A DNA stretch of 64,000 bases. Origin: a virus (lineage: Duplodnaviria; Caudoviricetes). Shown here one piece after another: positions 1 through 64,000 of the stretch. Made by a program: the position numbers and the translations under genes. The first letter of the stretch is position 1; each line of letters opens with the position of its first letter. The stretch lies in IMG/VR virus record IMGVR_UViG_3300032167_000006; one strand, written 5' to 3'. The notes under the pieces are model-generated. The model saw only the letters and a list, made by a program, of their open reading frames with translations, did no database searches and was not told the origin of the DNA.

Positions 1-1
1 C

Positions 2-646
2 TGTAGAATTCATTACAGGTGCTGATTCCACACTGGCATTTTCAATATTTTGATCTTTAGCCTTATCTACTTTTTTAGATTCTTTAACAGGTTTGTTACA
101 ATCTGGAGTATTATTAATCTCTTTACTTAATAATTCATATGCAGCTTTACGTTTTGCATTTGTAACTCCGAGTAAATCACCCCTCATCATATCTTTATTA
201 GTGGAACCAAGTGCATTGGTTTCTTCATCAGGATCATACTCAGCAGCATATGCTATAATTTCATTTCTGCTTAAACCCTTAAGAGGTGAAGATTTATCCT
301 CTGCTTCAGAGTCTTTTATTTCATTATTTTCTAAGCAACCAAGATCTACACTATTAGATTTAATATTAATTATAGATTTAAGTACATTATCTAAATTAAC
401 GTTAAATTCTTTATTTTTATCTTCATTCTGCATAATACCTGCTAAGATATATGCTTCATTATAGTTATGACCTAGGCAAAGATTAATATAAGAAGAGTAT
501 GCTTTTGATAATTCATCTGCATTTGATGCATTATGCATTTTAGAGATCACATCTTTAAAATCTTCATTTGGGAAGTTTTTAATTGTATGATTTTCCATCA
601 AATGAATTACGACTCTTGCACCTTCTTTAATTTTGTTAATATTCAT
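2..646 (-). CDS. Hypothetical protein, truncated at window edge
   Basis: ATG at 646 with GAGGAGG SD and an early-type promoter motif upstream; frame stays open to the edge (MNINKIKEGARVV...). Confidence 0.75.
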   Translation of the reverse strand, partial: MNINKIKEGARVVIHLMENHTIKNFPNEDFKDVISKMHNASNADELSKAYSSYINLCLGHNYNEAYILAGIMQNEDKNKEFNVNLDNVLKSIINIKSNSVDLGCLENNEIKDSEAEDKSSPLKGLSRNEIIAYAAEYDPDEETNALGSTNKDMMRGDLLGVTNAKRKAAYELLSKEINNTPDCNKPVKESKKVDKAKDQNIENASVESAPVMNST

Positions 647-717
647 TTATTTGTCCTCCTCAAGACATAATTTTTATTTATATTTATAGTGACCTTTTAA
701 GATATTCTATATCTTAT

Positions 718-745
718 TACACTATTATATTATATAATTAAAAAA
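718..745 (-). promoter_or_regulatory. Early-type AT-rich promoter motif TTAATTATATAATATAATAGTG
   Basis: Same motif at 9124-9145 (+), 33326-33358 (-), 47262-47285 (-) and 50274-50313 (-), always upstream of genes. Confidence 0.6.
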
Positions 746-764
746 ACCTTTAATTACAAAAATA

Positions 765-794
765 ATACAGATAGGGATTTCTCCCTATCTGTAT
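765..794 (-). terminator. Intrinsic terminator hairpin
   Basis: ATACAGATAGGGA-loop-TCCCTATCTGTAT directly after the helicase stop. Confidence 0.75.
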
Positions 795-2314
795 CATTCT
801 TTATATACTGTAGTACACATTACATTTTTAGTATTGTATTTCTTTTCTATAGATACAGACCTATTTTCTAATTCTTCATCACTCATAAATATATCTTTAC
901 ATGATTTAGAATATACTGAAAATATTGGTTTCTTTGCCTCGTAGTATTTTTTGGTAAAGAAGAATCCATTATCTACAACGTCTATATATAAAGTATTATC
1001 TTCCCTACATCTTCCAAGTGTCTGTCTAGCTAAAACTTCTGATTTAAATGGCTCTGCTAAATTAATAACACACCTAAGATCTTTTATATCACTTGCAGCT
1101 CCGCATGACTTAGTAGTACTAAGAATTATCTTATTATACAAATTGACTTCTTTGGCTCCTTTTTCAACAGCACTTGTATATATTCCTACACTGCCATTTA
1201 AAAATGGAAATTGAGAAATGATATAGTCGTAAACCGTCGTAATACCTGCATTTGTACCTATATAAATAAGTATCTTACCATTTATATTAAATACCATATC
1301 TATAAGTATAGTAACAAGCTTAAGAAAGTTAGGTCTATTTACAATATATGATACATATCTATTACGATCAAATCCATATTGATTTTTACATCTATTAATA
1401 TCCATAGCTGTTGGATGGGAATTAAAATGCATCGCACAATAGTTAACATGTGGATCTGTTTCTTCATTAAATAAAGAAATAGCTGGTATATTTTTAAAAT
1501 ACATTTTATATATTTCATTTTCTTCTTTAGAAGATCTTGCAGGGGTTGCTGTTAAATATAAAGTCTTTTTAGTATTAGAATGAAAATCTATTTTACACAT
1601 ATTATCGAAATATAAATGAGCCTCATCAAATACTTTTAATGAGCATTTTAAATATTTAAATAATTCATCAACAGTATTCCATCCATATTTATCACCATAT
1701 GATCTTATAGTAGCATGAGACGCTAATATGATTTGATATTGCATTGGATCTCTATTAAGTATTTTATGAATGCTTGAAGAACCTGTTAGCATATAGATTT
1801 GTTTTTCATCTAACTGAGTATATTCTAATATTCTATCTTTCCATTGATTTAACCAATCAATAGAGTTAGTTATTATAATAGCTCGTGATCCAGTATAACA
1901 TACTGTGGCTACAGTTAGAAATGTTTTACCAGAACCTGTAGTTGAGTTAACACATAATTGCGATTTTGATTTTGTATAAAAATACTTGTCTTCGCCTAAA
2001 ATAAATTTAAGAATTTCTAATTGCCTATCATCTTTAGGTAAATATTTTATAGGCATAGGCTCAGTATTTTCAAAAGGATCACATGATTTATCTACTACAG
2101 GCTCGCACATAAATGTATTTTTAAGATAATTTATATCAAATCCTCTTGGGATGATAAGTTTCTTATTTTCTTCATCATATTCAATCGCTTTAAAGAATGA
2201 TTGATGATATGTAGGATTCCATACAGAAAATAAATATTCTAAACGTGGAGCATCTCCCATTTCATAATTATTTATTTCTATTCTAGAATGCTTTAAAATA
2301 ATTTTATCCATCAT
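794..2314 (-). CDS. Superfamily 2 helicase (UvsW/XPB-like)
   Basis: Walker A STTGSGKT, DEAH, motif III TAT, motif VI QTLGRCR. Confidence 0.85.
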   Translation of the reverse strand: MMDKIILKHSRIEINNYEMGDAPRLEYLFSVWNPTYHQSFFKAIEYDEENKKLIIPRGFDINYLKNTFMCEPVVDKSCDPFENTEPMPIKYLPKDDRQLEILKFILGEDKYFYTKSKSQLCVNSTTGSGKTFLTVATVCYTGSRAIIITNSIDWLNQWKDRILEYTQLDEKQIYMLTGSSSIHKILNRDPMQYQIILASHATIRSYGDKYGWNTVDELFKYLKCSLKVFDEAHLYFDNMCKIDFHSNTKKTLYLTATPARSSKEENEIYKMYFKNIPAISLFNEETDPHVNYCAMHFNSHPTAMDINRCKNQYGFDRNRYVSYIVNRPNFLKLVTILIDMVFNINGKILIYIGTNAGITTVYDYIISQFPFLNGSVGIYTSAVEKGAKEVNLYNKIILSTTKSCGAASDIKDLRCVINLAEPFKSEVLARQTLGRCREDNTLYIDVVDNGFFFTKKYYEAKKPIFSVYSKSCKDIFMSDEELENRSVSIEKKYNTKNVMCTTVYKE

Positions 2315-2625
2315 TCAATATCCTTTCTTGAACTAGGTTTTAAAGTAGCATTGGTCATAGTAGCTCCACAATGCGGACAAAAAGGCAAATGACTCATATC
2401 TATAATAACGCCATTACCATCATATGATAAACACATTCTACAATTACTACAACCACATCTATCATTTACAAATATCCATTCTGCAAATATTTCTTCTTTT
2501 ACTTTAGCAGGTTCCATATTATTTATTGCTTCTTTAGTTACAAACATGTCTGGCATAACCGCTAATGGCAAATACTGCCAGGAAATTTTATCAACTTCAA
2601 TATATTTTTTATTCATTAATATCAC
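2311..2625 (-). CDS. Hypothetical Zn-ribbon protein
   Basis: CSNC and CPHCGA pairs; 4-nt overlap with helicase start. Confidence 0.65.
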   Translation of the reverse strand: MILMNKKYIEVDKISWQYLPLAVMPDMFVTKEAINNMEPAKVKEEIFAEWIFVNDRCGCSNCRMCLSYDGNGVIIDMSHLPFCPHCGATMTNATLKPSSRKDIE

Positions 2626-2733
2626 CTCTTAAAAAATAATAAATCAACCGCAATATAACATTATTGTAATATATATGACTGTGGTTGGTTATATGTATTG
2701 CATATTTCTCCTAATACACATTATTATGACAGC

Positions 2734-2761
2734 ATCCCGTAGGGTTAACGCCCTACGGGAT
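2734..2761 (-). terminator. Intrinsic terminator hairpin
   Basis: ATCCCGTAGGG / CCCTACGGGAT inverted repeat. Confidence 0.7.
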
Positions 2762-2772
2762 AACTGTTCTTT

Positions 2773-3159
2773 TTATCTGAGTATTGTAGTTTCTAAACCA
2801 TTAATAAAAGTTACTCTAATAGTATTTTGTTTGAAGTGATTTTTAAGTTCTTCAGCATGTATAAAAACATTTCGTTTCCATTCATGAATATCTATACCTT
2901 TATCATACTCGGTATAATCAGCTTCTAAAACAAATACTTCTTCTCCGCCATTAGGACATCCCCATATTTGTTTGTAAACGGTTTTAGCAGGTTTAACAAG
3001 CCAAGATATAGAACCATCATTATAATTTTCTTCAAATTCTTGAAGAAATCTACAAAAATTATCAAAAGACATTCCGGAAACTAATTCTCCAGAATGATAA
3101 CCTTCAATTGTTGAAATTGTTACTATAGCTTTTGTATGATTTAATTTATATTCTTCCAT
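2773..3159 (-). CDS. Hypothetical protein
   Basis: 128-aa ORF coupled to the upstream RNAP gene. Confidence 0.7.
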   Translation of the reverse strand: MEEYKLNHTKAIVTISTIEGYHSGELVSGMSFDNFCRFLQEFEENYNDGSISWLVKPAKTVYKQIWGCPNGGEEVFVLEADYTEYDKGIDIHEWKRNVFIHAEELKNHFKQNTIRVTFINGLETTILR

Positions 3160-3161
3160 TT

Positions 3162-5357
3162 TTATTTTCCTTCTTTTTCTACAATCTTAACCATTTCTAT
3201 ACCTTTATCAGGATCATTAATTTTAACATCATCGCTAAATAATCCATCTGACATATAGACCTGAGGTTGCTCACAGAAGAATAAATCAAAGAATGATGGT
3301 GCATGCTTAGAATATGACAGCGGATCATAGAGAACTTTACCAAGATTCTTATACAATAATGATACAACAATACTAGGATTATTAACAAGAGCATGGTCAA
3401 GTGTTAATAATTTATATTGTGTATATGGATTATTCCAATTAGGTTTAGCTAATACATTATCGGGTGATACTATCTGATTTGCCAATATTACTTCAAGATG
3501 AACAGCATCTACATCAAGTCCACCATCTATTACCAAATCAATAAGAGTCTGTAAGGCTTCATCTTTAGTCATCTTTTCAGTGACATCAGATTTATTAATA
3601 CAGTTAATAATATCATTCATAGTCTTACTAATCTCATCATTTGATATTTTGATATAGAATAATATATCTTCGGTAAGAGCACTTAAAGGAATAGCTACCT
3701 TACCATCTACAGCAGAAGCTTTATTACGAATTTGCTTATTAAGCTCATTTGAAATATATAAAGAATCATTATCTTGAGTTCCACATTCTATCATTTCACC
3801 AGTAGGTGTTTGTATATAGAATCTGGTAACGTATTCATTATAAACTCCAGAATTTTCATCTATATCAAAAGCTATTTCATTACCATCATCATCATATGAT
3901 ATAGTATCTTCTTCCTCATTAACAAGAAATACATCTTCTGGATCTATAATCATAAAATATTTCTTAAGATCTATGTCATCTAAATCTGTAAGTTTAATAG
4001 CATTAGATTCTACATCAAAGAAATCTTGAAATTGCGGTAACCATTTCATGGCAACAATATGAGTTTCAAGAAGATGTTTTGCTGATAATAGAATCTGTGT
4101 TAATATTGATGATAATATTTCTGCAGCAATCTTACCTACGTTAATATTAATATTGGTGTAGAAAAGATCTCCATAACAGCATTTACAAATACCTGTACCT
4201 GAAGTTCTAGATGCACAAGTCATTGGACTTTTAAGATATATAGTTTGACCTATAAGATGCTTATCTTTTTTATAATCAACAAGATACTGCATACCATTAG
4301 GTTTAAAACGATAATATCTATTTTTAATCATATTAAGATGCTTCTCAGTTTTTACTTCATACTTCATAAAATGCTGAGACATGCATTCATAATTAAAATC
4401 TGGATTCAATATAGTGTCAATATTATTCAGTCCAAGAAGTCTTGCAAAGTCACCAGAATCACCAACGTTATTCTTAGATAGAATCTGAGCTTTTCTAGCT
4501 GTAGATGATTCTATAAAATAATCTGTTGGCGTATTAACGCCACCTGTAGTAAAGCTTCTGTCAATCTTATGATCAAATACCAATCCATCATTAGCTGGTT
4601 TTGTGCCAATATTAAGTCTTGCTTCTTTAAACTGTCTTGGGTTTATAGCTTCAGATGCTTTAAAACTATTAGCAAGCCCATGGTCATAACCCAAATATTG
4701 TCTGCTATTTTTGATTATTTCAATAGCTTTATTTGTTGCTTCCATACCAGCATCCTTAACTTGGTCAAATGGCACATCGGCTAAAGATACATGAAGCAGA
4801 TCTCTATATGCAGGAACTGCCTTCATGAGTGCTATATCATCTTCATTATTAATTGTATTTGCTAAATAATAAGAAAAATGTTCTATATTACTATAGTTCC
4901 ATAATCCATCGCAAATATTATTATTCAGAAATACATTACCATATTTAATCTTATTTTCTTTTGTTAACACATATTCATCGACAAAGTTCTTAATATTTTT
5001 TCTTTTGAGCTCTGGTGACCAGAATATATGCTTAGGTCTTATTTGATTATTGTTTTTAAGCACCATACTCCACATGAATAAACTAAACCAATAATCCACA
5101 ATAAATAATTTGCAAGATATGTTATTCTCCCATGCAATTTCAATCATTAGATTATGTATATAATCCTCATCAATACCATCTTTTAAGATGGCTCCTATAC
5201 CATCAATATGGTCTGCAATGTTCTCTGCTGTTATATCCTTAGGAACATAGATTGAAATACATGTTTCACGATTTTTTATCATATCTGCATAGATATAATA
5301 ATTTTTAAAATTCACCAGATAAGTTTCTGGAATTTGTGTGGTTGTTGTTTGTGACAT
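3162..5357 (-). CDS. rpoC: Phage multisubunit RNA polymerase beta' subunit, C-terminal part (probably non-virion RNAP)
   Basis: Bridge-helix-like ARKAQILSKNNVGDSGDFARLL, Zn site KSPMTC...ICKCCYG, trigger-loop-like NVGKIAAEILSSILTQILLSAKH, VHLEVIL; NADFDGD-containing part is not in this ORF. Confidence 0.9.
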   Translation of the reverse strand: MSQTTTTQIPETYLVNFKNYYIYADMIKNRETCISIYVPKDITAENIADHIDGIGAILKDGIDEDYIHNLMIEIAWENNISCKLFIVDYWFSLFMWSMVLKNNNQIRPKHIFWSPELKRKNIKNFVDEYVLTKENKIKYGNVFLNNNICDGLWNYSNIEHFSYYLANTINNEDDIALMKAVPAYRDLLHVSLADVPFDQVKDAGMEATNKAIEIIKNSRQYLGYDHGLANSFKASEAINPRQFKEARLNIGTKPANDGLVFDHKIDRSFTTGGVNTPTDYFIESSTARKAQILSKNNVGDSGDFARLLGLNNIDTILNPDFNYECMSQHFMKYEVKTEKHLNMIKNRYYRFKPNGMQYLVDYKKDKHLIGQTIYLKSPMTCASRTSGTGICKCCYGDLFYTNININVGKIAAEILSSILTQILLSAKHLLETHIVAMKWLPQFQDFFDVESNAIKLTDLDDIDLKKYFMIIDPEDVFLVNEEEDTISYDDDGNEIAFDIDENSGVYNEYVTRFYIQTPTGEMIECGTQDNDSLYISNELNKQIRNKASAVDGKVAIPLSALTEDILFYIKISNDEISKTMNDIINCINKSDVTEKMTKDEALQTLIDLVIDGGLDVDAVHLEVILANQIVSPDNVLAKPNWNNPYTQYKLLTLDHALVNNPSIVVSLLYKNLGKVLYDPLSYSKHAPSFFDLFFCEQPQVYMSDGLFSDDVKINDPDKGIEMVKIVEKEGK

Positions 5358-5518
5358 ATATTTATTCCTCCTTATATTATTATAGATATAATATACATTT
5401 AAAAAAGATTTATATCCATATTAATAAAAAGTACTTTTAAGAATAAAATTATAAAATAAATAAACCGTATGGGTTTCCCCATACGGCTATCTATTTATAC
5501 AGAGAGTGAAATATTAAA

Positions 5519-6013
5519 TTAGAAAGTAATCTTGGGAAGTGCAGGCATTTTCTTCATATTCTTAATATGCTGAACCTGAGATTTCTTTGCAACCATTTTT
5601 GCTTTGGTTTCATATTTCTTGAAAATGCGGCTACGAAGATCGCGTTCTCTAACTCTGTTAAGAGCAAGTTTATTAAAGAGAGGATCTTTTGCATTACGAG
5701 CAAGGATTAAGCTTGCTAAGTGAGCACGACGAGTAAAGTCATCATTTTTGTTAAGACGAACAAAAGTCTTTTTACTCATCTTTCTAGCCTCAACAAGAGC
5801 CTGAACTTCTGCAGATTCTACAAATGATTTCTGAGCATTCTCACCGCCATCGAAATATGTAACGCTTTCAAGAGCTGCAGCTTGCATATTTGCATCAACT
5901 TCAGCAGCAATAGCATCCATACCCTCTTCGGTTTCAGGATCTGCAATATTAGCAGCTATATCAATATCGTTAATTGTATTAGCATCGCTTTCTAAAACTT
6001 TTCCAAATAACAT
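5519..6013 (-). CDS. Probable virion/head protein
   Basis: Acidic N-half and basic C-half, A-x-E site (AALES) like phiKZ-type head-protease sites, AACA-N6-TA promoter upstream. Confidence 0.45.
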   Translation of the reverse strand: MLFGKVLESDANTINDIDIAANIADPETEEGMDAIAAEVDANMQAAALESVTYFDGGENAQKSFVESAEVQALVEARKMSKKTFVRLNKNDDFTRRAHLASLILARNAKDPLFNKLALNRVRERDLRSRIFKKYETKAKMVAKKSQVQHIKNMKKMPALPKITF

Positions 6014-6087
6014 GGTATATACCTCCTAAATAGTTTATTTTGTTTAGATCTAAAAAATTAAGTATATTTATAAATGCACTTAAGATT

Positions 6088-6099
6088 TATTAATATGTT
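6088..6099 (-). promoter_or_regulatory. AR9-like late promoter AACA-N6-TA
   Basis: AACA TATTAA TA upstream of 5519..6013. Confidence 0.55.
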
Positions 6100-6176
6100 T
6101 ATGATTTTAAATATGGTTAAACTTCCAAATAAAAATATATTATATATTTGTAATATATTGAAAGGAGAAATAAAAA

Positions 6177-8309
6177 ATGTCGCAAGATTTTATGAAGGCT
6201 ATGAGCCTTAAAGCTATTCAAGAATACGAACAAGTAATGGTAGATGGATTAAAACGTTCTTTTCCATTATTAAACGAATGTGAATTAAGAGAAGCAATTC
6301 AATATTCTATTACAAATCGTCTTGAAAACAAACCAGCTTATTTGGAAAATAATTACACAAAAAATAAAATCAATGGCACAGTTTTAGATATAATAAACTA
6401 TATCCAAAAACTAGAACCTATAATGACATCAAGCGGTGTTTTATTTAAGAAGCACAAAGAAGCAGATAATCCACTTGCAAAAATGATTATGGGTTTTATC
6501 GAACAACGTGGAATTTATAAGAAGGAAATGTTTAAGCATCCTAAAGGAACTGAAATGTTTGAACGATATAATCTCTTTCAGTTACTTGAAAAACTTAATG
6601 CGAATGCAACCTATGGTGTATTGGGTGCCCCTACGTCGTTGTATTACAATATCTATGTAGCTGAAGCAATTACCAGGCAAGGACGTTCATATATCAGTTG
6701 TTCTATTATGTTATTTGAATCACTATTAGCTAACAATATTAAATTTAATAACCTTAATGAAATAATAACTTTCATTAATAATGTGGAACATGAAAAACCT
6801 AATAGAAAACTTATTGATAGTTATATTTTAGATAGAAATATAACTCTTGAAGAATGTTTCTTTAAAGTAATGAATACTGTTGATATGATGATATGGGTTC
6901 CATCTGAAGATGAAATGGCAAGAGTATGGGAATACTTAAGAGGATTATCTCAAGAAGATATAAATCGTATTTATTATAAAAATAATTTATATACTTTTGT
7001 AGATTTACCAATAGTAACTGATCTTATTATTAAAATACTTTGTGAAATTGATGACCCATTTATGGATCCCAATAAACCACCAAAGAATATTAAAGAAGAT
7101 CTTGATACTTTAGTATCAATGGTTAAAGAATATGTATATTACCCACATTTCTATATTGATAAATTAGATAGATTGGAATATATGCAGAGAGATATAGTTG
7201 CTATAAGTGATACTGACTCAACCATTATATCATTTGATGCATGGTATAGATTTATTCTTGATAAAGTTTATAATATAGATATGCCTGTAAAGCATCAGAA
7301 ACGTGATATGGTAGAAGTAATCAAAGCAGATGAATGGGGAGATAAGCCATTAAGAGAAATGGTCACTTATGTAGAACCAAGATATGATTATAATTTCTAT
7401 ACTGATGAGGTTATTGAATTAGATCGACTTGTTGAACCATGCGTATTAGTCCCTCAAGATAATCTTAGATATGCTATTATAAATATTATTGCTTATATAT
7501 GTAGTGATCTTGTTGTGGATTATCTTGCAGAATATACAAAACTCTCTGGTAGTTATGTCGAAGGTACTAAATGTCGCATGATTATGAAAAATGAATTCTT
7601 ATTCCAACGTGTTATGCTTACTGAGAGTCGTCGAAATTATGCAGATATACAGAATCTTCAAGAGGGTAATATTATTCCTAAAGGTATTAAAAGCCAGTTA
7701 GCAATAATGGGTTTACCTATGAATAAAACTACATTATCAGACGACGTTAGAAAAAGATTACAGCAAATTTTATATGAAGATGTGTTAACTGCAGATAAGG
7801 TTGATCAAGTTAATGTAATGAAAAAGCTTATAATATTTGAAAAAGAAATTTATAATAGTATTATGAATAAAGAAACCAAGTATTATAAACCTGATAATAT
7901 AGCAGCTATAAATAGTTATAATAAAGATCCATTGTCTGTAAATGGTATTCTTGCAGCTACTATTTATAATGAGATGCGCAATGAAGATATGCCTGCTATT
8001 AATCTTGAAGAACGTAATAAGATTACTAAAATTAAGATTGACGTTAATAAAAAGAATGTAGATAAAATCAAAGATACTTATCCAGAAGAACATGCTAAAT
8101 TAGTTAGACTTCTAAATCATCCAATACTTGGAGCTAAAGTTACAGTTATAGGATTACCACCTGATGTCGCTGTTCCAGATTGGGTGTTGAGTTTCGTTGA
8201 CTTTACTACAATTATTAACGATCAGCTTAAGAACTTCCCTCTTGATAGTATTGGGCTTAAGAGATTGAATAATGATTCGGTTAACGTATCTAATATAATT
8301 CAATTATAA
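6177..8309 (+). CDS. Split family-B DNA polymerase, catalytic subunit (motifs B and C)
   Basis: KLNANATYG (motif B), ISDTDS (motif C); motif A and exonuclease motifs are in 24992..26905. Confidence 0.9.
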   Translation: MSQDFMKAMSLKAIQEYEQVMVDGLKRSFPLLNECELREAIQYSITNRLENKPAYLENNYTKNKINGTVLDIINYIQKLEPIMTSSGVLFKKHKEADNPLAKMIMGFIEQRGIYKKEMFKHPKGTEMFERYNLFQLLEKLNANATYGVLGAPTSLYYNIYVAEAITRQGRSYISCSIMLFESLLANNIKFNNLNEIITFINNVEHEKPNRKLIDSYILDRNITLEECFFKVMNTVDMMIWVPSEDEMARVWEYLRGLSQEDINRIYYKNNLYTFVDLPIVTDLIIKILCEIDDPFMDPNKPPKNIKEDLDTLVSMVKEYVYYPHFYIDKLDRLEYMQRDIVAISDTDSTIISFDAWYRFILDKVYNIDMPVKHQKRDMVEVIKADEWGDKPLREMVTYVEPRYDYNFYTDEVIELDRLVEPCVLVPQDNLRYAIINIIAYICSDLVVDYLAEYTKLSGSYVEGTKCRMIMKNEFLFQRVMLTESRRNYADIQNLQEGNIIPKGIKSQLAIMGLPMNKTTLSDDVRKRLQQILYEDVLTADKVDQVNVMKKLIIFEKEIYNSIMNKETKYYKPDNIAAINSYNKDPLSVNGILAATIYNEMRNEDMPAINLEERNKITKIKIDVNKKNVDKIKDTYPEEHAKLVRLLNHPILGAKVTVIGLPPDVAVPDWVLSFVDFTTIINDQLKNFPLDSIGLKRLNNDSVNVSNIIQL

Positions 8310-8310
8310 A

Positions 8311-8336
8311 ATAGAGAGGGAGAAATCCCTCTCTAT
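8311..8336 (+). terminator. Intrinsic terminator hairpin
   Basis: ATAGAGAGGGA / TCCCTCTCTAT immediately after the stop. Confidence 0.7.
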
Positions 8337-8359
8337 AAATTTATTAAGGAGAAATTATA

Positions 8360-8857
8360 ATGAAATTAGCAGTAAGTTATTTTTATCAAATTAGATTTTT
8401 TAAACCTTATATGATACCTATATCCACTGCAGTATGGGATCCTAAATGGTATCATGCAAATAAAGATCAAAAATATATTTTTAAAGATAAAAATGGAGTT
8501 ATTAATGGCGTAAGATCCGCCATGCTAATGCCAGGAGAAACATGCAAAGATTTATGTCGTGGTCCTGGAATGTGTTTTTGTAAAACCGGAATAGTTGATC
8601 CTAATAATTGTGATTTTCTTAAAGCATATACGAATCAATTAAATAGTATAGATTTTAATATATTTATGAATAACTTAGAAGAAATGTGTAATAAAGTTAA
8701 AAATGTATTAAACTTTTATGAAGAGCCTATTGTCGTGTTCATTGTGCATGAATCATGTGATAATATATGTAGCGAAAGAATTCCAATTATAAATGTATTT
8801 AGAAATAAAGGATATGAAATTGATGAATTGAAATATCCTATAAAAGAAAATTATTAA
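8360..8857 (+). CDS. Hypothetical protein, DUF488-like
   Basis: N-terminal SYF...ISTA..PKW and C-terminal E....CSER pattern resembling DUF488 proteins. Confidence 0.5.
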   Translation: MKLAVSYFYQIRFFKPYMIPISTAVWDPKWYHANKDQKYIFKDKNGVINGVRSAMLMPGETCKDLCRGPGMCFCKTGIVDPNNCDFLKAYTNQLNSIDFNIFMNNLEEMCNKVKNVLNFYEEPIVVFIVHESCDNICSERIPIINVFRNKGYEIDELKYPIKENY

Positions 8858-8872
8858 AAGGAGAATATTAAA

Positions 8873-9076
8873 ATGAGTATTGAAGAAATTATTGAAGCAA
8901 GGGTAGAAGAGATTATAGAAAAATATAGAAACGGATTTCAGTTAAATGGAAACGCTATGTCTGAACGAGATGAAGTATTTTTAAGAAATGGTATTGCTAA
9001 TGGTATAGTTATTGCCGGATTAGCATTAACTAATACTAATTGCGATAATATATTAAATCCAAATAAAAATAAATAA
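8873..9076 (+). CDS. Hypothetical protein
   Basis: 67-aa ORF with AAGGAG SD. Confidence 0.7.
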   Translation: MSIEEIIEARVEEIIEKYRNGFQLNGNAMSERDEVFLRNGIANGIVIAGLALTNTNCDNILNPNKNK

Positions 9077-9083
9077 TTAAATT

Positions 9084-9113
9084 AATACCATAGGGAGAAA
9101 TCCCTATGGTATT
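9084..9113 (+). terminator. Intrinsic terminator hairpin
   Basis: AATACCATAGGGA / TCCCTATGGTATT plus T tract. Confidence 0.8.
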
Positions 9114-9199
9114 TTTATTTTTTTTAATTATATATTATAATAGTGATAGTAAATGAGGTCGATATTGCTATTAATAAAATTTATAGGAGAATAAATATT

Positions 9200-10666
9200 A
9201 TGAACTTTAAAAACGCCGAGAATAAACGCAATGCTAAAAAAGAGGCTGAAAAATACGCCAGAGATATAGCTAACACAGTGTATTGGAATAGAATATTAAA
9301 TATATTCGATGATTTTTTAATAGATGAAGAGCATATTAATTACTTATATGGATTAAATATTGATACTTTTAATAGATTAACTATGAAGTTTACATTATCC
9401 GAATATGTAATTAGAACATTTAAAAATAGTATAGACTGGCAGTGCATTTTAACATATCAAAAGTTATCTGAAGATTTCATACGAGAAATGAAAGACCACA
9501 TTGATAACTGGTATTTTGTATCAAGATATCAAAAATTATCTGAAGATTTTATTAGAGAATTTCAAGATAAAGTTTGCTGGGATACAATATTTCAATTCCA
9601 AGATTTATCAGAGAAATTTATAGAAGAATTTGAAGATAAAATTGATAACTGGTATTTTGTATCAAGATATCAAAAATTATCAGATAATTTTATTGAAAAA
9701 TTTCATGACAAAGTCAATTGGGATTATATACTAAAGTATCAAAATGTATCAAAAGTATTAGTTAAAAAATATAAAGAAGAATATTATTTTGATTATATTA
9801 ATATGATTGGAGATATATCTAAAAATGATATAATACAATACCAAGATAAAATTAATTGGAATTTGCATTATATATATAAAAATATGTCTATAGATCTTAT
9901 TAGAGAATTTAAAGATAAAATTAATTGGGATTTGGTATGCGAAAATTGTGATCTATCAATAGATTTACTTAGAGAATTTAAAGATTATCTTGATTGGACC
10001 AGCGTATTATGCAATGTAGATGTATCTTTAGATTTTATTAGAGAATTTAAAGATTATGTCGACTGGGAATATATGACTTCTGAATTTGAATTGTATGATA
10101 GTTTTATCAGAGAATTTAGAAATTATGTCGATTGGGATGATATATCTGGATGCTATACTCTTACTGAAGATTTTATTAGAGAATTTCAAGATAAGGTTAA
10201 TTGGCATTTAATATCGGAATACCAAAAATTATCTGAAGATTTCATTAAAGAATTTCAAAATAAAATAGATTGGTGTTGTATATCGGAGCATCAGAAGTTA
10301 TCTGAAGAATTTATAACTAAATTTAAATATAAAGTCGATTGGAAAAAAATATCTCAATATCAGGTATTATCTAAAGATTTTATTATTAAATTTAAAAGTT
10401 TTGTGTATTGGGAAAACATTCAAAAATATCAAGATGCATATAAATCCTGTAGTGGTGTTTATAAAAGATACAAAACAAAATACGAAAAACTTAAACGTCA
10501 AAAATCTTGGGATGAGGAATCTTTAGTTTATCGTAATAATGGATGTTCATGTTATAATTCCGCATATGGATTAATTGCCGAACGTGATGAAGATTTAGAA
10601 TCTATTAAATACATATTAAATTCAAACCGCTATAACACATGGGAAAATATATTAAAGGAGAAATGA
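9200..10666 (+). CDS. Tryptophan-repeat family protein
   Basis: About 15 repeats of Q-K-L-S-E-D-F-I-R-E-F-Q-D-K-V-N-W (about 23 aa); likely start 9200 with AGGAG SD. Confidence 0.85.
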   Translation: MNFKNAENKRNAKKEAEKYARDIANTVYWNRILNIFDDFLIDEEHINYLYGLNIDTFNRLTMKFTLSEYVIRTFKNSIDWQCILTYQKLSEDFIREMKDHIDNWYFVSRYQKLSEDFIREFQDKVCWDTIFQFQDLSEKFIEEFEDKIDNWYFVSRYQKLSDNFIEKFHDKVNWDYILKYQNVSKVLVKKYKEEYYFDYINMIGDISKNDIIQYQDKINWNLHYIYKNMSIDLIREFKDKINWDLVCENCDLSIDLLREFKDYLDWTSVLCNVDVSLDFIREFKDYVDWEYMTSEFELYDSFIREFRNYVDWDDISGCYTLTEDFIREFQDKVNWHLISEYQKLSEDFIKEFQNKIDWCCISEHQKLSEEFITKFKYKVDWKKISQYQVLSKDFIIKFKSFVYWENIQKYQDAYKSCSGVYKRYKTKYEKLKRQKSWDEESLVYRNNGCSCYNSAYGLIAERDEDLESIKYILNSNRYNTWENILKEK

Positions 10667-10670
10667 TAAA

Positions 10671-11120
10671 ATGCTAATAGCAAATGATACTGACAGATGG
10701 GATTTTGAAAAATCCGAAAAATTTATTAAAGATAATTTACAACAAGGTGATGAAGATGTAATATATTCACAGGCAGAATATTTAAAAGTGACAGAAGATT
10801 TTGCTAGAGAATTTAAAGATAAACTAGAAATAGAATTATTTTGTATCTGCGCCGAGTTATCAGAGGATTTCTTACGTGAATTTAAAGATGAATTCGACTG
10901 TGTGGATTGGATCAATATATCTTATTTACAAGAACTATCAGAAGATTTTATTCGTGAATTTCAAGATAAAGTTAATTGGACCGGCATAACAATGTGTCAG
11001 GATATATCTGAAGATTTCATACGTGAATTTCAGGATAAAATAGATTGGGATGCTATGCCAGTTGATAAATTATCTTATGAATTACTTGATGAATTTGAAG
11101 ACAAATTTGATTTGGGTTGA
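10671..11120 (+). CDS. Tryptophan-repeat family protein
   Basis: LSEDFIREFQDKVNW repeats. Confidence 0.85.
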   Translation: MLIANDTDRWDFEKSEKFIKDNLQQGDEDVIYSQAEYLKVTEDFAREFKDKLEIELFCICAELSEDFLREFKDEFDCVDWINISYLQELSEDFIREFQDKVNWTGITMCQDISEDFIREFQDKIDWDAMPVDKLSYELLDEFEDKFDLG

Positions 11121-11134
11121 TTGAGGTTTTATAA

Positions 11135-12046
11135 ATGAAAGAAATAAATATAGAAAAATTACAAAGCTTAATTGATGACACATCATATGAAATTATTAAT
11201 TGGAATTATATGGTGACAAATTATTATTTACCTGAAGATTTATTAAATGCTATTATAAAAAATACTTCTAAAGGTCTGGACTTAATTAAATCAATACTAC
11301 AGCATCAAAAACTATCACAAGATTTTATTAAAAAATATATTAATGATTCTAATTATAGCTATAAAATATCATTAAATAAAAATTTATCTGAAGAACTGAT
11401 TACTGATCTTGATGATGCTAAAATTAATTGGGATAATTACTTTTCAACCCATAAATTATCTGAAGATTTTATTAGGAAATTTAAAGATAAAGTATCTTGG
11501 ACGACCATAATAAATACCCAGGATTTATCTGAAGATTTTCTTATGGAATTTAAAGATGAAATTAAATGGCATGATATTATTACAGAAGTATATAAAAATT
11601 TACCTAAAAATATTATTGAAAATATTAAGAATAATATAAAATGGGATGATATATTTTATTATACACTTACAGAATGGGATGAAATTAAAAAGTGTATGCC
11701 AAGTAAGCATGAAGACTTTATTAGAAAATTTCAAGACATGCCATTTAATTGGAAATATATTTTTATATTAGGTAGTTATAGTGGTTTTAATCTATCTAGT
11801 AAATTTATTAAAGAATTTCATAGTAAAGTTGGTTGGGCTTTTATAATTCCAAGATATAAACTAAGAGCAAATTTTATTAGAGAATTTAAAAATGAATTTA
11901 CATATAGCGATTTAAAATTACTACATCGCTATCAAAAAATGTCATCAGATCTTAAGTATGAATTGCATAAAACTATTAAACCACCTGCACCAGAAAACCC
12001 TTATGCTCCAAGACCAGCAAAACGAGCAGAAGATACTAATGCATAA
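11135..12046 (+). CDS. Tryptophan-repeat family protein
   Basis: LSEDFIRKFKDKVSW-type repeats, Pro-rich tail. Confidence 0.85.
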   Translation: MKEINIEKLQSLIDDTSYEIINWNYMVTNYYLPEDLLNAIIKNTSKGLDLIKSILQHQKLSQDFIKKYINDSNYSYKISLNKNLSEELITDLDDAKINWDNYFSTHKLSEDFIRKFKDKVSWTTIINTQDLSEDFLMEFKDEIKWHDIITEVYKNLPKNIIENIKNNIKWDDIFYYTLTEWDEIKKCMPSKHEDFIRKFQDMPFNWKYIFILGSYSGFNLSSKFIKEFHSKVGWAFIIPRYKLRANFIREFKNEFTYSDLKLLHRYQKMSSDLKYELHKTIKPPAPENPYAPRPAKRAEDTNA

Positions 12047-12110
12047 TTATGGATGGGCTGTAATTACAGCCCATCTAATTCCAATAAAGTATTTTATTTT
12101 TGCAAAAGGT

Positions 12111-12137
12111 TTGCCAGTAGGATAACCCTACTGGCAA
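12111..12137. terminator. Hairpin between convergent genes
   Basis: TTGCCAGTAGG / CCTACTGGCAA. Confidence 0.7.
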
Positions 12138-12229
12138 TTTCATCTTAATTATAAAATCATTTTATAATTTATTATAAAAGACAAAGAACCTTCTTATACA
12201 GTGTATAAAACTTTTTACTTTTACCTTTA

Positions 12230-12775
12230 TTATATTGTCAGTATTTTATTCTCATCAAATTGAACTTTTAGGCCTAAAACCATAGCATGATGAGCAATTG
12301 CCATCTTTTCAGCAGGAATATTGATATTATCATAGACAGAAATATCAACTCCGTCCTTTAATCCGGCATAGATTTCATAAAGCTGATCTTTATTATAACC
12401 AGCATTTACATACTTGGTTAAATCAAAACCTTCAGCCAATGCAGTAACAGCCCAGTTGGAAATCACATAAGGAATTTCAGGATTAAAATACGGATGCAAC
12501 TGTTCTGTGGTTAAACCATGGGAATAACCTGTAAGAAGAATCTGCATCTGAGTTGCATTAAGATCAGTATTAAGAAAACCAGTTGTCCAAATTTCTTGAT
12601 TTTCTTTAGCAGATGTAAATACTGATACTAAAAGTTGCAACTGCTCAGTATCAAAATTGCTAAGTACTTCTTCAGGTATTGCACAATTAACTATTAGATG
12701 TGTCGCATTTTCAATCCATCCTGATGAGTATTTAGGGTTATCCAAGAGTTTCAATTGTAAATTTTTTTGTTCCAT
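12230..12775 (-). CDS. Hypothetical helical-repeat protein
   Basis: Repeats such as NATQMQILLTGYSHGL and NKDQLYEIYAGLKDGVDISVY; AAGGAG SD. Confidence 0.7.
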   Translation of the reverse strand: MEQKNLQLKLLDNPKYSSGWIENATHLIVNCAIPEEVLSNFDTEQLQLLVSVFTSAKENQEIWTTGFLNTDLNATQMQILLTGYSHGLTTEQLHPYFNPEIPYVISNWAVTALAEGFDLTKYVNAGYNKDQLYEIYAGLKDGVDISVYDNINIPAEKMAIAHHAMVLGLKVQFDENKILTI

Positions 12776-12881
12776 TTTTGATAGTCTCCTTTCAATAGAT
12801 TTTATTATAAAGTAAAGTTTATTTTATATTTGTAATATTTTTCTTTTTATTTAATTTCCTCCATTTTGCTTAGGTTGGCGA

Positions 12882-12893
12882 AACATTACAATA
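12882..12893 (+). promoter_or_regulatory. AR9-like late promoter AACA-N6-TA
   Basis: AACA TTACAA TA, about 28 nt before the terminase ATG. Confidence 0.65.
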
Positions 12894-12920
12894 AAATCTA
12901 ACAAAAGGAGGTAAAATAAA

Positions 12921-15275
12921 ATGGCTTATAATCAGCCACCTAATATGATGGGTGCAGGTCCAGCCTACGGTAATATAATGCCAGGTAGAGCTGTGGTAAA
13001 TCCAGGTCAACCGCCCCCTCAGGCTATGCCTAGAAAAAGACCTCAACAAATAAGAACTATATATGCTCAAAAAACTACTAAAAATAAAAGTTTTTTAGAT
13101 ATGCATCATTATCTTAAATCTATTGGAATTAAGAATAATGAGTTCATGTTAACACTTATTGATCCAGATCTTGATGGAATAGATCCTCATGATCCTAATT
13201 TAAATTCATATTATAAACAAAAAGTATTGCGAGAATGCTTATGTAATTATTGGTATTTCATCAGAGAAGTAGTAAGAGTTCCTTCATCTGGTAAACCAAG
13301 AATGTATAAATTAACTAGAGCCAATCTTGCATTAAACTTTTGTATGTGTTTAAACCTTAATGTGTTTGAGGAAATTCCTCGTCAGCAAGGTAAGACTGTA
13401 TCTGTTGCGATTAGATTATTATATATTTATAATTTTGGCACTACAAACTCTAAGATGGCTTTCTTACATAAGAACATGGACGGTGCTAAGGATAACTTAC
13501 AGACTCTTAAAGATATTAGAGATACTTTACCTCCATACTTAATTATGAAAGAAAGAATGTTACCAGATGGTAAAGTAGATAAGGGTAAGAATAATACTAA
13601 TGAAATAGTAAACCCATTTAATAATAATGCTATTAAAGCATATGCTTCAGCTACTAATAAAGCTAAAGCGGCATCGTTACTTAGAGGTAAGACACTTACA
13701 CTCATGTGGTATGACGAGTATGGCTTCTTACCATATAATGATGTAATCTACATGAATGCAGCTCCTGCATTTAAGACAGCTTCTATGATAGCAAAACAAA
13801 ATGGTGCTCCGCATGGTATTGTTATAACAACAACACCTGGCTTTATGACAACTCCTGAAGGTCAGGAAGCTTACCATACTAAAGAGATGGCTACTAAATT
13901 TAGTGAATCTTGGTATGATAAGACTTATAATGAATTAATTAGTATTATTAATGCAAATACCAAATCAGACTTTATATATATTAAATACACATATCAGCAA
14001 TTAGGCTGTACTGAAGAATGGTTTAATGATGTATGTAAACTTCTTAAAAACTCATGGCCGGATATTCGAAGAGAAATCTTGCTTGAATGGGCTACTGGTG
14101 TTGAAAACTCACCATTTAAAGAAGAAGATCTTGACACAATCAGCGGTCTTTTACGACAGCCAATTAGCGAAGTTTACTTACTTGGTAAATATCGCTTTGA
14201 AACTTATCTCCAAGCAGATACTAGAACTTACCCTGCATTGATAGGTGTCGACGTATCTGGCGGTTATAAACAAGATAGCTCAACCATTACTGTAGTAGAC
14301 TCATTGTCAACCAAAGTACTTGGTTGTATGAACTGTAATTATATTAGTACTCTTGATTTGGCAAGATGTATTGAGTTTATTGTTAAGAATTGGATGCCTA
14401 ATGCTATCGTCAATGTAGAACGAAACGGTGGTTTCGGTGCTACTGTTATAGCTAAGCTTATGAAGATGGGTCTTAAGAGAAATCTTTATTATGAAATAAA
14501 AGATATTGTTGTTGAAGAACGACAAGATGGTGTTCATTCATATAAGCAAAAGGTTCGTACAAAAGTATATGGACTTACATCTACCAAAGCAATCAGACAA
14601 CTTCTTATTGATATATTACTTGAACGTGTAGAAAATCATAAAGATAAAATCATATCTCCAATTATCTATAATGAATTATTAGGTATGGAGATTAAGCGTA
14701 ATGGTAAGATAGAACACTCTGCTAGCACGCACGATGACCAGGTATTCTCAATGTTAATGGCTCTTTATATGTGGTATGAAGGCGTTAATATGGCCGAACG
14801 TTTTGGTATGAAAAAGACATCTATTAAAACTGATGATGAGATAGATGAGCAGATTGATTACTATAATGATGACACTGTAGAAATTGTAGAACACTTCAAT
14901 CAACAAGATGAATTACATGAAGAAATAGAAAAAGATCTACAATCTGCAATTGCTGCAGGCGGTACTAGAATGCAAGACTTTATAGAGCAACGTAGAGCTG
15001 AAGAAAAAGCTAAATTCGAAGCTCTTGTTACTACACCTTTGGGTGAAAAAGCATATAGACAGACTTATAATATTCCAGATAGTGTTCCATTAAGTAATTA
15101 TTTTAATGATGCCAATGGATTCACTGTACCTGATTCTGTATTATTAGGATTCTATGCTGATGGAAATGCTATATTTGATATGACGGAAAGAGTAAGTGTT
15201 TCTGTAGCATCTGATGATAATCTTGGAGCTTTAGAAGATGGAGAATATAGATACCAGGATCACTTTAATTTCTAA
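12921..15275 (+). CDS. terL: Terminase large subunit
   Basis: Walker A PRQQGKT, Walker B WYDE, coupling motif ITTTP, RNase H-fold IGVDVSGG and HDDQV. Confidence 0.92.
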   Translation: MAYNQPPNMMGAGPAYGNIMPGRAVVNPGQPPPQAMPRKRPQQIRTIYAQKTTKNKSFLDMHHYLKSIGIKNNEFMLTLIDPDLDGIDPHDPNLNSYYKQKVLRECLCNYWYFIREVVRVPSSGKPRMYKLTRANLALNFCMCLNLNVFEEIPRQQGKTVSVAIRLLYIYNFGTTNSKMAFLHKNMDGAKDNLQTLKDIRDTLPPYLIMKERMLPDGKVDKGKNNTNEIVNPFNNNAIKAYASATNKAKAASLLRGKTLTLMWYDEYGFLPYNDVIYMNAAPAFKTASMIAKQNGAPHGIVITTTPGFMTTPEGQEAYHTKEMATKFSESWYDKTYNELISIINANTKSDFIYIKYTYQQLGCTEEWFNDVCKLLKNSWPDIRREILLEWATGVENSPFKEEDLDTISGLLRQPISEVYLLGKYRFETYLQADTRTYPALIGVDVSGGYKQDSSTITVVDSLSTKVLGCMNCNYISTLDLARCIEFIVKNWMPNAIVNVERNGGFGATVIAKLMKMGLKRNLYYEIKDIVVEERQDGVHSYKQKVRTKVYGLTSTKAIRQLLIDILLERVENHKDKIISPIIYNELLGMEIKRNGKIEHSASTHDDQVFSMLMALYMWYEGVNMAERFGMKKTSIKTDDEIDEQIDYYNDDTVEIVEHFNQQDELHEEIEKDLQSAIAAGGTRMQDFIEQRRAEEKAKFEALVTTPLGEKAYRQTYNIPDSVPLSNYFNDANGFTVPDSVLLGFYADGNAIFDMTERVSVSVASDDNLGALEDGEYRYQDHFNF

Positions 15276-15289
15276 TTAAAATACTTTAT

Positions 15290-15313
15290 TAGAGGAGGAT
15301 AATTCCTCCTCTA
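15290..15313 (+). terminator. Intrinsic terminator hairpin
   Basis: TAGAGGAGGA / TCCTCCTCTA plus T tract. Confidence 0.7.
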
Positions 15314-15381
15314 TTATTTTTTGAATTTTATATAAAAAAGTACAAGTATATAAAATATAAATTTAAGGAGGTACCCTTTAT

Positions 15382-16185
15382 ATGAATATGGGAAGTGTTG
15401 AGCCATATCGTATTAATAATGAGTATAATATTAGTGAAATTTTAGCTCATTTTGGCTCTGAATATACAATGCATGCTCTTGAAGATAAGTTAGATCATAT
15501 AGATTATACTTCATCACTTATCGAACCTAATTTTGTTAGTGCTTATGAAAATAATTTTAAACTTATGGAAGAAGAATATCCTGGAGATAGTTTAAATATC
15601 AGATCAGTGCGAGAAGAAGTATATAGAGATATTATTAATCTTTTATGTAAAAAATTTAATTTATCTTTTAATAGTGCAGATGATACAATTGATTTATACA
15701 CAGCAGCATATTATTTGTATGATTTCTTAGTTTGTAATAGAAATAATATTATGGTTAATTTCTTTACAGCATTTATTATAAATAATAAAGATACTCTATA
15801 TAATATTTTAACACAAGAGGACTTAAAAAAGAATAAAGATAGTTCTTCAGCATACGGAAAAAGAGTTTATGTTGATCCTAAATATATTGCAATTAGTGCA
15901 AACATTCCTAGAATTATAAACTATATTAGCACATTTGATATTCAGCTTAATAATATTTTCCAAAGCACATATGTAGATTTTAATATAGTGCAATTTCTTG
16001 ATAATGCATTTGCTGACAATGGTAATTTCTTTAAAGATTATTATTGTAGCGTTGTAAATAATATAGAAATGGCACCAATTATTATTATAAATATAAGACT
16101 TGCATTACAACGTCTTGTTGGAGATATTAGTGCATCACATATTGATGAGCTTATAACATCAGATACAATAGAAGAAAATAAATAA
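15382..16185 (+). CDS. Hypothetical protein (late cluster)
   Basis: 267 aa, AGGAGG SD, TACA-N6-TA at 15341-15352. Confidence 0.8.
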   Translation: MNMGSVEPYRINNEYNISEILAHFGSEYTMHALEDKLDHIDYTSSLIEPNFVSAYENNFKLMEEEYPGDSLNIRSVREEVYRDIINLLCKKFNLSFNSADDTIDLYTAAYYLYDFLVCNRNNIMVNFFTAFIINNKDTLYNILTQEDLKKNKDSSSAYGKRVYVDPKYIAISANIPRIINYISTFDIQLNNIFQSTYVDFNIVQFLDNAFADNGNFFKDYYCSVVNNIEMAPIIIINIRLALQRLVGDISASHIDELITSDTIEENK

Positions 16186-16208
16186 ATTATTTTAAGGAGA
16201 ATAATTTT

Positions 16209-17246
16209 ATGAACGAAGAAATTAAAAATGAAGAAGTAAATACAACTCTTACAGATGAACAGGTTCACCATATTTATACTGAATTATCTGATGTAGATAA
16301 AGAAAGTATGGATAATTTAGCAGCTGCTAAAAAAGAAACAGAGGAAACTGTTTATACATCAGAGGATAATACTGAAATAACTGAAGAATTTATATCTGGA
16401 GTTACTATATCTGAAGTTGAAGACATTAAAGAAAATGAAGAAGATGTAAAAGATGCTCTTAGTGGATATGATTTAGATAATGAATCTATGATGCAAATGC
16501 TAAATCTTATCAATGATTATAAAGCCGGTAAACAAACTAATTTATATTCTAAATTACCTGAATCTTTTAAGAAACTTGTTGATAATATGGTAGCAAGTGA
16601 AAATGTACCTAAAAATCAAAAAGTAGCAATGAGAAATGAAGCAGCTAAAATACTTATAGATAGCTTTATTAATGATGCTAAAATGTCAGCCACTATAGAT
16701 GAATTTTCCGCAGAATTAAACACTGCCATATGTGAAATGAATTCAGAATATGATAAAATGATTTCAGATGCAATGGATGAAACATTTAGCAAAATAGAAG
16801 AAATCAGAGCAGAAGATCCAGAACAAGCTGAAAAATTGGAATCGATTAAAAATGCATTTGATAATGCTTTAACATTTGACAAACAGCTTGAATGGATTAA
16901 AATGATGCCAGCAAATGCTCTTAAAAAACTAGCAGATAAAGAGTACAGTAATTACGTTAGACAATTCAACACAAGAGTAAATAACAATACTTTTGGAGTT
17001 ACAATTCCCGATGTTAGTGAACTTCTTCCTATAATTAAAGCTGCTTTTGATGGTAAATATAGTGGTAATACTATTAAAAAGTTTATATTAGCAATATGCA
17101 GAACTTCTGCTAATCCTAATGATCTTGCTGGTACTGCATATAATTATAGAATAGTTTCTAGTATTTACAGATATAAGTTTACAGCAATAGACGAGAAAGG
17201 TGAAATTATCTTTAGGAATATCTCCAAGGTTATTGAAGAAATCTAG
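16209..17246 (+). CDS. Hypothetical acidic helical protein (late cluster)
   Basis: 345 aa, AAGGAG SD. Confidence 0.8.
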   Translation: MNEEIKNEEVNTTLTDEQVHHIYTELSDVDKESMDNLAAAKKETEETVYTSEDNTEITEEFISGVTISEVEDIKENEEDVKDALSGYDLDNESMMQMLNLINDYKAGKQTNLYSKLPESFKKLVDNMVASENVPKNQKVAMRNEAAKILIDSFINDAKMSATIDEFSAELNTAICEMNSEYDKMISDAMDETFSKIEEIRAEDPEQAEKLESIKNAFDNALTFDKQLEWIKMMPANALKKLADKEYSNYVRQFNTRVNNNTFGVTIPDVSELLPIIKAAFDGKYSGNTIKKFILAICRTSANPNDLAGTAYNYRIVSSIYRYKFTAIDEKGEIIFRNISKVIEEI

Positions 17247-17262
17247 GGAGGTAACTTAGTAT

Positions 17263-18102
17263 ATGTATAGTCATATTATAAATGGTCATTACATGTTTGG
17301 TAATACATTTATTCAACCAGAAATGTATAGATACAATAAAATTCGCCATCATTATATGGCACCTGCTAAAAGGCCTATGCCGCCATATCCTGATATGGTT
17401 AATAGACCAATTCAATGCCCTAATGCAGGTGCAGCTGGATGCTGTTTGGCATATGAGGATAATGGTACTAAAGTAGATGCACCATATACAGATTCTAATA
17501 AAGACGGTGCTAATAAATGTGCTGATTGTAAAGATTGTCCATTCTCATCAGATGGCATCATAAGAGATCCTTTATTAACAAATTTAGTTAATATAGAAAC
17601 TTCTGTAGTGAAGACTCTTAAAATTACTTTATATGGAACTTCAACAGAACAGGATAAAACTATTGAGATGAAAACAGGTGGTCGTTACGCTGTTACATAT
17701 ATAACTGAACATGGCCTTGTAACATCTGTAGGATATCTTGAATTGATTAGCGATAGCGTTCCAGACGAATGCACTAGATATATTAATACTACTAATGCAG
17801 CAGCTGTATCTACAGCTTATATAGGAATGGATTGTTCTACTGAAGGGCATTCTGATAAAAGAAAGATTTATATATCTACTATAAGATCTATACAAGTTCT
17901 TGCTGAAGGTGAAGAGCCGGAAACTCCAGAAGTTAAATCAATGAGAGAAAGACTTCAATCATTATTAGATGCTATAGAAAAAGGCGAATTAGTATTCTGT
18001 GATGATAATTGCGGTGTTGGAACTGAAGAAATTAAACCATCAGATCCTGAAGACAATTATGATGATGGCGATGATGGTTTTGATGTTGAAATTATAGGAT
18101 AA
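17263..18102 (+). CDS. Hypothetical protein, Cys-rich N-part and acidic tail
   Basis: 279 aa, GGGAGG SD. Confidence 0.75.
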   Translation: MYSHIINGHYMFGNTFIQPEMYRYNKIRHHYMAPAKRPMPPYPDMVNRPIQCPNAGAAGCCLAYEDNGTKVDAPYTDSNKDGANKCADCKDCPFSSDGIIRDPLLTNLVNIETSVVKTLKITLYGTSTEQDKTIEMKTGGRYAVTYITEHGLVTSVGYLELISDSVPDECTRYINTTNAAAVSTAYIGMDCSTEGHSDKRKIYISTIRSIQVLAEGEEPETPEVKSMRERLQSLLDAIEKGELVFCDDNCGVGTEEIKPSDPEDNYDDGDDGFDVEIIG

Positions 18103-18105
18103 ATA

Positions 18106-18135
18106 TAACCCATAGGGATCACTCCCTATGGGTTA
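18106..18135 (+). terminator. Intrinsic terminator hairpin
   Basis: TAACCCATAGGGA / TCCCTATGGGTTA. Confidence 0.75.
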
Positions 18136-18178
18136 AAATTTCGGACTTTAAAATAAATATAAGAGGAGGTGCTATGCC

Positions 18179-18889
18179 ATGGATTTTTTTAAAACTGTTA
18201 AAGATAAAGTTATATTTAGCGGAGATGGCGAGTTAATTTACTATGTTCCTGAGAAGTATTTTGAAATTAAAGCGGCTGAAGCTGTAGGTGAACGAATTGG
18301 CACAATAGGTATATTTACATATGCTGTATTTGATAAAAATGGTAAAAGACTATTATTAAAACCATTTAATTGCCCTACAATGATAGAATGTATTCCAAAT
18401 TCTATAACTAAAGAAGCTAATTATACTTTAGAAGGTACAAAAGAACCTAAAGCATACAGATTACTTCATTTTAAAAATGGCGATGAATTAATTTGTTCCA
18501 CACAAATACCTGTAGATTTTGCAGTATTGGAAAAGTTTATTAATATATTCAAACGTGGTAATTTACCAGAGAATATTCCTTATAATCAAATACAAGATTA
18601 CATACTTAAAAATGCAGAATTATGTAAATTTGATTATAAAGTATCAGCTCAAATTATAGGTATGGTTATATCTGAAATATACCGTAGTGAAAGTGATCTT
18701 AGTAAGCCATTTCGTATTGCTGATACAAATGATATGCTAGCATACAAAGCAATTTCTATAGATAAGGTTCCAAAGTACACTTCTGCGTTTACTGCGGTAA
18801 CCTCTGATAACGCAGATGAAGCTATTGCAGCTGCTATGACATCTAAGACTCATAAGGATTCTCCATTAGAGAAGATAGTCATGGTATAG
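18179..18889 (+). CDS. Hypothetical protein, probably structural (adjacent to sheath)
   Basis: 236 aa, GAGGAGG SD; genomic context only. Confidence 0.7.
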   Translation: MDFFKTVKDKVIFSGDGELIYYVPEKYFEIKAAEAVGERIGTIGIFTYAVFDKNGKRLLLKPFNCPTMIECIPNSITKEANYTLEGTKEPKAYRLLHFKNGDELICSTQIPVDFAVLEKFINIFKRGNLPENIPYNQIQDYILKNAELCKFDYKVSAQIIGMVISEIYRSESDLSKPFRIADTNDMLAYKAISIDKVPKYTSAFTAVTSDNADEAIAAAMTSKTHKDSPLEKIVMV

Positions 18890-18900
18890 CGGCTTTTATA

Positions 18901-18912
18901 AACATATCAGTA
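18901..18912 (+). promoter_or_regulatory. AR9-like late promoter AACA-N6-TA
   Basis: AACA TATCAG TA upstream of the tail sheath gene. Confidence 0.65.
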
Positions 18913-18974
18913 AAGCTAACGCTTTAGTTTATTTATAAATAAATTAAAAACAACTATAAGGAGGTAATACCAAT

Positions 18975-20873
18975 ATGAAGGGTTATCCTAAATCTCGTTT
19001 TGAGATTGTTAATCAGTTACAAACTCAGACTATAGATACCACAGCTTCAGGTAATAATATTGCTTTGTATATGCAGCTTTATACAAGTGATAAAGGTTCT
19101 GAAGGTTGGGAATTATTAACTGGATTTGATGGATTTACAAAAACCAAAGGTGGTATGAGTTTTGCTAAGCATGGTCAGGCACAGCTTACTGTAGCTCAGG
19201 CACTTAGAAGCGGAGCCTATGTTTTAGGTAAACGTTTAGTTAGTGACGATGCAGCTCTTGCTAATGTTACTGTTATGGCCAGAGTAGTAAAAACTAGCAA
19301 ACTTGAAATTGGCGACGGTACTGCAACTAATAAAGGCGATACATCAAATGTTTATTTCTATACAACTTCTGTTGCAGGTTGTACAGATTTTGAAAAAGCT
19401 TGTGAAGATGGTGTAAAGGGTAAGAAAGATGTTAATGACATTCCGTTACTTACTATTACCGCAATGGGTCGTGGTGTAAGTGCAGCTAGCATTCGTATTG
19501 CTCCAGAATATTCTGTATCTAGAAATAGAGGCAATGCAAATTATGCTAAATATTCATTTGAAGTAATTGAAAATAATGAAACACTTGAAAACATCATCGT
19601 TTCAATGAATCCCGACATCATTACAAATGGTGCAGCTCAAGGCTTTAATCCTAAAATTAGAGCTAATTCTAATCAGGTTCGTGTTAAATTATATGATGAG
19701 GGAGTATACGCTTTAGTTTCAAAACTTGCTGAAACAGCTGTAGACGCTAATGGCGAAAGCATCCCTGTTGCAGGTTTAATCAATCTTGATTTTATTAATG
19801 GTTGTGATCTTAAGGGCAATCTTATTTCTGGTATTGCAACAGCTGGAGAAGAACATAGTGTATGGGAAAGCAATAGACCCGAAGATATCATAGATGTTTT
19901 ATGTGATTTATCAGCTATTACAGGTATTCAATTAAAGAATGGTTCATATGGTGCAATGGGTAGTGTTCCTATGAACAACACTGATGAAATTGAAAAACTT
20001 ATGCTTGAAGCTATCACACCACCCGCAGATCGTGAAAATTCAAAATTTGATACAATTATATATGATTTAGATGCATATAAAATTGATTGTACCTTTGACT
20101 GCGCATGGTCTAATAAAGTTAAAAACGCTATTATCGATCTCATTGATTTTAGAGGCGATATGGTATTCTTAACTGACTTGGGTAAAGAAGCAAATTCACT
20201 TTATGGTATTAAAGAAATTGTTACTGGATATAGAGAAGGAGATGAGACTTCTGGTATTAAACCCAGCAATAACTCAGTTCTTTACCACAACTATTTCAAT
20301 ATTATTGATCCTTTCTCAAAGAAAGAAATCACTGTAACAATGCCCTATCTTCTCATTGATAAAATGACAAATCATATTGCTAAGGGTGTAGGTCGTCCGT
20401 TTGCAGGCATTGCTAATAACATCGTATTCGATGGTATTATTGAAAATTCTGTAAACTTCTTCCCCGTATCAATTCCTGGTCTTGATGAGAAACAAGAGCT
20501 TGTAGAAATGAATGTAAACTATCTTAGTTTATATGATGGTGTTCCTGTAATGGAGACCATGTATGTAAATGATACAACATACTCACAGTTATCTTACTTG
20601 CATAATATCATGCTCGTTCAGGATGTTATTAAAACTATCCGTACTAAATGCCCTCAGACTCGTTATACATTCCTTGATGGTGACGATTTAGAGACATATA
20701 TTTCTGACGTTCAGGCAATTGTTAGAGAATATAGTTCTTCGTTTAAGAGCATTTCTTGCGAATATATGGCTGACGAGAGATATGAGCAGAATAATATATT
20801 CTATGCAGTACTTAAAGTACAGTTCAAGAACTTCATTCAGGAAGAGTACTTTAAGATTATTGCTATTTCTTAA
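18975..20873 (+). CDS. Contractile tail sheath protein
   Basis: 632 aa, N-terminal YP-S-F-I, sheath-like C-domain (LSYLHNIMLV...YTFLD...VLKVQFKNFIQEEYFKII), followed by a tube-sized gene. Confidence 0.75.
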   Translation: MKGYPKSRFEIVNQLQTQTIDTTASGNNIALYMQLYTSDKGSEGWELLTGFDGFTKTKGGMSFAKHGQAQLTVAQALRSGAYVLGKRLVSDDAALANVTVMARVVKTSKLEIGDGTATNKGDTSNVYFYTTSVAGCTDFEKACEDGVKGKKDVNDIPLLTITAMGRGVSAASIRIAPEYSVSRNRGNANYAKYSFEVIENNETLENIIVSMNPDIITNGAAQGFNPKIRANSNQVRVKLYDEGVYALVSKLAETAVDANGESIPVAGLINLDFINGCDLKGNLISGIATAGEEHSVWESNRPEDIIDVLCDLSAITGIQLKNGSYGAMGSVPMNNTDEIEKLMLEAITPPADRENSKFDTIIYDLDAYKIDCTFDCAWSNKVKNAIIDLIDFRGDMVFLTDLGKEANSLYGIKEIVTGYREGDETSGIKPSNNSVLYHNYFNIIDPFSKKEITVTMPYLLIDKMTNHIAKGVGRPFAGIANNIVFDGIIENSVNFFPVSIPGLDEKQELVEMNVNYLSLYDGVPVMETMYVNDTTYSQLSYLHNIMLVQDVIKTIRTKCPQTRYTFLDGDDLETYISDVQAIVREYSSSFKSISCEYMADERYEQNNIFYAVLKVQFKNFIQEEYFKIIAIS

Positions 20874-20887
20874 GGAGGTGAACGAAT

Positions 20888-21850
20888 ATGGCTATTAAAA
20901 GAGATTGGACAGTAACAAACCCTGCAAATGCGAATGTTATGGATCAGAATAAGAAAGTAAGTTCATTATTTGAAAATACTAAAGATTTTAAAGATGTGAC
21001 TACTTATCGTCTTATGAGAGGTGTTCCGGACTTTGGCTCTCTCGTTCAGTTTAATCCTTATGAAACTGGTTATGCTGCATTCATTATTTGTCAGATTCCT
21101 AAATTCATGGAGAAATTGGCATCTAAGGATGCAAACTATAATAAGTTAGTTAATAACTGGGCTCATATTATCGAATATGAATTCAAGAGCTTTGATGGTC
21201 TTGATAACCTTTCTGCAGATACTATTACTCTTGGCGATGAGTTAAATAGCATTAACGTAATTTCTAGAATTAATGGTATGAATGCTGCAGAGTTTACTCT
21301 TGGTTATGAAGAGAAATCTGGTAGTCCTCTTACAAAGTTTGCTAAATTATATCTTACTGGTATTAAGGATCCTCGTACTCAGGTTAAAACTTACCATGGT
21401 TTAATTCACTCTGGTGAGATGGAGCCTGGTTTCGAAAACGAAGTATTTACATTCCTCTTTATCAATACAGATAACACAATGCGTAAAGTTGAAGCTGCAT
21501 ACCTTCTCTTAGGTTGTCAGTTAAACTCTGCTGACCTTGATATGTATAACTACACCAAGGGTGATATCGGTAAGAGAGATGTTAACGTTAAGTTTAGTGG
21601 ATATCCTGTACAGTCTACTAAGATTGATAAAGCTGCTCAGGCTATGTTAGATTATCTTCTTAGCGCTGAAGCTGGAGCTCGTCAGATTATCGTTAATAGC
21701 GATGAATACAATTACACCGGTATTAATGAAATTGGCAAGACTCTTGATAGATACGCTGGTACTGGCAGAGCTAAAGATCTTGGTATCGAAGTAACTGGCA
21801 CAGAGTATGATGTTGCAACATACACTGGTGTTGAAGCTATTACTGAGTAA
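20888..21850 (+). CDS. Tail tube / major tail structural protein
   Basis: Directly downstream of the sheath; beta-rich, EFTLGYEEKSGSP and VNVKFSGYP segments typical of jumbo-phage tube proteins. Confidence 0.6.
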   Translation: MAIKRDWTVTNPANANVMDQNKKVSSLFENTKDFKDVTTYRLMRGVPDFGSLVQFNPYETGYAAFIICQIPKFMEKLASKDANYNKLVNNWAHIIEYEFKSFDGLDNLSADTITLGDELNSINVISRINGMNAAEFTLGYEEKSGSPLTKFAKLYLTGIKDPRTQVKTYHGLIHSGEMEPGFENEVFTFLFINTDNTMRKVEAAYLLLGCQLNSADLDMYNYTKGDIGKRDVNVKFSGYPVQSTKIDKAAQAMLDYLLSAEAGARQIIVNSDEYNYTGINEIGKTLDRYAGTGRAKDLGIEVTGTEYDVATYTGVEAITE

Positions 21851-21873
21851 TTTACTAAAATTATATAAATTAT

Positions 21874-21899
21874 TCCCCATGGGAGCAATCCCATGGGGA
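21874..21899. terminator. Bidirectional terminator
   Basis: TCCCCATGGGA / TCCCATGGGGA between convergent tube and portal genes. Confidence 0.75.
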
Positions 21900-21909
21900 T
21901 ATATTTTCT

Positions 21910-24303
21910 TTAAGCTAGATTCTCAGGATTAGATATTGTATCTTCAGTGGCACCTTGTTTTGCTTTATTTATAATTTGTTTGATAACATCCATATTTAAG
22001 TATGATCCTAAGTGATAGATTTTAAGTTCTTTTGCAAACTTAGCTTTAATCACTTCATTAGGCTCGTCAGCCATTATAATATTAGTAACGTTTTCACAAT
22101 AATCACTAGTATTAGTAATAAGCTGACCTGAGTTAATCATATTCATAAATAACGGAGGAGGTAATGTTACAGTTATCTGATCATTACAACCATATTCAAT
22201 ATCATAAATCTTAGTATATAACGGAGCTATTACTTTTTGGAACTCTCCTTGACGGCTATAAGTAAATCTTAAAAATTTAGAGTTAGCCATAGTAAGCTGC
22301 ATTGCATAGTCTGGAGATAAACGTGCTTGGATTATTTCCATTGGCACACCAGTAACGCTAATAGCAGACTCTTCAAGAAGATTAAGCAAATCAGTTTTAA
22401 TTTCAATTTGCTGACCCTGAATAACTTCAACATCAATCGGAGACTGACCATCATTGCCACGGGGGATGATATAGTCGTTAAATCTACCAGTAATATTAAG
22501 AACTGAATTAATATTTTCAATCTGTCTGATACCAAAATTGGATTTCTTAATTTCATTAATTGTTTTTAATAAAGTTTTAGAAATATTAGATTCAACAGAT
22601 TGTTTTACATAATAAACACGCTTATCGTTACCGCGTGTCATAACACCTAAACAGTTAGTAATATAAATAGCAACCCATAATTTAGCAGGAATTAAACTAA
22701 GATTAAGATCACTAATACCTCTACCAGTATCTTCATCAAGGTCAAAATAAATATGATGAATATCTTCAGGTGGAATATAACTAACACGAATATTATTAGT
22801 AGAACCAGCAGCGGCATTAAATGAATCATTATATTTAAGGATATAATAAATCTCTTTTTTAAGATCCTGATTGGCATTGATAAACTTAGCATCAATTTTA
22901 TCTGCCAAGTTATTGGCAATGCTTCTTAATAGTTCTTCTCTTCTTTGTATAGAATCAAATGCTTCTGATCTACCATTACTTCTTAAACCAGTAATAGTAT
23001 TAACCATTCCAGTTGTTGTATGTCTTTCTTCAAATAATGCTGCTTGATCATCAAAATCAAAATAGTAATATCCTAAACAAATATCATTAAGAATTATAGG
23101 AGTTACTCTTTCACGCTTAAGAATTTTAACTATACAGCCATTCATGTCTTTAATGTTAGAATTTCCTTTATTGGAAGTATAGAGTCCGTCAGCTGTCGTA
23201 TCATCCTCGTTAGGGAGCTGTAAATCATCATCGAGCACTCGATCAAATTTATGGTGTGCAGGAATTTTTGCCCCCATTTCAAGATCATGATTCATTGAAT
23301 TGTCAAATGCATATGGTTTACCATCATTAGCAATTGAATCAATTCCTTCTGTAATAACATCAGAACTGCCATTAATAGCTAATTCCATTAAGTATTGCTC
23401 TGTAAGAGATTGCTCTCTTACTACTTTTCTTTGTTCTCTAGCAGACTTTTCATTTTCAACAATAGAAGAAATTATTCCATTTTCTATTTTAATATCAAAA
23501 TTAAAATTATCTTCTGTTTCGTTAAGCTTATAATCATTAGAAGATGAAACCTTTACAGGTTCAAATTCAGATATACCACTTTCAATAAGTACTTCTCCAG
23601 ATTCAAAATTTGTTCTAACTTTAATATTTCTATCATCTGTAGTGGAATTTTTTCTATCTATAAGTTTTCTTATAGCTTTACTATACGGAACGCAGTATAC
23701 AAAAGTTTCGCCATATTTAGAAGTCTTTTCATAAATCTCACTTGTTAACTTAAGCATATTATAACGATTTTTCATATCGTTAATATTTCTTGCAAACTGT
23801 TCCTCAGATTCTCTAGTTGGTGACAATTTAGATTCTATATTAAGAAAATCTTTTGAAAAGCTATCTGATGCTAATATATTATCTCTAATTGTATCTAGAG
23901 CTTCTTGAAGTTTAGGCATATATCTTAATACCTCATCAATTTCAGTATCAACAGCCTTAATCCATCTATTGTCTAAATATGAACTTGTTAAATTATTAAT
24001 AAATTCATTATCACCAAATATACGTTCAAACTCTTTTACAGTATCTGGATCTCCCTGAGAACTTAAAAGAAGTCGTTCATATAATCTAGATATATTAGGC
24101 TCGCCAATATTATCAGAGTTAACATTCATTATATCTTTAATAGATGTAGTTATATCTGTTTTTATAGCCTGTAATTGATCTTTATTATGCGGGTCTGCAA
24201 AATATGTTGTGCGGTACATATCATCCATATTACCTTGAACAAGGGTAGCTAATCTACGCAATACACCTGTACGAGGTTTCTGTTCATTTTGTTGTGAAGG
24301 CAT
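21910..24303 (-). CDS. Portal protein
   Basis: T4 gp20-like segments KRVYYV, DYIIPRGNDGQSPIDVEVIQG, TGVPMEII; late promoter upstream. Confidence 0.75.
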   Translation of the reverse strand: MPSQQNEQKPRTGVLRRLATLVQGNMDDMYRTTYFADPHNKDQLQAIKTDITTSIKDIMNVNSDNIGEPNISRLYERLLLSSQGDPDTVKEFERIFGDNEFINNLTSSYLDNRWIKAVDTEIDEVLRYMPKLQEALDTIRDNILASDSFSKDFLNIESKLSPTRESEEQFARNINDMKNRYNMLKLTSEIYEKTSKYGETFVYCVPYSKAIRKLIDRKNSTTDDRNIKVRTNFESGEVLIESGISEFEPVKVSSSNDYKLNETEDNFNFDIKIENGIISSIVENEKSAREQRKVVREQSLTEQYLMELAINGSSDVITEGIDSIANDGKPYAFDNSMNHDLEMGAKIPAHHKFDRVLDDDLQLPNEDDTTADGLYTSNKGNSNIKDMNGCIVKILKRERVTPIILNDICLGYYYFDFDDQAALFEERHTTTGMVNTITGLRSNGRSEAFDSIQRREELLRSIANNLADKIDAKFINANQDLKKEIYYILKYNDSFNAAAGSTNNIRVSYIPPEDIHHIYFDLDEDTGRGISDLNLSLIPAKLWVAIYITNCLGVMTRGNDKRVYYVKQSVESNISKTLLKTINEIKKSNFGIRQIENINSVLNITGRFNDYIIPRGNDGQSPIDVEVIQGQQIEIKTDLLNLLEESAISVTGVPMEIIQARLSPDYAMQLTMANSKFLRFTYSRQGEFQKVIAPLYTKIYDIEYGCNDQITVTLPPPLFMNMINSGQLITNTSDYCENVTNIIMADEPNEVIKAKFAKELKIYHLGSYLNMDVIKQIINKAKQGATEDTISNPENLA

Positions 24304-24328
24304 AATAACACACTCCTTTCTTATAATT

Positions 24329-24340
24329 TATTCTCATGTT
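24329..24340 (-). promoter_or_regulatory. AR9-like late promoter AACA-N6-TA
   Basis: AACA TGAGAA TA upstream of portal. Confidence 0.65.
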
Positions 24341-24390
24341 CGCCATTGGCTAAAATACCTAGGTTGTGGGTAATATACCCACAACCGTAT

Positions 24391-25011
24391 TTATTGTACT
24401 TTTATAAAATTTATATAAGTTATTATATTAAATTTCTTTTTACTAATACGAAATCTTGAAATAAATGTATGAATCAAGTCAGGTTGAAATATTTGTAAGT
24501 ATAATTTATCACTTTTTGTAGTTGGTAATATTGATGAGAATAAAGTCATATAATAACCTTCATAAATTACACTAGCAGCACCATCTGCTTTGCTCATACT
24601 TTGAATTTTACTTAAAATTTCAGGTATTTCAACTTCATTAATGGCTATTTGAGTTGTATTATCAATTGATATGGCATATTTATATTTATTATAAGCAAAA
24701 GATATTATTCTTTGATCAAGACCAATTAATAATTCTCCCCCACCAACTGTTCTAAGAGTTGTATCTATAGAATCAAATTCAAAATCTGATTCTATAGATA
24801 TAGTTTTAATAAATGCAGATAATGAACGCTGATTAATTATAATACCATTAAAATAATTATTTATGAAATTGCTATCTAACAAGACATAAGTTACTATATA
24901 TTGAATATTATCAAGTCCAATTATAGCATTATCAATAAGAACAAAATCTTTTTGTTTTAAAGCTTTAGCAGCTTCATTAATATATACTAATTCACTGGTT
25001 GTTATATTCAA
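24391..25011 (-). CDS. Hypothetical protein, candidate divergent DNA sliding clamp
   Basis: 206 aa; overlaps the polymerase exonuclease-subunit stop; strand/helix pattern resembles T4 gp45/PCNA by eye only. Confidence 0.4.
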   Translation of the reverse strand: MNITTSELVYINEAAKALKQKDFVLIDNAIIGLDNIQYIVTYVLLDSNFINNYFNGIIINQRSLSAFIKTISIESDFEFDSIDTTLRTVGGGELLIGLDQRIISFAYNKYKYAISIDNTTQIAINEVEIPEILSKIQSMSKADGAASVIYEGYYMTLFSSILPTTKSDKLYLQIFQPDLIHTFISRFRISKKKFNIITYINFIKVQ

Positions 25012-26905
25012 ATTTACTCATCCTTTCTTGCTTATAGCACATTTCTCTACCAACAGAATTATCCACAATTATACACATTTCTCTCTTATTTTTATTAGGA
25101 ACTATAGTACACATAATTCTACCACCATTAATAGTATCACTTGAATATAATCCTCTCATTGGAGCTTTAATGGTTGAAAAATATTTTATTATATCATAAT
25201 ACATATCCAAATAGCCTGCAAGATTAAGATATCTTTGACAAAAATTAAGTCTATCATGAGATATGAAATCTTCCATAAACCATACTGTTCTATCATAATA
25301 TGGATTATTAAATCTATTCTCCTTAGGATCAAGAACTTCAGGGAAGAATACTTTACCATGCTGTGTCATCGGGCTCATATTAGATTCATCAATTATAGAC
25401 GGATACAGACTCTTATAGTCAAAGTCATCCAGATTATCACATAACATTGTCGGACGACCATCTATTTTAACTCTAGGTTTCTCACTTACTAAAGTCGGAT
25501 CGGCTACAAATGCACCTGCAAATCCAACTTTTTCATTGCTCTTATTAGTATTGCATCCAAGAATATAACCCATATTTCTAAAATCTTTAACACCACGATT
25601 AACAAGATAAGTTGTCTGTCTATGAACTTTAGAATATCTTGTATTTGTAGTCATAGCTTTAGAATATACAAAGTCTATATCATTAACTTTATTTTCTATA
25701 CATAACTGAACAATTGTATCCATAATATTATAGAAAACAAAAGTTCTATAATCTAGATAAGGAAGTTTAGATATATTAGTTGTAATATTAGAATAATCAA
25801 GTTTCTTAACACCTGCTATTAATCCACCAACATAATCAAGTTTAAATGATGCTATTGCTCTTTGACCTTTACGACGAGATGCAAATGTAACTAATTGATC
25901 TATATATACAGAATATGAAGATACTTGAGCATAATCTCCACGTTCTTCAAACTTATCAGCCCTCTTATCAACGTAATAATAACATTCTTTAACCTTGAAA
26001 TCTTTATGACAAATAATTTCACATGGATCATATCCAAGATTAATAATTCTTTGAATAAGATACGGTAAGTCGAATGGCATGTTCCATGCTATTGAAAAAT
26101 CTGGTTTAATTATATTGATTACATTAAATGCATCAGTTAATAATTTTATTTCTTCATCATAAAACATGATTTTATATTCAAATGGATCAAGACCTAAACG
26201 ATGTTCTTGTTTCCAACCACCAACTGTATCTTGAACAAATTGCTTTATTTTTATAGGTATATCTTTTTCCGTTTTAAATAAATCAATTAATGGATTATTG
26301 TAATTATCTAAAAGTAAAGTATATACCTTTTTATTAATATCATCAACTAATGTTATGGCGTTTACAGGACATTCTCCAGGTTCAGGAAAATCTCCTCTCA
26401 TATCAATAGTATCAGCCTCGATATCGAAGTACAATTTAGTGGGTTTAAACTGTTCATTTTTATATAATAAATCAAATCTATATCTATAAAAATCTTCAAT
26501 ATGCATATCAGCACCAAATATAGAAGGTATCTGAAATAACTTATCATTATCTCTAGCATTTCCTGTACGAAGATTATCATAAAAGAACTCAAGATTACCA
26601 GTTCTCTCAGCTATATCTTTTTTCAAATCATTATATTTACAAGTAACTTGATAAACATCTTTTTCTTCAATACATAATTTATTATAATCTACAGGTACAC
26701 CTTCATTTGTCATCCAATAAGTATATTCTGGTTCGGAAATATGTTGGACTTTCTTTTCCATAGTATCCATATCTTTATAAATTATATCTATACTATCTTT
26801 TCCATATTTTCCAGTCTCAATATCTTTTTTAGGTTTATGATATATTATATTTAATAGAGATATATTAGCACCTATGGGATAACCTTTAATAAATGATTTA
26901 TCCAT
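24992..26905 (-). CDS. Split family-B DNA polymerase, 3'-5' exonuclease plus motif A subunit
   Basis: ExoI FDIEAD, ExoII WNMPFDLPYL, ExoIII YNIMD, GAFV, motif A DFDYKSLYPSII..NMSP. Confidence 0.9.
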   Translation of the reverse strand: MDKSFIKGYPIGANISLLNIIYHKPKKDIETGKYGKDSIDIIYKDMDTMEKKVQHISEPEYTYWMTNEGVPVDYNKLCIEEKDVYQVTCKYNDLKKDIAERTGNLEFFYDNLRTGNARDNDKLFQIPSIFGADMHIEDFYRYRFDLLYKNEQFKPTKLYFDIEADTIDMRGDFPEPGECPVNAITLVDDINKKVYTLLLDNYNNPLIDLFKTEKDIPIKIKQFVQDTVGGWKQEHRLGLDPFEYKIMFYDEEIKLLTDAFNVINIIKPDFSIAWNMPFDLPYLIQRIINLGYDPCEIICHKDFKVKECYYYVDKRADKFEERGDYAQVSSYSVYIDQLVTFASRRKGQRAIASFKLDYVGGLIAGVKKLDYSNITTNISKLPYLDYRTFVFYNIMDTIVQLCIENKVNDIDFVYSKAMTTNTRYSKVHRQTTYLVNRGVKDFRNMGYILGCNTNKSNEKVGFAGAFVADPTLVSEKPRVKIDGRPTMLCDNLDDFDYKSLYPSIIDESNMSPMTQHGKVFFPEVLDPKENRFNNPYYDRTVWFMEDFISHDRLNFCQRYLNLAGYLDMYYDIIKYFSTIKAPMRGLYSSDTINGGRIMCTIVPNKNKREMCIIVDNSVGREMCYKQERMSKFEYNNQ

Positions 26906-27210
26906 AATTTTACCTCCTAATTTACATTATTTCATTGTACTAGACTTTGTTTAATCGTATAAACCGACGTATTTTGGCAATTAACATAACTATAATGATT
27001 AGGCATAACACCCCATAAAACCAAATCATTTTTATATATCTTCTTGCCAGATTTGTGTGTTGTGTGTAGTTTTTCGTTTTTGTAACTTTGCTCGTAAAAG
27101 GCATAGTGAAAACTCCTTTTTATCATAAATTTCCTCTTAAAATTTTAGCATATATACCGTACTCGTGCTGTGGGGTGGCACGAGTATATTTTGTGCTTTT
27201 TTATTTCACA

Positions 27211-27222
27211 AACAAAAAAGTA
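27211..27222 (+). promoter_or_regulatory. AR9-like late promoter AACA-N6-TA
   Basis: AACA AAAAAG TA upstream of 27248. Confidence 0.55.
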
Positions 27223-27247
27223 AAATCTTAAAGGAGGTTCTTTAACT

Positions 27248-28174
27248 ATGTCTTTTAATATTAATAAATTTGTTAAAGATTCTAACGAATATTCAAATCA
27301 CGATCTCAAACAAGAAGTTGCTGTAGTTGTTGAAACAGTAGACGAAACAAAAAAGAAAAAAAGCAAAAAAAGTGATTCTACAGAAATTGTTAAATCGCAA
27401 TCAAACTCTACAATTGTACCTGCTACTAGTATGAGCTATATTCAAGAAAACATACCATATGCTGGTGCGTATGTTGAAACCAATCAACAGCTTGATGAAA
27501 CTATAGCTCAATTAAATATGCTTGGTGCTGAAATAGTTACCGAATTGAATATGGTTCGTAGCAATAAAACTCTTCGTAACAAATATAGTATTGTTAATGA
27601 AATGACTCAAACTGCTACATCTATTTTAGGTACCAAACTTTCAGCTATTAAAGAAAAGAATTCAACAATTAATAGTATCAATAAACTTGAACTTGATAGA
27701 CTTAAACAAGTTAAAGTTTCTGCATCAGAAGAAGATGATAACGCTAGAATTGCAAATCTTTATGATGCATTTATCAATACACCTATTGGCGCTGGTCCTG
27801 GAATTCTTGGTCCATCAATGCAAGATATTATGGCTGGAGGACAAACAGGTCCATCTGTTCCTATGATGTCTCTTGGTAGCGATCAGCAAATGTGGGAAGC
27901 TGGATTAAATCCTGCAGAAAATAGAATGTTACTTGAAGCAAAAGGCGCAATTGAAACTGTTGTAATGTATGATTCTACAACTGGAAATCGTTGGTTTGAA
28001 GTAGTTGATAAAATTACCCGCCAACCAGTTCCAAATGTAGAAAAACCAGATAGCTCTTATATATATGATCTTGATATTAATGTGAGAGGTGGATTTGCTA
28101 AAGACGGTAATAGATCAGTAACATATCCTCTCATCTGTATTAATGGTGGAGATACCAGTATAACAGAATATTAA
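27248..28174 (+). CDS. Hypothetical protein with coiled-coil core
   Basis: 308 aa, AAGGAGG SD. Confidence 0.8.
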   Translation: MSFNINKFVKDSNEYSNHDLKQEVAVVVETVDETKKKKSKKSDSTEIVKSQSNSTIVPATSMSYIQENIPYAGAYVETNQQLDETIAQLNMLGAEIVTELNMVRSNKTLRNKYSIVNEMTQTATSILGTKLSAIKEKNSTINSINKLELDRLKQVKVSASEEDDNARIANLYDAFINTPIGAGPGILGPSMQDIMAGGQTGPSVPMMSLGSDQQMWEAGLNPAENRMLLEAKGAIETVVMYDSTTGNRWFEVVDKITRQPVPNVEKPDSSYIYDLDINVRGGFAKDGNRSVTYPLICINGGDTSITEY

Positions 28175-28320
28175 TTAACATATTTATAAATCACGTAGTG
28201 GTTTCATAGTTTTGTTTCCTTTCTTTATTCTAGATTCTATGAATAGACATTATCATAGAATATAGAATACAAAATCAACACAAGAAATATTTTTGTCATT
28301 TTACACTCTCCTTAAATAGA

Positions 28321-28347
28321 CGCCCGTAGGGTTGGTCCCTACGGGTG
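28321..28347 (-). terminator. Intrinsic terminator hairpin
   Basis: CCCGTAGGG / CCCTACGGG after the sbcC stop. Confidence 0.7.
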
Positions 28348-28358
28348 CCTATATTGTT

Positions 28359-31055
28359 TTAATATCTCCAAATTACATTACCGCCATAGTTAGCTCCAGG
28401 TACATCTTTAAGCATAATAATATCTGCAAGTTCAGATATTAATTCGCTATTATGGGATATAATAAAACATTGTTCACATCTAAGAATATTCATAAGATTA
28501 TCTAATAAAGTCATAAAATAAGATCTATTAGAACCATCTAATGAACCATCCATTTCATCAAGAGATATCACATTATATCTACTCTGAGATTGATATAAAA
28601 TTGAATATGATAATATCATACTTATCATTGATTTCTGAGCTGTAGACATAGAACTTATATCATCATGCATTAATCCAGAACCTAAACATGGAATTCTAAA
28701 TTCTTGCTCATTAATAACAAATGGTTGTAATGCAAATTCACCATCAAATAACATGGCTAATAACTCATTTGCAGTAGATAATATTTTATTCATATATAAT
28801 TGCATATATAAAGTCTGAATTCCTGTAGATGAAGATGAATAATATTTAATCTTTTCTATCTTAACGAACTTATCTTGATATTCTGCTAATTCTTTTCTAT
28901 AATCAACAAGCATTACCAATGAGTGTCTAATATTATCTCTTTCAGTTGTAAGTGATTTTATATCATTTATTATAGTATTATTATTAGCATTTAATTTACC
29001 AAGTTGTATTTCAAGTTCATTTAATTCAGATGTATTAGAGTCAAGTGTTGATTTTATTTTATTTAATTCTTCCTGTCTTTGTTCTGATGGCATTAGTGAA
29101 TCATTAATTTTAGAATATAAATTTGATACCTTTTGTTTGGTAGATTCTAATGTTTCTAATGATTGTTCTATCTCATTGATAGAATTATTATCACTATCTA
29201 ACTCATTAGCAACTTCATCTAATTTTTTAGATAAATCTTCAATATCAATTAAAATAGATTCTATAATATTATTTCTAGATTCATATAATTTATATTCTGC
29301 TTCATATTTCATCAATTGCTCTTTTGCAACTTTATATTCTTCAATCATATTTCCACAGTCTACAAATTTATATAATTCATCAATATCTTCAAATTTATCC
29401 ATTTCACATACTCTATATAAAAAAGTTTGTTGAAAGTCTTTTCTTATAGGAAGTTTCTTAATAAATCCAATTTTAGAATTGAGCTCCCTTTCAATATTTG
29501 TTATATATGATAATATTTCGGAATACCTATTAAATTGCTCAATCTCATGCTCTATAAATAATATTTCTTTATTCATATCATTTATTTCATTTTCTAATCT
29601 AATCATTTCAGCTTCTGGATATTCTAGATTAGCTTTAACTGCAGATTCTATATATGGACAATTATCAATTTTACAATTCTTTGGTCTATTAACTAACTCT
29701 GATGCTAATTCTCTTTTAGAAACAAATTTTGAATACTGTTTATTTAACTCATCACATTTACTTCTAAGAGAAGTTAATTTTTCTTTATATGACGGAATAG
29801 CTCTTATATAACCAACAACATCATTTCTATTATTAATTACTTGAGATATATCAACTAAAGAATATGAGCTAGATATATTATATGCAGATTCTTTTAAGTA
29901 CTTAAGAGATTCCATAGCAGAATCAAACTCTGTCTTAGTAATAATATTAATATTGCTTAATCTCATTTGTTTAAAAATTTCATCATATTCAGCAATAATT
30001 CTTCTAGCTTCTTCTGTAATTTGTTTTATATCTTCATAATTATAATCTGATTGAAGAGCATTTAATTGCTCTTTTTTAGATTGAAGACTTTTAAACTCAG
30101 ATTCTCTTCTAGTTAATAATACAGGAATCTTTGTTTTTAATGCTTCCCTCTTTGTTTCTAAAGATACAATCTGTTTCTCAATATTATCAAGAAATGGTTT
30201 AATTGTATTTATATCCATAATCTTATAGAAAGTTAATTGAGAATTAATGGAAGATTTTACAATTCTTATAGAAGCATTTAAATCTTTAAGCTCGCTAACG
30301 ATATCATCATAATTATTATCTCTAAGAATCTTAATATATTCAGAAATTTTTAATTTAACTGCAGCAATTGCTTCTATTGTAGTATTCTTCTCTTCTTCAA
30401 GAGTTGCTATTCTACCTTCAATATTTTGAAGCTTAGCATTAAGCTGAACTTCATTTCCTATAAAATCAATTTTATAAGTTAATGAATTAATTAATGATTT
30501 ATAAGTAGAAGCTTTCTTAGTTAATATCTTATTTATATTATTATAAGTTTCAAGATTATGAATAATAGAATTGACCAATTTCTTACGTTCCGCAGGTCTA
30601 GAATCAACCAATCCTCTATTTTCTGTAGTAAGCTTAGCTAATGATAAATAGTTACTATCCATATTAAATTCATCATAAAGAATATCTTTACAAGAAGATA
30701 TATTACCATTAGGATTTAATTCTACTAATTGACCATCAATTGTTTTTGATATGTATCCTTTAGTAGTACCTCTAATACCATTACTATTTACAGGATGTAT
30801 ATATCTAATCACATAATCAATTCCATTTTCAGTCAATACTATTGTTTTTCTAGCTTCTGAATTTGGAATAAAATAATCATTATTATCTGGATTTGGATTT
30901 ATTGCATTCAGTAAAGTAGATTTACCAGAACCATTTTTTCCTTTAATAATGATCTTATTAGTTATACATTTTGTGAAGTCTATTTTTATTTGAGTTAATC
31001 CCATACCGTTATATATACCAGCATAATTATGCAATTCTATACTTTTATATCTCAT
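28359..31055 (-). CDS. sbcC: SbcC/Rad50-like SMC ATPase
   Basis: Walker A GKNGSGKST, long coiled coils, Zn hook CKIDNCP, signature MSTAQK, Walker B LDEMDGSLD, IISHN; likely start MRYKS at 31055. Confidence 0.9.
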   Translation of the reverse strand: MRYKSIELHNYAGIYNGMGLTQIKIDFTKCITNKIIIKGKNGSGKSTLLNAINPNPDNNDYFIPNSEARKTIVLTENGIDYVIRYIHPVNSNGIRGTTKGYISKTIDGQLVELNPNGNISSCKDILYDEFNMDSNYLSLAKLTTENRGLVDSRPAERKKLVNSIIHNLETYNNINKILTKKASTYKSLINSLTYKIDFIGNEVQLNAKLQNIEGRIATLEEEKNTTIEAIAAVKLKISEYIKILRDNNYDDIVSELKDLNASIRIVKSSINSQLTFYKIMDINTIKPFLDNIEKQIVSLETKREALKTKIPVLLTRRESEFKSLQSKKEQLNALQSDYNYEDIKQITEEARRIIAEYDEIFKQMRLSNINIITKTEFDSAMESLKYLKESAYNISSSYSLVDISQVINNRNDVVGYIRAIPSYKEKLTSLRSKCDELNKQYSKFVSKRELASELVNRPKNCKIDNCPYIESAVKANLEYPEAEMIRLENEINDMNKEILFIEHEIEQFNRYSEILSYITNIERELNSKIGFIKKLPIRKDFQQTFLYRVCEMDKFEDIDELYKFVDCGNMIEEYKVAKEQLMKYEAEYKLYESRNNIIESILIDIEDLSKKLDEVANELDSDNNSINEIEQSLETLESTKQKVSNLYSKINDSLMPSEQRQEELNKIKSTLDSNTSELNELEIQLGKLNANNNTIINDIKSLTTERDNIRHSLVMLVDYRKELAEYQDKFVKIEKIKYYSSSSTGIQTLYMQLYMNKILSTANELLAMLFDGEFALQPFVINEQEFRIPCLGSGLMHDDISSMSTAQKSMISMILSYSILYQSQSRYNVISLDEMDGSLDGSNRSYFMTLLDNLMNILRCEQCFIISHNSELISELADIIMLKDVPGANYGGNVIWRY

Positions 31056-31154
31056 AAGATTTCCTCCCATCCAAATTATCTTTTTATTTAAATGTATACG
31101 GCTTTATATTATCTTACATTTTATTATAAAAAATAATAAGAGTGAGGTAAACCC

Positions 31155-31454
31155 TCACTCTTTAAATTTATATCCAAATTGTTTTAATGTTTCTTTATGC
31201 CTTAACGGTCTTGCATACCCTTTAGTCCAATCAATAATAAATGTATTTTTACAAATAACACATTTTAAATATTCTACATTTCTTTCAGCAAGAAATTCTT
31301 TTAATTCGTTTGTATCTTGATTAGAATTATATAATTCCTTATAATCTATAATAGAATTATTTCTATTTCTAGTAAAAAATAACATATCATTTCCGCATAT
31401 AGGGCATGTGTAAGGATGTACAATTCTACACATTTCTTTAAGTTCCATTTTCAT
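31155..31454 (-). CDS. Small Zn-ribbon protein
   Basis: CPICG...CVIC; N-terminal KEMCRIV motif; AACA-N6-TA at 31464-31475. Confidence 0.75.
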   Translation of the reverse strand: MKMELKEMCRIVHPYTCPICGNDMLFFTRNRNNSIIDYKELYNSNQDTNELKEFLAERNVEYLKCVICKNTFIIDWTKGYARPLRHKETLKQFGYKFKE

Positions 31455-31506
31455 CCCTCCAGTTACTATTTTGTTTGTGAAGGAATGAAAAAAAAATAAA
31501 ACTATA

Positions 31507-31531
31507 AGTAGAGGCTGGCTAGGCCTCTACT
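31507..31531 (-). terminator. Terminator of the tRNA/ncRNA operon
   Basis: AGTAGAGGC / GCCTCTACT followed by T tracts on the minus strand. Confidence 0.7.
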
Positions 31532-31696
31532 GCAAATATTTTCTATTCTCAAAGAAAGGTCGAAAGAAATAAGAAAATAAATGTGAAGATTTAATTCCTA
31601 CCACTTCATTAAATCTTCTTGCTTTTTGCCTAGGTAGAAGCATAACTACCAAATTTTTCACTTGCAAAATACTTACAGGAGGTCGCAACGTGCAAC

Positions 31697-31772
31697 TGGT
31701 CGGAGTAGAGAGACTTGAACTCCCGACATCTTGTTCCCAAAACAAGCGCGCTACCAACTGCGCTATACCCCG
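31697..31772 (-). tRNA. tRNA-Pro(TGG)
   Basis: CGGGGTATAGCGCAGTTGGTAGCGCG CTTGT-TT-TGG-GA-ACAAG...GTTCAAGT...CCA. Confidence 0.95.
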
Positions 31773-31997
31773 AGGATCCCCAGTCATAAGGCAAGTGACT
31801 GGCTCTTGTTGATAATATTAAATATTTAATTTCCCCGTTATATGACTACCAGATTCCTTTTACTCAAAGGGCTTTGTAGTCTAACCATTTTATTATCAAT
31901 AATAGGAAGTATCGTTTCCTATAACCCTGCAAATAATGTTTTGCCTTACATTTATTTGCTCCCAAAATATATCTCTATTCCTAACGATACTAGGGGC
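31773..31997 (-). ncRNA. Putative structured RNA with kissing-loop pseudoknot
   Basis: Several stems; loop segments 31787-31794 and 31941-31948 are perfectly complementary. Confidence 0.45.
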
Positions 31998-32074
31998 TGG
32001 CGACCTGGATGGGGTTCGAACCCACGACCTCTAGCGTGACAGGCTAGCGTTCTAACCAACTGAACTACCAGGCC
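31998..32074 (-). tRNA. tRNA-Asp(GTC)
   Basis: GGCCTGGTAGTTCAGTTGGTTAGAACG CTAGC-CT-GTC-AC-GCTAG...GTTCGAACCC...CCA. Confidence 0.95.
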
Positions 32075-32078
32075 GTTT

Positions 32079-32238
32079 TAAATTAATAAGGCTGTTCATC
32101 TCACTCCATTTACTACTGCTGCTGGGTTCCGTCAAGGTATCCATATTTCGCAATTAGATTCCTCCGAGCATTACCTCGTGTACTTTATTTAACTCTAATC
32201 ACTACCTTCTGTCTGGCTTCGTAGCACCTTACATTTAA
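32079..32238 (-). ncRNA. Repeated structured ncRNA, copy 1
   Basis: Conserved ends AAGGTGCTACGAAGC...GCAGTAGTAAATGGAGTGAGATGAACAGCCTT, about 90-nt variable self-complementary core. Confidence 0.7.
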
Positions 32239-32291
32239 GTCGTATTGCTACGACTCAAGTTTGATCTACGTAGGGGATCATAGATCATTTT

Positions 32292-32420
32292 AAATTTATT
32301 AAGGCTGTTCATCAAACTCCATTTACTACAGCACACAGCTGAAAAGTAGTATTACTTATTTTCCACGTTTGAAACGGTCCTTGCCTCATACTATCAGCCA
32401 CGTAGCACCTTATTAAATTT
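32292..32420 (-). ncRNA. Repeated structured ncRNA, copy 2
   Basis: AAGGTGCTACGTGGC...GCTGTAGTAAATGGAGTTTGATGAACAGCCTT; 12/13-bp terminal stem. Confidence 0.7.
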
Positions 32421-32422
32421 AT

Positions 32423-32498
32423 TGGCTCCCCAAGTTGGACTCGAACCAACGACTCTGCGGTTAACAGCCGCATGCTCTACCGACTGAGCTATTGAGGA
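32423..32498 (-). tRNA. tRNA-Asn(GTT)
   Basis: TCCTCAATAGCTCAGTCGGTAGAGCA TGCGG-CT-GTT-AA-CCGCA...CCA. Confidence 0.95.
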
Positions 32499-32583
32499 AT
32501 GTTTAGGGATAAGTGATAGGAGGTTCACGCATGAACCTCCTAGATTATGGGCCCCACGAGCATTCATAATACGATCACTTAAG

Positions 32584-32659
32584 TGGCTCCCCCTGTTGGA
32601 CTCGAACCAACGACTCTGCGGTTAACAGCCGCATGCTCTACCGACTGAGCTAAGGAGGA
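32584..32659 (-). tRNA. tRNA-Asn(GTT), second copy
   Basis: Identical to 32423..32498 except compensatory acceptor-stem changes. Confidence 0.95.
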
Positions 32660-33072
32660 ATGTTTATTTGGTCGGTGCGCACCTACTACCTGAAGCATCT
32701 GCAACCTTTTAAGCTATTATCGAGGATTTTATAAAACATAATCGCGATAGCAAACATATTATGCAACCGCAATTATATGAGCTCAACCCCGTCAGGTTTC
32801 AACCAAATGTAGGCTTTATCCACTAAAAGAAAAAGAAGCATTCTTTAGATTTGCGTTAGCCGCTGTATACGGTAAAACTCTCTGTGTGGCGAACGACATG
32901 AGTTGCAAAGCACTTGATCCTACAGCAGTCTCCCACCTTAAAGAGCTAAGCTGCAACGATGTAATAACAAGTGATGTTAAATACAAAAATCCAATAACTT
33001 TTGTTAATACATCCAAAATTATTTTAACAAGCAACCATGCGGTTCTACCTTCTAAGAATGCAAAAGGAGAAA

Positions 33073-33159
33073 TGGTGCCGGTGACCAGACTCGAACTGGT
33101 ACGGTATTGCTACCACAGGATTTTAAGTCCTGGGTGTCTGCCAATTCCACCACACCGGC
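33073..33159 (-). tRNA. tRNA-Leu(TAA)
   Basis: GCCGGTGTGGTGGAATTGGCAGACACC CAGGA-CT-TAA-AA-TCCTG, long variable arm, CCA end. Confidence 0.95.
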
Positions 33160-33170
33160 ATTTGTAAAAT

Positions 33171-33280
33171 GTATATAATAAGGCCGTTCATTTCACTCCA
33201 TTTACTACTGCTCCTGTAATCCTTAGAATAGTCTTTGAGCTCCAAGACGTCTATAGGCTTCGTAGCACCTTATTATATAC
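33171..33280 (-). ncRNA. Repeated structured ncRNA, copy 3
   Basis: Perfect 13-bp terminal stem GTATATAATAAGG/CCTTATTATATAC enclosing the same conserved scaffold. Confidence 0.7.
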
Positions 33281-33325
33281 TAAAAGAAAAGCACATATAA
33301 AAGAATTCTTATATACATACACATA

Positions 33326-33358
33326 TATATTATATAATTAAATATACGTACTTTTACA
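33326..33358 (-). promoter_or_regulatory. Promoter of the tRNA/ncRNA operon; 33-bp exact repeat with 50281-50313
   Basis: TGTAAAAGTACGTATATTTAATTATATAATATA. Confidence 0.65.
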
Positions 33359-33369
33359 TATTCATTATT

Positions 33370-33990
33370 TTAAATGTTCCTTATCCCATATAATTGTATT
33401 TTTATATCTTTATTTAATATATCATTTACTTCATTAATAGGGATGTCACAAACATCGATATCATCAACAGGTTTAAAATGATTAAGTATATGAATAGCAA
33501 TAATTGCCTGATTCCATCTTTGAATTGTAGCCATAGCTGTAGTTAATAATCCGCCAGGCATAGGTTCTGTTGTTAAATAAAATACTTCAACTATTTTCCT
33601 AATAGCGTCATAGTATATAGAATTTCCAATTATAATTTTTAACTTATATGGATCAGTTTCTTCTGGTTCGTTTTCAGTTAAAAAATTAAAATAATCAACA
33701 AATATTACAAGTACTTTCTTACCATTGAATATTAAGAAATCATAACACTCTGTAGCATCATTTCCAACCATACCGGTAATAAAACGTACTTCATATTCAT
33801 CTACTATAATATCACTAATTTTTTGATACTGATTTGAATTTGGATCTTCTTTACATCCATTATTAAGTAGAATTAATTTAAGTATATTATCGATTTCTTC
33901 ATAATCAGTATCTATATTATAATAGGTAAATCCTTTAAGTAATTCATCATAGAATATCTCTATAGGATTAAACCCGTATTTTCCTTTCAT
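33370..33990 (-). CDS. Hypothetical protein
   Basis: 206 aa, coupled to the upstream ORF. Confidence 0.75.
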   Translation of the reverse strand: MKGKYGFNPIEIFYDELLKGFTYYNIDTDYEEIDNILKLILLNNGCKEDPNSNQYQKISDIIVDEYEVRFITGMVGNDATECYDFLIFNGKKVLVIFVDYFNFLTENEPEETDPYKLKIIIGNSIYYDAIRKIVEVFYLTTEPMPGGLLTTAMATIQRWNQAIIAIHILNHFKPVDDIDVCDIPINEVNDILNKDIKIQLYGIRNI

Positions 33991-34304
33991 TCAATCGCCT
34001 CCATAGGATTTATTACATCATCCCAAGTTGAATCGCCTACTTCTAAAGCATGAGGTGAATAATCAAACATAATTTCTCTTAATCGTGTTAATGGAATAAA
34101 TCCTTTCCACGTTGGCATCATTTTAAATACTGAATTGCAATTACAGCACATTCCTTCTGCATTATAATCCAATTCAGAATGATCTATAGTTTCTCCATCT
34201 GCATTTGTAAGAAACTTTCTAAGTTGACTTTCAAGTACGACAAATTGTTTATGCCCACATTTAGGACAAGCTCCAGAAGGAACAATATTAACCATCTCAA
34301 TCAT
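33987..34304 (-). CDS. Small Zn-ribbon protein
   Basis: CPKCG...CCNC; N-terminal IEMVNIV; same architecture as 31155..31454. Confidence 0.75.
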   Translation of the reverse strand: MIEMVNIVPSGACPKCGHKQFVVLESQLRKFLTNADGETIDHSELDYNAEGMCCNCNSVFKMMPTWKGFIPLTRLREIMFDYSPHALEVGDSTWDDVINPMEAIE

Positions 34305-34378
34305 AAAAAATTACCTCCATATCAGAATTCATAGGTAGAGAGTTTTAGTACTCTCTACCGTAATATGAATTTTGTAAT

Positions 34379-34642
34379 TTATTTTTTCTGAGGTGGTGTG
34401 TATTTAATTTTTCGAATATCGCCCTTGATAAGTACAATAGCATCAGGTTTAGAGTCATTAGGATCTCTAACAATAGATGTGTATCTTTTTGGAACACCTC
34501 TAACTGATACGGTTCCAAATGAAGTATTAGGACCGTGTACTTTTATCTGTAAAGCTTCTTCTTCGGCTGAATATACGAAATATCTAAGATACATAGATGA
34601 TGCATTATTCATAGCACCAGCACCTCCGTTTTTATTAATCAA
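34379..34642 (-). CDS. Hypothetical protein
   Basis: Short ORF after RNAP beta-N; GGAGG SD before the internal Met. Confidence 0.6.
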   Translation of the reverse strand: MINKNGGAGAMNNASSMYLRYFVYSAEEEALQIKVHGPNTSFGTVSVRGVPKRYTSIVRDPNDSKPDAIVLIKGDIRKIKYTPPQKK

Positions 34643-36422
34643 ATCTTTCGTAATACATTAAACCATCACCAAAGATATCAAATCCGTCGATAAATTCTTC
34701 TTGTGAATAAGTAAATAACGAATAATCAACTAATTTCTTAGCGACTTGTATACACTCATTGAGCACCTCATTATTTTTCTGTTCATCTTTAATTGATCCT
34801 ACAATTCTACACATTTCTTTTTTAGCAATCATCTTATTATAAGTATCAATTACTTTAGCAAGATCCGATTCCCATGTTGATGGTTCAGTATATTCTGAGA
34901 AATGATTATCATATAATGAAACAAGTGGACAAACTGTACCACTGATTCCAGGATCAGAGTTAGAAGAACTATCTATATCAACTCTGCCAAGATGAGATGG
35001 ATGAATAGATCTATATGCATTTGATATTGCATTAGCTTTTTCACCAATACCAGATACACCTTTATATGTATATTTAAGTGCAGTAATAGCATCGAGATCA
35101 TTAACACAATCTTTATAGTTAACTAACTGACATTTGCTTATAGAATTAATCAGATACATAGGAGATATTTGTAAAGCTTTCTTAATCGTAGTAAGATCTG
35201 CTTTATCACCTTTATCAGAAATTCTATAAATACCAGTTGCTAACTTGGAAGCATAATAAGAAGCTATATATTCAGCCCATCTTATTTTCTTTGTAGATAT
35301 GTCAAGATTATCTTTCTGACGTAATGAGTTAAACTCATACATCATCCAACGAAGCACTCTATACACATCTGACTTATCTTCCATATCAAGTTTAAGATCA
35401 TTCATTGTTATATCATCATAAATAAAATCAAGTGAATTTAAGATATTATAACCTTTTTCATGTATACTATCAAAATCTTTTGTAGTGAATTCCATACCAA
35501 GAGATTTAACCCATTCACTATTAGTAAATACATCTGAGAAAGATATATTCTTTGTTACATTATAAACTGTATATAATGTATATACAAATGACTGAACCAC
35601 TTGAACAGAATCATACATTAATTTATTTACGACAATATATGCATCTTTTACAGGGAAAATATAATTATCATCAGAATTGAATTCTTTAAATGATTTGGTA
35701 AAATAAACACCTTTTATACCAAGAAATTTCATAGATTCATAAAATCCCATTTTTGCTAATATATATTTCATTAGCAATAAAGATTTCTTAAACATATTTC
35801 CTACAAAATATGTACATGGAATTGCTCGTCCATTTAAATCTTTAAGAGTATTCATATATCTATAAACTCTTATAGGCATAAAGATAGTTTTAAAAGTTAT
35901 AGATTGTTTCTTAGCATTCTTTGCAGCACTATTATTATAAGTACTAGCATCTACAATCTGATACATTGCAGAATACATATTTCCATTTAGTCTAAAATAG
36001 AAACCATCAACAATCCTAGGTATAGCAATATATACTGTGATATTATCGCTTACTAAACCATTCTTCTTTTCAAAAATTTGTATAAAATAATCAACTTTTA
36101 TAATTTTAAGGTCTGAATCTTTTAAATTAATAAAATTATATTGATTATCTTTTGCTTTATAAACACTTTTTCCATCTTCAGATTTTTTACCTTTGCTAAG
36201 AATATTATCTTCATATTCCCAAAGGATATGATTTACATCATCATAGTCATCAATAACCTGAAAATTAGTAATTTTAATTGTAAAGACAGAATCACGTTCG
36301 CATGAATATACTACAGCTTTAATAGCTTCAATAAGATCATCATCTGATCTTTGAAATAATTCTTTAGTGAATTTAGGTCTATGAGTATTATTAAAATTAT
36401 AAATAAATTCTCTTTGATTCAT
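34635..36422 (-). CDS. rpoB: Phage multisubunit RNA polymerase beta subunit, N-terminal part
   Basis: IAIPRIVDGFYFRLNGNMYSAMYQ (cf. [22 protein letters not shown]) and RSIHPSHLGRVDIDSSSNSDPG (cf. [23 protein letters not shown]); likely start 36422. Confidence 0.9.
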   Translation of the reverse strand: MNQREFIYNFNNTHRPKFTKELFQRSDDDLIEAIKAVVYSCERDSVFTIKITNFQVIDDYDDVNHILWEYEDNILSKGKKSEDGKSVYKAKDNQYNFINLKDSDLKIIKVDYFIQIFEKKNGLVSDNITVYIAIPRIVDGFYFRLNGNMYSAMYQIVDASTYNNSAAKNAKKQSITFKTIFMPIRVYRYMNTLKDLNGRAIPCTYFVGNMFKKSLLLMKYILAKMGFYESMKFLGIKGVYFTKSFKEFNSDDNYIFPVKDAYIVVNKLMYDSVQVVQSFVYTLYTVYNVTKNISFSDVFTNSEWVKSLGMEFTTKDFDSIHEKGYNILNSLDFIYDDITMNDLKLDMEDKSDVYRVLRWMMYEFNSLRQKDNLDISTKKIRWAEYIASYYASKLATGIYRISDKGDKADLTTIKKALQISPMYLINSISKCQLVNYKDCVNDLDAITALKYTYKGVSGIGEKANAISNAYRSIHPSHLGRVDIDSSSNSDPGISGTVCPLVSLYDNHFSEYTEPSTWESDLAKVIDTYNKMIAKKEMCRIVGSIKDEQKNNEVLNECIQVAKKLVDYSLFTYSQEEFIDGFDIFGDGLMYYERFD

Positions 36423-36424
36423 AA

Positions 36425-36808
36425 TTAGCACCCCATAATATTGCAAGAATAGTTTCTTATTGTGAAATTTAAACCATTAGGATCTTTAATAAATGATTCA
36501 TCGTTTTCATCTTCACCAATAAAGGCTTTGAATTTATTCCATTCATCTTCAGTTTGATCCTTATATCTATCTCTTAAATCTCCAATAATAGTAATTACAA
36601 CCCTCGTTTGAAATTCTCTAAATCCTTCGTCATCATAAATACTATGATTATGACCAGAAAGTACATTAACAAACACATCTGCAGGGCCTTCGCTACCTGT
36701 TATTTTTGGTGCTTTTTCAAGTAATTTTTCTACATGCTCTTTGATATTATCACTTTCAATATATGTGTCTACATCAAGAGATGCTGTTATATGTGTCCAC
36801 CAACTCAT
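36425..36808 (-). CDS. Hypothetical protein
   Basis: 127 aa, in operon. Confidence 0.7.
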   Translation of the reverse strand: MSWWTHITASLDVDTYIESDNIKEHVEKLLEKAPKITGSEGPADVFVNVLSGHNHSIYDDEGFREFQTRVVITIIGDLRDRYKDQTEDEWNKFKAFIGEDENDESFIKDPNGLNFTIRNYSCNIMGC

Positions 36809-36809
36809 A

Positions 36810-37436
36810 TTAAACTCTCCCTTCTGTAAGATCTATTACTATGGTTTGATGCATAGGATTAGGAGTATTTTCATCTCTATCTCTAATAGTAAGATCGACA
36901 GAAATATCAAGAGCATTACTAATACTAATCAATTTACCAAGTGTTATAGAATTACCTTTAAGTAATCTCATATCATTCTGAAATTGATCAAATCTATCTT
37001 CGTATTGTTTTGTATCTATACGCTTAAGATTAATAGCAGTCTTTAAAGCTCTCATTTCAGGAGTATCTTTTTCGCCTATTTTAAGACATAATACATTATC
37101 ACTAGTAGTCATTATTTCATCTTGTATATCGCGAATTATTTGCTGTTTTTCAAATACCTCTCCTATAGATTTAGGATTAGTAAAATCAATAATTTTATCC
37201 GGATCATATTCTGCCGTGTTATCCGGTTTTTCAACTATAGCTACCATAGCTCCATTTTGGTAATAAATACCAGGACCAGTTTCTCCAACTCTACTTTTTA
37301 TAGGTAAGATACATTCTCCTGGTCTTTCAATTGCTGTAAATTTTGGAGAATATAAATCTGGATGATCAGTATAATCATCCATATCAGTTACACTGTATAG
37401 TCTTCCATCAATTTCTGCTTTTTTCATCTCAGACAC
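36810..37436 (-). CDS. Putative DNA-binding protein with XRE-like HTH C-terminus
   Basis: NSITLGKLISISNALDISV resembles the end of an XRE HTH. Confidence 0.55.
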   Translation of the reverse strand: MSEMKKAEIDGRLYSVTDMDDYTDHPDLYSPKFTAIERPGECILPIKSRVGETGPGIYYQNGAMVAIVEKPDNTAEYDPDKIIDFTNPKSIGEVFEKQQIIRDIQDEIMTTSDNVLCLKIGEKDTPEMRALKTAINLKRIDTKQYEDRFDQFQNDMRLLKGNSITLGKLISISNALDISVDLTIRDRDENTPNPMHQTIVIDLTEGRV

Positions 37437-37495
37437 CTACTTTCAAAAAATAAAATAATTTGGGGCGAGAAATTAATCTCACCCCAATAATAATT

Positions 37496-38203
37496 TTACT
37501 TATCAAGCGCTGTATCGTCTTTAACAACCTGTTTCAGATGACCATCAGGAGTAATAGCAAATACTTTTTCTCCATCTTCTACTGAAACTGATGCTACAAA
37601 GTATCCAGGAAGCTCAATATCAACAACTTCGTCTTCTTTAGCTTCACGATCAAGTACCTGAAGAAGTGTATCTATTACAAGACCACAAGCATCAAACATG
37701 TACTGTGTATGCTGGAACTGAATAGATGCTACATCATAAGAAACTTTATCGAAGATAGCTTTAAAAGCATCTGAGCTATACAGATATTTCTTAAGAGACT
37801 TACTCTTCTCCAAAGTATCAAGAGTTTTAGAATCAAATGTCATTGTAAAACTCCAGTTACCAGGCTCATCAGGATTATCTTTATTTTCATGATATTCAAC
37901 AATACCTGCAAACTTAAAGTTGCCTGATGTGTCTACAAGAACAATAGCTACAGCTTCGTCTGCCTTCGAAACTTTAACCTTTGATAAATATGCTGCTGTT
38001 GCTGTAAAGAAAGACTTTACAATACGCTCAGGACGATCATCATCGCCAAAAGCAAAGCCAATACTATTACTATTGACTACAAATGCCTGATGCATCTCTG
38101 TTTCTTCATATGTCTTAGCCGCACCCATATTGCTGAACAAGCCAAGTGCATATGCTGAATTTTTGTACATTGCATCAAATGTTGTCTCTTTAAAATTTTT
38201 CAT
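37496..38203 (-). CDS. Hypothetical protein
   Basis: 235 aa, GGAGG SD, own promoter motif and terminator. Confidence 0.8.
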   Translation of the reverse strand: MKNFKETTFDAMYKNSAYALGLFSNMGAAKTYEETEMHQAFVVNSNSIGFAFGDDDRPERIVKSFFTATAAYLSKVKVSKADEAVAIVLVDTSGNFKFAGIVEYHENKDNPDEPGNWSFTMTFDSKTLDTLEKSKSLKKYLYSSDAFKAIFDKVSYDVASIQFQHTQYMFDACGLVIDTLLQVLDREAKEDEVVDIELPGYFVASVSVEDGEKVFAITPDGHLKQVVKDDTALDK

Positions 38204-38283
38204 TTTGGTTTTCCTCCATAAAATAATAATTAATGTATATCTTTATACTCAATTATATTATACATTTATAATTAAGTTTAAAG

Positions 38284-40563
38284 CTATTGTAAAACTATAT
38301 TATTTGCTTCTAAGAATCCAGATTTATTAAATACCGGAATTCCATACTTTTTAGCTTTCTGCACTTTTGATGAAATAGAATTGATATCATCTGCTATAAG
38401 TGCAAATGTATCTTTAGTTACAGAATATTTATCACTTGCATCAAATCCATTATTAATTAAAAGCTGGATGAATGCAGAATCTCTAAATCCTGTAATTGCT
38501 ATCCTTGGACCAGTAGATAATCCTTTAGAATTAATAATATGGAAATTATCTATACAATATTGTACATCTTTATCATATAATAAAAATCCTTCCACAATAG
38601 CATCCACTGTCTTTGGACCAATGCCATTTATATTAATTAATTTTTCATGATCAGTAAAGATTTGATGCATTAATTCTTGTAATGTGTAATTTCTAAAAAT
38701 TAATTTCCAAGTCTCATCTGCCATTCCATCAAAGCTGAAAGCTGACATAAGCTTATAATCCATTATTTCAGAATTTTTAAGTTGCTCTATATAAGATAGT
38801 AGATTTGAACTATTTATAGGTCCTAAAAATTGTACTTGCTCATAAGTTAAATTCATTAATTTACTAAATGAAGTTAATTTAAGAGCTCTAACTGTTTCTT
38901 CTGAGAAATCTTTAAAACCAAATCTATCAATCATATCAACCATTCTCATTATAGAACGTTCATAACATTTTACATTTGGGCATTTAGCAGATTTTCCAGA
39001 ATCAGATATAATTAATTCAGTACCACAACATGGACAATGAGTGATAAATTCAACAGGTTTTTCTTTTTGATCTCTATTATGCTGTGTGTCAGGTTTCGTA
39101 ATATAGGTGATTACGTCATTTACATAATCAATATCTATCTCGTCACCAACAGCAAGATTCAATTCTTTAAATCTTTTATATGAATGAATAGTCTGTTTGG
39201 TGTGAATACCTCCTATGAATTCACAGGCTTTAAAATGACACATCGGTATAATATCACCAGATTTACCAATAGAATATGAATATCCTAAGAATAAAGTTCT
39301 GGCGTTGCGAGGATTAAATTTAATTGCCATTGAATATTTATTAACTGAATTAATTCTACCAAGCCTATTAATTTTATCTTTATCGATAAATGATACTACA
39401 ACTCCATCTATCATATAAGGTAAAATCTTTCTAATAGTCTCTGCAGATTCTACAAACTGTTTGACCTGAAATAATATAGATTGATAGTCTCCTTTAAGAA
39501 TACAAAATCTATTATATTCTCCAGAATGATAATATTTATTTAAGAAATTAAGTTCGGGAATTCTATCCATCTCCAGAGATGTAGCTATTGGTATTAATGT
39601 AATATAATCTATGTAATTGTAAGCATCACTTGCACCACATAAACCAATTATTGCATTTCTTCCATTCTTATAACTCTTACCTCTGGCTTCTGATAAACGC
39701 TGAAGGTTATAATAAGTTATAACAGCCTCAAATTTCATGCCAAATGTAATATCTGTTGGTACATCTTTAGCATTATGAAATTTATATCCGCCAAATATTG
39801 GAGTTAAATCGGTTGCAATATTATCTCCAGTATCTCCACGAGATAGTGCGCTTATAATTGTATCTCCACATACTTCAGCCTCAACTGAAATACCATCATA
39901 TTTTAATTCAGCTACCATTTCAAATTCTTCATTTGGATATATTATTCCTTGATCCAAACACTTATGAATAAAATCCCTTTCAAATATCTGAACTGATGGT
40001 TTATCATATACGTTAGCTATAACAGCATCATTGTTTAAAACAAATTTACATTTATCTAACGTACCAACCAATTCTGGATATTTATGTTCTGTATTAATAA
40101 GTCTTTTAGTAATAGGTTCTCTAACTAAAAAGCACATATTAACAGGTCTCATCTCACGCAATGGAGTATGCTGTTTCCAAATATCTCTAGTAAATAATTT
40201 ATCATCCATATTATCTACAGCTACACACATTACTTTTTCAGTTTCAACTTCATTTTGAGGCTGCTCCTTGAATATTATAGGAGCAGCACCAACTTGATAG
40301 TTAGGATCATAGTTATAATACTTTACAGCCAGCTGATCATATATACCATCATCTAATGGAAGTAAAGTATTGCTTGTATTATTGTATGCAATATTACTAA
40401 TTCTTAATATTAAATTAGCCATATTAATCATACCTTCATTCCAATCTTGGCAATTAATTAAATTAACTGCCATGTTGCTAAGTTCTGCACAAGTTTTAGT
40501 ATCATTCAGTAGTTCTGGATTTCCTTTTTCCAACTCCGACAACATCTTTTCTAACTTGACCAT
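38284..40563 (-). CDS. ligA: NAD-dependent DNA ligase
   Basis: ELKYDGIS adenylation motif, RGD, IDGVV, AIKF, C4 Zn finger, HhH (GIGPKT), BRCT (ITG); likely start 40563. Confidence 0.92.
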   Translation of the reverse strand: MVKLEKMLSELEKGNPELLNDTKTCAELSNMAVNLINCQDWNEGMINMANLILRISNIAYNNTSNTLLPLDDGIYDQLAVKYYNYDPNYQVGAAPIIFKEQPQNEVETEKVMCVAVDNMDDKLFTRDIWKQHTPLREMRPVNMCFLVREPITKRLINTEHKYPELVGTLDKCKFVLNNDAVIANVYDKPSVQIFERDFIHKCLDQGIIYPNEEFEMVAELKYDGISVEAEVCGDTIISALSRGDTGDNIATDLTPIFGGYKFHNAKDVPTDITFGMKFEAVITYYNLQRLSEARGKSYKNGRNAIIGLCGASDAYNYIDYITLIPIATSLEMDRIPELNFLNKYYHSGEYNRFCILKGDYQSILFQVKQFVESAETIRKILPYMIDGVVVSFIDKDKINRLGRINSVNKYSMAIKFNPRNARTLFLGYSYSIGKSGDIIPMCHFKACEFIGGIHTKQTIHSYKRFKELNLAVGDEIDIDYVNDVITYITKPDTQHNRDQKEKPVEFITHCPCCGTELIISDSGKSAKCPNVKCYERSIMRMVDMIDRFGFKDFSEETVRALKLTSFSKLMNLTYEQVQFLGPINSSNLLSYIEQLKNSEIMDYKLMSAFSFDGMADETWKLIFRNYTLQELMHQIFTDHEKLININGIGPKTVDAIVEGFLLYDKDVQYCIDNFHIINSKGLSTGPRIAITGFRDSAFIQLLINNGFDASDKYSVTKDTFALIADDINSISSKVQKAKKYGIPVFNKSGFLEANNIVLQ

Positions 40564-42760
40564 ATTCCTCACCAACTTTCTTACACATTACTTTACCAGC
40601 CATCATTTTTCCATTACCACGTTTATAATCATCGAGAGCCGCATTGTATTGCATTTGTAATTCATCAAACCTACCTAAAACATCACGTATATTAGTCTTA
40701 GGTTTATGAAGTCTAGGTGGTACAATTTTAGCCATGACATTAAGAACCATATCTTTTCTTTGTTTTGGTATCCTTTTAAATGTCAATCTAAGACCCATAG
40801 TTTCCATCAATGCATTAATTATTTCAGCATTTCTATTTTTAGAATTCTGATCTAATTTAATATCAATATTATATGGATCACCAACTAAAAGTTGCTCAAC
40901 AAGTCTTCTACCTTGAGGTGATGACGAATAAAGCATAAGATTCATTACAACATATTGAACTCCCATATGAAGCAAGTCACCAGATTCCATAAAACCAAAC
41001 ATGATAGGTGTTTTGGTATACTTAGCTTCATACATCTTGTTTGCTTTAGAACGTGTATTAAGATTCTTTAAGTTTGTTGCAGAAAGTGAAGTAACTGAGA
41101 ATTTTTCTTCTGCGTACTGTTTTAATCTATAATGATAGATTTTACTTACAACCATAGGTCTTAATGCTTTAACCATTCTAATATTACCATTAGAATCTTC
41201 CATAGGCATCATAATTTTATATGGTTTTATAAACTCAAATTCATCATATATTTTTTCTATAGTATCTATATTAATAGATGTAGTAAATGGTTGAGTTGTT
41301 AAAATAATAGCATCATCTTCTAAAATACTATTAATTATATTTCTACATTCAAATTCATCTTCTGGATCTATATAATAAAGCATTTCATCAGCCTGCTCTT
41401 TATCAACCATCGAGATAAATTTATATAACATTTTAACTTGTTCACCATATGTCATATGTCCTATCCTAAAATAGTCTAAAAGACGCATTCCGATAAATGA
41501 TAAAGATTGCTCATGAAGCTGTCCGATATTTTCACGGTTGATACAAGTAGACTGATTTTTAATAACCTCTACTCTTTTACCATTTTCAAGCATAGGCATT
41601 AACTCATCATCAAGTATCTGAGATACAACACCTTTACCACCGTATCTATCACACATTTTATCGCCAGGTTCCATAGGAAGTTTCTGAATAACTGTAACTT
41701 CCATAATAACATGGTTAAATACTTTTTCTTTATAGAATTGCTTACCAGAAATAATATCTCTACATCTACCATAAAATTTCTTTAAGTTATATGATAAATT
41801 AGAAGTCATAGCTAATGGTCCAACAATGTCATTAACTTCTTTACAAAATCTAAGACTTTGATTATAATAATAAAATAACTGTGCATTATAATGTGAATCT
41901 CCAAGAGCTTCAGGATTATTACAATATATATTTATATCTGCTACAGTGCCTTCCATAAGGATATTTCTATCCGAAAGCATTATATCTCTAAGATTTTGCT
42001 GACTTAAAGAATACAGTATATTTTCATTTTCCATACGACGTATAGAACAAAATATACCATTTTTAACTTCTTCTCCGATATCAGGAAATGTTTTATATAC
42101 ATTTTCATCTCCATAAAGATTAAGAAGAATATCGTTATCATTTATTGTTATAGGCGTATTTTTAACCAAAGGTATTGCTAATTTTTCAGCACATGATTTT
42201 GATAATATTATAGAGTCTTCCATATTTTGAGCACATGATACATACAACGTGGTTAAATTAATACCATTCATTTTATTACCATACTCATCAAAACCAATAG
42301 ATGTTTTAATAGGTGCACCTTTATTTATCTTATCGCCTACTCTTAAATCATCTAATTTATTATTATTCCATAAGAATCCATATGATTCAGTATTGTAATT
42401 ATATGCAACTCTTTCAATAACATCATACACACCATTTATATTATCATATATTAATAAATAATAATGATGATCTTTACCTTCAATTGTTTGAAACTTATGC
42501 ACAACGGTATAGTCTGATGGAGATGCTATATATGAAGTTGAATTTCTGCCGAATTCATTTTCATATCCAGTTTGAATAATAGGCACTTCTCCATTATAAA
42601 GCACTGTAAGATGCTCAGTATGTACTGAAGTCATTAGTGCTCTAGAACCAGAGTTGGCAGGTCTAAATGGTTGCATTGAAGTTCGTCCAAGCATATAATT
42701 ATAATTAGGTAAATAATTAGTACTTTCTATGATTTGTTCATTAATATTAATATTTGCCAT
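40502..42760 (-). CDS. rpoB: Phage multisubunit RNA polymerase beta subunit, C-terminal part
   Basis: SRALM, NMEDSIILS, GDKMCDRYGGKGVVS, RENIGQLHE, FGFME. Confidence 0.92.
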   Translation of the reverse strand: MANININEQIIESTNYLPNYNYMLGRTSMQPFRPANSGSRALMTSVHTEHLTVLYNGEVPIIQTGYENEFGRNSTSYIASPSDYTVVHKFQTIEGKDHHYYLLIYDNINGVYDVIERVAYNYNTESYGFLWNNNKLDDLRVGDKINKGAPIKTSIGFDEYGNKMNGINLTTLYVSCAQNMEDSIILSKSCAEKLAIPLVKNTPITINDNDILLNLYGDENVYKTFPDIGEEVKNGIFCSIRRMENENILYSLSQQNLRDIMLSDRNILMEGTVADINIYCNNPEALGDSHYNAQLFYYYNQSLRFCKEVNDIVGPLAMTSNLSYNLKKFYGRCRDIISGKQFYKEKVFNHVIMEVTVIQKLPMEPGDKMCDRYGGKGVVSQILDDELMPMLENGKRVEVIKNQSTCINRENIGQLHEQSLSFIGMRLLDYFRIGHMTYGEQVKMLYKFISMVDKEQADEMLYYIDPEDEFECRNIINSILEDDAIILTTQPFTTSINIDTIEKIYDEFEFIKPYKIMMPMEDSNGNIRMVKALRPMVVSKIYHYRLKQYAEEKFSVTSLSATNLKNLNTRSKANKMYEAKYTKTPIMFGFMESGDLLHMGVQYVVMNLMLYSSSPQGRRLVEQLLVGDPYNIDIKLDQNSKNRNAEIINALMETMGLRLTFKRIPKQRKDMVLNVMAKIVPPRLHKPKTNIRDVLGRFDELQMQYNAALDDYKRGNGKMMAGKVMCKKVGEEYGQVRKDVVGVGKRKSRTTE

Positions 42761-42835
42761 CTTGGTTTTCCTCCTTATAAATTATTAAAGAGATGGAATT
42801 GCTCCCATCTCTCTAATATATAATATACCATTATT

Positions 42836-43048
42836 CTATTTTTTAACAATTTCACACATTACCTTTTTACGATCATTACATTTACGATTGATGTACTCTT
42901 CTACACTCTTTTTAGGAATTTTCCATACAGTTCCAACTTTAAATGCATCAATTTCCTGATCATTTAATAACTGATATGCCGTGTTCTTTCCTATTCCAAG
43001 AATCTCACAGAGCCCATCAATTTCCATAACTAAACGCTCTTTGGGCAT
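42836..43048 (-). CDS. Excisionase/MerR-type helix-turn-helix protein
   Basis: LCEILGIGKNTAYQLL...AFKVGTVWKIPK; C-terminal KVMCEIV. Confidence 0.8.
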   Translation of the reverse strand: MPKERLVMEIDGLCEILGIGKNTAYQLLNDQEIDAFKVGTVWKIPKKSVEEYINRKCNDRKKVMCEIVKK

Positions 43049-43066
43049 ATTATATTCATCCTTTCA

Positions 43067-44311
43067 TTATACTGGTTTATTAAGTTGCTGTAATATTGCC
43101 TGATAAGGTGATACCATTCCAGCTCCAAATTGTTCTTCTATATTCTTTTTAGCTTCTCTTTCAAGAATATCTTTTGTAAGAGCATCATAGCATACAGAAA
43201 CAAACTGATTATAGAAATCTGGATTGGTATATAAAGTTTGTTTAAATTGTTTCTGAGAGAATTTAATATCACTTCCAGGAAGTTTAAGATAAGCTCCTGC
43301 TCCCTCAAGTATATTATTTTCTTTAAGATACATAAATAATGAAAGATCAGGGTCGTATCCATTATTTTGGTCAAATACTAATGTAGCACTCTTACCAGCT
43401 TTATTTGTTCTAGATTTAACTATATCTACGTTTACAATAGAACCATCTATACCAAAAGCTTCAGATTCTTTAAGTTTACTCTTTCCATCAAGTCTAAAGA
43501 TATTATTCTGAAGATAAGTTGATGTAGTTCTACCGCCAGGTAATGATTCATTCTGTTTAAGATATGCAAGGTCTGCCTTAACTGGCATGAATGAACCAAT
43601 ACCATTCATGGTAATATGGTTGATAATAAGCATAATGATATTAGCTTCTCTACACAGTGGAATTAATCTTAAGAATACATCAGAATTTGTTTTTGCAGTG
43701 ATTGCACCATTCATATTACTACCTTCATCATCTGATAATTTCTTAGGCATAATAGCTTTAAGTGAATCTAAGATATATACTGTAGGTTCAAACTTAATAA
43801 TCGGTTTACCATATTCATCTTTAATTCCTGTATCATATGTATATTCTTCAGGATTATCTACTTTAATATCATGAATAAGTCTTACACGATCATACACACT
43901 TTCTGTTGTAATACCAGCATCACGCATAATGCATCTTTTATCAAATTCTTCTTGAGATAAACCTGATAATTGAATAGCTCTACTACGAAGAAAACCTGAT
44001 TCAGCATTATCCATATATACACAAGATGTAGGGAAATTTCTAATTATATTGAAAGCCCATTGTGTACAAATAGTAGATTTACCTTCGCCTGAACGAGAAA
44101 TTACGGCATTAATTGAACCATCAACAATTCCAACTTGGAAATACTTATTATTATTAATATTAAGAATAGTACCATTAAGGAAATCTATATTAAGAAATCC
44201 AGTACTATAACCAACTGAATGTTGCTGTTCATTAATCATAGATATATCTTTAGTTTTCTTTACTTGTTCTCTAAAAGCAGCACTTAATAATGACATATTT
44301 TTGCCCTCCAT
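43067..44311 (-). CDS. recA: RecA/UvsX-like recombinase
   Basis: STGFLNIDFLNG, Walker A SRSGEGKST, Walker B ILDSL, IINH, PGG. Confidence 0.85.
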   Translation of the reverse strand: MEGKNMSLLSAAFREQVKKTKDISMINEQQHSVGYSTGFLNIDFLNGTILNINNNKYFQVGIVDGSINAVISRSGEGKSTICTQWAFNIIRNFPTSCVYMDNAESGFLRSRAIQLSGLSQEEFDKRCIMRDAGITTESVYDRVRLIHDIKVDNPEEYTYDTGIKDEYGKPIIKFEPTVYILDSLKAIMPKKLSDDEGSNMNGAITAKTNSDVFLRLIPLCREANIIMLIINHITMNGIGSFMPVKADLAYLKQNESLPGGRTTSTYLQNNIFRLDGKSKLKESEAFGIDGSIVNVDIVKSRTNKAGKSATLVFDQNNGYDPDLSLFMYLKENNILEGAGAYLKLPGSDIKFSQKQFKQTLYTNPDFYNQFVSVCYDALTKDILEREAKKNIEEQFGAGMVSPYQAILQQLNKPV

Positions 44312-44419
44312 TAAAACATAATTTATTTTATAATTACAAAAATGTACTAGACGAAATAAATTATTACAATTTCATAAAGGTATCGTATAACAAAAAATAA
44401 AGAATTGATAGTAATTTAA

Positions 44420-44445
44420 TACGGTAGGGAATTAACCCTACCGTA
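44420..44445 (-). terminator. Intrinsic terminator hairpin
   Basis: TACGGTAGGG / CCCTACCGTA. Confidence 0.7.
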
Positions 44446-44455
44446 CTATATTTTA

Positions 44456-44800
44456 CTAATTATTTTCTTCAGATTCTCCTGCCCATTCAAGCAATTCTTC
44501 TTTTTGATTTGGAGATAGTTCTTCTGCTTCTTTAGAAATTAATAAATGAGCCATGCAAACATCTCCATTCACATATATAGATTTCCATTTTGTTATTAAT
44601 TCAAGATTCATTTTAGACTCTTCACATCCAAAACAACCTATACAGTTTTTTCTTAATTGCTTTCTTTTTTCAATAACCAGTTCTTCATTTTCTAATACAG
44701 GTTCTTTATAATTTAAAACCTCACAACACTCTTTAATTGTGTCTAGGTCCACAGAACTATCATAAAGTCTACCAGTATAAAAACCAATTCTTGTTGCCAT
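44456..44800 (-). CDS. Hypothetical protein
   Basis: 114 aa, Cys cluster, AGGAG SD. Confidence 0.7.
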   Translation of the reverse strand: MATRIGFYTGRLYDSSVDLDTIKECCEVLNYKEPVLENEELVIEKRKQLRKNCIGCFGCEESKMNLELITKWKSIYVNGDVCMAHLLISKEAEELSPNQKEELLEWAGESEENN

Positions 44801-44821
44801 ATTATTTCTCCTAACATCTGT

Positions 44822-45772
44822 TTACGGAACTATGATATTTTCATATACTCTAAGTCTATCAATCATATCATTTATTTTTTGATAATCATCAGATAATCTT
44901 CTCATACTAAATCTAACCGGCTTTCCATAATGGACTAGCTTATACGATTCTGTATAATTCAATAATACATGTCTAATATTATCACTAGTAAACTCATTAA
45001 GTATATCTAATACAGCAAGAGATAATGTTGAATCTACCTCTTGTATATCATCAGTTATCCAATGAGTTGACTCATCCGCATCATCATAATCATCTAAAAC
45101 ATCCATCATTATATGAGGGAATATTTTAACATAATTTCTCTGATCTCTATCAAGCTCATATAAAATCTTTAAGATTTGTACTATGGTTTCTTGAGTCATG
45201 ATTGATTTATGCTGACCAATTATAATAAAATTAACTCTCTTAACACATACCTTAGGATTAAGATTAGACCATCTTGCTATAAGAAGTAAGTTAGCTACAT
45301 TATTATTTAATCCAAGTCCAAGTAATCTTGGAAGATATGGTGCATTAATAATATTAGCAAGCATATACATTCTGCTTACAACAGCAGGATTTTTATTCAC
45401 ATGGCTAAATGTGATATAATCATAACAAATATTATTTATCTTGGCAATATTATCTCTATCAAAATAGTTACCTTGATGAATATAACGTTGTACTACATCA
45501 ATAAATGCATCTAAGAATCTTACATTTGTAAAACAGTTAATATAATCTGCTGATTCTTTAGAACCAAAGAATATATTATTTAATATAGTCCTAAATGAGT
45601 TTTGAACAAACATACGAAGTTCAGTATCATTCATATTATTCATATCATATATTGATCCTAAGAGGATTGATTTATTGAACGATGGTGAATTTGCAGGTAC
45701 TATTTTTACCATCTCCACTAAATGTTTTTCATCATAGTTTTTCTTATCTTCCCAGTATTTTTCAAATGCCAT
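44822..45772 (-). CDS. Hypothetical helical protein downstream of tubulin
   Basis: 316 aa, GGGAGG SD, N-terminal VEMVKIVP motif. Confidence 0.8.
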   Translation of the reverse strand: MAFEKYWEDKKNYDEKHLVEMVKIVPANSPSFNKSILLGSIYDMNNMNDTELRMFVQNSFRTILNNIFFGSKESADYINCFTNVRFLDAFIDVVQRYIHQGNYFDRDNIAKINNICYDYITFSHVNKNPAVVSRMYMLANIINAPYLPRLLGLGLNNNVANLLLIARWSNLNPKVCVKRVNFIIIGQHKSIMTQETIVQILKILYELDRDQRNYVKIFPHIMMDVLDDYDDADESTHWITDDIQEVDSTLSLAVLDILNEFTSDNIRHVLLNYTESYKLVHYGKPVRFSMRRLSDDYQKINDMIDRLRVYENIIVP

Positions 45773-45810
45773 ATTAATTACCTCCCTTAAAAGTCAATGA
45801 AGAGGATAAA

Positions 45811-46989
45811 TTAATATTCATCCTCTTCTGTTACAACATTATTCACTGCTCTTTTTGCTGGTGTACCGCCCTGTTCTTTAGTATCAGTATTACCAAAGTT
45901 AGCTAATACATCATCAGGATTTCTCATTTGAGGAATATTGGTTTCTTCAATATCATCATCGAAATCCATATCTCCAAATATATCAGAAAATCCTTTAACT
46001 TCACTGTTAAGTTTTTCTTTAAGAGTATCATATTTTCTAACCATACTCTTAATACCATCTTCAGGATAAAGAAGACCTGCTACAACTATATCCATATATT
46101 CTTTAGAATCATCATATTGAATATGACGGAATATTTCAAGAGGTTCTCCTGTATACCTTTTAATAACTTCAAATCTATTATCGATAGCATCTTGAGTTTT
46201 CTGTGTTGCGTTAATAATAACAGCAAGACGTTTACAACCCTTATTACTATATTCCATACAACTCATTGATTCAAATGAATCAATAATTGCCTGATTTGTA
46301 AGTTCTATATTTTTAGCTCCCTCAAGATCTACATGACGAATATCCATATAACCAGATGTAGTTATAATCTTATAATGATCTGTATCATCTATATTCTGAT
46401 TTGACGGAATCATTTTAGAACCAATAAGAATTTCTAATTGTTCTACAAATTCTTTATTGGCTGCAATTTCTGCTTTAGAATAATTCTTAGTAAAATCTAA
46501 GAATTTAGAATTATCTATAGTATGAAGAATAACTCCATCGGGAAGATCTTTAAAGAACTTCAAGCTGTTATTAATTCCTCTAACTTCATCTTGAAATCCT
46601 ATAAATGCAAATACATGCACAGGTATATTTAATGCTGTAAAGTATTTTGCAATTACAGGGGTTGCTCCACAACCAGTACCGCCTTCAACAGATGTTACAA
46701 GAACAACTGCTTTAGTATTAGGATTAATAAGAGCACTAAAATCAATATCTCTATCTCTTATAGCCTGGAACATAGCTTTCTGACCTTTAACAGGTTCTTT
46801 ACCACATCCACCAAGCATAGAGCTAAATTTAATAATCTTTTCAGGCTCTTTCTTATATTTCTCAGGAATATCTTTAACTGTTGTATTTACGAGTTTTACA
46901 TTATCCTCGTTTATAATTTTTGCTTCTAATGCTGCAATAGCTGCTTTATTACCTGCAGCTCCTACACCAAATAATGCTAAATCCATCAT
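45811..46989 (-). CDS. Tubulin/FtsZ-family GTPase (PhuZ/TubZ-like)
   Basis: GVGAAGN, GCGK, T4-loop variant EGGTGCG, T7-loop NIDDTD, acidic C-tail. Confidence 0.88.
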   Translation of the reverse strand: MMDLALFGVGAAGNKAAIAALEAKIINEDNVKLVNTTVKDIPEKYKKEPEKIIKFSSMLGGCGKEPVKGQKAMFQAIRDRDIDFSALINPNTKAVVLVTSVEGGTGCGATPVIAKYFTALNIPVHVFAFIGFQDEVRGINNSLKFFKDLPDGVILHTIDNSKFLDFTKNYSKAEIAANKEFVEQLEILIGSKMIPSNQNIDDTDHYKIITTSGYMDIRHVDLEGAKNIELTNQAIIDSFESMSCMEYSNKGCKRLAVIINATQKTQDAIDNRFEVIKRYTGEPLEIFRHIQYDDSKEYMDIVVAGLLYPEDGIKSMVRKYDTLKEKLNSEVKGFSDIFGDMDFDDDIEETNIPQMRNPDDVLANFGNTDTKEQGGTPAKRAVNNVVTEEDEY

Positions 46990-47066
46990 ATTATTTTCCT
47001 CCTTAAATTACTTTAATAAATAATTTACCCGTGCCGTATTATTGGCACGGGTGATTGTACTAATAA

Positions 47067-47195
47067 TTACTTATCAGTTTCTTCTTTGCTTTCAGCAGAA
47101 GATTCGTTTACAGTTGCATTTTCTTCTTCAGATAACATTACAGGTTCCATAAATTCACCCTGTTCTCTGATAATGCCATAATTTTTATCACACAT
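47067..47195 (-). CDS. Small acidic protein (42 aa), not in the ORF track
   Basis: MCDKNYGIIREQGEFMEPVMLSEEENATVNESSAESKEETDK with AGGAGG SD and upstream promoter motifs. Confidence 0.65.
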   Translation of the reverse strand: MCDKNYGIIREQGEFMEPVMLSEEENATVNESSAESKEETDK

Positions 47196-47433
47196 ATAAA
47201 GTTCCTCCTTTTGTGCTAAATATTATTTATATTAGTGTAGAAAATATTACACTTAATTACAGTATTATATTATACAATTAAAAATAAAATTATCAAAACA
47301 AAAAGTTTTATCCGGATGGATTAACCATCCGGAGTCAACTCTTTACAAGGGGCGTGTGTCTAAGGTTAAAACCAAAATGTAACTCATAATATAATTCGGC
47401 AGAAATTATATTACTATTTAGTTATAATGATTA

Positions 47434-47670
47434 TTATTTATTACATACAGGTTTTAATGCGCCATGTAAAGGATTTATTGTACAATGATATATTTTATTT
47501 TGGGGATTTGGGTATACACTATAATCTAAATTATTTAAAAACTCATCATAATCTTTCATATGTGGTTCTTTACAAGATTTAACAGTATTATGAATTTCAT
47601 ATAATGGATCATTATATGTAGCCTTAGGGCTATTAAATACATCTGCAATTGAATTATACATTGGTTTCAT
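47434..47670 (-). CDS. Hypothetical protein
   Basis: 78 aa, overlaps the upstream ORF. Confidence 0.55.
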   Translation of the reverse strand: MKPMYNSIADVFNSPKATYNDPLYEIHNTVKSCKEPHMKDYDEFLNNLDYSVYPNPQNKIYHCTINPLHGALKPVCNK

Positions 47671-48571
47671 CCTTTCTAACTATTATACACATTTCTTTCT
47701 TAGGCATGCTATAATACGGAATATAATTATACATATATGGATTATACATTCTTGCAGCAATAGGCTGATAACCAACTACACTATCATAATAGTATGAAGC
47801 AGCATTTAAATCCAAATATACATTAATTCCAGTTTGTTTGGTAAATAGAGTTTCTTTAATATTTATTTCGCCATTTCTATATTTAGTTGTAATAATTAAG
47901 TCTTTAGGATATGTATTTAAATTTATAGGCAAATTAATATATTTACAAATATCACTTTGTTTAAATGGTTTAAGTTTAACATACCCTGGAGCATATATTC
48001 TTTGAGATGGGTGGATATGTTTTTGTATATCATATAAATCTACTATATAATGCTTATAGTAGATTTCATCTTTAGCTTCAGTATATCCTTCAATATGTCT
48101 AAGATCAGCAAGAAAGTATTCAAAACATTTCCATCTATCACATACTGTTGTACCAAGGGCACCAATATATGGGAAAGCTTGAGATTCTGGATGATAGCAC
48201 TTATCTATTATATTTCTCCAGATCTTATGTTCTGATACAAAATGGTATGGATCTGCAAATCCTAAATATGAAGGATCGTAGTTTAAATCTGGTATATATT
48301 TAGCTAAAGCCCCAGATATTAATCTATCTATTGGAACTATAGAATTAGTTGCTAATAAATTTTCTTCTTTATCAAAGATATCTACCTTTACTAAAGTAAT
48401 TTTATATTCTCCATATCCATCCTCATAGTTTCTTTGATTATCTGCAATTTCTTTTACTAAGGTAAAATACTTTGATTTATATGCTCTAAAGTAATCTCCT
48501 ACATGCAGAATTGTGCTTTCATCAAATTTTAATACTTGTTGTTTCATTTTTGTGTATCTCTCCTTAGACAT
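47654..48571 (-). CDS. HNH homing-endonuclease-like protein, probably degenerate
   Basis: WRNIIDKCY...YIGALGTTVCDRWKCFEYFLADL matches the phage HNH-type W..M..RC...YGGRGI.VC.RW..F..F..DM block; the DRID/N..Y.P.N segment is diverged. Confidence 0.55.
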   Translation of the reverse strand: MSKERYTKMKQQVLKFDESTILHVGDYFRAYKSKYFTLVKEIADNQRNYEDGYGEYKITLVKVDIFDKEENLLATNSIVPIDRLISGALAKYIPDLNYDPSYLGFADPYHFVSEHKIWRNIIDKCYHPESQAFPYIGALGTTVCDRWKCFEYFLADLRHIEGYTEAKDEIYYKHYIVDLYDIQKHIHPSQRIYAPGYVKLKPFKQSDICKYINLPINLNTYPKDLIITTKYRNGEINIKETLFTKQTGINVYLDLNAASYYYDSVVGYQPIAARMYNPYMYNYIPYYSMPKKEMCIIVRKDETNV

Positions 48572-48911
48572 CTATGCTTTTTAATTAAGTCCCATGATTA
48601 TTAATTATAATTTATCACGATATTCTCACTCGCGTTTAAACCTTCTGTAGCACGCCTTTAGCGTGCGGCGATAATTTATTTTTATTATTAATTATATTAT
48701 TTATTAATTAATATTTATTTGTTGGCCGTAGGCCCACTTATTTATAAAAGTTAATATGTTTATCTGTTCGCTCTTACTCCGAGAACGTGTCTCTTTTATC
48801 ATCATGTATACCCCCTATGTAAAACTTTACATTTAACAATTTTACGTTAGTATAAGTAATTTCGGACAAATAATTAATAAATTACAGAATAATCTTATAG
48901 GAGGAAATGCT

Positions 48912-49640
48912 ATGAATCAACAAAGATTAGAATGTGAAAGACTTATCTATAAAATTATGGATACATTAGATCCATCAGGTAAGAATAGAGAATTCTGGAT
49001 GGAAGAATTTTCAAATATGAGTGATGAACAATTTAAAAAATATATGTCAGGTCATTATCCATTATATTACCAAACTGGAGCTTTTAAAGAACCAAGTATG
49101 GATCAAATTAATAAAGCTCTTAAAGAAATTAATGTACCATTATTAGAATCAGTATATATGCCATATAAATATAAGAATCCCAAAACAGGTAAACCTGTAA
49201 AAAGTAAACCTTGTCTTGTAGTGTATTATCATGAAAAGAGAATGAAACAGATATTAACTAAAAAGAATAGTGCTTCTATATCTGCAGATACTAGAGATAT
49301 GAAAACAGGTTTACTTACTGGTATTGATAAGAATGGTAAAGAATCTGATAGAGAATTTGAATCACTTGCAGTATCAGGATTAATGAAAACTGCAGAAGAA
49401 TTAAGTAGACCTAGAGCTGACTCTATGGATGATAAAGATCTTATGAATAATATAATTAAGAATCTTGGTCAAGTAACATTATCAGAATTACCTGAAAATG
49501 TAGATGACTCTTTATCAAAAAATTTATTAAATGCTTATTTTATTGGCGCTCAGTTATACAGTAACATTGTAGAAAAAGATAGCTACATGTTACCATATAC
49601 AGCAAAAGATAAAGAACTTAAAGTTCAAAGAGTTGATTAA
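48912..49640 (+). CDS. C-terminal fragment of a second RNAP beta subunit (probably virion RNAP)
   Basis: MKQILTKK...DMKTGLLTG..KNGKESDREFESLAVSG...ELSRPRADS...SKNLLNAYF parallels the beta C-terminus (QQPLGG..GGQRFGEME.WAL..G...LQE..T.KSDD...SF.VL); GACA-N6-TA promoter at 48865-48876. Confidence 0.7.
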   Translation: MNQQRLECERLIYKIMDTLDPSGKNREFWMEEFSNMSDEQFKKYMSGHYPLYYQTGAFKEPSMDQINKALKEINVPLLESVYMPYKYKNPKTGKPVKSKPCLVVYYHEKRMKQILTKKNSASISADTRDMKTGLLTGIDKNGKESDREFESLAVSGLMKTAEELSRPRADSMDDKDLMNNIIKNLGQVTLSELPENVDDSLSKNLLNAYFIGAQLYSNIVEKDSYMLPYTAKDKELKVQRVD

Positions 49641-49661
49641 AAAAATAATTAAAGTAATTCA

Positions 49662-49693
49662 TATACCCAGTACGGATGTCCGTACTGGGTATA
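49662..49693. terminator. Bidirectional terminator
   Basis: 15-bp inverted repeat between convergent genes. Confidence 0.75.
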
Positions 49694-49703
49694 ATATCTT
49701 CAA

Positions 49704-49943
49704 TTATTTTTCAGGTTTAAAAGAATGATCATAATGACGATCTTTTGTTTTAGCAGCAATTTCCATACACGCTGTCATTTCAACATATCTACATACAAGA
49801 TATACTATCCATAACATAGCTGCTGTCCAAATGCAATTCATATACCATGTAAATGCATATGCATCTGTTACTGCGATTACTGCGAATAATGCGTTTATAA
49901 TTACGCATGCCAATGTGATAAGTCTTAAAATAGTCGATTTCAT
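49704..49943 (-). CDS. Small membrane protein (2 TM)
   Basis: Two hydrophobic segments, AAGGAG SD. Confidence 0.7.
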   Translation of the reverse strand: MKSTILRLITLACVIINALFAVIAVTDAYAFTWYMNCIWTAAMLWIVYLVCRYVEMTACMEIAAKTKDRHYDHSFKPEK

Positions 49944-49968
49944 TTTTAAGTTCTCCTTTAAATTTAAA

Positions 49969-50214
49969 TTATTTGTTTTCGATTATTTTGTTAAATTCTT
50001 CATTTGTAACGATTACGATAAATAAGTTATCGCCTCTATCATATGATATAAGGAAATCGCCACCATTAAAACCTTTGTCTTTCGACATGTCGATCATGCT
50101 ATGAATTTCTTTTCTATCATAGCCACAATCTGTTAAGTTGATTACCAAATCTACTACTGATAATCTTGCCATGTTTACTGTGAATTCTTTTGCTGTGTTA
50201 GTTGAGTTGTCCAT
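49969..50214 (-). CDS. Hypothetical protein (early-type promoter)
   Basis: 81 aa, AGGAG SD. Confidence 0.7.
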   Translation of the reverse strand: MDNSTNTAKEFTVNMARLSVVDLVINLTDCGYDRKEIHSMIDMSKDKGFNGGDFLISYDRGDNLFIVIVTNEEFNKIIENK

Positions 50215-50280
50215 TGTTTTGTTCTCCTAATTATGTAAAATATTTAATTTGTAAGATTATTCTTTTGCTTCTTACACTAT

Positions 50281-50313
50281 TATATTATATAATTAAATAT
50301 ACGTACTTTTACA
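50281..50313 (-). promoter_or_regulatory. Early-type promoter; 33-bp exact repeat with 33326-33358
   Basis: Identical 33-mer. Confidence 0.65.
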
Positions 50314-50353
50314 CATTCGACATTTAGATAATTGATAGAGGGAGGTACTATAA

Positions 50354-51520
50354 ATGAAAGATACCAAAGCAATACTTACCGAAGCATATCCAGTTATAGA
50401 AGCTGGCTTAAAAAAGAATACTACTAAATATAAAAAATTCTTATCAGATTATATGAATAAAAATTCTGATATTTTATATTCTACAATACCGTCAAAACAG
50501 TTGTATTTCTCGCAAGAAGATTGTGATAATTATTTTAAATCTATTGATGTAAATCCTGGCATTGTAAAAAATGCAATAAGCCATACATATTACTATGATA
50601 TTAGCAATTTCAATCCTAGATATGCTAAAGATGAAACTACAATAGCATTAATATGTACTGTAAGATACTTTATGTTACACAATATGAAAAAAGAGTTAGA
50701 ATTAGCTCTTATTAATATTGCATGTAGTGGTAAATATTATCCTAGTATATGGCATGGATCATTCCAAGTTACAGCTCCAAATGAGCATATTATGGAATAT
50801 GCTATAACACATCTAGCAACAAACAAATTTGAAATTGTTCGTGAAGGTTCAGTTGTAGGAGCACTTAAATCTATAGCTGCGACATGGGTGAATACATATA
50901 AAACTAAATTTAAAGAATTTCATGATGATGATGTTGTATATGTAGTACAGCAATTACATAATAGACTACGTTCCTTTATGAATAATATCGCTAGTTTATA
51001 TTATGAAGCTAATAAAAATAAAGATATTTATATAACTTATGATTCGGATGATGTAGGTGAAGATAATTACCATATGGCTGATTCTGATTCGTTGCTTATA
51101 GATAGATACGTAAATGCCACAATGAATTATATTAATTCACATGGGTTAAATTATAAGATATGCAAATTAGCGTCAAATGATCTTGTTAAGTTTGATGAGC
51201 TTAAAGGTATAATAGATATGCTTACTAGAGAAAAAAATAATATTCCGATAATTAAAGAATATATTACTCTCATGATAACTAACTATTATATGGATAGTGG
51301 TAAGAAAAATATAGAAGATATTGAATTTGTTTCATATTCTATATCCCCTAAACCTAATTCTAAAAATGCTTACCATCTTAGGCAAAAAGAGCTATCTGAG
51401 AAGCTTCTTATTAACAATGCAGCTAATTTTAGTAGACGCCGCAGTAGAGGCGCTACCGAGTCCGCATATTTCCGTGCTTTTAATGCATACTTTGCTCTAC
51501 TCATACAGGAAGCCAATTAA
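50354..51520 (+). CDS. Hypothetical protein (late-type promoter)
   Basis: 388 aa, GGGAGG SD, GACA-N6-TA at 50319-50330. Confidence 0.8.
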   Translation: MKDTKAILTEAYPVIEAGLKKNTTKYKKFLSDYMNKNSDILYSTIPSKQLYFSQEDCDNYFKSIDVNPGIVKNAISHTYYYDISNFNPRYAKDETTIALICTVRYFMLHNMKKELELALINIACSGKYYPSIWHGSFQVTAPNEHIMEYAITHLATNKFEIVREGSVVGALKSIAATWVNTYKTKFKEFHDDDVVYVVQQLHNRLRSFMNNIASLYYEANKNKDIYITYDSDDVGEDNYHMADSDSLLIDRYVNATMNYINSHGLNYKICKLASNDLVKFDELKGIIDMLTREKNNIPIIKEYITLMITNYYMDSGKKNIEDIEFVSYSISPKPNSKNAYHLRQKELSEKLLINNAANFSRRRSRGATESAYFRAFNAYFALLIQEAN

Positions 51521-51535
51521 AAACAAAAAATAAAT

Positions 51536-51560
51536 ACCGGTAGGGATTATCCCTACCGGT
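51536..51560. terminator. Bidirectional terminator
   Basis: ACCGGTAGGGA / TCCCTACCGGT. Confidence 0.75.
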
Positions 51561-51568
51561 TATATTAT

Positions 51569-52150
51569 TTACCATAAAATATCTTTATAATGAGTATTCA
51601 TATATTGCATAAACTTATCAATTTTAAATCTTGTATCAAAGCTTAAAGGTAACTTATTACCTTTAGCATTCCAATATTCAAAAGTTGAAGAATTAAAATG
51701 TTTACTCATAGCCATCCAATCACATAACATTTCGATTATATAAATATCCGGCATATCAAGTATAACAATTTCTTTATTTTCTTCAACCAACACCCAATAC
51801 ATTGGATGATGAGGATTACTATGAACATGATGTAGCCACGCATAATTAAATTTAGATTTAATTTTTTCTTTATCTTCTTCTATACCTAAGATTGGATAAA
51901 ATTTATTTGCATAAGCTTCAAATTCATATTCACTATATTTAGATAAATCGTGATAACGTATATTATTTATTAGAGAAGTATGCTTAACATCATATGCATA
52001 TACAGAAGGAAAGATTTCTTTAAAACATTTCACATATTCAAAATAACAAAATTCAACATTCTTAATATGTTCATTTATATATTCTGAATATCTATTACGC
52101 TGTTCTTCTTTATCTTTTGTATAAATTATTTTATTTGGCATAAGGATCAT
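51569..52150 (-). CDS. HD-superfamily phosphohydrolase-like protein (DUF5662-like)
   Basis: H...HDLSK, HH..NPHH, EMLCDW. Confidence 0.65.
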   Translation of the reverse strand: MILMPNKIIYTKDKEEQRNRYSEYINEHIKNVEFCYFEYVKCFKEIFPSVYAYDVKHTSLINNIRYHDLSKYSEYEFEAYANKFYPILGIEEDKEKIKSKFNYAWLHHVHSNPHHPMYWVLVEENKEIVILDMPDIYIIEMLCDWMAMSKHFNSSTFEYWNAKGNKLPLSFDTRFKIDKFMQYMNTHYKDILW

Positions 52151-52331
52151 TCCTCCCGTCTATTTTAATTATTTTACCGCAATTATCGCATCTATATACT
52201 CGTACTGAATATAATATAGTAACTGAACGTCCATATCTATCTATAGCTTTATCACACTCTGCATAATATCCTATTTCAGTTGCTTTCTGATGAAGACAGA
52301 AAAGCCTTTTCAATAGTTGTTTAAACTTCAT
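52131..52331 (-). CDS. Small Zn-binding hypothetical protein
   Basis: LFCLH...CDNCG. Confidence 0.6.
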   Translation of the reverse strand: MKFKQLLKRLFCLHQKATEIGYYAECDKAIDRYGRSVTILYSVRVYRCDNCGKIIKIDGRNDPYAK

Positions 52332-53016
52332 TAATATTTCCTTCCTTTTCCACTTTCTTAACCATAACTAAATGAGCTAAATATACTGGATCATCTCCAG
52401 GTAGAAAATCTACTTCTTCTTCATGCATGTCTTCATAATAATCAACCTCATTAACAACATAGTCTTCAAATTGATCTTTTGTCATACTGGTATTTGGATA
52501 ATCTGCTTTGACTTCTTCATATGAATTATAATTATCTAAATATATAAGATTATAATCAAGACACTCATCTTTAACTAAAATACCAGAACAAATTTTATAA
52601 TGTTCTTGAAAAGCCATTCCAGGTTCTTGCGACCACAATTCTATTTCTAATTGTAATCTTTTAGATTCTTTTAAAAGAGTGCTACCATAATGCTCGCCTG
52701 GATGATCATGTTCAAACTGCATGAAGTATGACCAAGGACCACCCATCATACATGAACTAACAGACCATGCACATTCAAAATCAATAGATACACATTTATA
52801 TATTCCACTATTCCAATGCTCATCAAATTTATATGCTGAGAATACCCTAAAGAAATGTGGTATATGCGTAAAGTTTTTAGGATCTACACACCAACTATAA
52901 TCATAATTATTTTTATCTTTATAATATGAATAGTTAGCATCTAATATTTTTAATAATTCATCAACGCAATCGGCACGACCTCTAACGTTCATGAAACCAG
53001 TACATATATTTGGCAT
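52321..53016 (-). CDS. Hypothetical protein (YubB/ferredoxin-like fold possible)
   Basis: MPNIC...G and FECAWS, EPG motifs; C-terminal LVMVKKV. Confidence 0.6.
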   Translation of the reverse strand: MPNICTGFMNVRGRADCVDELLKILDANYSYYKDKNNYDYSWCVDPKNFTHIPHFFRVFSAYKFDEHWNSGIYKCVSIDFECAWSVSSCMMGGPWSYFMQFEHDHPGEHYGSTLLKESKRLQLEIELWSQEPGMAFQEHYKICSGILVKDECLDYNLIYLDNYNSYEEVKADYPNTSMTKDQFEDYVVNEVDYYEDMHEEEVDFLPGDDPVYLAHLVMVKKVEKEGNINEV

Positions 53017-53034
53017 AATAACACCTTCTTTATA

Positions 53035-53616
53035 TTAATTACCTAATCTTTCATTGATACATTCATGTATAATACATCTTAAATCTCTTCCATCATAATA
53101 TGGAGTTGAATTTATTGTATTGCCTACTAAACGTTCTCTTATTCTTTCTTTCATATCATTTGCATATCCAGTAATAGAATATTCTACTAAATCATTAGCT
53201 ATCTTGTCAATACGCTCTTGATAGTCGGTTGAAGTAACTATTTCTTCTACCTTTTTAATCAATTCTTCTTTAATACGTTCATTAAATCTATTTTTAATCA
53301 TCTCTCCTATAGATGGTTCTGTTACATTACCCCAAGAATTTTTCTTGCCTTCTGTGATAACTTTTATTTCTTTTGATATACCTTCAGTGTAATCATATCT
53401 AGATTGCTTTGTGAATAAATCATTTGATATAAAATCCATTAATCTTTGCATATCTTCAGATGATAACTGAGCTATATATTGTTCAGCTAACATATTGCCC
53501 ATAGTTTTAGATAGGTCTATATTAATACCCATCATATTAATTTTTCCTGCGGTTTCACCTCTGGTTACTCCCATTTGTTCTAATTGTTCTTTGTCATAAA
53601 TAACATTGTTCTCCAT
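53035..53616 (-). CDS. Hypothetical protein
   Basis: 193 aa ORF. Confidence 0.75.
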   Translation of the reverse strand: MENNVIYDKEQLEQMGVTRGETAGKINMMGINIDLSKTMGNMLAEQYIAQLSSEDMQRLMDFISNDLFTKQSRYDYTEGISKEIKVITEGKKNSWGNVTEPSIGEMIKNRFNERIKEELIKKVEEIVTSTDYQERIDKIANDLVEYSITGYANDMKERIRERLVGNTINSTPYYDGRDLRCIIHECINERLGN

Positions 53617-53700
53617 AGTTATTATTCCTTTCTATTTTTATTCATAATTATAATATACTATTGTATTACTTTTTAGTAAAAAATAAAATAAAAATTAATA

Positions 53701-53724
53701 GAGGTAGGGATCACTCCCTACCTC
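53701..53724 (-). terminator. Intrinsic terminator hairpin
   Basis: GAGGTAGGGA / TCCCTACCTC after the gyrA stop. Confidence 0.75.
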
Positions 53725-53729
53725 ATATT

Positions 53730-56093
53730 TTATTTTCTAATAAGTTCTGCTTTAATTACTCCATCTTTACAGAGTTTAACACCCTGGCTTACACTTGAAC
53801 CATAAGGAATACTATCAGTATCTATTTCTAATACTTCATCTGCTCTTACTACACGAATAGTACTATTACCTGCACAAGAGAATATATTTAAAATATAATC
53901 ACCCTTATTAAGTTTGATAACTTTACTACCTGCTTTGTTACGAGCACTTCTTTCAAATGCAGCCTGAGATATTTTATTAAATCTACCTTTAGCTGTAACT
54001 ACAACTACATCTTTTGTATCCGATGTAACAACTGAAATACCATCAATTGTTTCTGTAGTTTTCATAGCTTGATTACCAAGTGTAGATCTCTTTAAATAAG
54101 GAATCTGTTCAATTGGCATTCTTAAAGCTTTAGATTTTGTATATACAATAACATCAGATTTTTGATTTGCTATAAGAATATCACAAACCATATCATTAGC
54201 ATTAAGCTTAGAATAAATAATACCAGACGGTGTAGCATTAAGCACATCATCTATATCCATTCTCTTGATTAAACCATTCTTAGTTACTGTAACTACAAAA
54301 TACTTAGAACCTTTATTCTGTAAGTGTTCAAGTATCGGTAAATACATTACAGAAATGATATTACTTGTAAGCTTCTTAAGGATAAGACGAATATCCAATC
54401 CAGGACTGTTCTTATCTGTAAAAGCAATCTTATGTACAGGTAATCTAAATACTTTACCCATCTGATCGAATAATAAAATATCTTTACTATTATCAGCAAT
54501 AATAATACATTTAGCATTATCGCCTTTAACAGTTTTAATAGGATCATTTATTTGAAGTTTCTTAATATAATTCTGTTCTGTTACAACTAATTTAAATTCA
54601 CCTTCGGGTATATTAGATGCTTCAGATTCAGAAATAAGAATGCTCTGTCTGGGTTTACCATATTTAGCTTTAATTTCAAGAAGCTCTTGTTCAATTTCTT
54701 GATCAATAAGTTTTTCATTTGTAATTATATTTATATAATTATTTACATCTGCAAATAATCTAGCTTGTTCTTCTTTATACTTATTAAGATGACCTTTAGA
54801 AAGTCTACCAATTTCAGTATGAAGAACGAATTTGGCCTGAAGGTCTGTAATCTTAAGTTTCTTCATAAGCCAATCTACAAGATATCCTTCATCCATAGAT
54901 GCCTGATTACGAATCATACGTATAATATTTTCTACGTCACCAGATTCAAGAATCTTAATATATGTATCAAGCTGATGTAATCTTGTTTCCGCTTTCTGTA
55001 ATCTAAAATTATATAAACGGAATTTAACAGATCTACGAAACTCTAAGAAATATGCAATATATGCTTTATAACTAATACGACTTACATCTGTCTCATTAAT
55101 TACCTGCATATTAATTCTCTTAGTATCCTGAAGAGGAGTATTCTTATAAAGAACCTGTTTTACATAATTAGGATCTGAACCTCTCTTAAGGATAATATGA
55201 ATATCAAGTTGATTTTCTGTAGAATGATCTTGTATGTCTGCAATCTGAACAAGTTTCTTATCTTTAATAAGATTCTCAATCTTTTCAGCTATGCTATCAT
55301 AGAAGATCAAATCAGGTGTAGATAAAATATGTAATGTATCTATTCCTGTTTTTGGATTATGCTCTATATTAATTATACCACGTTCAATATAATAACCATA
55401 ACCAGTATTACTTATTTTCTTCCAGTCTGTATCAATAACTTCACATTTTTGACATGGGTCAGGAATAAGTATTACCTTAGCTTTAGGATCATGTAATACT
55501 GCAATAGTTGCATCTATAACATCATTAAGACTATGCTTAGGACTCTCTATACGGCTACCAATTGCAATACCAAAACATCCATTAACTAAAAGAAGCGGAA
55601 CCTTTACAGGTAAGCACTCTGGTTCTTTAGTATGATTATCAAATGTATTCTGCCAGTCAACTACATCTCTTACTTCTTGTAAATCTCCTATAACACAATC
55701 CATAGAAAATTTAGATAAATAAGCTTCAGTATAACGCATAGCTGCCTGAGGACCACCCTGAAGTGAACCTGAGTTTGAGTCATAATTAATAAGAGGCACT
55801 TTTATTTCGAACCAGTTTGTTAATGCTTTCATACTTCCGTATACAGCATCCTGTGAATGCGGATGGTATTTAGCTATAACAAGACCTACGGTATTTGCTG
55901 ATTTACGTTTTGTATTTACCGAAATGCATCCAACGTCATTCCACATAGCATACAAGGTTCTTCTTTGACCTGGTTTAAGACCATCTCTAATATCTGGCGT
56001 ATATCTATCATATAAAATATATAATGAATATCTAGCCATGTTTTCCATATAAGCTTTACGCGAATCTATCTGAATAATATTATCATTAGCCAT
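53730..56093 (-). CDS. gyrA: Type IIA topoisomerase subunit A (GyrA/ParC)
   Basis: DGLKPGQRR, YHPH, AAMRYTE catalytic Tyr, beta-pinwheel repeats. Confidence 0.9.
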   Translation of the reverse strand: MANDNIIQIDSRKAYMENMARYSLYILYDRYTPDIRDGLKPGQRRTLYAMWNDVGCISVNTKRKSANTVGLVIAKYHPHSQDAVYGSMKALTNWFEIKVPLINYDSNSGSLQGGPQAAMRYTEAYLSKFSMDCVIGDLQEVRDVVDWQNTFDNHTKEPECLPVKVPLLLVNGCFGIAIGSRIESPKHSLNDVIDATIAVLHDPKAKVILIPDPCQKCEVIDTDWKKISNTGYGYYIERGIINIEHNPKTGIDTLHILSTPDLIFYDSIAEKIENLIKDKKLVQIADIQDHSTENQLDIHIILKRGSDPNYVKQVLYKNTPLQDTKRINMQVINETDVSRISYKAYIAYFLEFRRSVKFRLYNFRLQKAETRLHQLDTYIKILESGDVENIIRMIRNQASMDEGYLVDWLMKKLKITDLQAKFVLHTEIGRLSKGHLNKYKEEQARLFADVNNYINIITNEKLIDQEIEQELLEIKAKYGKPRQSILISESEASNIPEGEFKLVVTEQNYIKKLQINDPIKTVKGDNAKCIIIADNSKDILLFDQMGKVFRLPVHKIAFTDKNSPGLDIRLILKKLTSNIISVMYLPILEHLQNKGSKYFVVTVTKNGLIKRMDIDDVLNATPSGIIYSKLNANDMVCDILIANQKSDVIVYTKSKALRMPIEQIPYLKRSTLGNQAMKTTETIDGISVVTSDTKDVVVVTAKGRFNKISQAAFERSARNKAGSKVIKLNKGDYILNIFSCAGNSTIRVVRADEVLEIDTDSIPYGSSVSQGVKLCKDGVIKAELIRK

Positions 56094-56237
56094 AACTTAT
56101 ATATCCTCCTTAATTAATACTTTTAATTATGAGTTACTTCTTATGTAACTTCTTAATTATAATATATTATTTTAATTAATTTTACATAAGAATTCCGGAG
56201 TAGTTTAAACTACTCCGGAGTAAAGGTTTAATATATT

Positions 56238-56696
56238 TTAATCTTCGGAGGGAATCTCTTCTACAGCTTCTTCACAAGGTGTAAGATTAAATTTAGTAAT
56301 AGTTTTTAATCCGCCTTCTCTAAATGTGGTAAAAATAGGCTCGATAATAAACTCTTTATACATCTTTGTATATTCTACAAAGTTGTTATAAATAACAACA
56401 GTAAACTCTGTTGCATTAGCATCATAATCACGAATATATCCGATTGTAGATACACGTGTATCATCTGCATCTGTAGTTGTATGATCAATCAAACTTCTAT
56501 AAGCAGTAAGCGAAATAGAAATTTTATTAAACAAAGTGTTAGCGAGAACATCCATAATTTCAGTATGAAGATTCTCATCCACATTTGCAGGTAAGCCAAG
56601 CTTCACTTTAAGTTCACACAGAACTTTTTTAGGTTTATTGCTGTTAAAAGGTTTTTTAGTTTTCTGATTAAAATTGCTCATATAAGAGTCCTCCAT
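56238..56696 (-). CDS. Hypothetical protein between the topoisomerase subunits
   Basis: About 150 aa, flanked by terminators. Confidence 0.7.
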   Translation of the reverse strand: MEDSYMSNFNQKTKKPFNSNKPKKVLCELKVKLGLPANVDENLHTEIMDVLANTLFNKISISLTAYRSLIDHTTTDADDTRVSTIGYIRDYDANATEFTVVIYNNFVEYTKMYKEFIIEPIFTTFREGGLKTITKFNLTPCEEAVEEIPSED

Positions 56697-56785
56697 TGAA
56701 AATTAATTATAAGAATTATTTTAAATTCTAGTAATTTAATGTACGTGGTACAGTTAAATATTTACATTTTTAAATAAAAAATAAA

Positions 56786-56814
56786 ATACCGATAGGAATT
56801 TATCCTATCGGTAT
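56786..56814 (-). terminator. Intrinsic terminator hairpin
   Basis: ATACCGATAGGA / TCCTATCGGTAT after the gyrB stop. Confidence 0.75.
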
Positions 56815-56819
56815 ATTTT

Positions 56820-59129
56820 TTAAACAATATCTTCTTTACGTATTTTAATGCCTCTTGAGAAGATTGCTTTATCACTTTGTAATTCTGTGAAATACTTAAG
56901 TTCTTTCTTACAATCTTCGATGGTATATTGTTTAAGAGTACGTCCCATTCCTGGTAATACTGTAGATTCTCCTAACATCTTAGGAGGCATTTCGCCGAGA
57001 CCTTTATATCTAGTAAGATTCTTAGGTTCAAATTCATTAAATAAATTCATCAATCCAAGTAATGTCATTTTTTGACCATTGACCATATAGAATTTATCAG
57101 AGTTATTAATCATATCTATAAGTCTAGCACAGTCTGCAAACATACGTTGATTACAAAATACTGTTTGGAATCTAGAACCTACAAGACCTCTTAATATAAT
57201 AACTCCATTTTCTTTAGAAACCTTAACAAATTTAAATTGCTTTTCTATAGCAGTTTTAAATTTAGCAGAATCAATACCAAGATCTAAATTATATAAAATG
57301 AATTCCATTAACGAATGGTCTATTGCGTATGTAGAACATACATGATTCATATATTTTATATAATCTATATTATCATAAAGAATTTTTGTAATTTGCTGCT
57401 TACTATAAGCTTTATTTTTAATATCTGCAACTACATTTTCTTTACAGAATACAGATTGTACATACTCTACATATGCTATATTATTTTCAAAGAATTTCAT
57501 TTTATTCTTTCCTACAGATACGCCATATAATGGTGGATTAGCTGCATATAATTTACCCTGTTCTATAACGAAAGGTAAATATCTAAGAAACAATCCAAAT
57601 ACCAGACACTGGATATGAGAACCATCAGCGTCACCATCGGCAGCTATAACTACTTTAGATGGTTTAAATTGTTCTGGATCAAATTTCTTTTGATAGCCAT
57701 TATAACCACAGATTTTGAAAATAGAAGCTACTTCTTCATTTTCAAAGAAACGTTTTGTAGGTGTTGTAAAAGCATTAATAATTTTACCACGTATGGGAAA
57801 TACTGACTGTGTTGCTTTATCTCTATTATTTTCCATAGCTGAGGCGCAAGAATCACCTTCAACTATCCAGAACTCAAAAGGACCTTTACCATTTGGTTTC
57901 TTATATTTAGCAGGCATTCCACTAACTACAGAAGCAGTATATTTATCAGACATTTTTATTTTTTCATTATCTGATTTCATACGAATTTCACATACCTCTT
58001 TAAGGTATTTACAAATCTTCTGCAATTCATTAGGACTGCTTTGTGCCCAGTTTTCAAGCGCTTTTAAAGTTACGTTATAGATATAAGGTTTCATATCTTC
58101 TTTAGAAAAGATTTCTTTTGACTGTCCTGTGAACATCGGATTTACGTGGAATATACTTATTACAGCACGTAAACCTGTTCTTATATCCTGTGCATTTACC
58201 TGAAGTTTTTTGTTATTCACTAAATATATTTTGTTCATATAATCACGAAAATATTTAATGATAGCATCCAAAAAGCCGTCGATATGAGTACCTGCCGAAG
58301 TCGGGCACATATTCGCAAAGCCCAATATTTTTGGGTCGTCCATATTGGCAATATCATATGAAAACAAAACTTCTGCTTTCATAGTTCCATTATCTTCAGT
58401 AAAATATATTGGATTGAAAACCTTTTTCTCACATATGCTATCCATTAGTTCAAGTATGCCATTTTTATTTTCTATGACAACTTTTCTTGTTCTACCCATA
58501 GAATCAATAGCATTAAATAAAACACGTGTTCCAGGGCGACATAAATGAGTAATAAGCCATGTTAGATTTTGAATTTCATCTACCGTAACTGTTATTTGTC
58601 CCATCATATTAGATGGGCAAAATGATGTGATAAGACCATGCTTATCTTTTTTAGGTTTTATAGTTTGTAATCCTTTAGAGTTGATTCTACCCTCTTCAAA
58701 TTCAACCTTACCAGCTGTACCATCAGGTCTATAAGATTCAACTACAAAGAATTTAGATAAATAGTTTGTAATAGTAGCACCCATACCATTCTTACCAGAA
58801 CTGTATTCGCCGCTACCTTCTTTTTTATCATAGTTTGATGATGAATGCAATACAGAGAATACAGGCACAAGCATATTTATTTCAATACCTTGACCATTGT
58901 CTTCTATAATACATGTATGAGATCTTTCATCGAAAGATATAATGATATTTTTATCAAGAGTGTTACCCTTAATAATTTCATCAAGTGAGTTTTGTACAAT
59001 CTCTCTGTACATATTTAAAAATCCAGCATTGCCGAGAGCACCAATATACACATCTGGTAATTTTCGCACCGCCTCTACTGGGTCATCTATAATTTGTATT
59101 TTCTTTTGCTGTTTAGGCATCTCAGCCAT
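56820..59129 (-). CDS. gyrB: Type IIA topoisomerase subunit B (GyrB/ParE)
   Basis: EIVQNSLDE, DNGQGI, GKNGMG (GHKL); EGDS, PIRGK, DGDADGSHI (TOPRIM); RYKGLGEM. Confidence 0.92.
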   Translation of the reverse strand: MAEMPKQQKKIQIIDDPVEAVRKLPDVYIGALGNAGFLNMYREIVQNSLDEIIKGNTLDKNIIISFDERSHTCIIEDNGQGIEINMLVPVFSVLHSSSNYDKKEGSGEYSSGKNGMGATITNYLSKFFVVESYRPDGTAGKVEFEEGRINSKGLQTIKPKKDKHGLITSFCPSNMMGQITVTVDEIQNLTWLITHLCRPGTRVLFNAIDSMGRTRKVVIENKNGILELMDSICEKKVFNPIYFTEDNGTMKAEVLFSYDIANMDDPKILGFANMCPTSAGTHIDGFLDAIIKYFRDYMNKIYLVNNKKLQVNAQDIRTGLRAVISIFHVNPMFTGQSKEIFSKEDMKPYIYNVTLKALENWAQSSPNELQKICKYLKEVCEIRMKSDNEKIKMSDKYTASVVSGMPAKYKKPNGKGPFEFWIVEGDSCASAMENNRDKATQSVFPIRGKIINAFTTPTKRFFENEEVASIFKICGYNGYQKKFDPEQFKPSKVVIAADGDADGSHIQCLVFGLFLRYLPFVIEQGKLYAANPPLYGVSVGKNKMKFFENNIAYVEYVQSVFCKENVVADIKNKAYSKQQITKILYDNIDYIKYMNHVCSTYAIDHSLMEFILYNLDLGIDSAKFKTAIEKQFKFVKVSKENGVIILRGLVGSRFQTVFCNQRMFADCARLIDMINNSDKFYMVNGQKMTLLGLMNLFNEFEPKNLTRYKGLGEMPPKMLGESTVLPGMGRTLKQYTIEDCKKELKYFTELQSDKAIFSRGIKIRKEDIV

Positions 59130-59199
59130 AATAACACTCCCTTTCTGAACATTGATTATTTAATCGTTTGTTTCATTATAAAAAATAATTTAGTTATAC

Positions 59200-59274
59200 T
59201 GGCTGGGGTAGCTGGGCTCGAACCAGCGAATGTAGGAGTCAAAGTCCTATGCCTTACCGCTTGGCTATACCCCA
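59200..59274 (-). tRNA. tRNA-Gln(TTG)
   Basis: TGGGGTATAGCCAAGCGGTAAGGCA TAGGA-CT-TTG-AC-TCCTA...GTTCGAGCC...CCA. Confidence 0.95.
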
Positions 59275-59345
59275 GTATAACTAGAGCAGAGGAAATTACT
59301 CCTCTGCTCTTCATTATTTTTTATTAGGTTTATGTGTTATTGATC

Positions 59346-60281
59346 TTAGAGCTCAATCTTTGTCTCTGTTGTTACAGTACCATCTGCTGCAGGAGCTGAT
59401 GCTGTTGCCTGCTGTACAGGTGCCTGCTGTGCAGGAGCCTGAGCCTGAGGTGCAGCATATACAGGAGCGCCATAAGGAGCTACTGTACCACCCATCATCA
59501 TATTAGCCTGTGATACAAACTGCTGATTGGGAGCCATAGGATTTACTCCATATGTAGGTGCTTGCATGGGATTAACATTTGCGTTTGCAGGCATGCCGTT
59601 GGGAACATAGCCCTGGGGAGCCTGATTGTAATATCCCTGGTTAGCTGCAGGTGCCTGACCATAATAACCCTGTGCCGGAGCTGCATATCCAACTGAAGGA
59701 ACGCCTGCACCAAAGAGGCTATTATACATACCGTAGATATTTGTATCTGCAGCATTGTACATACCACGTGCGCTGTAATACTTATTGAAAGTATTCATTG
59801 CATATTCGTGAATATCAGGATACTTCATAAGAAGCGGCATAAGAGTAAAGAGCTCTCTTGTGAGATCTACAGGAAGATCACCAGCCCATTTAGCATTCTG
59901 CATTTGATCGATGAGCTCAGTTACAAGAGCTTCAACTTCTTCTTTTGTCTTCATATCGGGCTTCCATCTAGCACCGCAGATAGGACAAAATACATCGCCG
60001 CTACCATCTGATACCTGCATAACTACATCGCGACCCTTATCTTTATGGGTACACATTGAGCGAAGTACGTCATTGCGATCAATCGATAACACAATGTTGC
60101 TTGTCGGACGAGCATTCTTAAGAATCTGAATTTCCTCGTCTGTCAAAGCATTCTGGTTTGCAGGAGTAGGAATCTGACTAAATCCCATTGCATTGTAACC
60201 AAACATATTAGGATCGTAGTTACCGTAATAGGGTTGTCCTGCTGCCTGCTGCTGTCCGTAGTAATAATTGTTCATGTCCAT
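59346..60281 (-). CDS. Zn-finger protein with Q/N/Y/G/A/P-rich low-complexity arms
   Basis: CTH...CPICG core flanked by prion-like tracts; GGAGG SD. Confidence 0.8.
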   Translation of the reverse strand: MDMNNYYYGQQQAAGQPYYGNYDPNMFGYNAMGFSQIPTPANQNALTDEEIQILKNARPTSNIVLSIDRNDVLRSMCTHKDKGRDVVMQVSDGSGDVFCPICGARWKPDMKTKEEVEALVTELIDQMQNAKWAGDLPVDLTRELFTLMPLLMKYPDIHEYAMNTFNKYYSARGMYNAADTNIYGMYNSLFGAGVPSVGYAAPAQGYYGQAPAANQGYYNQAPQGYVPNGMPANANVNPMQAPTYGVNPMAPNQQFVSQANMMMGGTVAPYGAPVYAAPQAQAPAQQAPVQQATASAPAADGTVTTETKIEL

Positions 60282-60448
60282 TTTTGTTACCTCCGTTTAA
60301 AATTTTATAATATAATAAAATGGATACCAATTGAGTATAGAGCACCACCTCTATACTCAACTATGATATACAATTACTTTTTTGTTTAAGCTAGTATAAA
60401 TTTATACTTAAACTTTATGTAATTGTTAAATCATTAATAATAAAATTA

Positions 60449-61150
60449 TTATTCTTCTGTATTAGATGTTTCATCTACTTCTGTTTCTGGTACAATTGTT
60501 TCTTCTACAACTGTATCTTCTACATTAGATGTTTCATCTATAAGTACTTCTTCTACATTAGATGTTTCATCTTTTATTTCATTAATATTAGATTCTTCAT
60601 CTTCTGTTTTATTTTTTGCATTAACTTTTTCTACATAAGCATTATATTCTGCTTTAGCTCTAGTTTCTGCAAAATTTTGTGTGAAACGACCATTGTAATA
60701 ATCGTCATTATCATTAACTGCCTTTTGACCATCAATAACGCCATGAGCTTTATTAATATCAGTAGGTCCAAGATTAACAATATTTGGATTAAGAGCAGAT
60801 TTAAATCTGTCAATGATGCGCTCTTTCCATTCATCGCTAACACAACCAAGTGAATCTAACGATTCTTTAAGCTGTGGTATAGTCATTCTAGCTACTTCCA
60901 TAGACTGAATATGCTCGTAAGCAACTGCGAATAATGATACAGTACCTCCAATATTTGAAGGTGATCTTTCTTTAATGGGTTCTGTTAAAGCGTAATTATA
61001 AAGAATTCCGTTTTCATCATCCCATTTAACAAACTGATATTTTGTAGACTCATCAATAAGTCTAAATGTATTATCTATATATACTATAAGTGGCCAGTTT
61101 TTACCTGCTTTAAGTATATTTCTTACTTTTATAACATCAGCTTTTTCCAT
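60449..61150 (-). CDS. Hypothetical protein with acidic DETSN(V/T)EE-repeat tail
   Basis: Three DETSNxE repeats, also visible as DNA repeats. Confidence 0.8.
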   Translation of the reverse strand: MEKADVIKVRNILKAGKNWPLIVYIDNTFRLIDESTKYQFVKWDDENGILYNYALTEPIKERSPSNIGGTVSLFAVAYEHIQSMEVARMTIPQLKESLDSLGCVSDEWKERIIDRFKSALNPNIVNLGPTDINKAHGVIDGQKAVNDNDDYYNGRFTQNFAETRAKAEYNAYVEKVNAKNKTEDEESNINEIKDETSNVEEVLIDETSNVEDTVVEETIVPETEVDETSNTEE

Positions 61151-61233
61151 TTAAATATGCCTCCTTATAATAAAATATTAATCCTGGGGGCTTACGCACC
61201 CAGGCTAAATATTTTTTAGTTTTACCAAAATGT

Positions 61234-61701
61234 TTAGAGATTAGAAATATCCCTAGTATCTATCATTCTGATAGGCATAAGTGTTGTTATAATATCTGCA
61301 CCATATGAAATAGCTTCAAACATTTTTAAAATTGCGTACCAATGTTTTGCTCTCATATTCTGCACAACTTGTTCATTAGAAGCACGTATTCTTTCTTCAA
61401 GTATATTACTTGACGGAAAAGGTTTAATGCCTCTATTTAAACATTCATTAATATAGAAATTTAATGAATTACAAATAACTACACTTGAATTATAGTTATC
61501 CTGTGCCTCAGCTATACATGCTTGTATAATCTGAGGGCTATGAAAATAATTATAATCTTGCTCCTGAATCATATCAAAACGAATATCTTTAACAATTCGT
61601 TTTACATTCTTACGAATCTCATCAAGAGGGATACGATTAAAGAAATTCGGATCATTATTTTGACCACGTTTCTCTGCAAAATAACTTTGTCTTCCTGCCA
61701 T
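61234..61701 (-). CDS. Hypothetical protein
   Basis: 155 aa, AGGAGG SD. Confidence 0.75.
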   Translation of the reverse strand: MAGRQSYFAEKRGQNNDPNFFNRIPLDEIRKNVKRIVKDIRFDMIQEQDYNYFHSPQIIQACIAEAQDNYNSSVVICNSLNFYINECLNRGIKPFPSSNILEERIRASNEQVVQNMRAKHWYAILKMFEAISYGADIITTLMPIRMIDTRDISNL

Positions 61702-61716
61702 TTCTCTTCACCTCCT

Positions 61717-62142
61717 TTATTCAAGATCTTGCGTATTAATATCTCCGTCCATAAAGGATTTCATATCAATACGTTCTTTGTTGTCGATTATAAGATTCAT
61801 ATCATTCATTCTCTTATAATCATCTTCATCCCAATCGCCTTTGATATAATCTTCTATATCAAATCCATCGGAATAGAATTCTCCGGCGTATTTCATAAAT
61901 GCGTAAATAGATTTACGCTCGGCAAGAGTTACGGATTCTACTAATACGAAACTATGCTCTAAATCAATATCGTCAATAACGTTTTTAATGTATTCATAAG
62001 CTTCAGTTCGACCTGTAACAAGATCCCATGAATCTTGAACTCCAGAATCTATTTTAGCTCTAATACAAATTAAGTATTGGCGGTCTTCAGGATGTTTCTT
62101 AGTATTATCCACAATCTTGACCATTTCTTTTAATTCTGCCAT
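61717..62142 (-). CDS. Hypothetical protein
   Basis: 141 aa, N-terminal KEMVKIV, GGAGG SD. Confidence 0.8.
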   Translation of the reverse strand: MAELKEMVKIVDNTKKHPEDRQYLICIRAKIDSGVQDSWDLVTGRTEAYEYIKNVIDDIDLEHSFVLVESVTLAERKSIYAFMKYAGEFYSDGFDIEDYIKGDWDEDDYKRMNDMNLIIDNKERIDMKSFMDGDINTQDLE

Positions 62143-62201
62143 AAATAAAATACCTCCTTTGTTTATTACACCTCTATAATATGCAATTTATTTAATTTTT
62201 A

Positions 62202-63407
62202 TTAGTTCATTTTTACATATATTAATGATGTATCTGCTCTCGATGCTCCAACCAAATTCATAGGTCTCTGAATATCACCGTGCATATATTCTTCAATATA
62301 TACAACCTTACTCCATTGACCACCTTGAGATAGATATGTAGTTATAGCATATGCAAATTCAAACATATTACCTTTAGAATACTTATTTTTACGTATAGAA
62401 TCTCTAATTTTATAATCTGAAATCATATGCTTATAATTACATCTTGTATTGAAAAATATAGCATTTGGAGCTAACTCTGGAGCTATAGTCATTGAGAATT
62501 GTTCACCATCATATGATGATACGTCTGGTTGACTTAATACTTTACATACTAATCCATTTGTAATATTAATTTCTGTACCATTAGAAAGTTCTACGCCTTC
62601 AAGCCAGTTATTAGATCTTGCTACAACTTTCTCTCCATATTGAGGCAAATCGGATGTATAACCTTTTAATTTTCTAACACGAGCATTTATTTCATCTCTT
62701 GTTCTATTTGTGCCACAGATTATAATATCTGCCCATAGCAACATATCATCTGTTAATGCACTTCTATTTATAACTAAACTATTACCATGATATCCGCTTA
62801 ATAATGGTAACCCCAATCCAGCCCTACCAGCTATAAAACTGATATCTTCTCTACCTAACTGACGCATACATTTAGTAAGATGATATATCTTACCATCGGT
62901 AAGAAATGCAGGTTCATCATTTACAGGCGGTAACTGATTTTGGTCACCACAAACTAGAATCTTTTTTCCAAATCGTTTTATGTGTTCTCCTACAGTTTTT
63001 GGCAAACAATATCCCTCATCAATTACAATAAGTTTAATGCTATCATCAAGTTTATGAACTAATCTAAACCTTGGTATCATAATAGGTACATTCAAAAGAA
63101 GGTCTTTTACAACATCTCCATTTTTATCTTTCATAGGTACTGCTTCTACATGATATATCCATGAATGTGCTGTTTTAGCATTAATAAAACCTTTCATTCT
63201 CATTACTAAAGAAGCTGTGCCTGTAAAACTCATAGGAGCTGTTTCTGTTAATATATCCAAATCAAGTTTTCGTATTATTTCCATCAATACAACAGATTTA
63301 CCTGCTCCTGGAACACCATCGTATTGAAATACTGGTTCATCGCTTTTATAAAACCAATCTACAGCTTCATCTACTACAAGCTGTTGTTCTTCATTAAGTA
63401 CGATCAT
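62202..63407 (-). CDS. Dda/RecD-like SF1B helicase
   Basis: LNEEQ, GVPGAGKS, VIDE, GDQNQLPPV, YAIT..SQG, SRA; likely start 63407. Confidence 0.85.
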   Translation of the reverse strand: MIVLNEEQQLVVDEAVDWFYKSDEPVFQYDGVPGAGKSVVLMEIIRKLDLDILTETAPMSFTGTASLVMRMKGFINAKTAHSWIYHVEAVPMKDKNGDVVKDLLLNVPIMIPRFRLVHKLDDSIKLIVIDEGYCLPKTVGEHIKRFGKKILVCGDQNQLPPVNDEPAFLTDGKIYHLTKCMRQLGREDISFIAGRAGLGLPLLSGYHGNSLVINRSALTDDMLLWADIIICGTNRTRDEINARVRKLKGYTSDLPQYGEKVVARSNNWLEGVELSNGTEINITNGLVCKVLSQPDVSSYDGEQFSMTIAPELAPNAIFFNTRCNYKHMISDYKIRDSIRKNKYSKGNMFEFAYAITTYLSQGGQWSKVVYIEEYMHGDIQRPMNLVGASRADTSLIYVKMN

Positions 63408-63675
63408 AAATAATAACACCTTCTTTTATAAGACGCTTTTTCTCAGTTTTATTAATAATTAAAAAATCATCACCGTTTTTTAATTTATAATATTTAAGCA
63501 TCTTATCGCCATTTTCTAATAAAAATTTATTATATTCATCATCAGTCATTTCAACTTTATCTAAATATAAATTTAATTTATTATTACTAGAAATATATGT
63601 TTTTGCTATTTTTTCATTTAAACAAAATCCATTTAAATTATTATTTGATGATTCATACACCATCATAACTACCAT
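63394..63675 (-). CDS. Hypothetical protein
   Basis: 93 aa, overlaps the helicase start. Confidence 0.6.
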   Translation of the reverse strand: MVVMMVYESSNNNLNGFCLNEKIAKTYISSNNKLNLYLDKVEMTDDEYNKFLLENGDKMLKYYKLKNGDDFLIINKTEKKRLIKEGVIIYDRT

Positions 63676-63687
63676 ACTAGATAATCC

Positions 63688-63999
63688 TCACTTTTTATCT
63701 TTTTTATCTCTTTCAATAATAATATCCATATCATTAAAATCATATAAATGAGTGCGCTTAGTGATTTTACAAATCAAATTAAATACACGTACTGACTCAT
63801 TCATAAATGGATCTGATTTAATGCATTCAGTTTTTCCATTTTTAATATATGACATTGCAAATACACCCTTAGTACTTCCAGGTATTATACACTGATCTAA
63901 TGATAAAATGTCATTATGGATATGATCATGTAACCATGCATTAGCTAAAGTCTCACAAAGTTTTGGATTTTCTAAAAGATTAAAATCAATTTCATTAGC
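63688..63999 (-). CDS. Hypothetical protein, 5'-truncated by the window edge
   Basis: Open frame ANEIDFNLLENPKLC...RDKKDKK* from the edge. Confidence 0.65.
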   Translation of the reverse strand, partial: ANEIDFNLLENPKLCETLANAWLHDHIHNDILSLDQCIIPGSTKGVFAMSYIKNGKTECIKSDPFMNESVRVFNLICKITKRTHLYDFNDMDIIIERDKKDKK

Positions 64000-64000
64000 G

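Follow-up and report, generated by a model that had tools for sequence, protein, structure and literature searches.

Why would a phage place variants of one seven-residue peptide at the ends and in the linkers of many otherwise unrelated proteins, and what might read it? The question arises from a stretch of 64,000 nucleotides (the window) of a 258,973-bp (259 kb) phage genome, in which a preliminary description had listed such copies and proposed a docking code that recruits enzymes to one hub. All of the listed copies were found in the coding frame, with positions that agree with the listed ones exactly or to a few bases.

A peptide tag on replication and transcription proteins

The pattern M[CV]xIV occurs 18 times in the proteins of the whole genome against 0.6 expected (mean 0.61, maximum 4, in 300 within-protein shuffles of the 255-gene proteome). 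In the same shuffles the narrower MCxIV, seen 12 times, has a mean of 0.11, and the strict expression [KRI][EVD]M[CV]x[IKV]V, also seen 12 times, a mean of 0.05. The preliminary observation is borne out. Across the whole genome the strict expression gives 13 matches; six-frame translation of the window gives nine, all within long minus-strand ORFs. With a position matrix, about 25 proteins show a total of 29 sites of at least 12 bits, where shuffled sequences give 1.0; the matrix yields the consensus [KR][EV]M[CV]x[IK]V[DE], that is, a seven-residue tag [KR]-[EV]-M-[CV]-x-[IK]-V that is often followed by D/E-K. The sites are strongly biased to termini: of the 18 M[CV]xIV sites, 12 are no more than 15 residues from a protein end, a zone that holds 9.6% of all residues (binomial p = 6.6e-9).

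The carriers in the window are collected in Table 1. Four of the five subunits of the non-virion RNA polymerase (nvRNAP) are tagged, the exception being beta'-N. Other carriers are both PolB halves, DnaB-like and SF2 helicases, the NAD ligase, nucleases, a methyltransferase-like protein, an HTH protein and two Zn-ribbon proteins; in Pfam, the polymerase and the helicase fall into the "divergent" PolB and DnaB families. Common to the carriers, which include the replicative polymerase and other DNA enzymes, is that the short motif sits beyond the catalytic core, in an extension at a terminus or in a linker. In the portal, terminase, sheath and virion-RNAP-like genes the position matrix finds no site of at least 12 bits; the virion RNAP pieces and the structural proteins lack the tag. 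Two DNA enzymes, a Dda-like helicase and an SbcC-like ATPase, are also untagged.

Table 1. Tag copies in the window and the clamp-fold ORF (positions on the window).
Protein	Tag and site	Position	Strand	Remark
SF2 (ResIII/DEAD) helicase	NVMCTTV, 8 residues from C-terminus	806..826	-	
nvRNAP beta'-C	IEMVKIV, C-terminus	3180..3200	-	Orthologue of AR9 nvRNAP chain D
PolB catalytic subunit	RDMVEVI and REMVTYV, internal insert	7302..7373	+	
Clamp-fold ORF, 206 aa		24391..25011	-	TTG start overlapping last 20 nt of PolB-exo gene
PolB exonuclease subunit (PolB-exo)	RIMCTIV, REMCIIV, REMCYKQ, C-tail	25028..25120	-	Methionines spaced 12 residues
Zn-ribbon protein, 97 aa	KEMCRIV, residues 4-10	31419..31439	-	
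Zn-ribbon (TFIIS-like) protein, 105 aa	IEMVNIV, residues 2-8	34281..34301	-	
nvRNAP beta-N	KEMCRIV, C-terminal extension	34800..34820	-	AR9 nvRNAP chain c alignment stops at residue 522, ahead of tag
205-aa protein, family unassigned	GAMVAIV, internal weaker copy	37233..37253	-	M to V in G003 lineage, like other tags
NAD-dependent DNA ligase	KVMCVAV and VNMCFLV, N-terminal extension	40123..40236	-	Ahead of AR9 ligase-alignable region
nvRNAP beta-C	KDMVLNV, NVMAKIV, KVMCKKV, C-terminal tail	40574..40756	-	AR9 nvRNAP chain C alignment stops at residue 659 of 752
HTH_17 protein, 70 aa	KVMCEIV, C-terminus	42845..42865	-	
316-aa protein adjoining tubulin gene	VEMVKIV, near N-terminus (residue 21)	45698..45718	-	
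HNH-endonuclease-like protein	KEMCIIV, C-terminus	47678..47698	-	
231-aa protein, no assigned function	LVMVKKV, C-terminus	52351..52371	-	
141-aa protein	KEMVKIV, residues 5-11	62110..62130	-	Gene just downstream of Dda-like helicase gene

Repeats of this kind could in principle be a promoter, operator or RNA element at gene boundaries that is translated incidentally, and three copies do have 17-21 identical bases in common, while for many copies a gene start lies within 90 nt. Every copy, however, is in the same reading frame, and nucleotide-level searches returned in-frame copies and chance matches only, with none out of frame, in non-coding regions or on the opposite strand. The alternation of C and V requires a two-base change, and the peptide class is kept in orthologues despite DNA divergence. 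Codons at tag positions match genome usage (isoleucine: ATA 8, ATT 10; valine: GTA 8, GTT 9, GTG 5, GTC 1), so that selection is on the peptide; the earlier remark that the EMVKIV copies use differing synonymous codons proved correct on inspection. A nucleotide signal is already contradicted by these observations, and we regard it as almost certainly wrong.

Lineage dialects of the tag

Orthologues in related phages carry the tag at the same sites, altered coherently by lineage, so each lineage has its own dialect. Relative G001 keeps M-[CV]: 19 of 20 sites retain the motif methionine, compared with 60% of methionines elsewhere (p = 8e-4). The motif cysteine is retained at none of 11 sites in G002, against 48% (p = 0.001); Y, M or I stands in its place and is followed by D or E. 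G003 has retained the motif methionine at one of 18 sites against 40% (p = 0.002), and has V, A or I there, followed by K-R. The triple tag of the PolB-exo tail is found in every related lineage, in the dialect of each, and the two tags in the catalytic PolB insert co-vary in relatives (FDMVKVI with REMCEIV, and FDIMELI with LKMMDIL). Since the re-coding is coherent within each lineage and in step across carriers, these sequence comparisons point to one receptor with which the tag would have co-evolved.

The tags lie on extensions peculiar to the clade, beyond the cores that can be aligned with AR9, in beta-N, beta-C, beta'-C, a gp226-like subunit, PolB-exo (whose tagged tail falls beyond the part alignable with AR9 PolB), the DnaB-like and SF2 helicases, the ligase and g70. 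AR9 and Staphylococcus phage MarsHill have no MCxIV at all. In sum, the motif is genuine and favours protein ends; it is under selection as a peptide, persists at orthologous sites and changes coherently with lineage.

A sliding-clamp fold next to the polymerase tail

The ORF at 24391-25011, which had been suggested as a possible partner, is translationally coupled to the PolB-exo gene, whose tail has three tags. Its AF2 model has pLDDT 84.9 and pTM 0.83, with pLDDT rising above 90 when more sequences were used. The top 50 Foldseek hits are all PCNA, 9-1-1 or ASFV clamps (probability 1.00). VIA-align gives Z of 10.7-10.8 against T4 gp45 and yeast PCNA, with 179-191 of the 206 residues aligned; the T4/RB69 gp45 match has Z of 10.4-10.7 and an rmsd of 3.2-3.3 Å over about 180 residues. 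Atlas structure neighbours are gp45, PCNA and beta clamps, with TM 0.62-0.68 for the PCNA and beta-clamp rows. The modelled chain has two topologically repeated beta-alpha-beta-beta-beta domains and matches solved clamps over its whole length. Neither Pfam nor PHROG gives a match, and a profile search against PDB sequences finds no clamp. Assigned by fold only, the predicted protein is a previously unrecognised sliding clamp of the PCNA/gp45 type. Its invariant lysines K16, K19 and K69 fall within, or at the ends of, helices predicted at 5-18 and 61-69.

A search for an AAA+ clamp loader with PF13177 and PF00004 found nothing in the genome, where the P-loop proteins are helicases, the SbcC-like protein and the terminase; a divergent loader is possible. 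No clamp was found in AR9 or MarsHill. When clamp and PolB-exo tail were modelled as a tethered read-through, the tail had pLDDT 45-59, and in a screen for charge-complementary changes the clamp was not among the top-ranked families. Two clamp columns show changes that are suggestive only: S75 to E in G003, and E78 to K in G002. The sliding-clamp fold of the ORF is supported by AF2, Foldseek, VIA-align and Atlas, and as receptor of the tag it is a candidate.

What may read the tag

We put at about even the chance that the tag is a new clamp-interaction motif, whose receptor would most likely be the phage's own PCNA/gp45-like clamp. The tag would be a short linear docking motif that proteins of replication, repair and late transcription carry as an extension at a terminus or in a linker. 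The clamp, bound to DNA, would serve as a toolbelt, each of its subunits offering a pocket in which a tag docks; the triple tag of the replicative PolB could provide one tag per subunit of a presumed trimer, and tags on four of the five nvRNAP subunits would couple late transcription to replicating DNA, compare T4 gp33/gp55. Here we infer the receptor, the trimer state and the binding mode alike. The clamp reading is supported by the fold of the ORF, by the overlap of its start with the tagged PolB-exo tail, and by the absence of both clamp and MCxIV from AR9 and MarsHill. This phyletic argument does not single out the clamp, because the tubulin, its neighbour and many genes without assigned function share the same clade-specific distribution. 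Partners of PIP-box, beta-clamp and T4 gp45 systems comprise polymerase, ligase, nucleases, helicases, methyltransferase and transcription factors; the carriers here resemble these clients (in the ligase through its N-region), which by analogy argues for a clamp receptor. Against it, for some carriers (the tubulin neighbour and several function-unassigned proteins) a role as clamp client is not obvious, four tags per RNA polymerase exceed what tethering needs, and the tag matches none of the known clamp-binding consensus sequences (Qxx[LIM]xx[FY][FY], QL[SD]LF, T4/RB69 tails), with no loader found by Pfam.

Orthologous-site conservation and coherent re-coding back the core of the proposal, docking to one hub, and any single receptor is compatible with the re-coding. 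That receptor could instead be a non-clamp importer or scaffold, the tag being an address for a replication-transcription compartment of the tubulin-encoding clade. Nearly all carriers are nucleic-acid enzymes, four nvRNAP subunits, all encoded separately, bear tags of their own, which one-by-one targeting would lead one to expect, the virion RNAP pieces and structural proteins have none, and a PhuZ-like tubulin with its tagged neighbour is present in the clade that has the tag but absent from AR9 and MarsHill. The nucleus-import variant of the docking proposal, however, found no direct support: AR9-like phages are reported to lack chimallin (PMC13282480), and chimallivirus cargo is chosen through patches of folded surface residues, not terminal signals (PMC12908238). 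There is no identified shell or importer candidate, and three evenly spaced PolB-exo tags would not be needed. Proteins expected on phage DNA are also untagged, namely the clamp itself, the Dda-like helicase, the SbcC-like ATPase and nvRNAP beta'-N, and the absence of the tag from the last three is easier to reconcile with a list of partners than with an import signal for all. We consider an address code rather unlikely, and likewise unlikely its fuller form, in which the tag sends replication and late-transcription enzymes, subunit by subunit, to a tubulin-positioned compartment in a clade lacking chimallin, read by a co-evolving candidate importer or scaffold. If true, a linear signal would for the first time be known to target proteins to a phage compartment.

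Less probable again is a host reader (an Hsp70-type chaperone, a protease adaptor or the host beta clamp), with dialects reflecting different hosts. Degrons and chaperone sites typically occur at N- and C-termini alike, the hydrophobic core of the tag is flanked by basic or acidic residues, and the dialects come from phages of different samples. Yet wholesale re-coding (M to V/A, C to Y/M/I) would be unexpected, because host chaperone and clamp pockets are highly conserved; the tag resembles neither the beta-clamp nor a known degron consensus, a degron on both polymerases would be counter-productive, and the limitation to nucleic-acid enzymes is left without explanation. Quite improbable, finally, is that the tags bind one another, beta-prone segments (MCIIV, MVKIV, VAIKRV) zipping the carriers into a replication-transcription factory that needs no receptor. 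The strongly beta-prone composition, the two or three tags on some proteins and the joint change of a genome's copies, as mutual compatibility demands, would all suit it, but the K-R of G003 and the D/E of G002 inside the tag would repel in an in-register stack, and most carriers have a single tag, with which no network can form.

Among known systems, the clamp reading comes close to T4/RB69 gp45, on which the tails of gp43 polymerase, gp33 and gp55 and a ligase loop bind, tying late transcription to replication. In both, a phage-encoded clamp of trimeric type (here by a gp45 fold match) would meet short hydrophobic end peptides on polymerase, ligase and late-transcription factors, coupling late transcription to replication. 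AR9 late genes are transcribed by the non-virion RNA polymerase. In contrast to T4, there is no sequence similarity in clamp or motif, about 25 proteins are tagged, core RNAP subunits included, PolB has three tandem tags, no gp44/62-like loader is found, and tag-clamp binding is a proposal. The PIP box of PCNA and the QL[SD]LF motif of the beta clamp are likewise single short linear motifs at termini or linkers of many unrelated DNA enzymes; their known partners dock on one ring hub, and the candidate hub here has the same fold, but the tag consensus M-[CV]-x-I-V has neither Q nor an aromatic pair. We know of no whole-proteome re-coding of PIP or CBM motifs between close lineages. Chimalliviruses share with this phage the jumbo genome, own multisubunit RNAPs, a PhuZ-like tubulin and the need for replication and transcription enzymes to reach phage DNA, and differ in the cargo recognition noted above. 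Encapsulin cargo-loading and bacterial microcompartment encapsulation peptides are also short terminal peptides on unrelated enzymes, read by one shell, but there the cargo is metabolic enzymes and the receptors are shell proteins; this phage has no known shell gene, and its tag is of unrelated sequence.

Networks of short linear motifs on one hub are textbook knowledge for PCNA and the beta clamp; in phages, to our knowledge, they have been described for no more than a handful of proteins, those of T4. Here one tag is spread proteome-wide over about 25 proteins of a single phage, and the whole set is re-coded in step between sister lineages, an unusually clean natural record of motif-receptor co-evolution. 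The tags on four nvRNAP subunits suggest that replication is physically and directly tied to late transcription. The tag predicts which function-unassigned proteins act on phage DNA and is a simple experimental handle, and its three dialects offer orthogonal tag-receptor pairs.

The tag and its carriers

We found that the peptide [KR]-[EV]-M-[CV]-x-[IK]-V, noted earlier as a shared tag at the ends and linkers of unrelated proteins, is real and commoner than composition predicts. The pattern as originally written has nine matches when the window is translated in all six frames, every one of them in a long minus-strand ORF, and 13 genome-wide; M[CV]xIV was observed 18 times, against a shuffle mean of 0.61 (maximum 4). 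Enrichment was measured in a 255-gene set with 300 within-protein shuffles, where MCxIV occurs 12 times against 0.11. A position matrix, with consensus [KR]-[EV]-M-[CV]-x-[IK]-V-[DE/P]-[KN], finds 29 sites at ≥12 bits against 1.0 in shuffles, spread over about 25 proteins. Placement is indeed terminal: 12 of 18 sites are no more than 15 residues from a protein end, a zone holding 9.6% of residues (p = 6.6e-9). N-terminal copies start 2–5 residues past a Met served by a ribosome-binding site of its own. The tag matches no consensus known to us, and no description of it was found in the literature.

Four of the five subunits of the non-virion RNA polymerase (nvRNAP) carry the tag: beta-N, beta-C, beta'-C and the orthologue of the fifth subunit of Bacillus phage AR9. 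That subunit is chain A of structures 7S01, 7UM0 and 7UM1, missing from 7S00; it is the promoter-specificity subunit gp226. Among the other carriers, the split PolB has the tag on each of its halves, and a divergent DnaB-like helicase, an SF2 helicase and the NAD-dependent ligase are tagged too. The tag is also found on a Cas4/PD-(D/E)XK exonuclease, an HNH protein, a methyltransferase-like protein, an HTH_17 protein, two Zn-ribbon proteins and some eight proteins without known family, among them the neighbor of the tubulin gene. In nine of the ten proteins with an AR9 homolog it falls outside the alignable core, on a clade-specific extension. Portal, terminase, sheath and the two virion-RNAP-like genes are tag-free, with no site at ≥12 bits. 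So are nvRNAP beta'-N, a Dda-like helicase and the SbcC-like ATPase. The second beta-like and second beta'-C-like genes outside the window presumably encode virion RNAP subunits.

Selection was also said to act on the peptide, and this held. Three tag copies have 17–21 identical bases in common, the product of strong codon bias on identical peptides. At 24 tag sites synonymous codons follow genome usage (Ile ATA 8, ATT 10; Glu GAA 9, GAG 4; last Val GTA 8, GTT 9, GTG 5, GTC 1), and mismatch-tolerant nucleotide searches returned in-frame copies and chance matches only; selection is therefore at the peptide level. A nucleotide-level signal is accordingly most improbable, and a promoter or RNA element is ruled out by the exclusively in-frame copies and free synonymous sites. 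Use of the tag ATG as an alternative start or tiny ORF was likewise rejected: the Shine-Dalgarno sites belong to the upstream ATG, and one lineage replaces M by V or A.

Relatives and lineage dialects

The window corresponds to bases 144,618–208,617, read on the reverse strand, of a single 258,973-bp virus contig of 29.6% G+C. Judged by sequence, the phage belongs to the AR9-like jumbo phages as a distant member, since the exonuclease half of its split PolB (PolB-exo) is about 32% identical to counterparts in Bacillus phages AR9/PBS1 and Staphylococcus jumbo phages, and its RNA polymerase pieces align with chains of the solved AR9 nvRNAP. In Pfam, its polymerase and helicase fall into the "divergent" PolB and DnaB families. 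No close relative was found among GenBank phages; relatives in IMG/VR have 52–74% protein identity, and three (G001, G002, G003) were compared as whole genomes.

Tags occur at the same ends of orthologs in eight related loci and the three genomes, and vary between lineages as a whole set. G001 retains M-[CV], keeping the motif M at 19 of 20 sites, against 60% of other methionines (p = 8e-4). The G002 dialect is M-[YMIL]-[DE]-[LV]-[VL] (KMYDVV, TMIELV, KMMDIL), with motif C kept at 0 of 11 sites versus 48% (p = 0.001); that of G003 is [VL]-[AV]-[ICA]-K-R-V (VLAIKRV, IVIKRV, LVAKVV), with motif M kept at 1 of 18 versus 40% (p = 0.002). The three tags of the PolB-exo tail follow suit: RIMCTIV/REMCIIV/REMCYKQ here, RYMIDPIV/RPMIELV/REMIVIQ in G002 and KIICRNI/RIVISRV/RKAIIIQ in G003. 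A single reader evolving together with the tag would be expected to produce such coherent change, which spans more than 15 unlinked sites. Lineage-specific matrices gave a modest excess (13 vs. 5.8 in G003, 8 vs. 6.4 in G002), and both dialects were too degenerate to stand out in de novo exact-residue k-mer enrichment. AR9 and Staphylococcus phage MarsHill have no MCxIV at all.

Features of the phage and of related loci (window coordinates unless marked genome or locus)
Feature	Coordinates	Strand	Description
Candidate clamp	24391-25011	-	206 aa; TTG start; 20-nt overlap with end of PolB-exo gene
308-aa gene	27248-28174		divergently transcribed; highly conserved; no family match
SMC/Rad50/SbcC-like ATPase	28359-31070	-	903 aa; SMC_N, AAA_29; adjoins PolB-exo/clamp pair
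tRNA-Pro-like stretch	31694-31773		within tRNA region; 87-89% identical to tRNA-Pro of phiKZ-like Pseudomonas and Stenotrophomonas phages
Tubulin neighbor	44822-45772	-	316 aa; conserved
Tubulin/FtsZ-family gene	45811-46989	-	Pfam Tubulin, E 8e-9
Second beta-like gene	genome 44,467-48,864	+	outside window; 1465 aa; apparently unsplit; tag-free
Gene block	genome 49,858-85,881		outside window; about 27 genes, several >1000 aa; orthologs absent from G001-G003; tag-free
Second beta'-C-like gene	genome 127,574-128,797	+	outside window; 407 aa; tag-free
PolB-exo/clamp junction	L087:5980-6000		one TAA plus six codons between the genes; likewise in L085 and L086
Split PolB-exo gene, G003 lineage	L092:5559-6017; L091:5559-6017		main ORF to about residue 500; three-tag C-terminal part a separate 153-aa ORF immediately upstream of clamp

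A predicted sliding clamp beside PolB-exo

The ORF following PolB-exo has no match in Pfam or PHROG, and its ribosome-binding site falls within the third PolB-exo tag. An AF2 model built with seven orthologs is confident (pLDDT 84.9, pTM 0.83), and all of its best 50 Foldseek matches are PCNA, 9-1-1 or ASFV clamps. VIA-align gave Z of 10.7–10.8 to T4 gp45 (3u61_F, 6drt_A) and yeast PCNA over 179–187 residues, and ESM Atlas neighbors are gp45, PCNA and beta-clamp clusters. The two genes overlap in different frames here and in G001, and share a frame in three related loci. AR9 and MarsHill lack the clamp: neither the gene that follows PolB-exo nor a profile run over the complete genomes revealed one. 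A search of the genome for a clamp loader with PF13177 and PF00004 found nothing; the P-loop protein nearby is the Dda-like helicase.

Docking was modeled in two ways. Complex prediction with three clamp copies and the 63-aa PolB-exo tail scored 0.00, giving no verdict. The L087 tail and clamp were also folded by AF2 as one tethered chain, read through with TAA=G; the clamp reached pLDDT above 90 and the tail 45–59. Low-confidence strands were drawn for tag 1 and for part of tag 3, and there was no confident docking. A genome-wide screen for charge-swapped columns complementary to the acidic G002 and basic G003 dialects gave no clear signal, with the clamp outside the top 15 families. Two clamp columns do complement the dialects, S75 becoming E where the tag turned basic and E78 becoming K where it turned acidic, which amounts to a hint.

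What may read the tag

Polymerases, ligases, nucleases, helicases and methyltransferases share the sliding clamp as the classical docking hub for their short terminal motifs, and the T4 clamp also activates late transcription via the tails of gp33 and gp55. We give roughly even odds to the tag being a clamp-interaction motif with the candidate clamp as its putative reader, so that tags would dock their carriers on the phage's own predicted clamp. This reading fits because the carrier list matches clamp clients, because three evenly spaced PolB tags adjoin the gene for a presumably trimeric ring, because the PolB-exo and clamp genes are translationally coupled, and because AR9 and MarsHill lack both clamp and tag.

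Tubulin and many unknown genes show the same distribution as the clamp, and clamp and tubulin are not separable phyletically because the clamp family in IMG/VR (15 loci) is all from this clade. The tubulin gene and its 316-aa neighbor occur in each of the three relatives compared as whole genomes and are missing from AR9 and MarsHill; this AR9-like clade thus has a PhuZ/TubZ-type cytoskeleton that AR9 is without. A code addressing proteins to a replication compartment associated with tubulin would account for the tag on each RNAP subunit, yet it comes with no candidate for the receptor, and the clamp and several DNA enzymes carry no tag; we consider it unlikely. Less likely still is a host factor as reader, and self-assembly of tags with one another is more doubtful than that.

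If the clamp is the reader, the tag would represent the clamp-motif principle in a new form, of unusual breadth and with a documented change of dialect; if it is not, the tag would be a phage targeting signal of a new kind.
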